NCBI RefSeq assembly: GCF_019464535.1
Contig: NZ_CP080507.1
Span: 3,360,001 to 3,392,000, forward strand
Direction: 5' to 3'
Length of the DNA: 32,000 nucleotides
Origin: Horticoccus luteus
Lineage (GTDB): Bacteria > Verrucomicrobiota > Verrucomicrobiia > Opitutales > Opitutaceae
Shown: positions 1 to 32,000 of the stretch, piece by piece
Layout of the letters: every line of letters begins with the position of its first letter
How positions within the stretch are numbered: the first letter of the stretch is position 1
The notes under the pieces: generated by a model
The model's database searches: none
What the model was told of the DNA's origin: nothing
What the model saw: the letters and a program-made list of their open reading frames with translations, nothing else
Made by a program: the position numbers and the translations under genes

Positions 1-3000
1 CCGTGCCGGCTTGGATGCCGCCCAAGGTGATGTCGGTCGCGGCGAGGAGGCGGACGTTGCCGCCCGACGTGGCGATTTGCGCGTTGTCGGCGAAGTGGAT
101 CGCCCCCACCCCGGCCACGAGGTTCACGTCGCCGCCGGTGGTTTTGACGTCGGCGGTCGCGTTGAAGGTGAGGTTCGTCGCGCCGAGGAGTGTGATGTCG
201 CCGCTGCCGCTGAGGATATCGGCGTTCGCGGTGAGGTTCGCGGCGGAGAAGTAAACATTGCCGGTGCCGTTCGCGCTGACCGCGGTGTTGTTGGCGAAGC
301 CGTCGTTCAGCGTGAGGTCGCCCGCGATGATCGTGAGGGCGATGGAGCCGTTCGCGGTCGTCGTGAGGTCGGAGAGGGTTTCGGCGGTGAGTGCGGTGGA
401 CGTGAAGTCGGCCGCAACGGCGCGCACGGTGACCGACACGTTCGTGATCGTGAGCGCGTTGTCTTCGAGGAGGCTGATGCCGGCGCTGCCTGCGCTGGCG
501 GCGAGCGTGTCGAGGCCGACTTCGAGCGGGTTGGTCGCGGTGCCGATGCCCGTGCCGGCAACCAGGCGAGCGGCGGACGCGCTGATGTCTTGATAGGTGT
601 CGCCGCCGTCGAGGATCGAGCCCGCGGTGGCGGTCAAGGTGACGGAACCCGTGCCGGCTTGGATGCCGCCCAAGGTGATGTCGGTCGCGGCGAGCAAGCG
701 GACGTTGCCGTTGGAGGTCGCGACTTGCGCGTTGTCGGCGAAGTGGATCGCACCGGCGCTGGCGACCAAGTTCACGTCGCCGCCGGTGGTCTTGACGTCG
801 GCGGTCGTGGTGAACGTGAGGTTCGTGGCACCGAGGAGCGTGATGTCGCCGCTGCCAGAGAGGATGTCGGCGTTCGCGGTGACGTTCGCGGCGGAGAAGT
901 AAACGTTGCCGGTGCCGTTCGCGCTGACCGCGGTGTTATTCACGAAGCCGTCGTTCAGGGTGAGGTCGCCGGCGATGATCGTCAGGGCGATGGAGCCGTT
1001 CGCCGTCGTCGTGAGGTCGGAGAGGGTTTCGGCGGTGAGTGCGGTGGAGGTGAAGTCGGCCGCGACGGCGCGCACGGTGATGCTGACGTTGGTGATCGTG
1101 AGCGCGTTGTCTTCGACGAGGCTGATGCCGGCGCTGCCGGCGCTGGCGGCCAGGGTGTCGAGGCCGACTTCGAGGGGGTTCGTGGACGTGCCGATGCCGG
1201 TGCCAGCAACGAGGCGCGCGGCGCTGGCACTGATGTCTTGATACGTGTCCCCGCCGTCGAGGATCGAGCCGGCGGTGGCGGTCAACGTCACGGAGCCGGT
1301 GCCGGCTTGGATGCCGCCGAGCGTGATGTCGGTCGCGGCGAGGAGGCGGACGTTGCCGCCCGACGTGGCGATTTGCGCGTTGTCGGCGAAGAGGATCGCG
1401 CCCGCGGTGGCCACGAGGTTCACGTCGCCGCCGGTGGTTTTGACGTCGGCGGTCGCGTTGAAGGTGAGGTTCGTCGCGCCGAGGAGTGTGATGTCGCCGC
1501 TGCCGCTGAGGATGTCGGCGTTCGCGGTGAGGTTCGCGGCGGAGAAGTAAACGTTGCCGCTGCCGTTCGCGTTGACCGCGGTGTTGTTGGCGAAGCCGTC
1601 GTTCAGGGTGAGGTCGCCGGCGATGATCGTCAGGGCGATGGAGCCGTTCGCGGTCGTCGTGAGGTCGGAGAGGGTTTCGGCGGTGAGCACGGCGGACGTG
1701 AAGTCGGCGGCGACGGCGCGCACGGTGACGCTGACGTTGGTGATCGTGAGGGCGTTGTCTTCGAGGAGGCTGATGCCCGCGGAACCGGCGCTGGCGGCCA
1801 GGGTGTCGAGGCCGACTTCGAGCGGGTTCGTCGCGGTGCCGATGCCGGTGCCGGCGACCAGGCGCGCGGCGGACGCGCTGATGTCTTGATACGTGTCGCC
1901 GCCGTCGAGGATCGAGCCCGCGGTCGCAGTCAACGTGACGGAACCGGTGCCGGCTTGGAGGCCGCCCAAGGTGATGTCGGTCGCGGCGAGGAGGCGGACG
2001 TTGCCGCCCGAGGTCGCGATTTGCGCGTTGTCGGCGAAGTGGATGGCCCCCACCCCGGCCACGAGGTTCACGTCGCCGCCGCTCGTCTTGATGTCGGCCG
2101 TCGTGTTAAAGGTGAGGTTCGTCGCGCCGAGGAGCGTGATGTCGCCGCTGCCGCTGAGGATGTCCGCGTTCGCGGTGACGTTCGCGGCGGAGAAGTAGAC
2201 GTTGCCGCTGCCGTTCGCGCTGACCGCGGTGTTGTTCACGAAGCCGTCGTTCAGGGTGAGGTCGCCGGCGATGATCGTCAGGGCGATGGAGCCGTTCGCC
2301 GTCGTCGTGAGGTCGGAGAGGGTTTCGGCGGTGAGTGCGGTGGACGTGAAGTCGGCCGCGACGGCGCGCACGGTGACCGATACGTTGGTGATCGTGAGGG
2401 CGTTGTCTTCGAGGAGGCTGATTCCTGCGCTGCCCGCGGAGGCGGCCAAGGTGTCGAGGCCGACTTCGAGCGGGTTCGTCGCGGTGCCGATGCCCGTGCC
2501 GGCGACCAGGCGCGCGGCGCTGGCACTGATGTCTTGATACGTGTCGCCGCCGTCGAGGATCGAGCCCGCGGTCGCGGTCAGGGTAACGGAACCCGTGCCG
2601 GCTTGGAGGCCGCCCAAGGTGATGTCGGTCGCGGCGAGGAGGCGGACGTTGCCGCCCGAGGTCGCGATTTGCGCGTTGTCGGCGAAGTGGATGGCCCCCA
2701 CCCCGGCCACGAGGTTCACGTCGCCGCCGCTCGTCTTGATGTCGGCCGTCGTGTTAAAGGTGAGGTTCGTCGCGCCCAGCAGCGTGATGTCGCCGCTGCC
2801 GCTGAGGATATCGGCGTTCGCGGTGAGGTTCGCGGCGGAGAAGTAGACGTTGCCAGTGCCGTTCGCGCTGACCGACGTGTTGTTGGCGAAGCCGTCGTTC
2901 AGCGTCAGGTCGCCGGCGATGATCGTGAGGGCGATGGAGCCGTTCGCCGTCGTCGTGAGGTCGGAGAGGGTTTCGGCGGCGAGTGCGGCGGACGTGAAGT

Positions 3001-6000
3001 CGGCGGCGACGGCGCGCACCGTGACCGATACGTTCGTGATCGTGAGGGCGTTGTCTTCGACGAGGCTGATGCCCGCGCTGCCGGCGCTGGCGGCCAGGGT
3101 GTCGAGGCCGACTTCGAGCGGGTTCGTCGCGGTGCCGATGCCGGTGCCGGCGACCAGGCGCGCGGCGCTGGCGCTGATGTCTTGATACGTATCGCCGCCG
3201 TCGAGGATCGAGCCGGCCGTTGCAGTCAGGGTAACGGAACCCGTGCCGGCTTGGAGGCCGCCGAGCGTGATGTCGGTCGCGGCGAGGAGGCGGACGTTGC
3301 CGCCCGACGTGGCGATTTGCGCGTTGTCGGCGAAGAGGATCGCCCCCACCCCGGCCACGAGGTTCACGTCGCCGCCAGTGGTTTTGATGTCGGCGGTCGC
3401 GGTGAAGGTGAGGTTCGTGGCACCGAGGAGCGTGATGTCGCCGCTGCCGCTGAGGATGTCGGCGTTCGCGGTGAGGTTCGCGGCGGAGAAGTAAACGTTG
3501 CCGCTGCCGTTCGCGCTGACCGCGGTGTTGTTCACGAAGCCGTCGTTCAGCGTCAGGTCGCCGGCGATGATCGTGAGGGCGATGGAGCCGTTGGCGGTCG
3601 TCGTGAGATCAGAGAGGGTTTCAGCGGTGAGCGCGGCGGACGTGAAGTCGGCCGCGACGGCGCGCACCGTGACGCTGACGTTGGTGATCGTGAGGGCGTT
3701 GTCTTCGAGGATGCTGATGCCGGCGCTGCCGGCGCTGGCGGCGAGCGTGTCGAGGCCGACTTCGAGGGGGTTCGTGGACGTGCCGATGCCGGTGCCAGCG
3801 ACCAGGCGCGCGGCGCTGGCACTGATGTCTTGATAGGTGTCGCCGCCGTCGAGGATCGAGCCCGCGGTCGCGGTGAGGGTGACGGAGCCGGTGCCGGCTT
3901 GGATGCCGCCGAGCGTGATGTCGGTCGCGGCGAGCAGGCGGACGTTGCCGTTGGAGGTCGCGACTTGCGCGTTGTCGGCGAAGTGGATCGCGCCGGCGCT
4001 GGCCACGAGGTTCACGTCGCCGCCGCTCGTCTTGACGTCGGCGGTCGCGTTGAAGGTGAGGTTCGTCGCGCCGAGGAGCGTAATGTCGCCGCTGCCGCTG
4101 AGGATGTCCGCGTTGGCGGTGAGGTTCGCGGCGGAGAAGTAAACGTTGCCGGAGCCGTTCGCGCTAACCGCGGTGTTGTTCACGAAGCCGTCGTTCAGCG
4201 TGAGGTCGCCGGCGATGATCGTCAGGGCGATGGAGCCGTTCGCGGTCGTCGTGAGGTCGGAGAGGGTTTCGGCGGCGAGTGCGGCGGACGTGAAGTCGGC
4301 GGCGACGGCGCGCACCGTGACCGATACGTTCGTGATCGTGAGGGCGTTGTCTTCGACGAGGCTGATGCCCGCGCTGCCGGCGCTGGCGGCCAGGGTGTCG
4401 AGGCCGACTTCGAGCGGGTTCGTCGCGGTGCCGATGCCGGTGCCGGCGACCAGGCGCGCGGCGCTGGCGCTGATGTCTTGATACGTATCGCCGCCGTCGA
4501 GGATCGAGCCGGCCGTTGCAGTCAGGGTAACGGAACCCGTGCCGGCTTGGAGGCCGCCGAGCGTGATGTCGGTCGCGGCGAGGAGGCGGACGTTGCCGCC
4601 CGACGTGGCGATTTGCGCGTTGTCGGCGAAGAGGATCGCCCCCACCCCGGCCACGAGGTTCACGTCGCCGCCAGTGGTTTTGATGTCGGCGGTCGCGGTG
4701 AAGGTGAGGTTCGTGGCACCGAGGAGCGTGATGTCGCCGCTGCCGCTGAGGATGTCGGCGTTCGCGGTGAGGTTCGCGGCGGAGAAGTAAACGTTGCCGC
4801 TGCCGTTCGCGCTGACCGCGGTGTTGTTCACGAAGCCGTCGTTCAGCGTCAGGTCGCCGGCGATGATCGTGAGGGCGATGGAGCCGTTGGCGGTCGTCGT
4901 GAGATCAGAGAGGGTTTCAGCGGTGAGCGCGGCGGACGTGAAGTCGGCCGCGACGGCGCGCACCGTGACGCTGACGTTGGTGATCGTGAGGGCGTTGTCT
5001 TCGAGGATGCTGATGCCGGCGCTGCCGGCGCTGGCGGCGAGCGTGTCGAGGCCGACTTCGAGGGGGTTCGTGGACGTGCCGATGCCCGTGCCGGCGACCA
5101 GGCGCGCGGCGCTGGCACTGATGTCTTGATACGTGTCGCCGCCGTCGAGGATCGAGCCCGCGGTCGCAGTCAACGTGACTGAACCCGTGCCGGCTTGGAT
5201 GCCGCCCAAGGTGATGTCGGTCGCGGCGAGCAAGCGGACGTTGCCGTTGGAGGTCGCGACTTGCGCGTTGTCGGCGAAGTGGATCGCGCCGGCGGCCGCG
5301 ACCAAGTTCACGTCGCCACCGGTCGTCTTGACGTCGGCGGTCGCGTTGAAGGTGAGGTTCGTCGCGCCGAGGAGCGTGATGTCGCCGTTGCCAGAGAGGA
5401 TGTCGGCGTTCGCGGTGAGGTTCGCGGCGGAGAAGTAGACGTTGCCGGTGCCGTTCGCGCTGACCGCGGTGTTGTTCACGAAGCCGTCGTTCAGGGTGAG
5501 GTCGCCGGCGATGATCGTCAGGGCGATGGAGCCGTTCGCGGTCGTCGTGAGGTCGGAGAGGGTTTCGGCGGTGAGTGCGGTGGAGGTGAAGTCGGCCGCG
5601 ACGGCGCGCACGGTGATGCTGACGTTGGTGATCGTGAGGGCGTTGTCTTCGAGGAGGCTGATGCCTGCGCTGCCCGCGGAGGCGGCCAAGGTGTCGAGGC
5701 CGACTTCGAGCGGGTTCGTCGCGGTGCCGATGCCGGTGCCGGCGACCAGGCGCGCGGCGCTGGCGCTGATGTCTTGATAGGTGTCGCCGCCGTCGAGGAT
5801 CGAGCCCGCGGTGGCCGTGAGCGTGACGGAGCCGGTGCCGGCTTGGATGCCGCCGAGCGTGATGTCGGTCGCGGCGAGGAGGCGGACGTTGCCGCCTGAC
5901 GTGGCGATTTGCGCGTTGTCGGCGAAGTGGATCGCACCCGCGGTGGCCACGAGGTTCACGTCGCCGCCGGTGGTTTTGACGTCGGCGGTCGCGTTGAAGG

Positions 6001-9000
6001 TGAGGTTCGTCGCGCCGAGGAGCGTGATGTCGCCGCTGCCGCTGAGGATATCGGCGTTCGCGGTGAGGTTCGCGGCGGAGAAGTAGATGTTGCCGCTGCC
6101 GTTCGCGCTGACGGCGGTGTTGTTCACGAAGCCGTCGTTCAGCGTCAGGTCGCCGGCGATGATCGTGAGGGCGATGGAGCCGTTCGCGGTCGTCGTGAGA
6201 TCAGAGAGGGTTTCAGCGGCGAGCGCGGTGGACGTGAAGTCGGCCGCGACGGCGCGCACCGTGACCGTTACGTTCGTAATCGTGAGGGCGTTGTCTTCGA
6301 CGAGGCTGATGCCGGCGGAACCGGCGCTGGCGGCCAGCGTGTCGAGGCCGACTTCGAGCGGGTTGGTCGCGGTGCCGATGCCCGTGCCGGCAACCAGGCG
6401 AGCGGCGCTGGCGCTGATGTCTTGATAGGTGTCCCCGCCGTCGAGGATCGAGCCGGCGGTGGCGGTCAACGTCACGGAGCCGGTGCCGGCTTGGATGCCG
6501 CCGAGCGTGATGTCGGTCGCGGCGAGCAGGCGGACGTTGCCGTTCGAGGTGGCGACTTGCGCGTTGTCGGCGAAGTGGATCGCACCCGCGGCGGCCACGA
6601 GGTTCACGTCGCCGCCGGTGGTTTTGACGTCGGCGGTCGTGGTGAACGTGAGGTTCGTGGCACCGAGGAGCGTGATGTCGCCGCTGCCAGAGAGGATGTC
6701 GGCGTTGGCGGTGAGGTTCGCGGCGGAGAAGTAGATGTTGCCGGTGCCGTTCGCGCTGACCGCGGTGTTGTTCACGAAGCCGTCGTTCAGCGTGAGGTCG
6801 CCCGCGATGATTGTCAGGGCGATGGAGCCGTTCGCGGTCGTCGTGAGGTCGGAGAGGGTTTCGGCGGCGAGCGCGGTGGACGTGAAGTCGGCGGCGACGG
6901 CGCGCACCGTGACCGACACGTTCGTGATCGTGAGCGCGTTGTCTTCGAGGAGGCTGATGCCCGCGCTGCCGGCGCTGGCGGCCAGGGTGTCGAGGCTGAC
7001 TTCGAGGGGGTTCGTGGACGTGCCGATGCCGGTGCCGGCAACCAGACGCGCGGCGGACGCGCTGATGTCTTGATACGTGTCGCCGCCGTCGAGGATCGAG
7101 CCTGCGGTGGCGGTCAGGGTGACGGAGCCGGTGCCGGCTTGGATGCCGCCGAGCGTGATGTCGGTCGCGGCGAGGAGGCGGACGTTGCCGCCCGAGGTCG
7201 CGATTTGCGCGTTGTCGGCGAAGTGGATGGCGCCGGCGGCCGCGACCAAGTTCACGTCGCCGCCGGTGGTCTTGACGTCGGCGGTCGTGGTGAAGGTGAG
7301 GTTCGTCGCGCCGAGCAGCGTGATGTCGCCGCTGCCAGAGAGGATGTCGGCGTTGGTGGTGAGGTTCGCGGCGGAGAAGTAGATGTTGCCGGTGCCGTTC
7401 GCGCTGACCGCGGTGTTATTCACGAAGCCGTCGTTCAGGGTGAGGTCGCCGGCGATGATCGTCAGGGCGATGGAGCCGTTCGCCGTCGTCGTGAGGTCGG
7501 AGAGGGTTTCGGCGGTGAGTGCGGTGGAGGTGAAGTCGGCCGCGACGGCGCGCACGGTGATGCTGACGTTGGTGATCGTGAGCGCGTTGTCTTCGACGAG
7601 GCTGATGCCGGCGCTGCCGGCGCTGGCGGCCAGGGTGTCGAGGCCGACTTCGAGGGGGTTCGTGGACGTGCCGATGCCGGTGCCAGCAACGAGGCGCGCG
7701 GCGCTGGCACTGATGTCTTGATACGTGTCCCCGCCGTCGAGGATCGAGCCGGCGGTGGCGGTCAACGTCACGGAGCCGGTGCCGGCTTGGATGCCGCCGA
7801 GCGTGATGTCGGTCGCGGCGAGGAGGCGGACGTTGCCGCCCGAGGTCGCGATTTGCGCGTTGTCGGCGAAGAGGATCGCGCCCGCGGTGGCCACGAGGTT
7901 CACGTCGCCGCCGGTGGTTTTGACGTCGGCGGTCGCGTTGAAGGTGAGGTTCGTCGCGCCGAGGAGTGTGATGTCGCCGCTGCCGCTGAGGATGTCGGCG
8001 TTCGCGGTGAGGTTCGCGGCGGAGAAGTAAACGTTGCCGCTGCCGTTCGCGTTGACCGCGGTGTTGTTGGCGAAGCCGTCGTTCAGGGTGAGGTCGCCGG
8101 CGATGATCGTCAGGGCGATGGAGCCGTTCGCGGTCGTCGTGAGGTCGGAGAGGGTTTCGGCGGTCAGAGCGGTGGAGGTGAAGTCGGCCGCGACGGCGCG
8201 CACGGTGATGCTGACGTTCGTGATCGTGAGGGCGTTGTCTTCGACGAGGCTGATGCCGGCGGAGCCGGCGCTGGCGGCCAGGGTGTCGAGGCCGACTTCG
8301 AGGGGGTTCGTGGACGTGCCGATACCCGTGCCGGCGACCAGGCGCGCGGCGCTGGCGCTGATGTCTTGATAGGTGTCGCCGCCGTCGAGGATCGAGCCGG
8401 CGGTCGCCGTGAGCGTGACCGAGCCGGTGCCGGCTTGGATGCCGCCGAGCGTGATGTCGGTCGCGGCAAGGAGGCGGACGTTGCCGTCCGACGTGGCGAT
8501 TTGCGCGTTGTCGGCGAAGAGGATGGCACCCGCGCTGGCCACGAGGTTCACGTCGCCGCCGGTCGTCTTGACGTCGGCGGTCGCGTTGAAGGTGAGGTTC
8601 GTGGCACCGAGGAGCGTGATGTCGCCGCTGCCGCTGAGGATGTCCGCGTTGGCGGTGACGTTCGCGGCGGAGAAGTAAACGTTACCGCTGCCGTTCGCGC
8701 TGACCGCGGTGTTGTTCACGAAGCCGTCGTTCAGCGTGAGGTCGCCCGCGATGATTGTCAGGGCGATGGAGCCGTTCGCGGTCGTCGTGAGGTCGGAGAG
8801 GGTTTCGGCGGCGAGCGCGGTGGACGTGAAGTCGGCGGCGACGGCGCGCACGGTGACCGATACGTTGGTGATCGTGAGGGCGTTGTCTTCGAGGAGGCTG
8901 ATGCCTGCGCTGCCGGCGCTGGCGGCCAGGGTGTCGAGGCCGACTTCGAGCGGGTTCGTCGCGGTGCCGATGCCGGTGCCGGCGACCAGGCGGGCGGCGC

Positions 9001-10770
9001 TGGCGCTGATGTCTTGATACGTGTCGCCGCCGTCGAGGATCGAGCCCGCGGTGGCGGTGAACGTGACTGAACCCGTGCCGGCTTGGATGCCGCCGAGCGT
9101 GATGTCGGTCGCGGCGAGGAGGCGGACGTTGCCGCCCGAGGTCGCGACTTGCGCGTTGTCGGCGAAGAGGATCGCCCCCACCCCGGCCACCAGGTTCACG
9201 TCGCCGCCGCTCGTCTTGATGTCGGCCGTCGGGTTGAAGGTGAGGTTCGTCGCGCCGAGGAGCGTGATGTCGCCGCTGCCGCTGAGGATGTCGGCGTTCG
9301 CGGTGAGGTTCGCGGCGGAGAAGTAGACGTTGCCGCTTCCGTTCGCACTGACGGCGGTGTTGTTGGCGGCGCCGTCGTTCAGCGTCAGGTCGCCGGCGAT
9401 GATCGTCAGGGCGATGGAGCCGTTCGCGGTCGTCGTGAGGTCGGAGAGGGTTTCGGCGGTCAGAGCGGTGGAGGTGAAGTCGGCCGCGACGGCGCGCACC
9501 GTGATGCTGACGTTGGTGATCGTGAGGGCGTTGTCTTCGACGAGGCTGATGCCTGCGCTGCCGGCGCTGGCGGCCAGCGTGTCGAGGCCGACTTCGAGCG
9601 GGTTCGTCGACGTGCCGATGCCGGTGCCGGCAACCAGGCGCGCGGCGCTGGCGCTGATGTCTTGATAGGTGTCGCCGCCGTCGAGGATCGAGCCGGCGGT
9701 CGCGGTCAGGGTGACGGAACCCGTGCCGGCTTGGATGCCGCCGAGCGTGATGTCGGTCGCGGCGAGGAGGCGGACGTTGCCGCCCGACGTGGCGATTTGC
9801 GCGTTGTCGGCGAAGAGGATCGCGCCCGCGGTGGCCACGAGGTTCACGTCGCCACCGGTCGTCTTGATGTCGGCGGTCGCGTTGAAGGTGAGGTTCGTCG
9901 CGCCCAGCAGCGTGATGTCGCCGCTGCCGCTGAGGATGTCCGCGTTGGCGGTGAGGTTCGCGGCGGAGAAGTAAACGTTGCCGCTGCCGTTCGCGCTGAC
10001 GGCGGTATTGTCCACGAAGCCGTCGTTCAGCGTGAGGTCGCCCGCGATGATCGTCAGGGCGATGGAGCCGTTCGCGGTCGTCGTGAGGTCGGAGAGGGTT
10101 TCGGCGGTCAGAGCGGTGGACGTGAAGTCGGCGGCGACGGCGCGCACCGTGACCGACACGTTGGTGATCGTGAGCGCGTTGTCTTCGACGAGGCTGATGC
10201 CGGCGCTGCCGGCGCTGGCGGCCAGGGTGTCGAGGCCGACTTCGAGCGGGTTCGTCGCGGTGCCGATGCCGGTGCCGGCGACCAGGCGCGCGGCGCTGGC
10301 ACTGATGTCTTGATAGGTGTCGCCGCCGTCGAGGATCGAACCGGCCGTCGCCGTGAGCGTGACTGAACCCGTGCCGGCTTGGATGCCGCCGAGCGTGATG
10401 TCGGTCGCGGCGAGGAGGCGGACGTTGCCGCCCGAGGTCGCGATTTGCGCGTTGTCGGCGAAGTGGATCGCACCCGCGGTGGCGACCAAGTTCACGTCGC
10501 CGCCGGTCGTCTTGATGTCGGCGGTCGCGTTGAAGGTGAGGTTCGTCGCGCCGAGGAGCGTGATGTCGCCGCTGCCGCTGAGGATGTCGGCGTTGGCGGT
10601 GACGTTCGCGGCGGAGAAGTAAACGTTGCCGCTGCCGTTCGCGCTGACGGCGGTGTTGTTGGCGAAGCCGTCGTTCAGCGTCAGGTCGCCCGCGATGATC
10701 GTGAGGGCGATGGAGCCGTTCGCGGTCGTCGTGAGGTCGGAGAGGGTTTCGGCGGCGAGTGCGGCGGAGG
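1..10770 (-). repeat. Head-to-tail tandem array of a 648-bp (216-codon) unit. About 16.6 near-identical in-frame copies, truncated by the left window edge.
   Basis: The same landmark recurs at 258, 906, 1554, 2202, 2850, 3498, 4146, 4794, 5442, 6090, 6738, 7386, 8034, 8682, 9330, 9978 and 10626, spaced exactly 648 bp. The unit translated from 300-1 and its neighbours reads ..LNDGFANNTAVSANGTGNVYFSAANLTANADILSGSGDITLLGATNLTFNATADVKTTGGDVNLVAGVGAIHFADNAQIATSGGNVRLLAATDITLGGIQAGTGSVTLTATAGSILDGGDTYQDISASAARLVAGTGIGTATNPLEVGLDTLAASAGSAGISLLEDNALTITNVSVTVRAVAADFTSTALTAETLSDLTTTANGSIALTIIAGDLT.. Identity to the consensus drops sharply at about 10768. Confidence 0.95.
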
Positions 10771-13700
10771 AGGCGTCGGTCGCGACGCTGCGAACGGTGA
10801 TTGAGACGTTTGTGACGGTGAGGGCGTTGTCTTCGACGAGGCTGATGCCCGCGCTGCCGGCGCTGGCGGCGAGCGTGTCGAGGCCGACTTCGAGAGGATT
10901 GGCGGAAGTGCCGATGCCGGTGCCGGCAACGAGGCGGGCGGCGCTGGAGCTGATGTCTTGATAGGTGTCGCCCGCGTCGAAGATCGACCCGGCGCTCGCG
11001 GTCAACGTGACGGAGCCGGTGCCGGCTTGCACGCCGCCGAGCGTGATGTTCGTTGCAGCCAACATCCGGACGTTGCCATTGGAGGTCGCGACTTGCGCAT
11101 TGTCCGCGAAGGTGATCGCGCCGGTGCCCGCCACGACGTTCGCGTCGCCGCCGCTCGTCTTGAGATCAGCGGTGGGGTTGAAGGTGACGTTGGCTGCGCC
11201 GAGCACGGTGACGTCACCGGTGCCGCTGAGGATGTCGGTGTTAGCGGTGATCGAAGTGCCCGCCCCACCCGCCTGCACGAGAATGTTGCCGGAGCCGTTC
11301 GCGCTCAGCGCGACGTTGGCGATGCCGCCCGTGCCATCGGAGAGCGTGATGTCGCCCGCGAGCGTGTGGAGGACGATGCTGCCATTGCCGGCGGTCACCA
11401 AGTCGGACAGCGTCGTGGTGGTGGTCAACGTGGTGGCGGTCGTGGCGTCAGCGGCCACGCGGTTGGTCGAGAACGTCGTGACGGTGTCGACGGTGATCGC
11501 GGTCGATTCGAGGAGATTGATGGCGGACCCGCTCCCACCCGTCGTCGTCTGGGCGGCGACGGTGACGAGTTCGGTCTCGATGGCGTTGTCCACGCCGGAG
11601 CCGACGAGGCCGATGGAGGTCTTCGCCTGGAGGCGCGCGGTGCGGCCGAAAATATTCACCTCGGTGGCGGCGCGCACTTTGTTGTCGGTGATGGAACCGG
11701 CGGTCGCGGTGACACCAACACTGCCCCAGGTGGCCTGGCTGATCAGAGTCGAGCCGGCGCGGTCGGTGTTGCGGCGTGCATCGAGGACGCCGAGGGTAAC
11801 GTCGACGGCCGCGGTGAAGGTGATGTTGGCGCCATCGGTCTGTGCGGTGAGCGTGGAGGCCTGGCTGATGCTGCGGGTAACGGCCTCGACGTCGATCGTG
11901 CCAGGCGTGGCAGCAACGATGACGTTGCCGGTGCCGGCGAACACGACATCGCGGCCACCGCGCACGGTGATATTGCCGTTGCCCGAGAGGACCTGCGCGT
12001 TGACGAGGACATCAGTCGAGGTGCTCTTCGCTTCGATGAGAATATTGCCGCTGCCGTTCGCGCTGATGGCGGCAGAGGCGAGGCCGCCCGAGCCTTCGTT
12101 CAACGTGATCGTGCCCGCGAGGGTTTGCAGAATGATGCTGCCATTACCGGCGGTGACCAGGTCGGAGAGCGTCGCGGTCGTGGTGGCGGCGGTCGAGACG
12201 GTGGCATCGGAGCCGACGCGATTCGTCGAGAAGGAAGCGACGGTGTCGACGGCGAGGGCGGTCGATTCGAGGAGGTTGATGGCGGACCCCACGCCACCGG
12301 TCGTCGTCTGCGCGGCGACGGTGGCGAGTTCGGTTTCGATGGCGTTATCAACGCCGGAGCCGACGAGGCCGATGCTGGTCTTCGCGGCGAGACGGGCGCC
12401 GGCCGCGTAAACGTTAACGGTCGAGGCGGCGCGGGCTTTGTTATCCGTGATCGAGCCGGCGGTGGCGGTGACGGCGACATTGCCCCAAGTGGCTTGATTC
12501 GTGAGGGTGGAGCCGGCGCGATCGGTGTTCTTCCGGGCGTCGACGACGCCGAGCTTTACGTCCACCGCCGCGGAGAGAGAGATGTTGGCGCCGTCGGTCT
12601 GCGCGGTGAGCGTCGAAGCTTGGTCGATCGTCCCGGTTTGCGCGGCGACATCGATGGTGCCGGGGGCGGCGAGGACGATGACGTTGCCGGTCGCAGCGAA
12701 GGTAACGTTGCGCTGGGCGAGGATCGAAATGTTACCGGAGGCGGACTTGATCGCGGCGTTGACCAACACGTCAGTCGCGGCCCCGAGCGCCTGCACGAGC
12801 ACGTTGCCGGATCCGGCGGCGGAGATCGCGGTGCCGGCGACGAGGGCGCCGTCGTTCAAAGTGATGGTGCCGGCCGTCGTGCGGATCACGATCGAACCGG
12901 TGCCGGTGCTGGTGACGTCGCTCTTGGTGACCGGCGATGTGTTCACCGAGCTACCGTCGGTTTGGACTTCGGCGATGGCGAAGACCACGGTGGAAACGGT
13001 GAGGGCATCATCTTCCAAGAGGTAAGCGCCACCCGCGCCGGTTTCGGCGGTGAAGGTGCCGATCGTGGTTTCGAACGCGTTGGCGGAAGTGCCGAAGCCG
13101 CCGTTGAGCGCGGAGACACGAAGCGAAGCGGCGACGACGTCTTTCGCGAGCTCACCTGCATCGAGGACCGAGGCCGAAGACGAGAAGAGCTCGACGAAGC
13201 CGCTGCCGGCGTTGAGGCCGGTGACGGTGACATTGCCGTTGGCGCGGTAGTCGATGTTGCCGCCGGCGGTGGTGGCGGTCGTGTCGGCCGCCATCGTGAT
13301 CGTGCCCGTGATGGCCTTGACGCTGATCGCACCGGTGCCGGAGCTGACCAGCAAGTCGCCGCCAGAATTTTGGGCAATGTTGCCGGCCGCGTAGAGGGAG
13401 ATGTTGCCGCTGCCGGAAACGACATCGGAACTGAAGACGACATCTGCGCCCGTCGATTGGAGCAGGACGTTGCCGGCGCCGTTGGCGCTGACGCCGAAGG
13501 TGTTCGTCGGCGTGCCGTCGGTGACGGTGATCGTGCCTGCCGCGACGAGAACGATGCTGCCGCCGGCGGAGGTGACGAGATCGCTCTGATCGGAAACGAC
13601 GAGGTCGCTGGTGAGCGCGGTGGCGGCGACGCGCTGGACGGTCACACCAACGGTGCCGACGGTAATCGCATCGGTCTCGGCAAGCCTGATGCCACCGGCG

Positions 13701-16700
13701 CCCGCGGAGGCGCTGAGAGTGCCGACCGCGATTTCCAAGGGGTTAACCGTGCCACCAAGCGCGCCGATTGCGTTGGCGGCTTTCAAGCGGAGGAACGTCG
13801 CGGACACATCGGCGCCACCCACATCGCCCTGGTCGGTGATGGAGCCGGTGTTCGCCGTGATGCTGGCGGTGCCAGCCGTCGTGACGCCGCCGAGGAGGAC
13901 GTTAACACCAGCCCACACGCGGATGCCGCCGGTGCCGGTGCCAACGGAGAAGCGGCTGTTGTCATCCTGCGTGATGCTCCCGGCGGTCGCTTCGAGATCG
14001 AGCGAGCCAGTCGCAGCGGAGACGACGTCGGCGCCAGCAGCGAACGTGAGGCTGCCGGCGGCGAGCACGGTGACGTTGCCGGAGGCGGCGCGGATATCGG
14101 CGTTTGTGTTGGCAGTGATATTACCGGTGGTCGCTTGGACGAGGATGTTGCCGGCTCCTTGAGCGTCGACGCTGCGGCCATCGGCGTCCGCGCCGTCGGA
14201 CAGCGTGATCGTGCCGCCGGCCACGAGGACGAGATTGCCGGCACCGGTCGCGGTGAGATCGGACAGCGTGCGCGTGTTGGCGGAAGGCGGCGTAACGGCG
14301 TCGAGGCCCACGCGGTTGACAGCGACGGTGACGGTGTTGACGGCGACGGCGTCGGTTTCCGCGATGAACAGGCCCGCGCTGCCGGCGACCTGAGCGGCGA
14401 TGGTGTCGACGCTGGTTTCGATCGGGTTGGTCGACTGGCCGACATTGGCGCCGGCGAAGAGGTAGAGGCTGGCGGCAGTCACATCGACGGCGCCGGAATC
14501 GGCGAGATCGAGGATGCTGCCCGCGGTGGCGACCAAGCCGACGGCGCCAGTGCCTGCCGTGATCGCGCCCAATGTGATCGCCCCCGTGGTGGCTTCGAAG
14601 AGAACGTGGCCGTTGTTCGTCGCGGCGGTGGCGGTCAGATCCATCGTGATCGCCCCCGCAGCGAGGACGTCGATGGTCTTGCCGGCGCCTTGAGTCTGGA
14701 GATTGCCTCCGGCGTTCTGCACGACGTCGTCCGCAGAGCTCAACGCGAGATTGCCGCCGGTGCTCACCACGAGCGCATTGAGGATAAGGTTGGCGTCGCT
14801 CGCGGTGCCTTCGACGGTCTCGCCGGTGCGGAGGACGAGATTACCCGCGGCGCTGATGCCGGTGGCGGGCGTGACAATGCCGCCGTTGACGGTGAGCGTG
14901 CCGCTGACAGTCGAGACGACGATGGCGCCGGTGCTGACGAGGTCTTCCTGTGCCTCGTCGGTCGTGGCGTTCGTGGAGAGCGTAACGCCGTCCAAGGCGA
15001 CGCGATTGACGGCGACGTCGGCGACGGCGTCGATGATGAGGTTATCGGTTTCGCTGAGGAACAGGCCACCGGTCCCGACCGCGGCGGTCAGCGTCGTGAT
15101 GGTCGTCTGCAAGGCCGCCGAGTTCGTGCCGACGCCACCGGCCACCGAAGTGGTTTCGAGACGGAGATTCGCGGCGACGACGTCGATGTCGCTCGTGCCG
15201 CTGTCGGTGATATTCGCGGCCTTCAGGGAAACGGACGCGTTGCCGGCATTGAGGTTGCCGACGGTCATGGTGCCAGTCGCGAGGTAACGGATGTTGGCGT
15301 TGGCGGCGGTGGCGCTGTTGCCGTCGAACATCGCGATATTGCCGCCGGCGCTGACGTCGATCGTGCCACCGGTCGTGGAAATGTCGCCGGCGGTATTGGC
15401 AGCGCCGCCCTGCGTGATGTCAGCGGTGGCGACGAGGCTGAGGTTGCCGGTTGCGAGCGTGATGGCGCTTTGGATCGAAAGGCTGCCGGTGACCGAGAGG
15501 AGCACGTTGCCTGCGCCCGTGACGTTGATGGCCTGGGCGTTGGAATCGCCGTCGTTCAGCGTGAGGTTGCCGCCGGTAACGAGGACCAGGGCGCCGCCGG
15601 CTGTGGCGGTGAGATCGGACTGGCTTGCGACGGTGGTGCTCGGGGCGGTCGCCGTGGAGTCGACGCGGTTGATGGAAACGCTGACGCTGCCGATCGCGAG
15701 CGCATCGGTTTCGTCGATGAAGGTGCCGCCGGTGCCCGCGCTGCTGGTAGTCAGAGTCGCAACGGTTGTTTCGAGGTGGTCAGTGCCCGTGCCGATGTTG
15801 GAGCCGGCGAAGACGACCAAGCCGCTAGCGGTGACGTCGACGGCCGAGGTGTCGGCCGCGACATCGAGAATCGAGCCAAGGATGGCGATGAGGGCGACGT
15901 TGGCCGTGCCGGCGTTTACTTCGCCGAGGTTGATGTTGCCAGTCGCCGCGCGGTAGAGAATGGCGCCGTTGTTGGTGACCGCGGTGGCGCCGTCGCTCAT
16001 ATCGATGAGTCCGGCGGCGAGAACGTCGATGGTGCTGCCGGAAGCGGCGGTCTGCAGATCGCCGTTGGCCGTCTGTATGACGTCGTCCGTGGAGTTGAGA
16101 CTGATGTTGCCGGCGGTGCTGAGGACGAGGGCGTTAAGGGTGAGGCTGGCGCTCGTGCCTTCGATGAGTTCTCCGGTCTGGAGGAGGATGTTGCCCGTGG
16201 CGCTGATGCCATTGGTGTCGGTGCCGCCGTTGACCGTGATGGCGCCGTCGAGCGTGCGAAGGACGATCGCGCCGGTGCTCACGAGGTCGGACTGGTCGGC
16301 GTCGGTCGTGCCGACGGTGGTCAGCGTGGTGCCATCGGTGCTCACGCGGTTGACGGCGACGGCGGCGACGGTGGCGATGATGATGTCGTTGGCTTCGGTG
16401 AGGAAGAGGCCGGCGGTGCCGACGAGCGCGGAGAGAGTGCCAACGGAAATCTGGAGCGGGCTCGCGCCTGTGCCGACGCCACCGGCGAGAGCGGTCGTCT
16501 CGAGGCGGAGGTTCGCGGCGGTGACGTCCGTATCGGTGGTGCCGGAGTCGGTGATGGTGGTCGCCTTCAGGCTGACGGAGGCGGTGCCGGCGTTGATGTC
16601 GCCGATCGAAAGGGCATCGCCGGAGAAGTAGCGGATGTTGGCGTTGGTCGTCGTGGCGCTGTTGCCATCGAACATCGTGATCGTGGTGCCGGCCTGGACG

Positions 16701-19700
16701 TCGATGGTGCCGCCGGTGGTGACGAGGTCGCCTTTCGTATTGGCCGCCCCACCCTGCGTGATGCTCGTAGTCGCGACCAAGCTGAGGTGGCCCGTGGCGG
16801 TCGAGACGCTAGCTTGGAGAGAAATACTGCCGGTGACGTCGAGACGGATGTTGCCGGTGCCGGTGACCTTGATGCCTTCGTTGTCGCCGTCGCCATCGTT
16901 GACCGTCAGCGCGCCACCCACGATGAGGACGATCGAACCGCCGCCGCTGGCTTCAACGTCAGCCTGCGTGAAGGAAGGTGTGCTGGCCACGGCGCTGGTC
17001 GCGTCGATGCGGTTGACGGCGACCGTGACGGAGTCGACCACGAGGCCGTTGGTCTCGGTGATGAACGTGCCGCCGGTGCCGCCCGAGCGGCTGGAAAGCG
17101 TGGTGATGGTCGTCTCGATCGGATTCGCAGCGGAGCCGATGTCGCCGGTGGCGGTGATGAGCAGGCCCGAAGCGGCGATGTCGACCGCGGAAGAATCGGC
17201 ATGGTCAACGATCGAGCCGGTGACGAAGAGGGCGACGTTGCCCGTGGTCGAGATTGACGAGAGAGTCAGCGAACCACCGCTCGTGTAACGGATGTTGCCA
17301 CTGCCGCTGGTGGCATCGTTGCCTTCGAACATCGTGACGGCGGAGCCTGCGACCACGTCGATCGTGCCGGTGCCGGTCGTGGCGATATCGCCATCGGTGT
17401 TGACCGCCCCACCCTGCGTGATCGAGCCCGTGACGTTGAGGCTGATGCTGCCGGTGCCGCTGTGCACTTGCGCTTGAACGGAGAGACTGCCGGCGACGCC
17501 GAGGTAGATGTTGCCCGAGCCGTTGGCACTCACGGATTCGTGGTCGGCATCGCCGTCGTTCAACGTCAGTGAGCCCGCGAGGGTTTGCAGGACGATGGCG
17601 CCGTTTCCGGCGGTGGTGACAACGTCGCTGAGACTCGCGAGATCTTGCTGCGTGGCGGTCGCGCCGGCGGTGGCGAGGCCGGAGACGCGGTTGACCGCCA
17701 CCTGGCCGACCGTGTCGATCGTAAGCGCGGTGCTGTCGACGAGATTGATGCCGCCCGTCGCGGCCTGCGCGGCGAGCGTGAGGACTTCGGTTTCAAGGGC
17801 GTTGGCCGTGCCGGCGCCGAGGGTGCCGATGCTGGAGCCCGCGACGAGGCGGGCTTGATTGGCGAAGAGAATGATGTCGGTCGCGACGGCCGCCTTCGCG
17901 TCCGTGATCGCACCGCTGCCGGCGATGATGCTCAGGTTGCCCCAACTCGCTTGATTCGTGAGGAGGCCGTCGCCGCGGTTTGTCGCGTCGCGAGCATCAA
18001 GGCGCGCGAGGACGACGTTGGTGCCGGCCTGATAGCGGATGTTCTGACTGACGGTTTGAGCGAGCGTGAAGGTCGAGCCGTTGACGGCCATCGTGATGGC
18101 GCCGGCGGTGGCAAGCACATCGATCGTGCCGGCGCCGGAGGTGATGACGTCACCCTTCACCGTGGCGCTGACGAAGTTTTGATTAACGTTGTTCGCCGCG
18201 ATGATGCTGATGCTGCCGGTGCCGCTTTGCACGGTGGCGTTGAGCGAAATATTCCGGGCGGTGCCGCCGGTCTTGCCCGCTTCGAGGCGGATGTTGCCAC
18301 TGCCGTTGGCACTGACGCCCACGCCGCCGGCCGGCGAGGTGCCGTCGTTGACGGTGATGCTGCCGTCGATGGTGCGTAGGATGATGTTGCCGTTGCTCGC
18401 GGCGGTCGTGAGGTCGCTCTGCGCGGCGTCGGTCGTGCCACCGACGACGCTCGCAGTGCCATCGGTCGCGACGCGTTTGACGGAGACGGCGACGTCGTCG
18501 ATCGCCAGGTCGGAGCTTTCGAGAAGATTGATCGCACCGGCACCGGCACGGGCGGTGAGCGTGGCGCCTTCGGTTTCGATCGGATTCGGCGTCGCACCGT
18601 CAACGCCGAGATAGGTGGCGGCGTTAAGACGAATGCCGTTGCCGTAAATGTTGACGGCCGTGCCGCCCGCGGCCTTCGCGTCGCTGATGTGGCCGGTGAC
18701 GGCGAGGACGCTGATGCTGCCCCAAGTGTTCTGGGTCGAGAGCGCCGGATTGGACGCGCGGGCATCGAGAACACCGAGGATCACGTCAACGTTGGCCTTG
18801 TAACGGATGTTCTGGCTGAGGACCTGGCTGGCGGTCGTCGAATTCATCGTGATCGAGCCGTTGGTGGCTTCGACGTCGAGCGTGCCGGTGCCGGTCAAGG
18901 TGATCGTGCCGCCGGCGTTCTGGTTCACATTGCCAGAAGCGAGGATGGTGACGCTGCCGGTGGTCGCGGAGATAGCCGCACCGAGAGTTATATCCGCGGT
19001 GGCGGCGACGTGCTGCGACTGCAGGAGGACGTTGCCGACGGCACCCGTGACGGCGACCGCGCCGGACACGTTGAGCGAGCCATCGATCGTGCGCACGACG
19101 ACGGAGCCTGCGGCCCCGCCCGAGGTGATGCCGCCCGCGGCGATCGTGAGATCATCGGCTTCGAGCAGGTAGATGCCGCCGTTGGTGGTGTTGGTCGCGG
19201 TGACGCTGGCGACCTGGGTATTGAAATCGTCCGCAGAGCTGCCGATGCCCGCCGCGGCGCTGAGGACGAGCGTGGTCGTGCTGCCGCGAACGTTGGTCGC
19301 TTCGCCGGTGAGATTGTCAGAGATCGCACCCGCGGTGGACGTCAACGTGACGGTGGCCGGCGAGTTGATGATGCTGACCTGCAGGTTGGACGAGGCGGTG
19401 TAGCTGATCGAGTTAGTCGCCTGCGTGATGACGCCGCTCGTCATGACGAGGGTGCCGGCGGCGGCGTTGAACGTGATCGTATTGGCGCCGGTGGTGACGT
19501 TGGCGCCTTGCATGATGCCGCCCGCGGAAGAGGTGGCGGAGATCGCGCCGCTGGTGCTGCTGATGACGGCGGTGTTGGAGAGAGTGCCGGTCGAGCTGAG
19601 GGTGATGCCGCCCGTGGTCGAAGTGACGACTTGGTTGACGGCAAGGGTCTTGGCCGTGCCGGCCGCGCCGATCGTGATGTTGCCGGTGCCGACTGTCGTG

Positions 19701-22700
19701 ACGCCCGTGCCGGAGCCGAGGACGGTGATGTTGCCGGCCTCGGTGGTGATCGAAATGTTGCCGCTGCCAGCGGCCGAAGTCTGGCTGACGCCCGTCACCT
19801 GGAGGTCGGCGCCGGCGGCGAGTTCGTTGATGATGAGGTTGCCGCTGCCGCGATTGACGGCGGTGACGGTCGTGACGGAGGTGAAGCCGAGGTTGATGCC
19901 GGTCTGCGCCGAGACGTTGAGGTCGGCCGCGTTGATGGGCTCGGACGAAACGCCGTCGGCCGCCGGGTCGTTGAGTTGCGAGATCTGGCCGTTGGCGGAG
20001 TAGAGAACGACGTTGTAGAGAGTCGAACCGGCGGTGCTCAGACGGGCGTTGAGCGTGTTGTTGACGGTGATATTGTTGACGGCATCGAGCGTGAGGTTGT
20101 TCGAGACTTGGAAGACATAGTTGGAATCCGTGAAATCGGACACCTCGATGCTGCCGCCGTAAACGTAGAGCGGATCCTTGAAGCTGACGGAGGATGGCCC
20201 GATGGCACCGATGCGGACGGCACCCGTGCCCGACGCGTGGCCGGAGGTGGCGCGGCCGATGTAGATGCCGGTAAAGCCACCCTTCAGGGCACGAACATCT
20301 GCGTTGGACAGCGTGAACCCGGAGCCGTCGGCGAAGGGCGGATCGGCGATATCCATGGCACGGTTGCTGGTGTAGGGCATCAACGTGATCGAACCGGTGC
20401 CCACGACGGAGTTGGTGGCGCCTTGGAAGTCGATCTCGTCAGACTCGATGGAAATATTGCCGCCGCCATTCACGGTGAGGCCCTTCTCAAAGACGACGTG
20501 GGCGGCGCCGGTGATGGTGAGTTTGCCGTTCGAAATCGTGACCGCTTTGCTAAAGGTAACGGTGCCGCTGGCGTTGATGATGACGTCGCCGTTCATCGTG
20601 AGCGTATCGTCGAAGGAGACGTCTTTGGCGTTGGTGACCTTGAGCCCTTCGAGCGGATCGGTGCCGCCGACGGGACCCTTGAACGTCACGTTGCCATTCG
20701 GAGCGCTGACGATGAGCGAGTCGTCGCCCGGCGAGCTGTCGCCGTCGAGGAAGATGCCGGTGTTGCCGCCGAACTGCACATCGCCGTTTTGCGAGGTGAC
20801 GGTGCGGTTTTGGCCGGAGATGATCACGGAGTCGTTGAACGTGTTGTTCCCCGGCATCGTGATGTCGGCGGAGATCGTCGTGGTGTGGCCGGAACCGTAA
20901 ATGTAGAGCGAGGCGTTGTCGGTGCCGACGAGGTTGTTATAGATGAACACTTCGCCGCCGGCCATCGGGTTGCGCACGATGAGCGGGTCGTCAAACGTGA
21001 TGACGCCCGTGGGATTCGCCTTGTCACCGAGGTAGACGACATGGGCGCCGTCGACGCTGCCGATTTCGATTTGCTGGAATCCGTTCTGCAGGAGCCCGAG
21101 CGCGGTGTTGTCGAGGTGGAACGCGGTGCCGATCGCGCTGAGGAAATCGCCGATGTAGATGGGCGCCGTGCTTTGACGCGGGTGCAAGGTAAGGACGCCG
21201 CCGGGGCTGCTCACCGTGCTGGTGATGTTAACGTTGTCCGCGATGAGGCTGACGTTGTCGCCACCTGCATCGATTGGCGACGCGATGGTCTGGGTGCCGG
21301 TCAGGGAAACGACGCCGGTCGTGCCGCCCTTCGAGCCGCTGCCGCCGGAATCGTTTTGCACGATGATGCCGGCGAGGGCGAAGACGTAGACGGGGAGGCG
21401 GTTCGAGCTGGAGGTCGTGACCTTCGCGGCGTTGATGACGAGAGCGAGCGGGCTGTAGGTAAAGCCGGCGACGGAATCGCCGATCTTGTCGCGGGCGCGC
21501 AAGGTGATGGTGCCGAGCGTGGTGTTGAGATACGGCCCATCGGCGGAGCGGACGGCGGTGCCGTTGGCAAATCCGTGAACGAGGATTTCGCTCAGCGTCA
21601 TGTTGGCGGTGAGGATTTCACCGGTATTGAGATCGACCGTCGCCACGCCTTGGCGGAGAACCCAATCGGTCTCCGGATTGAAGCTGCCGCCGGGCAACCG
21701 CAGCCAGCCCACGACGCTGGCGTTGTTGATGATCGATCCTTGCGAAGCGACGAGCGTGATGTCGCCCGCACCGGCGACCGCGATGCCGTCGGAGAGCGTG
21801 ATGTCGCCGTTGTCGGTCGTGAGGCTGACGCCGCCGCCAGTCGTGACGATCGCGTAGTTGAGGGCGATGAAGGAGTCGGCGCCGCCGGCGTAGAGGGAAA
21901 TGTTGCCGGTCTTCGCGTGGATGCCGGTGCCGCCGATGGTGATCGCGCCATTGGCCGTCTCGATCGAGGTGGTGCCGGAACCGTCCTGAATGATTTGTGC
22001 GAGGATGAGTGCGTCAGCCTCGCGCAGCGCGATGGCGCCATGATGATTATAGAGCGAGAGCGAAGCGACGTTGGTCTTGATCGCGCCGGCGGTGCCGGAA
22101 CCGATGCCGTTATCCGCGCTGAGCACAAGCTTCGCCCCGGTCGCGGTGATCTCGGTGCCGCTATCGCTCGCAGCCAGAATCGCGCCGCCGGTGCTGGTGA
22201 TGACGAAGTCCGCAGGGTTGGTGGTGGTGAGCTTGCCGAGCGTGATGTCGCCTGCGGCGCTGAGAGAGATGAGGCCGCTGCCCGCTTTGACGTTGGTGCC
22301 GGCGGCCATCGTGAGGGCGCCGGTGCCGCCGTTGAACGTCACATCGCCGGCGGTCGTGGTGATCGCGGCCGCGGCGGAGAGATTGAGACCGGCGGCGCCG
22401 AGGAGGCTGATGTCACCGCTCGCGCTGGTCAGAGGCTGCGTCAGTGAGAGTGCGCCCGCGGTCGTCTGGAGATAAATGGCGGCGCTGCCCGTGGTGGTGA
22501 CGGCACCGCTGACGGTCATCGCTCCGCCGGACGTGACGTGGACCGCGGCGTTGCTGGAACTGACGAGGCCGGTGACGGCAACGCCATCGGCTTCGGCGAT
22601 CGTGATCGCGCCACCGGCGGTGACGTTGAGCGTATCGGCTTCGAGGGTGGCGTTGACGGTCGTATGCGCGTTGAGCGTCACGCCGGCGGCGCTGTCGAGA

Positions 22701-25700
22701 TGGTTGATGGAGACGAGGCCGTTGGTGGAGGTGATCGAAACGTCGCCCGTCGTGCCGGCGATATGATCGATGTTGATATTGCCGTCGGCGAGAATGGTGA
22801 GGTTGCCGCCCGCCATCGTGATGGTGCCGATGGAGATGTTGCCGGTTTGGATGATGGTGAGGTTGCCCGTCGAGGTCATCGTGACGGAGAGCGAGCCGAC
22901 GGCGGTCTTGACGGTGAGATCCTGGCCGGCCTGCAAGGTCAACGTGCCGGCGGTGATCGTGCTGCCGAGGGTGATGCCACCGGTCGTGCCGGCGGTGAGG
23001 CTGACCGAGCCGCTGCTGCCGACATTGAGGGTCGAGACGACAATGAGGTCCGTGCCAGCCGTGAGGCTGATGTTCTCGCCACCGTTGGTCGGGAGATTAA
23101 CGACCGAGAGGCTGCCGGCCACGCTCATCGTGAAGTCGCCCGGGGTGCGGGTCGGGAGCACGAGGACGTAATCGCCGGGGAGCGCGAGCGCGCTGCCGCC
23201 GGAGCTTTCGTCGGTGCGCGCGAGGACGGTGAACGGGGTGTTGTCGGCCTCGGACTCGAGGACAAGGCGGCGATTAGCGGAGTCGACGGTGACGGTGATC
23301 GCCTCGCCGGCTTCGATGGACGTTTTGAGCGAAGCGAGAATGCTCGCCCAATTCGCACCGGCCGCGGCGGTGGCCGTGTAGGTGTGGGAGCCGTTGATGA
23401 CGACGTAGAACTCGTAGCCAGTGCCGAACTTGTTGGCGAAATCGATCTGAGTCTTCTGCTTCGCAACCTGGCCTGCGGCTTGAGTCGGCGTGGACCCGTT
23501 GGCGGTCACGCCGTTCTCGACCGGCGTGGTGGAAATCTGGGAGGCGGTGCCGAGGCTGGTGAACGTGGTGTTGTTCACCTTGGCGGTGAGCGTGAGCTTG
23601 CGGTTGGACGCGTCGACCGTCGCGGTGACGACATTACCGGCGTCGATCTTGGTCTTGAGTGCGCCGAGGACCGAAGCCCAGTCTGCCGTGACCCCGCCGG
23701 AACCAATGCTGACTTGGTAAGTGGTGCTGTTGACTTGAACGGTGTAGGTGTAGCCGGCGGCGAGTTGGGACGCGTCGTATTGAATCACGTTCACCTCGGC
23801 GCGACTGAAGCCTGCGAGTTGCGTCGGCGCGGTCGGAAGTCCGGTGATCGCGCCGGCCAGGGTCGCGGCGACGGCGTTGACGACGAACGCGGTGTTCACC
23901 GCGCCTTGGAGCGTGAGCTTCTTATTGGCCGCATCGACGGTCACGGTGATCGTCGGATTGAGGGTGTGGATGAACGTGTTGAGGCCGCCCAGGACATCGG
24001 CCCAGGCCGCAGTCGCGACGGAAACGGCACGGGCGGTGGCGGTGTAGCGATGTTGCGGGTCGGTGTTGATGGAGGCACCGAGGCCGGTCGCGGCAGTGGC
24101 GAGAGAATCACCCGAAGCCGGAGTCCATGAGTATTTGTCGCCGTCGATCGAGATGGAATACTTGTTGGCGGAGCTGATGGTGAGCCCCGTGAGGCTGATG
24201 ATGCGCACGGCGCCGGGCTCGGGTGCGCTGATGGCCACGCCAGACAAACCGGCGAGGTTGGTCACGGCGGTGCCGGTGGTGGTGTCGGTGACCGAGAAGC
24301 GTATGTCGGACAAACTCGCGCCGGTAATGGTGATGTATTCGTTGTCGCCGACGCTGACGGTGTAAGGAGTGCCGTTGACGAAGACGGTGTAGGCCGTGGT
24401 CGAACCGACGGTGCCGCCGAACACAACATCGTTCTTCTGCGGCAATGTCGCGGTCGCGACCTGACTCGGATTGGTGCCATCCTGACTGACGGAGGCGAGC
24501 GCCGTGACGAAGGCGCCGTCCACGCCAAAGGCGGTGTTAATGGCGGTGGCCTCGAGCAGCATTGAGTGCGTCGTAGAGTCCGGCGTGACGGTCACAGCTT
24601 CGCCAGCTTCGATAAGGGTCTTCAGACCCGCGAGGACTGAACTCCAAGCGGCCGTCACCGTCGCCGAACGCGTGGTGGCGTCGTAGGTGGCGCTGGCGTT
24701 GACCTTGCTCGCCAGGTCCGAGGCGAGCTGGGCGATCGTTTCGCCGGACGTGGCCGTGTGCGTGAAGGCGCTGCTGCCGACGGTGAGCGTGTAGGTGGCG
24801 CCGTTGGTGACGGTGAGGCCGCTGAGGTTCACGAGGCGGTAGCCGTGACCGTCCGTGGTGACGCTGAGGGAGGCTTGACCGGCGTCGTAGTTTTGCGCGG
24901 CGGTGGCCGTCGCCGTGATGGCGGCGGTGCCCGCGCCGGCGCTGATGGTGATCTTGTTGGTGGCGGCGGTGGCCGTGTAGGTGGCGTTGGCGTCGATCAG
25001 ACCGGCGAGGGACGTGGCGATATCGGCGAGGGTTTTTCCGGCTGCCGCCACGTAGTCGAAGTCGGTGCCAGCCACCGTCACGCGGTAAGTGCCGCCGGTG
25101 ATGACCGTGACGCCGGTAAGATCGATGGTGCGGGCATCCCCCGCCGTGGTGCCGGCGGCGTTGATGGCAATTCCGGAGCTACCGGCGATGGCCTGGATGG
25201 TGGTGACGCCGAGCCCGATGGCCGCGGTCGATGCGCCGGCGGTGATCGCAATGAGTTGGTTACTGCCGATGCGCACGGAGTAAGCGTGGCCATTGATCAG
25301 CACGGAGTAGAGGCCGTTGGAATCCGGCGTCGAGCTGCTGAACGTGACCGTGCTCTGCTGGTTGGCGTCGTGGCCGGCTTCGATCGTGGGGTAGCTGCCG
25401 TCGAGGGTGGGCGCGGAGACTGGAGCCAGAGTGACGAGATTCACGCTCACGGTGCCGACCGTGAACGGCGTGTTGGCGGCCCGCGCGGTGAGCGTGAGAG
25501 TGCGGCTGACGTTGAGTGAAACGTCGATCGATTCGCCTGCTTCGATCTTCGTTTTCAGGCCGCCCAGCACGGACGAGATTGTGGTATCGATGCCGTCGGA
25601 TCCCGCGGTAACGGCATAGGGGTTGCCGTTGAGGGTGACGGTGTAGGTGTAGCCGGTTTGGACGAGGCTGGAGAAACTGATGGTGCTCGACTGCGGCACA

Positions 25701-28700
25701 GAGGTGCCCGCGGCCGTGATCGGCGTGATCGTCGCTTGGGTGACGGTGCCGGCGGCGGCGAAGATGCCGGCCTGCGTGACGGTGCTGTTGGGATCGAGCG
25801 TGATGCCGCCGCTGGTCGCGGTGTATTTGAGTTCGAGCTCGTTGCCAGTGCCGACGATGGTGGGGTTCAGGATGATCTTTGGCGTGCTCGCGAGCGTGCC
25901 GCGGAGGGTGATGGTGTAGCCAAACACGTCGACGACGTCGTTGTCGTAAGCGCCCGAAGTGTCGTTGTCGTGGCCATTGCTGTCGGCGACGCGGCGTTCA
26001 TAGATCGTCCCGGAGGCGTCGATGATCACATTGCCGTGGAGTTTCTGGGCGCCGGCGATCGCGCCAGCCTCGACGTGGTCGAGGTAGAGATCGCCCGCCG
26101 CCTTGATCGTGATGTCGTCCCCGGCGCGGTCGGCGACGTTGTGCACTTCGCGCACATATTGCGTGCCACCGGAGGTAATCTGAATGCTGCCATCCTGCGC
26201 GATGACCGAATCCACGTAGAGGCCCGTGGCTTCGTTGATCTCGATGTTGCCGGTGGAGGTCGTGAGGGCGTTGAGGCGGTCGATCAGGGTGTTGAGCTGG
26301 ATGCCGTGCGCCGCGTTGACGTTCAGGATGTAGGCGATGAAGACGGACGCGCCATCGGAGACGATCGAGTCGGCGGTGATCGAGAGAACGCCGGACTGGG
26401 CCGCGTCGGCGGCGATGATGCCGCCGAGGACGGTGAGCGTCCCGGCGACGTTGAGCGTGACGTTGCGCGCCGGATCGTAAGCCGAGAGACCGCCGATGAA
26501 GCCCGAGAGCGTCTGGCTGCCGGTCAGCGTGACCGCGATATCAAGTTTCGCGCGCAGTTCAAAGTGACTGGCGGGAATCGTCGCGAGCTGGAGGTTGATG
26601 TAGCCGGAGGGCGCGGTGACGGTGGTGACGTTGCCTTGGCCGGCATTGTTGACGTCGACGGCGGTGGTGACCGGGTTGATGCCCTTCGCGGTAATCTTGA
26701 CGTTATTGATGGTGCTGCCGCTCGCCAGGATGCTGCCCTTGACGATGACGTCGGCACCGGAGGTGAGCTGGACGAGCGTGCTAGCGGTGATCGTGCCGTC
26801 GATGGAGATGGTCGAACCGGTATCGATGATCACGGTGCTCGACGAGATGTTGCCGGGGAGAAGCTGAGTCGCGGCGCCGTTCGGACGGAAGACGAGGTAG
26901 TTGCCGGCGTGGTATTCGGTGAGGTCCGGCCCGGTGAAGAACTTGTAGAGATCGACCACCGTCGCGGCCGAGAAGGCGACGCCGCGCGTGAAGGTGAGCG
27001 AGTCCGTGGAAACCTGCGTCTGGCCCACGATGGCTGCATTGCCAGCGCCGGCGGAAATCGTGACCGTCGCGCCGCTGCCCGTCGCCGTGTAGGTCGCGTC
27101 GGCGTCGATCAAGCTGGCGAGACCGGACACAATCTGCGGCAGCGTGTTGCCGGCGGCTGCGACGTAGTTGAACGCGGTGTTCCCAATGACCACGCGGTAG
27201 GTGGCACCGGTGACGACCGCGACGTCCGTGAAATTGACGGTGCGGGCATCGTTTGCGGTCGCACCGGTGGCGTTGACGAGGATGCCGCTGGAGCCGGCAA
27301 CCGATGGGGCGACGACGGTCACGCTGCCGGCCGCACTGGTGAGGCGAATGGTGTTGGCGCGCACCACGCCGTCTCCGGCAACGGTGAGATTGTTTTGGGC
27401 TTGGACGGCGACGGTGGTTGATCCGCCTGCGGCCGCAGACGAGACCGCTTTGGTGATCCGCAAGCCGACGTTGCTCTCCAGCGCGCCATCGGTCTCCGTC
27501 AGGTTGACGTCTCCGGCCGTCGTTGTGGCGGCCAGGCTGTTAGCGGCGATTTCCAGGTTCGTGATGCCTGTGCTGGCATTAAGCGTGATCACGTTGCCGA
27601 TCACATCGACCGCGGCGTCGTCGGCGGATTCGGTGATCTTTCCACCGGACGAGGTCAGGGTGACATTGCCGGCCGAAGTAAAGCTGGTGACGGCGTTACC
27701 GTTGAGGTCGGTGAGGACGGGCTTGTCGGCAGGAGTGGCCAAGTAGATGCCGGCATTGACGCGGCGCACCAGGATATCGCCGGCCGCGGTGATCGTGATG
27801 TTGTTGCCGGTCTGATTCGAATCGCTGTGCACGTCCACCAGTTCAACCGAGCCCGCCGCGGTGAGGTTCAAACTGCCATTCGCGATCGCAACGGAAGTCA
27901 AGACGAGCGGCAGAGACGTTTGCGTGAGAGTCACGTCGCCCGCTTTCGTGGTGGCGAGCGTAAGCGTGTTGGCCGCGAGCGCGAGGTTGACCGGACCGAA
28001 CGCTGCCACCGCGACGTCGTCGGCGGTGATCGTGCCGGTATGAGTGAGGGCGCCTTGCGCCGAGAGCACCACGTCGCCGCGACCACCGGCGGAAATTGTG
28101 CCGACGGCGATGTTGGCGGAGGCGGGATTCGGATTAGCGGTCGTCGGCACCACCATGTTGGCGGTGAGGCTGATGTCGTTGCTGTCGCTCGTGCCGAGTG
28201 TCTTGACCGAGGTCGCGGTGATGCTGCCAACGGTCGTCACAGCGATCGCCCCGTCGGCGGCGGTGATATTATCGAGCGCGATGTCGCCTTGATTGGTCAG
28301 GCTGATGTTGCCCGGAGCGGAGAGCGTGAGGTTTGCGTGAGCGACGCTGGTGTTGAACTCCAAGGAGCCTTCGGCGGATGCGGTCAGGAGGTTGCCGGTG
28401 ATGTAGCCCACAGTCTGCGTGATCGTGCCGGCGGCGGCGCCCAGGGTGACGTTGCCCGCATCGAGCGTGGAGCCGGTGAGCGTGATGTTGCCGCCCGCGA
28501 GGCCCGCCCGCAGCGTGAGGTTGCCGGCGGAGTTGGCGACGTTGGCGTCGAGAACGGCCAGAATGTTGCCGATGATGCTGCCGGACTTGCTGCTGCTTTC
28601 GCCCGCCAGGAGGCTGATCGAATGCGGCGCGGTGACGGAGCCGGTGAGCGTGACATTGCGGGCGGCGGTGGCACTGATCGTGCCATTGGTTCCGGCGGCG

Positions 28701-31700
28701 GTGACCTGACCGCCGAGCGAAAGATCGGTCCCGGCGGTGAGCGCGATGGTTCCGGCGACGGCGCTGGTTGTCAGATTGGCCGAACTGCCGATCGTGAGCG
28801 CACCACCGGCGGTGAGGGTAATGGCATTGGCGGCTTTCAGCTGCGAAATTGATTCGATTTCAGCGCCGGGAGCGATGGTGCCCTGCACTTGGAGCGAAGA
28901 ACCGGAGGTGATTGCGAGGGTGTCCGTGCCTGTCACCCAACCGCTGAGTTGGACGGCGCCGCCTGCGTTGATGGCGACGGACTTGCCAGCGATGGACTCA
29001 CCCGCGAAGGAACCCGAGAGGAAGGTGGCCGTGGTGTAGGTGACTGCGGTGACCGAAGTCGTCTCCGTGGTCGTGGTCGGAACATCCTGCCACAACGTGA
29101 TGTGGTCGGGCGGATCGTTGACCACGACTTGCTGCTGCGAGGTTTTGTAAACCGGACGGGATTGGTAGATATCCTGGGCCTGGGTCGTGAGAGTGTAGCT
29201 CAACTTGATCCGCTGATCGTAGATCTTATTGGCGTTCGACGTCATCTGGTAGCTGTAGTCGTGCTGCGTCTCAAAGACGTTACCGTAAACGATCAGGCTC
29301 GAGATTTCGTCGTTCCAGTGGTCGCCGATCCACGGATTCGTGGAGTAATCGGTGCGGCTCTCACCGCCGTAGTTGATGTCCCAGTAAAGCACCACTTTCC
29401 GCGTGGTGTCGCCGTTGAAGCTGAGGGAGCTATACTCGTCGTTATGTGAACTCCCGACCCATGACGTGCCGCCGTTGGTGAAGCGGTCGCCGTAACCGCC
29501 AAAATTGATGTGTTGATACATCGTTACGTCCCCGCCGCCTTGACGATAGCCGACGAGAACGTGCGAGCGCGAAGAATCGGTCAACTGGGACAAGGACGCC
29601 GTATGAAGCGTGAGTTCGTCGTAATAGGTCGGAGACGAATAGATGAAATTCTGCCCCAGTCCGTTGTTGATCGAATTTTGCGCCGGGGTCGGGGTCTTCC
29701 ACGTCCACTGGGGATCATAGGTCCGCGTCGGCGTAATCGTGTTTGCACTGGTGCTGCCCGGGGCGACGCCCGTGATCGCGTAGTGCCGTACACCGGTGCC
29801 ATCGAGATAGGAAACCGACCAGCGGGCGGCGCTGTTGTCGTCGTCCCAACCTGTTTGAATGTTAATGCCGAGTACATTCACATACGCGTTCTGATAGGTC
29901 GACTTGTCCTGCCGATAGTACACGTTGCCGACATCGGTGTAGGTGCCGACCACTCCCCCGCTCGGAGTCGTGGGGTTGTTGGCGTCGATGGTAACCCAAG
30001 TCCCGTCGTTGCGGCCATCGGCAGTGGTGTCGCCCGTCAGGTATTGCGCTGGCGCCGAAGTGACCACGTTGGCGATGTCTTTCTGGGCACCGGACGGCAT
30101 GAGGATGTATTTGTCCTTCAGCCCCTTGAGCGGCAGATAATAAACGACGAGCGAGTTACTCGCCCAACTCGGCGTGTACGGTGCTGTCGAGGCAACGCCG
30201 CTGAGGGTTTTATGGTTAACCGGATTGCTGTAGCTGAAGCTGTACAGCCGCATGTAACCAGTGGAGTTGAGCACGGCCTGGCGCTGCGCGTCGTTAAGAC
30301 CGGTGAAATCGAGGTAGCTGTCGGACTTGTAGTCGGAGGTGACCGACGTGGCGGTGCGGCCGAGGTGATCCTCATCGCCGGCATTGGACCAATTGATCTG
30401 ACTATTGAAGTAGTCGACGCCTTCGATGAGGATCGCTTTGTATTTCGAGCCATCCGGCGCGTTCGGGTTATAGTAACCGATCTGCTCCAGACTGATGTCC
30501 ATCGTCTGATACTCCGAGCCCACCTTGACTTGGGTGGTGCCGATTTCCTCGGTGATCGTGGTGTATTCCAAGTGTGACTTGGGCACGACAATTTCACCGA
30601 TGGCTACCTTGGTTGAACCGGTGACTTTGGTGACGGACTGCGTGGTCGTATCGTAAACTGGCACCAACACGGTGCGCTCGCCCGTGACGCTGGCGTCGGC
30701 GGTCAGGATGACATCCCCACCCGCCCGCATCTTGAGTGCGCCGCCGGCCGTCACCGTGCCTTGCCCATTCACTTGAATGGTGCCGCCATGCAAATCGCTG
30801 GTCGCAATCGTGCCTTCAAGCTGGGCGCGCGTCTGCAGCGTGTTGACGCCCGCGTTCATATCCAAGGTGCCGGCGGAATTCACCAACCCGTCGACGTAGA
30901 GAAGGGAGTTCGCATTGATCAACATCCGCCCGGTCGTCGCCGTGACCTTTACGATGCCTTTGACGTAGATGACGTCGGCCGCAAGGTGCACCAGCGTATC
31001 GCCGATAATGATCGACTCGGGATGCGTGAGATCGACCTTGCCGTTGAGGAGGATGCTTTGCCGACCGTGGAAATAGTTGTCGGCCCCGCTGGCGGTTGCG
31101 TAAACGTGGCTGCCGGCGACGAGATTGATGCTGCCACCTTCGATCGCCACGTGGTCGCGGATATCGATCGTGCTGGTGATAATGACGTCGCCGCCGGTCG
31201 AATTGATCGTCAGCGAGGAAACCTTCGCGGCGGACGCAGGATTGCTCGGGTCGACCAACTGGCCGAGTACACCTTTAACCAGAATCGTATCGACGCCCGT
31301 GAGCGTGATGCTGCCCCCCGCCGCCGTGTCGACCGTGCCGCCGGTCAGTCGGTCGCCGTTGGCATCGAAGGTGAACTCATTAATATAGATCGAGAGGTGG
31401 GTGCCGTCAGTGCCCCCGGTGATGGAAACTTGATCGTAGGCGGAAACGAGATTGTCGATCAGGACGAGAGAATTGGAGAAGAGCGTTAGATCCGAACCGA
31501 TGTTCGCGGCCTGCACGACGCCTGAGATCTGAATATCGCCCGTGGTGCGGACATCGATCGACCCACCGGTGATAGTGTTGGCATCGGTCCATTGGCCCTG
31601 ACCTGACCGATCAAGCAGAATTGAGCTCAGATCCAGCACCGCGAAGCCGATCCCGTTCGCATCCATGCCGGATTGAATCTGGATGGCCCCTGAGGCCGCG

Positions 31701-32000
31701 AGGTAGCCGCCGGCAGGCACAACAGCGAAATTGGCGTCCAAGCCGTTGCCGCCAAGAATCACGGATTGTGTGCTGGTGATATAGAGATTCGAACCGGCAC
31801 CGGTCCACGAAACATCGGTGGTGTCGCTGTCAAAATCCGAGCCCGCGATCACGCGCCCAACGATGACAATACTCTGGGCTTCAAGGCGGATCTGGCTGGC
31901 GGCCCCCGAGGAGAGGATGGAGGCGTCCGCGCCGATTTGCAGCGCGCCGGCGGCGGTGATCGCGACCGCGGAATTGCCCTCCAACGTCGCGCCCATTGGA
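1..32000 (-). CDS. Internal fragment (10,666 complete codons, open at both window edges) of one giant beta-helical repeat protein. Probably a secreted fibre or adhesin of the beta-strand-repeat / filamentous-haemagglutinin-like class.
   Basis: I hand-translated more than 60 sixty-nt rows spread across the window: 31999-31740, 31500-31380, 30720-28920, 27300-27000, 26940-26880, 25980-25920, 25680-24480, 24180-24060, 22500-22440, 21720-21060, 20400-20220, many rows between 17100 and 11460, and 300-1. All read in the same phase and give coherent beta-strand repeat sequence, for example PMGATLEGNSAVAITAAGALQIG and GNVRLLAATDITLGGIQAGTGSVTLTATAGSILDGG. Third codon positions are mostly C or G. An ATG lies at 31996-31994 in this phase, yet the track lists no minus ORF in this phase. 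That is only possible if no stop follows it inside the window. The long + ORFs start at 11, 5195, 5909, 9083, 10379, 10958, 17585, 18689, 22538, 24758, 25658, 27827, 28889, 29510 and 30761. All are 2 mod 3, which is the in-phase antisense of this frame. Confidence 0.92.
10771..11283 (-). repeat. Degenerate proximal copy of the 648-bp unit, marking the transition from the diverged modules to the homogenised array.
   Basis: It stays in register with the array but has many substitutions. Its protein reads ..TADLKTSGGDANVVAGTGAITFADNAQVATSNGNVRMLAATNITLGGVQAGTGSVTLTASAGSIFDAGDTYQDISSSAARLVAGTGIGTSANPLEVGLDTLAASAGSAGISLVEDNALTVTNVSITVRSVATD. Confidence 0.7.
11284..12802 (-). repeat. Two tandem copies of a 759-bp (253-codon) variant of the super-module.
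   Basis: Matching anchors lie at 11284, 12043 and 12802 (..gttgccgg[ac][gt]cc..), and the hallmark segments at 11511 and 12270 are both 759 bp apart. The two proteins align along their whole length. An example pair is TLTAQTDGANITFTAAVDVTLGVLDARRNTDRAGSTLISQATWGSVGVTATAGSITDNKVRAA against TLTAQTDGANISLSAAVDVKLGVVDARKNTDRAGSTLTNQATWGNVAVTATAGSITDNKARAA. Confidence 0.85.
14600..17290 (-). repeat. Two copies of a 1,344-bp (448-codon) di-module. Type A and type B super-modules alternate.
   Basis: The anchor gtgccgccggtgcc sits at 15723 and at 17067, and the anchor aggaa[cg]aggcc sits at 15057 and at 16401. Both pairs are exactly 1,344 bp apart. The proteins align, for example GGAANTKGDLVTTGGTIDVQAGTTITMFDGNSATTTNANIRYFSG against GGAANTAGDISTTGGTIDVSAGGNIAMFDGNSATAANANIRYLAT. 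A partial third copy continues towards about 14300. Confidence 0.8.
20190..21200 (-). other. Two related units of the form short beta-helix block followed by LTL.P....I.IG ... L..L..GF..I.IG. They resemble modules I recall from filamentous-haemagglutinin-family giant proteins.
   Basis: Direct translation of 21195-21020 gives LTLHPRQSTAPIYIGDFLSAIGTAFHLDNTALGLLQNGFQQIEIGSVDGAHVVYLGD. Direct translation of 20400-20200 gives GSITLMPYTSNRAMDIADPPFADGSGFTLSNADVRALKGGFTGIYIGRATSGHASGTG. The family assignment is from memory only and has not been searched. Confidence 0.5.
21750..23150 (-). other. Regular beta-helix segment with short coils of about 18-22 aa.
   Basis: Translation gives repeats such as NISLTAGTDLIVVSTLNVGSSGSVSLTAGTTGGITLGSTITAGTLTLQAGQDLTV. 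Row 22441-22500 was read directly as VTTTGSAAIYLQTTAGALSL. Confidence 0.7.
23200..25700 (-). other. Array of about 8 small (60-115 aa) strand-strand-helix-strand modules of at least two subtypes. Family not recognised.
   Basis: Rows 25680-24480 were translated directly, plus spot rows at 24000-23941, 23700-23641 and 23400-23341. The helix-type motif [WI]..[VI]L..L[KN]T.I recurs five times: ISSVLGGLKTKIEAG near 25585, AAWSSVLAGLKTLIEAG near 24640, AAWADVLGGLNTFIHT near 24000, ADWASVLGALKTKIDAG near 23680, and ANWASILASLKTSIEAG near 23350. Each is preceded by Y.Y.V.[VL]NG..Y.V and followed by [IV]TVTVD..N..L.L.....NT.F.V. The second subtype is exemplified by GDARTIDLTGVTVITGGTYRVTVAGTDFDYVAAAGKTLADIATSLAGLIDANATYTATAATNKITISAGAGTAAI at 25150-24880. 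Confidence 0.75.
27010..27290 (-). other. Isolated copy of the second alpha/beta module subtype, embedded between beta-helix segments.
   Basis: Direct translation gives GILVNATGATANDARTVNFTDVAVVTGATYRVVIGNTAFNYVAAAGNTLPQIVSGLASLIDADATYTATGSGATVTISAGAGNAAIVGQT. By eye it shares roughly 60 percent identity with the module at 25150-24880. The DNA is also visibly homologous. Confidence 0.8.
27330..28985 (-). other. Beta-helix segment between the globular insertion and the first alpha/beta module.
   Basis: Translation gives coils such as NAITLTAGGALTIGSSANLTTSAVAGTIALTAGTDLSLGGQVTAAGTNGTISATAARNVTLTGS. The hallmark IGNVITLNASTGITNLEIAAN was read directly at 27600-27541. Confidence 0.7.
28990..30670 (-). 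other. Non-repetitive globular insertion of about 560 aa that interrupts the beta-helix. It is lower in GC and rich in Tyr, Trp, Asn, Gln and Lys.
   Basis: The region was translated row by row with no stop or frame change. It begins ..TGERTVLVPVYDTTTQSVTKVTGSTKVAIGEIVVPKSHLEYTTITEEIGTTQVKVGSEYQTMDISLEQIGYYNPNAPDGSKYKAILIEGVDYFNSQINWSNAGDEDHLG.. It continues ..YYRQDKSTYQNAYVNVLGINIQTGWDDDNSAARWSVSYLDGTGVRHYAITG.. and ends ..YKTSQQQVVVNDPPDHITLWQDVPTTTTETTSVTAVTYTTATFLSGSFAGESIAGK. Spot GC counts are 31/60 in row 29581 and 33/60 in row 29641, against 43/60 in row 1-60 of the array. Confidence 0.85.
29285..29530 (-). other. Beta-gamma-crystallin domain with two Greek-key motifs and both Ca-binding-type N-D-x-x-S-S motifs.
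   Basis: Codon-by-codon translation gives VTMYQHINFGGYGDRFTNGGTSWVGSSHNDEYSSLSFNGDTTRKVVLYWDINYGGESRTDYSTNPWIGDHWNDEISSLIVYG. The signature Y-x4-[FY]-x-G occurs twice, as YQHINFGG and YWDINYGG. Each is followed at the expected distance by N-D-E-[YI]-S-S-L-x-[FV]. Confidence 0.85.
30680..32000 (-). other. Irregular beta-helix at the N-terminal side. The frame continues past the right window edge.
   Basis: Direct translation of the following rows gives these sequences. 31999-31900: PMGATLEGNSAVAITAAGALQIGADASILSSGAASQIRLEA. 31800-31741: GAGSNLYITSTQSVILGGNG. 31500-31381: IGSDLTLFSNSLVLIDNLVSAYDQVSITGGTDGTHLSIYI. 30720-30661: GGDVILTADASVTGERTVLV. Confidence 0.7.

Follow-up and report, generated by a model that had tools for sequence, protein, structure and literature searches.

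A 32-kb stretch of Horticoccus luteus DNA as a probable internal slice of a giant LEPR-XLL-family gene

The window, i.e., the whole 32,000-nucleotide stretch of DNA analyzed here, is probably an internal slice of an intact giant gene of the LEPR-XLL family, a reading to which we assign a probability of about 0.75. In this reading, the gene encodes an exported solenoid fiber protein that would be served by an apparatus like the one found beside its relatives. While its size is unusual, the protein is of a known kind, belonging to a widespread but barely studied giant family.

Reading frame and coding status

Six-frame translation of the 32-kb window revealed a minus-strand frame, with its first codon at plus-strand positions 31999-31997, that contains no stop in 10,666 codons. 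From base composition, ~223 stops would be expected in this frame and the probability of finding none is ~1e-98, while the remaining five frames contain 24, 109, 202, 202, and 913 stops. GC content in the stop-free frame is 0.573, 0.536, and 0.872 at the first, second, and third codon positions, respectively. The whole window is thus one open minus-strand frame, as an earlier note on this DNA had claimed, and the phase given there (plus-strand coordinates 2 mod 3 to 4 mod 3) is right, with codons running from a low coordinate at 2 mod 3 to a high coordinate at 1 mod 3. The refuting test named at that time, a search of the plus strand for TTA, CTA, or TCA with its first base at 2 mod 3, returned no occurrence. 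It had also been argued that the open reading frame (ORF) list hides this frame, given that its second codon is an ATG (31996-31994) that generates no listed ORF. This logic is correct, as the list holds plus-strand entries only and omits ORFs open at either window end.

The ORFs that were listed suggest a different explanation, according to which the stop-free frame would have arisen incidentally from GC-rich repetitive DNA, with the real genes on the plus strand. Ten such ORFs of 341 to 2,099 aa are present, the longest at 10958-17257. However, they lie almost entirely in the plus-strand frame with 24 stops, which is the in-register antisense of the minus frame; its stops match exactly 22 TCA, 2 CTA, and 0 TTA sense codons, and its highest GC content falls at codon position 1 (0.872). 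Because of this register, the plus-strand ORFs are antisense shadows rather than genes, with stops that mirror the rare sense codons TCA and CTA, in agreement with their earlier dismissal as non-genic. The minus frame, in contrast, has homologues, a confident fold, and a signature of purifying selection, leaving the plus-strand explanation with practically no chance of being right.

The minus-frame product, of at least 10,666 aa, is acidic, cysteine-free, and rich in T, A, G, S, and V. It is a real protein, based on the substitution pattern of its repeats, its homologues, its confident fold, and its beta-gamma-crystallin domain. The frame is one continuous ORF that exceeds the minimum of 30,000 bp required of "large" bacterial genes, and it is open at both window edges. 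That the gene is cut at both edges, as previously proposed, is borne out by a homologue in L051 that continues ~7,500 aa upstream of its match to the first codon of the window and by a 648-nt repeat array that leaves the low end. With 10,666 codons open at both ends, its placement among the large or giant bacterial genes also holds. Genes longer than 30 kb are rare. They go unnoticed in ordinary ORF listings and in word-indexed protein searches, as was the case here, and recognizing them keeps whole stretches of DNA from being wrongly annotated as antisense junk ORFs.

Domains, repeats, and predicted fold

The features recognized along the window are listed in Table 1. The domain at aa 825-907 matched flavollin (3hzb; phmmer E 8e-6, chain residues 3 to 87 of 90), clostrillin (E 2e-4), and spherulin 3a (E 0.085). 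Scanned alone, it scored 21.8 bits against Pfam Inhibitor_I36, a member of the crystallin clan with a cutoff of 21.1. Its two Greek-key motifs (Y/FxxxxY/FxG) are YQHINFGG at aa 828 and YWDINYGG at aa 872, and each Greek key then carries an N/D-N/D-x-x-S/T-S motif (NDEYSS at aa 853 and NDEISS at aa 896). The beta-gamma-crystallin signature reported earlier is therefore confirmed, and aa 825-907 is a canonical two-Greek-key domain whose motifs point to putative Ca binding. Microbial beta-gamma-crystallins such as flavollin (3hzb), clostrillin (3snz), and spherulin 3a likewise have one domain with two Ca-motif Greek keys; unlike them, the domain of the window is embedded in a protein of >10,000 aa.

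Table 1. Features of the window (coordinates refer to the plus strand; residues are numbered from the first codon of the minus frame)
Feature	Residues (aa)	Position	Strand	Evidence
One stop-free frame of 10,666 codons, internal giant-gene segment		2..31999	-	0 versus ~223 stops; GC3 0.872; 728 homologous representatives
Irregular region, solenoid by composition; extends beyond the upstream window edge	1-440	30680..31999	-	Translation; weak self-similarity to later solenoid segments
Non-repetitive globular region	441-1000	29000..30679	-	Without internal repeats; conserved in collinear P0014, P0015, P0089, P0001
Single beta-gamma-crystallin domain	825-907	29279..29527	-	phmmer versus PDB; two Greek-key and two N-D-x-x-S-S motifs
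T/A/G/S-rich segment, solenoid by composition	1001-1560	27320..28999	-	Many weak self-matches along the protein; collinear with P0014, P0015, P0017
First copy of an unclassified ~90-aa domain	1574-1664	27008..27280	-	jackhmmer on the protein itself, iE 6e-24
Array of about nine more whole or partial copies of the 90-aa domain	2091-2928	23216..25729	-	jackhmmer domain table
Segment read as solenoid by composition	2950-3400	21800..23152	-	Self-matches; ends in a partial 216-aa unit
Family-defining conserved module; motifs GSGHTT, VRIGAI, LEVYGG	3590-4300	19100..21232	-	Homology to at least 60 representatives
Eleven diverged tandem units of 216-253 aa, older part of the array	4341-6920	11240..18979	-	hmmsearch with the 216-aa unit HMM, iE 1e-14 to 1e-35
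17.3 tandem units of exactly 648 nt (216 aa); leaves the low window end	6921-10666	2..11239	-	Repeat spacing 648 throughout; unit HMM ~420 bits each

When the protein was scanned against Pfam and NCBIfam over its entire length, first in large pieces and then in ten smaller ones, only the marginal crystallin-clan match exceeded the threshold. Outside the crystallin domain, the globular region (aa 441-1000) had no match in Pfam and PDB searches, and P0001 is 43% identical to it. Closer to the window edge, aa 12-119 share 43% identity with the end of a 7,663-aa ORF located upstream of P0014 in L051. For the 90-aa domain, Pfam returned only a sub-threshold DUF7800 match and a PDB sequence search nothing significant, while the unit HMM placed the partial 216-aa unit at aa 3187-3338 (iE 7e-14). 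At least 60 representatives share 30 to 45% identity with the module at aa 3590-4300 over ~700 aa; many of them start to match at their own residue 60 to 140, and in many shorter relatives the module comes directly after the LEPR-XLL motif at the N terminus.

At least 28 tandem 216-aa units follow the module, and the 17 units of exactly 648 nt represent a recent amplification. Tandem Repeats Finder, with a longest period of 500, left the 648-nt array undetected; it was found instead by repeat spacing and the unit HMM. Pairwise nucleotide identity among the 17 units is 83 to 99% on the sense strand, and the mean divergence is ~9%. Variable columns number 47, 22, and 114 at the first, second, and third codon positions, and synonymous codon differences outnumber nonsynonymous ones (4948 versus 1826). 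This concentration of differences at third codon positions is a signature of purifying selection on the minus frame.

The same array raises the question of whether the gene is real but the length of the window has been inflated or misrepresented by the assembly of near-identical 648-nt repeats. In the plus-strand register the 17 copies are 88 to 99% identical, one pair reaches 99%, and the array crosses the window edge, all of which would suit such an artifact; the copy number could be wrong if the assembly was made from short reads. Collapsed or chimeric assemblies, however, usually show identical copies or frame breaks. Here, each 648-nt copy has its own substitution pattern without a frameshift, divergence and third-position bias are as described above, the period is exact, and long arrays are also present in relatives from other assemblies. 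We thus consider it unlikely that the window length is an assembly artifact.

An AlphaFold2 model of two repeat units (aa 5742-6190) reached a pLDDT of 93.2 and a pTM of 0.92 and was predicted to fold as a beta-solenoid made entirely of short strands, which supports the beta-helix proposed in the earlier note. The model of aa 3560-4010, covering the module, was also all-beta (pLDDT 79.9, pTM 0.84), and a PDB fold search with it found no significant match. Weak Foldseek neighbors of both models (E >0.1) were nearly all beta-helix, beta-roll, or amyloid-type secreted proteins. Considering these two modeled segments, and the composition of the others, most of the protein reads as a long beta-solenoid, into which the globular region with its crystallin domain, the array of 90-aa domains, and the conserved module are interposed. 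Hydrophobicity autocorrelation gave no clean coil period, and coil length was estimated from DSSP strings alone at ~25 to 28 aa. Together with ~2,000 aa of non-solenoid domains, this value leads to a length of ~0.15 micrometer for the window. The ~0.2 micrometer suggested previously is therefore of the correct order of magnitude, although the window-only estimate is somewhat shorter. The protein would form a fiber of about 0.15 micrometer or longer, located at the cell surface or further out, which may mediate contact with surfaces or other cells, and Ca2+ may stabilize its folded form. Such a fiber or adhesin role is suggested by fold class and by analogy, the crystallin domain being the sole domain recognized, with no other binding or catalytic one.

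The LEPR-XLL family and its export genes

Exhaustive searching of cluster representatives yielded 728 homologues at E ≤1e-3 and 203 at E ≤1e-30, of up to 7,902 aa, and the best 150 of the 728 share 33 to 47% identity with the window protein. An indexed protein search had given one and then six matches, all of ≤1,286 aa, despite the presence of 3,000- to 6,000-aa relatives in the collection; long proteins seem to escape the protein index, such that an exhaustive representative search is required. Over aa 100-4300, P0014 and P0015 align collinearly with the window protein at 35 to 55% identity, and the relative in L002 is 14,524 aa long. Among 47 genome loci carrying the module, the ORF was open across the full 10 kb upstream of it in 34 of the 43 examined.

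The LEPR-XLL model NF012209 scored above its cutoff in all four complete relatives tested. A methionine followed by the LEPR-XLL motif was found at the start of 43 of 150 representatives, and a motif search detected LEPR-XLL in the ORF upstream of the module at 10 genome loci. The NF012209 model names only a motif, to which no function is attached. The body of the window protein is 30 to 47% identical over 700 to 1,200 aa to NF012209-matching proteins, and its module is 30 to 45% identical to P0021-P0027 and others. LEPR-XLL proteins (NF012209, "LEPR-8K") thus have a body homologous to the window, outside of which their defining 24-aa N-terminal motif would lie. At the other end, 15 of 150 representatives and the 14,524-aa L002 protein share a C-terminal tail of the form ...(D/E)(Y/F)W-x-E-x-(L/I/V)-x-(L/I/V) (...DYWLEDLVL type), a feature noted in the present analysis that is no part of the curated NF012209 model. 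From relatives at 30 to 55% identity, we infer that the window gene would have the LEPR-XLL start, the C-terminal tail, and neighboring export genes. Most members of the family come from Pseudomonadota, namely Burkholderiales and several groups of gammaproteobacteria, but the family is also present in Desulfobacteraceae, Campylobacterota (Halarcobacter, Sulfurimonas), Chlorobiaceae, Planctomycetota, Verrucomicrobiota, Cloacimonadota, and Bacteroidota; Chlorobium/Chlorobiaceae MAGs hold the members P0009 and L041.

Export genes adjoin the family gene in several relatives. In L014 and L024, the order is OEP, HlyD, GAF-HlyD, M50-HlyD, SecA-like, and Lcl_C, followed by the giant gene; in L031, the giant gene is followed by SapC, OEP, HlyD, GAF-HlyD, and M50-HlyD; and in L018, by SecA-like and OEP. 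The family gene adjoins the export cluster in L053 as well, while in L016 and L051 no export genes were found within the visible flank. A reverse search started from M50-HlyD recovered 32 metagenome loci of at least 12 kb with a SecA-like gene, 21 of which hold a same-strand ORF running off the end (20 of at least 800 aa and one of 489 aa with a LEPR motif). The LEPR motif opens 13 of these 21 end-crossing ORFs beside the SecA-like/M50-HlyD cluster. Overall, a giant ORF was present in only about two thirds of the cluster loci with enough flank. A conserved secondary SecA_DEAD/Peptidase_M50-HlyD/GAF-HlyD/HlyD/OEP locus was previously described without cargo or giant genes (Kamneva, Poudel and Ward 2015, PMC4452313). 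An identical gene set in the same order adjoins relatives of the window protein; the window itself is entirely ORF and contains none of these genes.

By extension from these relatives, export of the giant protein across both membranes would involve a TolC-like channel, two adaptors of the HlyD type, of which one includes a GAF domain, a fusion of a peptidase-M50-like membrane protein with HlyD, and, where an ABC transporter would normally act, a truncated SecA-like ATPase. LEPR-XLL is a candidate for the signal that the M50-like component recognizes or cleaves. More broadly, and more tentatively, since we rate it at somewhat less than even odds, a distinct, so far unnamed pathway for export across both membranes may have LEPR-XLL giants, including that of the window, as its dedicated cargo, with the SecA-like and M50-HlyD proteins taking the place of the ABC transporter and LEPR-XLL acting as a leader recognized, and perhaps cleaved, by the M50-like component. 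The link between the giants and the SecA-like/M50-HlyD/TolC cluster offers a testable cargo for an orphan cluster and a testable export route for the giants.

Two established routes were weighed against this one. Classical type I secretion substrates of the RTX-adhesin kind, such as LapA and MpIBP, are exported C terminus first by an ABC transporter, HlyD, and TolC. A giant, acidic, cysteine-free, repetitive protein with Ca-binding-type motifs would fit this class, as would the acidic-hydrophobic tail conserved at the extreme C terminus of relatives and the TolC-like and HlyD-like genes that adjoin them. Yet GGxGxDxUx nonapeptides number 0 in the 10,666 aa of the window, whose protein has its C terminus beyond the edge, and HemolysinCabind is absent from both the window and complete relatives. 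The repeat unit is a solenoid rather than an Ig-like domain, and the annotated cluster genes include a SecA-like ATPase and an M50-like membrane protein instead of an ABC transporter. A type I substrate is therefore improbable here.

The second route is two-partner secretion (type Vb), whose exoproteins, of the FhaB/CdiA/HMW1 kind, are beta-helical fibers exported through a TpsB barrel via an N-terminal TPS domain. The long beta-solenoid fold agrees with such an identity, and the weak Foldseek neighbors include the secretion domains of EtpA, HMW1, and HxuA, but all fold matches have E >0.1. Scans of the C-terminal 450 to 600 aa of five relatives found no Pfam domain and no autotransporter match, apart from one sub-threshold Fil_haemagg_2 hit (E 0.007) that would also suit type Vb. 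Against it, no Haemagg_act/TPS or Fil_haemagg match was obtained in the window, beyond which the N terminus lies, or in three complete relatives, and the sole NCBIfam match of complete relatives is LEPR-XLL, with no relevant match in Pfam. No TpsB/ShlB-type gene was seen among the annotated flanking ORFs, the neighbors being OEP, HlyD, M50, and SecA-like genes. A type Vb exoprotein is thus very improbable, and a member of the LEPR-XLL family remains our preferred reading. Plus-strand genes, a TPS exoprotein, and an RTX adhesin were considered for the window and rejected, as was an autotransporter, for which the C-terminal regions scanned were those of the five relatives.

Comparison with other giant proteins

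The LEPR-XLL giant family is widespread and almost without experimental characterization. Its closest studied analogues, likened here by reported architecture and not by sequence alignment, appear to be the giant "symbiosis" proteins of Chlorobium chlorochromatii, Cag_663 (36,806 aa) and Cag_665 (20,647 aa) (Kuzyk et al. 2026 preprint, 10.64898/2026.03.19.712371). Both were reported to have an N-terminal LEPRxLL, haemagglutinin-like beta-helical repeats, a beta-gamma Greek-key motif, and sapC/tolC neighbors, and both were detected at the protein level and located in the partner cell; a needle-injection model was proposed and an "MtxA-like" annotation reported for them (10.64898/2026.03.19.712371). 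Like the window protein, both Cag proteins are beta-helical giants, and their LEPRxLL recurs in relatives of the window. The beta-gamma-crystallin Greek-key motif of Cag_665 has its counterpart in the window, and the sapC and tolC-like neighbors are matched by the relatives L031, L025, and L013. In contrast to the Chlorobium giants, the window has a recently amplified array of 216-aa units.

FhaB, CdiA, HMW1, and EtpA are also long solenoid fibers for cell contact, to which the models from the window bear a weak structural resemblance. They differ by their TPS domain and Fil_haemagg repeats, which were not found here, and their N-terminal motif and neighboring genes are unlike those of the family. 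LapA and MpIBP resemble the window protein in being very large, acidic, cysteine-free, and tandemly repetitive, with Ca-binding elements and partners of the TolC/HlyD type, whereas the window has no RTX nonapeptides, its repeats are solenoid instead of Ig-like, and no ABC transporter was seen in the linked cluster. According to published size classes, proteins of ≥10,000 aa are "large" and those of ≥30,000 aa "giant" (West-Roberts et al. 2023 preprint, 10.1101/2023.11.21.568195), which places the window protein in the large class. The large and giant proteins described in that study, from Omnitrophota and other phyla, are reported to contain beta-helix filament segments with an adhesion-type interpretation, along with numerous transmembrane regions and with SecA_DEAD domains that are part of the giant protein itself (10.1101/2023.11.21.568195). 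The window protein has the beta-helix segments in common with them but no SecA-like domain, and in its relatives the SecA-like ATPase is encoded by a separate neighboring gene.

A single minus-strand coding frame with a signature of purifying selection

The earlier note had read the whole window as one stop-free minus-strand frame hidden by the ORF track. Six-frame translation agreed, with no stop in the 10,666 codons of the minus frame starting at + 31999, exactly the count that had been predicted, and 24 to 913 stops in each of the remaining five frames. From base composition, approximately 223 stops would be expected in this frame, and the probability of finding none is about 1e-98. Its GC content by codon position (0.573/0.536/0.872) is what a genuine gene would show in a genome of 66% GC. 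The window is thus occupied by one intact coding frame spanning no fewer than 10,666 codons. All listed ORFs lie on the + strand, the longest (2,099 aa) at 10958-17257, since ORFs running off the source sequence are excluded from the listing, just as the earlier note had reasoned. The + frame with 24 stops is the in-register antisense of the gene, and these stops match one for one the 22 TCA, 2 CTA, and 0 TTA sense codons. The + strand ORFs are thus antisense shadows cast by the minus-strand gene; the initial interpretation was essentially correct, and the finding is real.

The low-coordinate 11 kb of the window is filled by 17.3 tandem copies of exactly 648 nt, whose sense-strand units are 83-99% identical pairwise. 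Among the 17 full copies, 47, 22, and 114 variable columns fall at codon positions 1, 2, and 3, respectively, and codon differences comprise 4948 synonymous versus 1826 nonsynonymous changes. Mean identity among copies is higher for amino acids (93.8%) than for nucleotides (91.0%), and the minus frame thus carries a signature of purifying selection. Identity across the array (1-11016) is mosaic rather than graded with distance (99% for copies 6 and 8, 96% for copies 2 and 12, and 96% for copies 3 and 13). Such a pattern points to recent duplication of several units at once or to gene conversion, and strains may therefore differ in copy number.

Domain anatomy and predicted fold

The encoded protein is strongly acidic (830 Asp+Glu versus 309 Lys+Arg) and rich in A, T, G, L, S, and V, with only 35 Met, 27 Trp, and not a single cysteine codon among the 10,666 (2-31999, minus frame). 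In the table, the codon of residue a has its highest + coordinate at 31999-3(a-1).

Regions of the window protein (minus strand)
Region	Residues (aa)	Window position (nt)	Basis
Irregular repeats, taken as solenoid	1-440		composition
Globular region without repeats	441-1000
Beta-gamma-crystallin domain, inside the globular region	825-907		phmmer, Pfam, motifs
Solenoid-type sequence	1001-1560
Unclassified 90-aa domain, about 10 whole or partial copies (both rows)	1574-1664	27008-27280
Unclassified 90-aa domain, continued	2091-2928	23216-25729
Solenoid-type sequence	2950-3400
Conserved module	3590-4300
Eleven diverged units of 216-253 aa	4341-6920
17.3 near-identical 216-aa units, continuing beyond the window	6921-10666

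Pfam and NCBIfam scans of the window protein yielded no match besides one in the crystallin clan (Inhibitor_I36, 21.8 bits versus a cut-off of 21.1). The beta-gamma-crystallin signature noticed earlier is further borne out by full-length phmmer alignments to flavollin (3hzb, E 8e-6), clostrillin (2e-4), and spherulin 3a (0.085), and by both motif pairs, YQHINFGG...NDEYSS and YWDINYGG...NDEISS. By these sequence criteria the domain is present, and the protein may be stabilized in a Ca-dependent manner. The 90-aa domain has no Pfam or PDB match; two of its three non-significant PDB sequence matches (E ~1) are a phage major capsid protein (9b40) and a "major structural protein" (8frs). These weak matches may echo the "HK97 folds" described for the Chlorobium giant Cag_663 in a 2026 preprint.

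Two consecutive units (aa 5742-6190) were modeled with AlphaFold2 using an alignment of the protein's own 20 unit pairs. The model (pLDDT, 93.2; pTM, 0.92) is built of short strands only, recurring in sets of about three, which indicates a beta-solenoid. The model of the module (aa 3560-4010) is likewise all-beta (pLDDT, 79.9; pTM, 0.84), and a solenoid fold is predicted for both. Foldseek searches of the PDB with either model returned nothing at E<=0.001, and almost all of the weak top matches (CsgA, Ag43, IgA1 protease, EtpA, HMW1, HxuA, MpAFP, and RsaA) are secreted proteins of the beta-helix, beta-roll, or amyloid type. With a coil length of ~25-28 residues, read from the DSSP strings of the models, the ~8,500 solenoid residues of the window part would extend over an estimated ~0.15 micrometre. 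The ~0.2 micrometre proposed previously for an extended beta-helix stands as an order of magnitude.

Relatives among the LEPR-XLL giants

An exhaustive phmmer search of cluster representatives with aa 3400-4599 matched 728 representatives at E<=1e-3 and 203 at E<=1e-30, with relatives reaching 7,902 aa and the 150 best being 30-47% identical to the query; this homology is further evidence that the frame is translated. Many relatives share the N-terminus M...LE(P/S/A/Q)R(I/V/L)LLSADP, and all four complete relatives tested scored 27-31 bits with NF012209 (LEPR-XLL, "LEPR-8K"; cut-off, 17). Met followed by this motif opens 43 of the 150 best representatives, and a conserved tail, e.g., FDYWLEDLVL, closes 15. 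Sequence similarity thus places the window protein as a homolog of the LEPR-XLL giants. The extreme C-terminus of relatives is kept as ...(D/E)(Y/F)W-x-E-x-(L/I/V)-x-(L/I/V) (P0008, P0012, P0023, P0024, P0027, L002, and others), preceded by a "...DGRTHFYLLDG..MYEQAV" segment matching no Pfam model. This C-terminus is possibly a secretion or anchoring signal. Complete relatives contain no TPS, RTX, or autotransporter domains, and the window protein has no RTX nonapeptide.

In many relatives, the module directly follows the LEPR-XLL motif; in P0116 and L050 it lies thousands of residues downstream, and in the window it is similarly deep inside the protein. The homologs P0015 and P0014 are collinear with aa 100-4300, globular and crystallin region included, at 35-55% identity. 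On the P0014 contig (100 kb), the end of an overlapping upstream ORF of 7,663 aa aligns to aa 12-119, and the two are apparently one gene split by a frameshift. We infer the termini and total length of the window gene, which would be ~7,500 aa longer upstream if designed like that of P0014. The closest collinear homologs are split into two or three adjacent or overlapping ORFs (7,663 + 5,294 aa in L051; 1,519 + 1,697 + 4,701 aa in L052). These splits probably reflect frameshifts introduced by assembly, and true gene sizes in this family would therefore exceed the lengths in databases. L002 (JGI Ga0528792_000630) encodes a 14,524-aa relative that shares the repeats, module, and C-terminal tail; after its gene come an Lcl_C lipoprotein gene and then another LEPR-XLL gene.

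When species-representative genomes were scanned, the module turned up in 47 loci, mostly from Pseudomonadota (Massilia, Rubrivivax, Hydrogenophaga, Leptothrix, Limnohabitans, Pelomonas, Pseudomaricurvus, Methylococcales, and Hydrogenophilaceae), the best match (46%) being an Azospirillaceae MAG. Further loci belong to Desulfobacteraceae, Halarcobacter, Sulfurimonas, Planctomycetota, Cloacimonadota, Chlorobiaceae, Verrucomicrobiota, and Bacteroidota. The ORF is open across the entire 10 kb upstream of the module in 34 of the 43 loci examined, and genes >20 kb are therefore the norm. A word-indexed protein search gave no match longer than 1,286 aa, although the collection it covers contains relatives of 3,000-7,900 aa; such an index apparently misses giant proteins, and similar genes elsewhere may be hidden. 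The window gene belongs to a known, widespread, and almost uncharacterized kind of giant gene.

The SecA-like cluster and the Chlorobium giants

Where the ends of family genes are visible, Pfam and NCBIfam identify recurring neighbors: a TolC-like OEP, HlyD, GAF-HlyD, a Peptidase_M50-like HExxH membrane protein fused to HlyD, and a SecA-like ATPase (660-710 aa) with SecA_DEAD, PPXD, and P-loop domains that scores far under the SecA and SecA2 equivalog cut-offs. SapC and Lcl_C lipoprotein genes often join this set. The order is OEP, HlyD, GAF-HlyD, M50-HlyD, SecA-like, Lcl_C, giant in L014 and L024; giant, SapC, OEP, HlyD, GAF-HlyD, M50-HlyD in L031; and giant, SecA-like, OEP in L018. Family genes are often in tandem (L002; L025/L028; L013/L016, from Massilia sp. 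IC2-278; L042). SapC separates two giant genes in the complete Halarcobacter genome (CP182352.1; L025 and L028), where a gene encoding 7,100 aa or more precedes SapC and a second LEPR gene follows. Among the related loci L014, L024, L031, L018, L053, and L055-L121, the cluster directly adjoins LEPR-XLL giant genes.

In the reverse direction, scanning metagenome contigs with the M50-HlyD protein gave 80 loci, 52 of which have the SecA-like gene beside it in conserved order. Of the loci with a SecA-like gene, 32 span at least 12 kb, and 21 of these contain a same-strand ORF that continues past the end of the locus (20 of at least 800 aa, and one of 489 aa with the LEPR motif). Thirteen of the 21 ORFs start with the motif, no more than 6 kb downstream from the SecA-like gene, and six of the run-off giants match the window's module HMM. 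Relatives of the window gene thus adjoin the SecA-like cluster. Judging from these relatives, the cluster is the probable export machine of the window protein, with LEPR-XLL as a putative leader for the M50-like component. The window protein itself would have a surface-fiber or adhesion function. In 2015, Kamneva et al. (PMC4452313) reported the cluster as a locus related to type I secretion that contains a secondary SecA_DEAD protein, with no function known and no cargo named, and our literature search found no paper tying it to giant or LEPR-XLL proteins. This candidate link between LEPR-XLL giants and an orphan SecA-like/M50-HlyD/TolC locus, drawn from relatives rather than from the window, is the most interesting by-product of the analysis.

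The nearest analogues to have been characterized are the Chlorobium chlorochromatii giants Cag_663 (36,806 aa) and Cag_665 (20,647 aa). They were reported in the 2026 preprint to carry N-terminal LEPRxLL motifs and haemagglutinin-like beta-helical repeats, with a beta-gamma Greek-key motif in Cag_665 and sapC and tolC-like neighbors, and to be expressed as proteins and detected in the partner bacterium. The window's family includes a Chlorobium sp. MAG protein (P0009, MBV5304619.1) and a Chlorobiaceae locus (L041). The window and its relatives parallel Cag_663 and Cag_665 in architecture, a likeness drawn from the published description rather than from sequence alignment, and the tandem giants with SapC or Lcl_C among the relatives resemble the sapC, giant, tolC, giant layout reported for Chl. 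chlorochromatii.

Follow-up and report, generated by a model that had tools for sequence, protein, structure and literature searches.

Recognition regions are carried within very long filaments in several described systems. In two-partner secretion filaments, the receptor-binding domain of CdiA lies between FHA-1 and FHA-2. This variable region has conserved flanks within a long beta-helical filament, and swaps between its classes change the target specificity. Giant RTX adhesins, including AhLap of Aeromonas hydrophila and MpIBP of Marinomonas primoryensis, have split-domain ligand-binding regions (PMC12077191, PMC6650083), and the budding of ligand-binding domains from split domains is an established rule in these proteins (PMC12077191). 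Their very long repetitive extender is broken by non-repetitive domains that bud from a host domain and return beside the exit point. The budding can be nested, e.g., a vWFA domain out of an RTX roll, the cargo includes Ca-dependent sugar-binding modules, and calcium is central. Finally, two giant symbiosis proteins of Chlorobium chlorochromatii, Cag_663 and Cag_665, have an N-terminal LEPRxLL and a C-terminal beta-helix of 12,000 to 14,000 aa; Cag_665 has a centrally placed beta-gamma-crystallin motif and an adjacent TolC-like gene (bioRxiv 10.64898/2026.03.19.712371).

Here, we analyze a stretch of 32,000 nucleotides from Horticoccus luteus (the window) that resembles each of these systems in part. 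It parallels the RTX adhesins in the features just listed. In contrast to them, its extender is beta-helix-like and not a string of Ig-like domains, and none of the window segments scanned with Pfam matched BIg or cadherin-like families. What hosts the cargo is a conserved, dedicated platform (about 400 aa) from a new family, in place of a split Ig domain. The module of this family lies thousands of residues from either end, not near a C-terminal RTX secretion signal; no C-terminal RTX block is present in the complete relatives, whose neighbor genes include a SecA-like protein in place of the usual ABC transporter. The likeness to CdiA is that of a variable region between conserved flanks, whereas the cargo domains are different, no toxin tip is in view, and no filamentous-haemagglutinin repeat or TPS family was matched by Pfam in the about 5,000 of 10,666 aa scanned (a TPS domain would fall outside the window). 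The likeness to Cag_663 and Cag_665, by description and not by sequence, consists, in the window, of a crystallin domain ahead of a shaft exceeding 9,600 aa, and, in the complete relatives, of LEPR-XLL and a TolC-like neighbor; the preprint on these proteins reports only an InterPro crystallin match, without the surrounding conserved module or the variable slot described below (10.64898/2026.03.19.712371). The crystallin domain itself has both Greek-key signatures and both Ca motifs of the microbial Ca-binding beta-gamma-crystallins (clostrillin, 3so1; flavollin, 3hzb; spherulin 3a; Protein S), but it is single and set between two long strands within a protein of 10,000 aa. On balance, we think that the stretch is probably a conserved display module, with swappable binding domains, in a giant and probably exported beta-helical fiber protein of the LEPR-XLL type.

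Results

A distinct module interrupts a giant reading frame

An ORF scan showed that the minus strand (frame offset 1) is free of stop codons across all 32,000 bases of the window, giving an ORF fragment of 10,666 codons that is open at both ends. Between about aa 436 and 1000, the Ala/Gly/Thr sequence of the shaft gives way to Tyr/Trp/Gln/Lys-rich sequence. The family alignment places the entry of this module at about aa 436-443 and its exit at aa 998-1003, corresponding to window positions 29006-30694. A first-pass annotation, made from the sequence alone, had proposed a non-fiber module at 28990-30670, essentially the same borders, and the peptides it quoted were all found in the translation where it had placed them. 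The features are as follows, in the order in which they are read.

30695..31999 (aa 1-435), minus strand: upstream shaft; Gly/Ala/Thr/Ile-rich translation, beta-helix-like
30470..30694 (aa 436-510), minus strand: entry strands; Thr/Val-rich alternating sequence, TVLVPVYDTTTQ to QIGYY
30224..30484 (aa 506-592), minus strand: core sub-domain 1; motifs QIGYYNPNAP, EGVDYFNSQINW and LNDAQRQAVLNSTGY
29699..30223 (aa 593-767), minus strand: core sub-domain 2; beta-rich, with invariant or near-invariant motif columns in the alignment
29531..29698 (aa 768-823), minus strand: start of the slot; low-confidence linker, short helix and long ascending strand in the AlphaFold model
29276..29530 (aa 824-908), minus strand: predicted beta-gamma-crystallin domain; two Greek-key and two Ca-site motifs
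29006..29275 (aa 909-998), minus strand: exit strands; motifs Y.Y.W.S, IYDQRIKLSY, RPVY and TLW
1..29005 (aa 999-10666), minus strand: rest of the ORF; Ala/Thr/Gly-rich shaft without stop codon, ending in a tandem array

We compared the composition of aa 445-1000 (window about 29000-30667) with that of the remainder of the ORF. Tyr (7.7% versus 1.2%), Trp (2.2% versus 0.1%), Gln (5.0% versus 2.1%), and Lys (3.2% versus 1.0%) are enriched in the module, and Ala is depleted (5.2% versus 15.6%). The switch in composition noticed earlier thus holds for these four residues but not for Asn, which is not enriched (6.3% versus 6.8%). Since the Asn richness is not real, the argument from composition for a carbohydrate-binding module fails. 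The GC content of the module is 0.57, against 0.65-0.69 in the downstream shaft and 0.61 upstream, a drop of 8-11 and 4 points, respectively, and not the roughly 15 points of the initial estimate. GC3 is unchanged (module, 0.766; upstream flank, 0.77) and the drop is confined to codon positions 1 and 2. Hence, it reflects the amino-acid composition.

The shaft on either side has homologs in the relatives. The upstream part corresponds to their pre-module region and is colinear with the complete relatives P0054 and P0056, at 27% identity; its last residues (aa 400-435) form short strands in the AlphaFold model. Downstream, the only true tandem array of the ORF occupies about aa 7000-10666. It has a near-perfect period of 216 aa (648 nt), with 95% self-identity at lags of 216, 432, and 648; Tandem Repeats Finder reported no repeat in the window, the period being above the limit of the program. 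A second unique segment, conserved in relatives, is found at aa 3560-4000. The module is therefore not the only sizeable non-repetitive stretch, as had been suggested.

The module is rare but conserved

The combination of entry, core, and exit recurs in 18 loci, 4 from genomes and at least 14 from metagenomes, nearly all inside ORFs that remain open for more than 3,300 aa on either side. A profile search of 1.84 billion cluster representatives gave 186 matches (92 at <1e-30), almost all in giant or truncated ORFs. A word-indexed protein search, dominated by low-complexity candidates, returned only 2, 1, and 4 fragmentary matches in three runs, and tblastn against plasmids gave none. Locus L022 carries a related gene in frame-shifted form and is uninformative. 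Relatives from no fewer than six bacterial lineages have the module at an equivalent position, so it is rare yet conserved and not a one-off insertion. In the window, over 9,600 aa of shaft come after it; in the complete relatives, it lies at about aa 4,600-5,400 of 7,000-7,260. Two carriers are cultured, Oceanospirillum sanctuarii AK56 and Maridesulfovibrio frigidus.

The complete relatives, of about 7,000 aa, have an N-terminal LEPR-XLL motif and RTX repeats. In P0056 (NVK17780.1), the motif matches NCBIfam NF012209 (“LEPR-8K”) at aa 14-32 with 22.1 bits, for a cut-off of 17; P0054 has the N-terminal start ...RLEQRILLSG.... Residues 4307-5733 of P0054 align with aa 2-1391 of the window at 27% identity (E 3e-85), and P0056 aligns in two colinear blocks that span the module and its flanks. 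This colinear similarity indicates that the window gene, whose ends lie outside the window, is probably a member of the LEPR-XLL family. In P0056, the RTX repeats lie internally, at aa about 2,446-2,606, and its C-terminal half contains none that Pfam or NCBIfam recognizes, which argues against membership in the classical RTX adhesins. The genes adjoining the complete relatives encode a TolC-like protein, HlyD-like adaptors, and a SecA-like protein. Together with LEPR-XLL and the RTX repeats, these neighbors suggest that the complete relatives are exported.

Long strands lead to a core without known relatives

We modeled the module with AlphaFold using a 59-row alignment of proteins from the exhaustive profile search, with a mean pLDDT of 77 and about 82-98 in the core (a 3-row alignment reached only pLDDT 32 and was discarded). 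In the model, the module has a confident core, two helices, and strands that are long, in contrast to the short, helix-rung-like strands of both flanks. The long strands stand at both borders and on either side of the crystallin domain. The model thus supports the view that the module is a real unit outside the shaft and not a continuation of the beta-helix, the outcome that would have spoken against the first-pass annotation. Its long alternating flanks also reappear as modeled beta strands at both borders, with sequences conserved in the family.

The entry is modeled as two strands of about 36 residues each (E37-73 and E76-111), with pLDDT of 44-60 in the shaft-proximal half and above 82 close to the core; its sequence is kept in the family alignments. 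The exit motif is present in the 18 loci. Its modeled elements (E500-522, E543-562, and E566-599) have pLDDT of 74-96 at model residues 501-560 and below 50 at 570-589, and the chain is back in the shaft at SFAGESIAGKSVAINAGG. The entry and exit strands might pair into a stalk, as the first-pass annotation had proposed; the model gives their shaft-proximal halves low pLDDT.

Between these strands lies a core of about 280 residues. Sub-domain 1 (pLDDT 95-98) corresponds to a single unit of a repeat, about 65-80 aa long, which is arrayed in tandem some 1,400-1,800 aa upstream in the relatives: HMM profile positions 20-100 match again upstream in five loci (L003, L005, L007, L008, and L009). A Pfam scan of these arrays and of sub-domain 1 returned nothing meaningful. 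Sub-domain 2 (pLDDT 79-97) has the motifs W..DKYILMP.GAQ, YLTGD, G..VG.Y.D...V.Y.Q..S, RW.V.Y, and DP.W.W. The invariant residues of the core are largely Trp, Tyr, Gly, Pro, and hydrophobics, as fits a scaffold. The core matches no family in Pfam or NCBIfam, no PDB sequence by sequence profile, and no fold in PDB and BFVD by Foldseek. It belongs to no described family and is a previously undescribed scaffold, in line with the initial remark that the about 330 aa at 30560-29540 have no recognizable family (no match in Pfam, NCBIfam, PDB, or Foldseek).

The slot carries exchangeable domains

The variable slot is located between the core and the exit strands. In the window it starts with a linker (model residues 370-389, pLDDT <50), a helix at aa 790-799 (H391-400), and a strand at aa 800-820 (E401-421). 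The domain that follows has two Greek-key motifs, YQHINFGG (aa 828-835) and YWDINYGG (aa 872-879), which both conform to the Y/F/W-x4-Y/F-x-G signature. Each key has an intact Ca-site motif of the form N/D-N/D-x-x-S/T-S, NDEYSS (aa 853-858) and NDEISS (aa 896-901). As a single sequence, the domain matches flavollin (3hzb) in a phmmer search of PDB (E 9e-5), and a profile of four slot sequences matches clostrillin (3so1; E 9.4e-11) as well as 3i9h, 3iaj, 2k1w, 3hz2, and 3hzb (E 1e-7 to 1e-9). In Pfam the slot of the window stays below threshold (Inhibitor_I36, of the same clan, E 0.33), while that of the relative P0015 passes (24.3 bits for a cut-off of 21.1). Foldseek on the crystallin part, where the model has pLDDT of only 44-62, gave 5z6e (probability 0.99, TM(target) 0.55, 30% identity) and 1ag4 (probability 0.80). 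Judged from its sequence, the domain is a canonical beta-gamma-crystallin with predicted Ca sites. The phmmer match and the clostrillin profile bear out its original identification.

We surveyed the slots of 67 complete modules. Crystallin-like domains occupy 9 of them; the slot of the window is crystallin-like and not C-type-lectin-like. At least 12 hold C-type-lectin-like domains, 7 another, unrelated cluster, and 3 are nearly empty (49-82 residues). The largest class, a large group with Trp-rich domains, gave nothing meaningful in a Pfam scan. The lectin slots have EPN motifs, as in P0133, or QPD motifs, as in P0113, plus WND. The lectin profile A9 matches mannose-binding protein C (E 2e-7) with the GEPN, GQPD, and WND motifs aligned, and the slot of P0075 passes Pfam Lectin_C (23.5 bits for a cut-off of 22.6). 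These lectins, at the position of the crystallin in at least 12 relatives, lend independent support to the idea of display. Hence, the proposal of a displayed head is upheld as regards a module outside the shaft with putative binding domains in its slot. It has to be revised as regards the unrecognized 330 aa, which on sequence grounds are the conserved scaffold and not the variable, presumably ligand-specific part.

Discussion

The organization of the module suggests how it could work. The chain would exit the shaft via long Thr/Val-rich beta strands and then form the conserved core of about 280 residues, the first part of which repeats a unit that also occurs at other places in these proteins. 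A second excursion would lead into the variable slot, and the shaft would be regained via the conserved exit strands. The core could thus act as a platform and the slot as the carrier of the functional cargo: a single, predicted Ca-binding beta-gamma-crystallin in the window, and, in relatives, a C-type lectin, a domain rich in Trp, a further unrelated domain, or next to nothing. Specificity would be altered by exchanging the domain in the slot. Since the slot holds a crystallin here and sugar-binding lectin domains in relatives, the module is probably the site where the fiber recognizes its target. It would then be extracellular, project away from the shaft, and bind a ligand, and its most likely role would be to recognize, in a Ca-dependent way, a ligand on the surface of a partner cell or substrate. 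Microbial beta-gamma-crystallins are often merely Ca-dependent stability modules, and the crystallin of the window may therefore bind no ligand.

Could the module serve the architecture of the fiber itself? As a structural junction or a Ca-dependent folding nucleus, it would sit as a cap, stopper, or ratchet at the boundary of the N-terminal part and the long C-terminal beta-helix and fold upon contact with extracellular Ca, with no external ligand. This is consistent with its fixed architectural position in the window and in the complete relatives, with the two intact Ca-site motifs of the crystallin domain and the RTX repeats of the relatives, and with the strong conservation of the core, which fits a structural element. 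Furthermore, extracellular folding driven by Ca is advocated for such proteins in the Chlorochromatium preprint (10.64898/2026.03.19.712371). Yet, this role leaves unexplained why unrelated domains, among them C-type lectins whose sugar-site motifs are intact, are exchanged in the slot, and why the slot is nearly empty in some members; the shaft sequence is also homologous on both sides of the module. We consider this role unlikely, if worth keeping in mind. The four strands of 20-37 residues with alternating polar and hydrophobic residues could also be amphipathic hairpins that insert into membranes like the stems of beta-pore-forming toxins, with the head as a trigger, and the same preprint puts forward an injection of related giant proteins into a partner cell (10.64898/2026.03.19.712371). 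But these strands are rich in Thr, Val, Gln, and Lys, and not in the Gly, Ser, and hydrophobic residues of such stems, they far exceed the length that a bilayer needs, Pfam, PDB, and Foldseek reveal no similarity to pore-forming families, and there is no evidence for oligomerization. A membrane-active or translocation element is thus quite improbable.

An enzymatic core, e.g., one that modifies glycans or peptidoglycan and is targeted to its substrate by the slot domain, would fit with its high conservation without an assigned family, with its few invariant polar residues (D in LSDAQ, DK in DKYI, and R in G.R), and with the common association of lectin or carbohydrate-binding modules with carbohydrate-active enzymes. 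However, we found no match to a catalytic family by sequence or fold and no invariant constellation of His, Cys, Ser, or Glu, and give this possibility little credence for these reasons; in addition, tandem arrays elsewhere in the protein are built from the structural repeat that also makes up the first third of the core. The lower GC of the module (0.57 versus 0.65-0.69 in the shaft) could have indicated a recent foreign insertion or an assembly artefact. Yet the reading frame is unbroken. The GC3, equal to that of the upstream flank, and the recurrence of the module at the same position in relatives of at least six lineages effectively refute such an origin, which we regard as barely conceivable.

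The display module that we favor can be placed in a wider and more tentative scheme, which is possible but which we hold with some doubt. The module would be the partner-recognition head of an uncharacterized class of giant beta-helical filaments (LEPR-XLL) and its core a universal socket of new fold. Swapping of cassettes would re-target cell-to-cell contact, as in phototrophic consortia, and export would rely on a dedicated system of TolC-like, adaptor, and SecA-like proteins.

These results have implications for giant proteins of bacteria, 7,000 to over 30,000 residues in length, that are almost entirely unannotated. They connect this window with the symbiosis proteins of Chlorochromatium aggregatum, whose central crystallin motif had been noted without context. 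The core, confidently modeled and unmatched by Foldseek in the libraries of PDB and BFVD, establishes a new domain family. Given its modest size, the module could be expressed and tested, and two of its carriers are in culture. It is the one place in these fibers with recognizable binding domains, held in a swappable slot on a conserved platform. Hence, the slot domain would predict the ligand of each fiber: mannose, GlcNAc, or fucose for the EPN lectins, galactose for the QPD lectins, and a Ca-dependent interaction for the crystallin.

The giant open reading frame and its divergent stretch

Offset 1 of the minus strand lacks stop codons across all 32,000 bases (10,666 codons), so that the window lies wholly within a much larger gene; ORF residue i corresponds to window positions 32000-3i to 32002-3i. 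The protein is mostly rich in Ala, Thr, Gly, Leu, Ser and Val. Its last ~3,700 residues (ORF aa ~7000-10666, window 1-11000) form a near-perfect tandem array with a period of 216 aa (648 nt) and 95% self-identity at lags of 216, 432 and 648, which was not detected by Tandem Repeats Finder because the period exceeds 500 nt. GC3 starts at 0.77 and reaches 0.93 in this array, a rise over the length of the gene that suggests the array was recently amplified or homogenised.

The first-pass annotation had described an aromatic-rich globular insertion that interrupts the fibre, possibly as a ligand-binding head. Our analysis supports this reading in part and refines it: the observation is real and some of its details were overstated. 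Residues 445-1000 are indeed unlike the rest of the protein in Tyr (7.7% vs 1.2%), Trp (2.2 vs 0.1), Gln (5.0 vs 2.1), Lys (3.2 vs 1.0) and Ala (5.2 vs 15.6), and all the peptides quoted from the stretch are present in the translation. GC does fall (0.57 in the module vs 0.65-0.69 downstream and 0.61 upstream), by less than the 15 points proposed, and the module is not enriched in Asn. Nor is it the only non-repetitive stretch, since we found no periodicity in ORF aa 1000-3500 and a second unique segment lies at aa 3560-4000.

Anatomy of the module

Family alignments divide the module as follows.

Parts of the module (ORF residues, all minus strand)
aa 436-510, minus: entry; TVLVPVY, then alternating Thr/Val-rich sequence to QIGYY
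aa 506-592, minus: core part 1; QIGYYNPNAP, EGVDYFNSQINW, LNDAQRQAVLNSTGY
aa 593-767, minus: core part 2; W..DKYILMP.GAQ, YLTGD, G..VG.Y.D...V.Y.Q..S, RW.V.Y, DP.W.W
aa 768-912, minus: variable slot
aa 913-998, minus: exit; Y.Y.W.S, IYDQRIKLSY, RPVY, TLW

The beta-helix-like shaft resumes after the exit at SFAGESIAGKSVAINAGG. Core part 1 is a single copy of an undescribed 65-80-residue repeat (consensus YYN...GKK.L.TF.EG.DY.N..I.W....P....F..L..AQ..AV...LGY) that has no match in Pfam. In relatives, it is arrayed in tandem 1,400-1,800 residues upstream of the module, and five related loci (L002, L003, L004, L011 and L018) have further copies inserted inside the module.

Tandem arrays of the 65-80-residue repeat in related loci
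L003:4679-6181
L005 aa 1480-1990
L009:4619-5971

Two other elements were observed along the shaft. The second non-repetitive segment (window 20000-21322, ORF aa 3560-4000) has a lower GC of 0.61, no match in Pfam and counterparts with 42% identity in loci L005, L008 and L009. In L019 and L020 the counterpart is near the C terminus of the protein, whose final residues are ...YYDKA.NDIFYFWTENVRL; the window protein runs 6,600 residues past the segment. A mini-domain of ~75 aa (..ATYRVVIGNTAFNYVAAAGNTLPQIVSGLASLIDADATYTATGSGATVTISAG..) is dispersed along the shaft and occurs many times in relatives, including inside the head module (two copies in locus L017, one in protein P0018).

Mini-domain copies in the window
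27050-27277, minus: ORF aa 1575-1650
24941-25165, minus: ORF aa 2279-2353
24653-24838, minus: ORF aa 2388-2449

An AlphaFold model of aa 400-1060, built on an alignment with 58 family proteins, has a mean pLDDT of 77 and a pTM of 0.59, with 82-98 in the core (a three-sequence alignment gave a pLDDT of 32). The modelled flanks consist of short strands, as expected of beta-helix rungs. The entry forms two strands of ~36 residues each and the exit one strand of 20 residues and one of 34; the crystallin domain sits between a strand of 21 residues (aa 800-820) and one of 23 (aa 899-921). The model is of low confidence in the crystallin domain, in the linker (aa 769-788) and in those halves of the entry and exit strands that lie nearest the shaft. 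Foldseek against the PDB returned no match at E 1e-3 or better, and its only high-probability matches were beta-gamma-crystallins (5z6e, probability 0.99), to a part modelled at low confidence. A BFVD search with the model gave nothing meaningful, and the core sequence profile had no match in the PDB.

A rare family spread across phyla

Pfam and NCBIfam gave no significant match in the module or its flanks, a word-indexed protein search returned short fragments only, and the sole matches in a PDB sequence search were microbial beta-gamma-crystallins at residues 825-908 (E 9e-5 to 3hzb). Pattern scans found the module in genomes of Oceanospirillum sanctuarii, Polaromonas, Rhodoferax and Halarcobacter and in 17 metagenome contigs, nearly always in ORFs that run without a stop for over 3,300 residues to either side, up to the ends of the fetched DNA. 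Entry and exit motifs are both present in 18 loci, with anchor-to-exit distances of 424 to 749 residues (462 in the window). When 1.84 billion cluster representatives were searched exhaustively with a profile, 186 proteins were retrieved; 92 fall below 1e-30, and most are giant or truncated. The module family is real, widely spread over phyla and rare.

A related giant gene (L022:1-20459), on a 175-kb NCBI metagenome-assembled contig (GCA_037975565.1), is split into more than 12 short called genes, probably by long-read frameshift errors, and exemplifies how such genes disappear from protein databases.

Two complete relatives carry names in NCBI: a protein of 7,259 aa in Maridesulfovibrio frigidus, named "calcium-binding protein," and one of 7,008 aa in a Methylocystaceae genome, named "LEPR-XLL domain-containing protein." Window residues 2-1500 align colinearly with both, at 27% identity. 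In the latter, residues 14-32 score above the cut-off of the NCBIfam LEPR-XLL model, and RTX repeats occur internally. The two relatives come from unrelated phyla. The same gene set, with genes for a TolC-like protein, HlyD-like adaptors and a SecA-like protein, flanks the giant gene in both (L023:7638-37822 and L024:7537-38695), and this common neighbourhood points to dedicated export. The set looks like an export apparatus in which a SecA-like motor would replace the usual ABC transporter, and we found no description of it. Giant proteins of Chlorochromatium aggregatum start with LEPRxLL, have a C-terminal beta-helix of 12,000-14,000 aa and are encoded next to a TolC-like gene; one, Cag_665, has a central beta-gamma-crystallin motif, and transfer of the giant proteins to the partner cell was reported (2026 preprint, 10.64898/2026.03.19.712371). 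The preprint does not describe the module or its slot.

A variable slot with probably exchangeable cargo

In 67 complete modules, we took the sequence between DP.W.W and the exit motif as the slot. It is crystallin-like in 9, including the window, C-type-lectin-like in at least 12, and only 49-82 residues long in 3. A large group is Trp-rich (FKYW..W, SYSYSSWGW), and others make up one further cluster of 7 and several singletons. Five lectin-like slots yield a profile that matches mannose-binding protein C (E 2e-7), as well as the macrophage mannose receptor and selectins, with the sugar/Ca-site motifs GEPN or GQPD and WND aligned; one slot passes the Pfam Lectin_C threshold. Four crystallin-like slots give a profile with a match to clostrillin (E 9.4e-11), and the window domain has both Greek-key signatures (YQHINFGG and YWDINYGG) and both Ca-site motifs (NDEYSS and NDEISS). 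The strongest argument that the slot could be a recognition site is the presence of intact lectin domains there in relatives. For the crystallin cargo of the window, a Ca-dependent interaction is plausible, and its role may also be purely stabilising.

Several other explanations of the module have to be considered. It could be a foreign insertion, of which the fall in GC might be a trace; GC3 in the module (0.766) is nevertheless the same as in the upstream flank (0.77), so that the fall reflects amino-acid usage and not foreign DNA. It could hide an enzyme, but the invariant core residues are chiefly Trp, Tyr, Gly, Pro and hydrophobic, which fits a scaffold more than an active site. Of these rivals, all of low probability, a folding or junction element would be the likeliest, followed by membrane-active hairpins, a hidden enzyme and, last, a foreign insertion. 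Our observations agree with a conserved platform, set in a giant exported fibre, on which an exchangeable domain is mounted. The closest established principle is that of RTX adhesins, in which the domains that bind ligands bud from split ones, a topology by which they can be recognised (PMC12077191). The fibre studied here departs from that scheme in having a beta-helix-like extender, whereas theirs is Ig-like, and in placing the cargo on a new domain family dedicated to it. Its budding is nested, from shaft to platform and from platform to slot. The arrangement is of a known sort, built on a domain family not previously described.

Follow-up and report, generated by a model that had tools for sequence, protein, structure and literature searches.

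Flavollin of Flavobacterium johnsoniae (PDB 3hzb) and clostrillin of Clostridium beijerinckii (PDB 3i9h) are single-domain microbial beta-gamma-crystallins that bind Ca2+, each having ~85 residues, two Greek keys, two Y/F-x4-Y/F-x-G hairpins and two N-D-x-x-S/T-S motifs. The canonical Ca2+ motif is defined as N/D-N/D-x-x-S/T-S (PMC3551895); the side chains of the 2nd-position Asp or Asn and the 5th-position Ser or Thr are assigned as ligands, and an Arg or Lys at the 5th position disables the site (bioRxiv 10.1101/475277). Vibrillin, the crystallin domain of a large Vibrio protein, carries the motifs NDTLSS and NDVISS and binds Ca2+, and the affinities reported in the family range from 4 to 100 uM (PMC3551895). 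Three others, hahellin, caulollin and Yersinia crystallin, lack an ordered fold when Ca2+ is absent (bioRxiv 10.1101/475277). Protein S of Myxococcus, which has two domains, and spherulin 3a of Physarum belong to the same superfamily and have the same Ca2+ motif, and both are free-standing stress or spore-coat proteins. Each domain in this superfamily has two Greek keys, and each key carries the hairpin signature Y/F/W-x4-Y/F-x-G.

We found one such domain embedded in a giant protein encoded on the minus strand of the window, i.e. the whole 32,000-nucleotide stretch of Horticoccus luteus DNA that was analysed. It has the same length, Greek keys, hairpins and motifs as flavollin and clostrillin. 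Unlike these two proteins, it lies ~820 residues into the visible part of a >10,666-aa protein, inside a larger insert, and it has Ser at both 5th positions, where wild-type clostrillin has Thr, and Glu at both 3rd positions. Vibrillin is similar: it too is a lone crystallin domain, has a canonical NDxxSS in each Greek key and belongs to a large bacterial protein whose function is otherwise obscure. The present domain adds a further case of a microbial beta-gamma-crystallin inside a very large protein. The host proteins differ, with no detectable relationship beyond the domain. The S-type motifs of vibrillin are atypical, and vibrillin associates with itself; it is stabilised by the Ca2+ that it binds, whereas for the domain in the window Ca2+ binding is a probable property. 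Hahellin, caulollin and Yersinia crystallin have canonical motifs as here and could be a model for a domain that is unfolded at low Ca2+ and folded outside the cell, although in sequence the domain of the window resembles flavollin and clostrillin, which are ordered, more than these three.

The host reading frame on the minus strand (31999..2) is free of stop codons over 10,666 codons, fills the whole window and runs off both of its ends. It is genuinely coding, since its third-position GC stays at 0.76-0.93 along its length, and the plus-strand ORFs 28889..29449 and 29510..30577, which overlap the domain, were rejected as antisense shadows. The encoded fragment (2..31999, minus strand) is rich in Ala, Thr, Gly and Ser and has no cysteine among its 10,666 residues, the crystallin domain included. 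Cysteine-free, repeat-rich and giant sequences are a typical context of exported Gram-negative proteins, and the repetitive protein is presumably secreted or located at the cell surface. Outside the domain, scans against Pfam and NCBIfam gave only weak, repeat-summed matches, and a PDB sequence search with the repetitive parts found no homologue; matches to Reo_sigmaC, OsmC and NR(II) were discarded as summed or weak repeat matches. Beyond the crystallin domain, and as context only, the protein has at least 17 tandem units of 216 aa (648 nt), which are ~95% identical (aa 6911-10666; 2..11269, minus strand). Tandem Repeats Finder missed this array, the period being >500.

The minus-strand translation of 29530-29285 is DVTMYQHINFGGYGDRFTNGGTSWVGSSHNDEYSSLSFNGDTTRKVVLYWDINYGGESRTDYSTNPWIGDHWNDEISSLIVY, and the peptide quoted in the original prediction matches it exactly. 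The domain had been placed at 29285-29530; the start at 29285 stands, while the profile alignment moves the other end to 29536, six bases further, giving a single domain at 29285..29536 (minus strand, aa 822-905). Greek-key motif 1 (aa 825-861; 29417..29527, minus strand) reads VTMYQHINFGG...HNDEYSSLSF, and motif 2 (aa 869-904; 29288..29395, minus strand) reads VVLYWDINYGG...WNDEISSLIV. Both Y-x4-[FY]-x-G signatures are in place as claimed earlier, namely Y828-QHIN-F-G-G (aa 828-835) and Y872-WDIN-Y-G-G (aa 872-879), and so are the two N/D-N/D-x-x-S/T-S motifs. The first predicted Ca2+-binding motif is N853-D-E-Y-S-S858 (aa 853-858; 29426..29443, minus strand), and the second is N896-D-E-I-S-S901 (aa 896-901; 29297..29314, minus strand; codons AAC GAC GAA ATC TCG AGC). 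Both align with the NDxxS/TS motifs of clostrillin. The structural Ser near the motif ends is nearly invariant in the S858 column and invariant in the S901 column across 41-42 relatives.

It is hardly conceivable that these motifs came together by chance in a region rich in aromatic residues, with no domain behind them. A lone N/D-N/D-x-x-S/T-S is not rare given the N/D/S/T-rich composition, and the motif occurs just these two times across the 10,666 residues. When the whole protein is shuffled, 0.013 occurrences of one hairpin plus motif are expected per shuffle. Two in tandem appeared in none of 22,000 shuffles, i.e. 0/2,000 of the protein and 0/20,000 of the aromatic-rich insert alone. The significant full-length matches to solved crystallins, the confident predicted fold and the conservation of the domain in orthologues, all given below, also speak against chance, and the homology, fold and shuffle results together already refute it.

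Searched against the PDB as a single sequence, the domain matches flavollin 3hzb with E = 7.3e-6 and clostrillin with 2e-4, and spherulin 3a weakly at 0.08. The top matches of this search were designed 'Pizza' beta-propellers, in which three identical repeats are summed, each with an i-Evalue of ~0.7-2; we rejected them, and they are absent when the profile of relatives replaces the single sequence. These relatives came from an exhaustive search of 1.84 billion proteins, which gave 365 of them at E<=1e-3. The profile of relatives, made from a domain alignment of 42 sequences, matches clostrillin (1.6e-22), Protein S (8.6e-17) and lens gamma-crystallins (1e-13 to 1e-14), as well as spherulin 3a and hahellin (PDB 2kp5). 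With the window sequence and the orthologues P0024 and P0133 left out of the profile, the domain still obtains 83.6 bits, and nothing else in the 10,666 aa is matched. A word-indexed protein search with the domain alone found nothing. We take it as confirmed that nucleotides 29536-29285 encode a genuine single beta-gamma-crystallin domain. It adds a sound example to a domain type that is already known, and knowledge of the beta-gamma-crystallin family itself is unchanged.

The Pfam results are less direct. Pfam Crystall (PF00030), which the original prediction had named as a check, does not match the single sequence, and Crystall_3 (PF08964) gives 18-18.5 bits, below its cut-off of 27.3. The missing passes are a sensitivity limit of single-sequence scans and not counter-evidence to homology. 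Crystall is reached indirectly, through a pass of Inhibitor_I36 (22.4-22.5 bits, above the curated cut-off of 21.1) and through the domain alignment, in which 38 of the 42 sequences match Crystall and 41 match Inhibitor_I36. Since Inhibitor_I36 is the only Pfam model passed, one could read the domain as a metalloprotease inhibitor of the SMPI type, but we regard this as highly improbable. The model matches nearly all members of an alignment of which 38 also match Crystall, so it reports the shared fold and not the function, and the match spans only part of it (positions 15-51 or 15-67 of 69). SMPI has disulfide bonds at its reactive site and close to it, whereas neither the domain nor the rest of the protein contains cysteine, and the closest solved relatives are Ca2+-binding crystallins.

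The AlphaFold2 model of the domain has a pLDDT of 90.6 and a pTM of 0.81; since it was built on an alignment of crystallin-like sequences, it overlaps to some extent with the homology evidence. In this model the domain is predicted to consist of two Greek keys paired in one wedge-shaped beta-sandwich. Foldseek superposes it on 3hzb, 3i9h and 3so0 over 85-89 columns (TM 0.77-0.83, rmsd 2.0-2.3 A), and beta-gamma-crystallins make up all of its top 50 matches. Flavollin and clostrillin are the best matches in both sequence and fold (TM ~0.8, rmsd 2.0 A, 29-32% identity), so the proposed comparison of paired Greek keys with a microbial crystallin bears out the earlier assignment. Neither result that would have refuted the original prediction, a failure of every profile search or a predicted fold without paired Greek keys, was observed. 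Protein S, spherulin 3a, hahellin and nitrollin are also among the fold matches.

Our analysis suggests that this is a microbial crystallin of the Ca2+ type, and its role is most likely stabilisation or folding of the protein after export, a reading that we hold with fair confidence. All ligand side-chain positions are present (D854, S857, D897 and S900), with no Arg or Lys at either 5th position. In six orthologous giant proteins the 2nd-position Asp and the 5th-position Ser or Thr are kept in 12 of 12 motifs, including those in which the 1st or 6th residue, neither of them a ligand, differs. The 6th-position Ser is lost in one or both motifs in three of the six (L007, L008 and P0133), so strict canonicity of the motif is not required in this giant-protein family. 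The 5th position is Ser in both motifs of the window, not Thr. Work on clostrillin T41S/T82S reportedly associated Ser at this position with weaker binding, and structures of these variants are present among the Foldseek matches. We infer Ca2+ binding, an extracellular location and a stabilising or folding role for the domain, and the case for Ca2+ is strengthened by the conserved ligand positions in the orthologues and by what has been published on domains carrying these motifs (PMC3551895; 10.1101/475277).

By homology with hahellin and clostrillin, two Ca2+ sites would lie on top of the wedge with four ligands each. In one site E855 (main-chain carbonyl) and S857 (hydroxyl) would be joined by the side chain of D897 from the partner motif; in the other, E898 and S900 would be joined in the same way by that of D854. 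The fourth ligand of each would be a main-chain carbonyl from the Y-x4-F/Y-x-G hairpin of one motif. Most probably, extracellular Ca2+ would load the domain and cross-link its two motifs, making this point of the protein more rigid or stable. In the cytoplasm, where Ca2+ is low, the domain may be less stable or unfolded; it would then fit a protein that is exported unfolded and folds outside the cell when Ca2+ binds.

An alternative hypothesis could be that the crystallin fold is a Ca2+-independent spacer, with the motifs as relics and a stability intrinsic to the fold as in lens crystallins or nitrollin. Some superfamily members bind no Ca2+ (10.1101/475277), nitrollin is among the fold matches, and in the orthologues the 6th-position Ser can be replaced by Ala, as can the 1st-position Asn. 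We consider it very unlikely all the same: both motifs in the window are fully canonical, the ligand side chains are conserved in every orthologous motif, the disabling Arg or Lys is absent from the 5th position, and published domains with these motifs do bind Ca2+ (PMC3551895).

The domain is part of a globular insert of ~570 residues (aa 434-1001; 28997..30700, minus strand), which is rich in aromatic and charged residues and delimited by its composition profile. The original prediction had described a single domain adjoining an uncharacterised globular region in the middle of repetitive sequence, and the composition and profile scans agree. The rest of the insert matches no known family, and collinear homologues with 33-50% identity occur in Pigmentiphaga, Oceanospirillum, Rhodoferax, Halarcobacter, Polaromonas and metagenomes. 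The insert is thus conserved as a scaffold in these relatives. Word-indexed searches with the insert or its profile returned only three short fragments, either ending before the slot of the crystallin or frameshifted; these fragments say nothing on the conservation of the domain. In the whole-insert AlphaFold model, built on a six-sequence alignment, the mean pLDDT is 46.7 and the crystallin part is unfolded. Long extended beta-strands are predicted at both edges of the insert. The N-terminal edge (aa 444-510; 30470..30670, minus strand) has a local pLDDT of ~68-85 in this low-confidence model and is possibly a stalk or ribbon. The C-terminal edge (aa 942-991; 29027..29176, minus strand), with a local pLDDT of ~78-83, holds a conserved IYDQRIKLSY...PVY...W..VP segment.

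The slot is exchangeable: high-GC relatives have the crystallin there and lower-GC relatives an unrelated W/Y-rich segment, with the same conserved flanks on either side, and the crystallin is therefore not essential to the scaffold. The W/Y-rich segment is not a degenerate crystallin, as it gave no profile match even with the HMMER filters off, and it matched no Pfam family. A recent horizontal acquisition of the cassette was also rejected: the third-position GC of the domain (0.79) matches that of the neighbouring insert (0.76-0.81), and there is no signal.

The crystallin may instead serve mainly to bind a ligand or to adhere, as the variable working part of the insert that attaches the protein to a surface, glycan or cell in a Ca2+-dependent manner; a different cassette in other lineages would then give a different specificity. 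An exchangeable slot with conserved flanks is what one would expect of a specificity module, and the long beta-strands predicted with low confidence at the insert edges could hold it away from the main axis. Flavollin, the nearest relative of solved structure, is part of a protein deposited under the name 'carbohydrate binding protein', and in Dictyostelium the beta-gamma-crystallin-like domains of DdCAD-1 take part in Ca2+-dependent cell adhesion. We nevertheless find this attachment role rather unlikely: no binding site is identifiable, most characterised microbial crystallin domains are without a known ligand except Ca2+, and other, better conserved segments of the insert could equally do the binding. 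It is also compatible with stabilisation by Ca2+ and does not exclude it.

We speculate, with considerable doubt, that the insert is the specificity head of an undescribed family of giant repetitive surface proteins, in which the crystallin is a swappable, Ca2+-gated module for adhesion or recognition and not a mere stabiliser. Such a family would be found in Proteobacteria and relatives, its proteins probably being >13,000 aa. The crystallin would mark a high-GC betaproteobacterial clade, and the unrelated W/Y-rich module would be found elsewhere.

Stabilisation by Ca2+, the reading that we prefer, has functional parallels in the giant adhesins of Gram-negative bacteria. SiiE, MpIBP/MpAFP and MhLap are very large repeat-rich exported proteins in which Ca2+ stiffens or stabilises the domains and ligand-binding modules interrupt a repetitive extender (PMC5466336, PMC5380327, PMC6650083), and the protein in the window appears analogous. 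These adhesins are built of BIg domains and C-terminal RTX repeats, whereas our protein has no BIg or other Pfam domain outside the crystallin. Its window holds one GGxGxD motif; the C-terminus lies beyond the window, so RTX repeats may be present there. We regard the resemblance as a functional analogy only and do not claim membership.

What is new here is the exchangeable slot, together with an insert remainder and a surrounding repetitive protein without a match to any known family. The ~90-residue domain is the only recognisable and experimentally tractable handle on an otherwise unannotatable giant protein. That it can be exchanged as a cassette while the flanks stay conserved is relevant to the spread of such domains and to the function of the insert.

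The domain may also have been rearranged internally in one relative. In Pigmentiphaga soli, motif 1 is clearly closest to motif 2 of the window (score 126 vs 84), as a circular permutation would give. A clean swap of the two motifs is not supported by its motif 2, which is not closest to motif 1 of the window (39 vs 62), and a duplication or conversion within the domain is the more likely origin of this arrangement.

The giant protein carries a real beta-gamma-crystallin domain with both Ca2+ motifs intact, and our analysis shows that the domain occupies a variable slot in a globular node of this repetitive chain. Translation of 29530-29285 on the minus strand gives exactly the peptides of the original prediction, i.e. 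aa 824-905 of the giant protein (amino acid i begins at nt 31999-3(i-1)). The two Greek-key hairpin signatures that had been read from the sequence are there (Y828-QHIN-F-G-G and Y872-WDIN-Y-G-G), as are the two N/D-N/D-x-x-S/T-S motifs (NDEYSS at 853-858 and NDEISS at 896-901), and this motif has no further copy in all 10,666 residues. The tandem hairpin-plus-motif pattern was not obtained once when the whole protein was shuffled 2,000 times, nor when the aromatic-rich insert holding the domain was shuffled 20,000 times. The motifs are hence confirmed to be real and a chance origin is excluded.

Used as a single query against the PDB, the domain sequence gives an end-to-end match to flavollin (3hzb) with E = 7.3e-6, followed by archaeal M-crystallin entries (1.4e-4), clostrillin (2e-4) and, weakly, spherulin 3a (E = 0.08). 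Designed 'Pizza' propellers ranked above flavollin in this search and were rejected as artefacts, since their scores add up weak matches to each of three identical repeats. Among the Pfam models, Crystall does not match the single sequence, so the Pfam check proposed with the original prediction failed when taken literally; Crystall_3 reaches 18-18.5 bits, below its cut-off of 27.3, and Inhibitor_I36 passes its cut-off of 21.1 with 22.4-22.5 bits. The last match would be in line with an SMPI-type inhibitor, which we consider unlikely given the generic nature of the I36 model and the absence of cysteines from the domain. When the alignment of the domain, with 42 sequences, was compared with Pfam, Crystall matched 38, Crystall_3 33 and Inhibitor_I36 41 of them; I36 thus reports the shared fold and not an inhibitor function.

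A phmmer search of 1.84 billion representatives found 365 proteins with E<=1e-3, many of them having several tandem copies of the crystallin domain, and 69 with E<=1e-10. The profile built from the domain alignment matches clostrillin (1.6e-22), flavollin (8.5e-20), Protein S (8.6e-17), spherulin 3a (4e-17) and the lens gamma-crystallins (1e-13 to 1e-14) in the PDB. An independent profile, which left out the window and its orthologues P0024 and P0133, gives 83.6 bits to aa 822-905 and matches nowhere else in the giant protein; the crystallin domain is a single one, as claimed. The AlphaFold2 model of the domain (pLDDT 90.6, pTM 0.81, 41-sequence alignment) has seven strands in two similar halves. 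Superposition on microbial crystallins bears out the predicted fold: Foldseek against the PDB ranks flavollin and clostrillin first, with TM 0.77-0.83 and rmsd 2.0-2.3 A over 85-89 aligned columns with 29-32% identity. Spherulin 3a, a Ciona crystallin, M-crystallin, the Protein S N-domain, the Neurospora APP domain, hahellin, nitrollin and lens crystallins come next, and all 50 of the matches listed are beta-gamma-crystallins. As the model was built on a crystallin-like alignment, it corroborates the homology evidence and is not independent of it. Across the sequence and fold criteria tested for the superfamily and its Ca2+-binding subtype, the domain falls short only at the curated cut-offs of Pfam Crystall and Crystall_3.

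In hahellin each Ca2+ has four protein ligands, i.e. one main-chain carbonyl of the first hairpin, the main-chain carbonyl of the third motif residue, the side chain of the fifth residue (Ser/Thr) and, from the partner motif, the side chain of the second residue (N/D); the site is disabled when the fifth residue is Arg (bioRxiv 10.1101/475277). By alignment, the predicted ligand side chains D854, S857, D897 and S900 are all present and neither motif has a disabling residue. Reported Ca2+ affinities of domains with the NDxxSS motif are 4-100 uM, and vibrillin is one such domain within a large bacterial protein, as in the window (PMC3551895). We compared six orthologous giant proteins with the crystallin at the same place, i.e. 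the window, Pigmentiphaga soli (locus L001), P0024 (contig JBDSTZ010000175), P0133 and the metagenome contigs L007 and L008. Both motifs are fully canonical in three; the remaining three have Ser-to-Ala at the non-ligand sixth position of one or both motifs, and P0133 has Asn-to-Ala at the first position of one. The ligand positions (second D, fifth S/T) are conserved in all 12 motifs while the non-ligand first and sixth vary, which speaks for Ca2+ binding having been retained rather than for relic motifs. In Pigmentiphaga soli (L001, nt ~11150-11450), the first Greek-key motif (LYWDINYGG...WIGDHWNDEASS) resembles the window's second motif far more than the window's first, and the second does not correspond to the first of the window, suggesting duplication or conversion between motifs inside the domain rather than a clean circular permutation.

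The giant protein would be exported, as its lack of cysteine, its huge and repeat-rich chain and the analogy to SiiE and MpIBP suggest; in these two proteins extracellular domains are rigidified by Ca2+ (PMC5466336, PMC5380327). Once outside, the domain would most likely bind two Ca2+ ions, which would clamp the two motifs together and stabilise the node. It is possibly labile or unfolded at cytoplasmic Ca2+ levels, which would ease export; hahellin, caulollin and the Yersinia crystallin, which are disordered without Ca2+, provide the precedent (bioRxiv 10.1101/475277).

The insert (30700-28997, minus strand, aa ~434-1001) is rich in aromatic and charged residues and is flanked on both sides by repetitive sequence rich in Ala, Thr, Gly, Ser and Leu. 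Its profile finds only crystallins in the PDB and nothing for the rest of the insert, so the domain does adjoin a globular region of no assigned fold, as had been claimed. The model of the whole insert is poor (pLDDT 46.7); within it, very long extended beta-strands with local pLDDT of about 70-88 lie at the edges (30470-30670 and 29027-29176, minus strand), and they may form a beta-ribbon stalk projecting the globular part.

Relatives that share a conserved insert scaffold in collinear order are Pigmentiphaga soli, Oceanospirillum sanctuarii, MAGs of Rhodoferax, Polaromonas and Halarcobacter, and several metagenome contigs. Among the sequences with a GC figure, the crystallin is confined to the high-GC ones with 66-69% GC (the window, L001, L006/P0024, L007 and L008); P0133 carries it too. 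The relatives of 32-58% GC (L002-L005, L009 and L010) have instead a W/Y-rich segment of ~120 aa between the same flanks (...Y.D.L...T.SL... upstream and ...Y.Y.W.S....IYD.RI.L.Y..T.Q.... downstream), at aa ~3690-3840 in L002, ~3960-4050 in L004 and ~3820-3930 in L005, and likewise in L009 and L010. The crystallin profile is silent on this segment even with filters off, and Pfam has no family for it. The segment is unrelated to the crystallin, and the slot looks like a site of cassette exchange. The flanks are 41-46% identical to the window in the crystallin-bearing relatives versus 33-35% in the others, which fits a single replacement within a lineage of betaproteobacteria; this event would not be recent, since the domain and its neighbours agree in third-position GC. 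The main rival explanation is a cassette with a ligand-binding or adhesive role, which is compatible with Ca2+ stabilisation of the node. A second element whose copy number varies is a short module, D-Y-x-N-x-x-I-x-W...F-x-x-L-x-D-A-Q-x-x-A-V-x-x-x-x-G-Y. It occurs once in the window's insert (~30290-30420, minus strand, aa ~527-570), in several tandem copies in the Halarcobacter, Rhodoferax and Polaromonas relatives (loci L003, L004 and L005), and again farther upstream at the start of P0024.

The domain type is already known, and vibrillin and the Yersinia crystallin are earlier cases of such a domain embedded in a large bacterial protein. The domain itself would not surprise a specialist. 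Less ordinary are its host, which exceeds 10,666 aa and has no family match, and its slot, which in related lineages is filled by an unrelated module. For experiments, the domain offers a practical way into the giant protein.

The stop-free frame 31999..2 on the minus strand has 10,666 codons, fills the 32-kb window and runs off both ends. Its third-position GC of 0.76-0.93 identifies it as the coding frame. Long plus-strand ORFs (e.g. 11-5182, 5909-9070, 10958-17257 and 18689-22447) were rejected as genes, being antisense shadows in DNA of 66% GC; some show a nested-ORF pattern with a 648-nt period. The giant protein has no cysteine among the 10,666 residues in the window, and a single GGxGxD motif there. 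Outside the crystallin domain, the repetitive protein has no credible family in Pfam or NCBIfam and no homologue by PDB sequence search; the label of a beta-solenoid 'fibre' is an inference from composition. At least 17 copies of a 216-aa (648-nt) unit, ~95% identical, form a tandem array from 11269 to the window end at 2 (minus strand, aa 6911-10666), which Tandem Repeats Finder overlooked since its longest period was 500. A weaker 448-aa periodicity is seen at aa ~5000-6500. Pfam matches to Reo_sigmaC (57.6 bits) and OsmC (46.2 bits) at 2-8500 (minus strand) fall within the near-identical array with no stretch individually significant; most likely they add up weak matches to the repeats and do not mark real domains. 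In the Pigmentiphaga soli locus analysed, at least 3,333 residues separate the homologous insert from the upstream end, and the window protein has at least 9,665 residues downstream of its insert; in full, the protein is probably longer than 13,000 aa. The relatives' database proteins P0133 and P0153 finish in Arg/Pro/Ser-rich junk, which indicates frameshifts or assembly errors in fragments of giant genes, and in public databases the genes of this family are called only in pieces.
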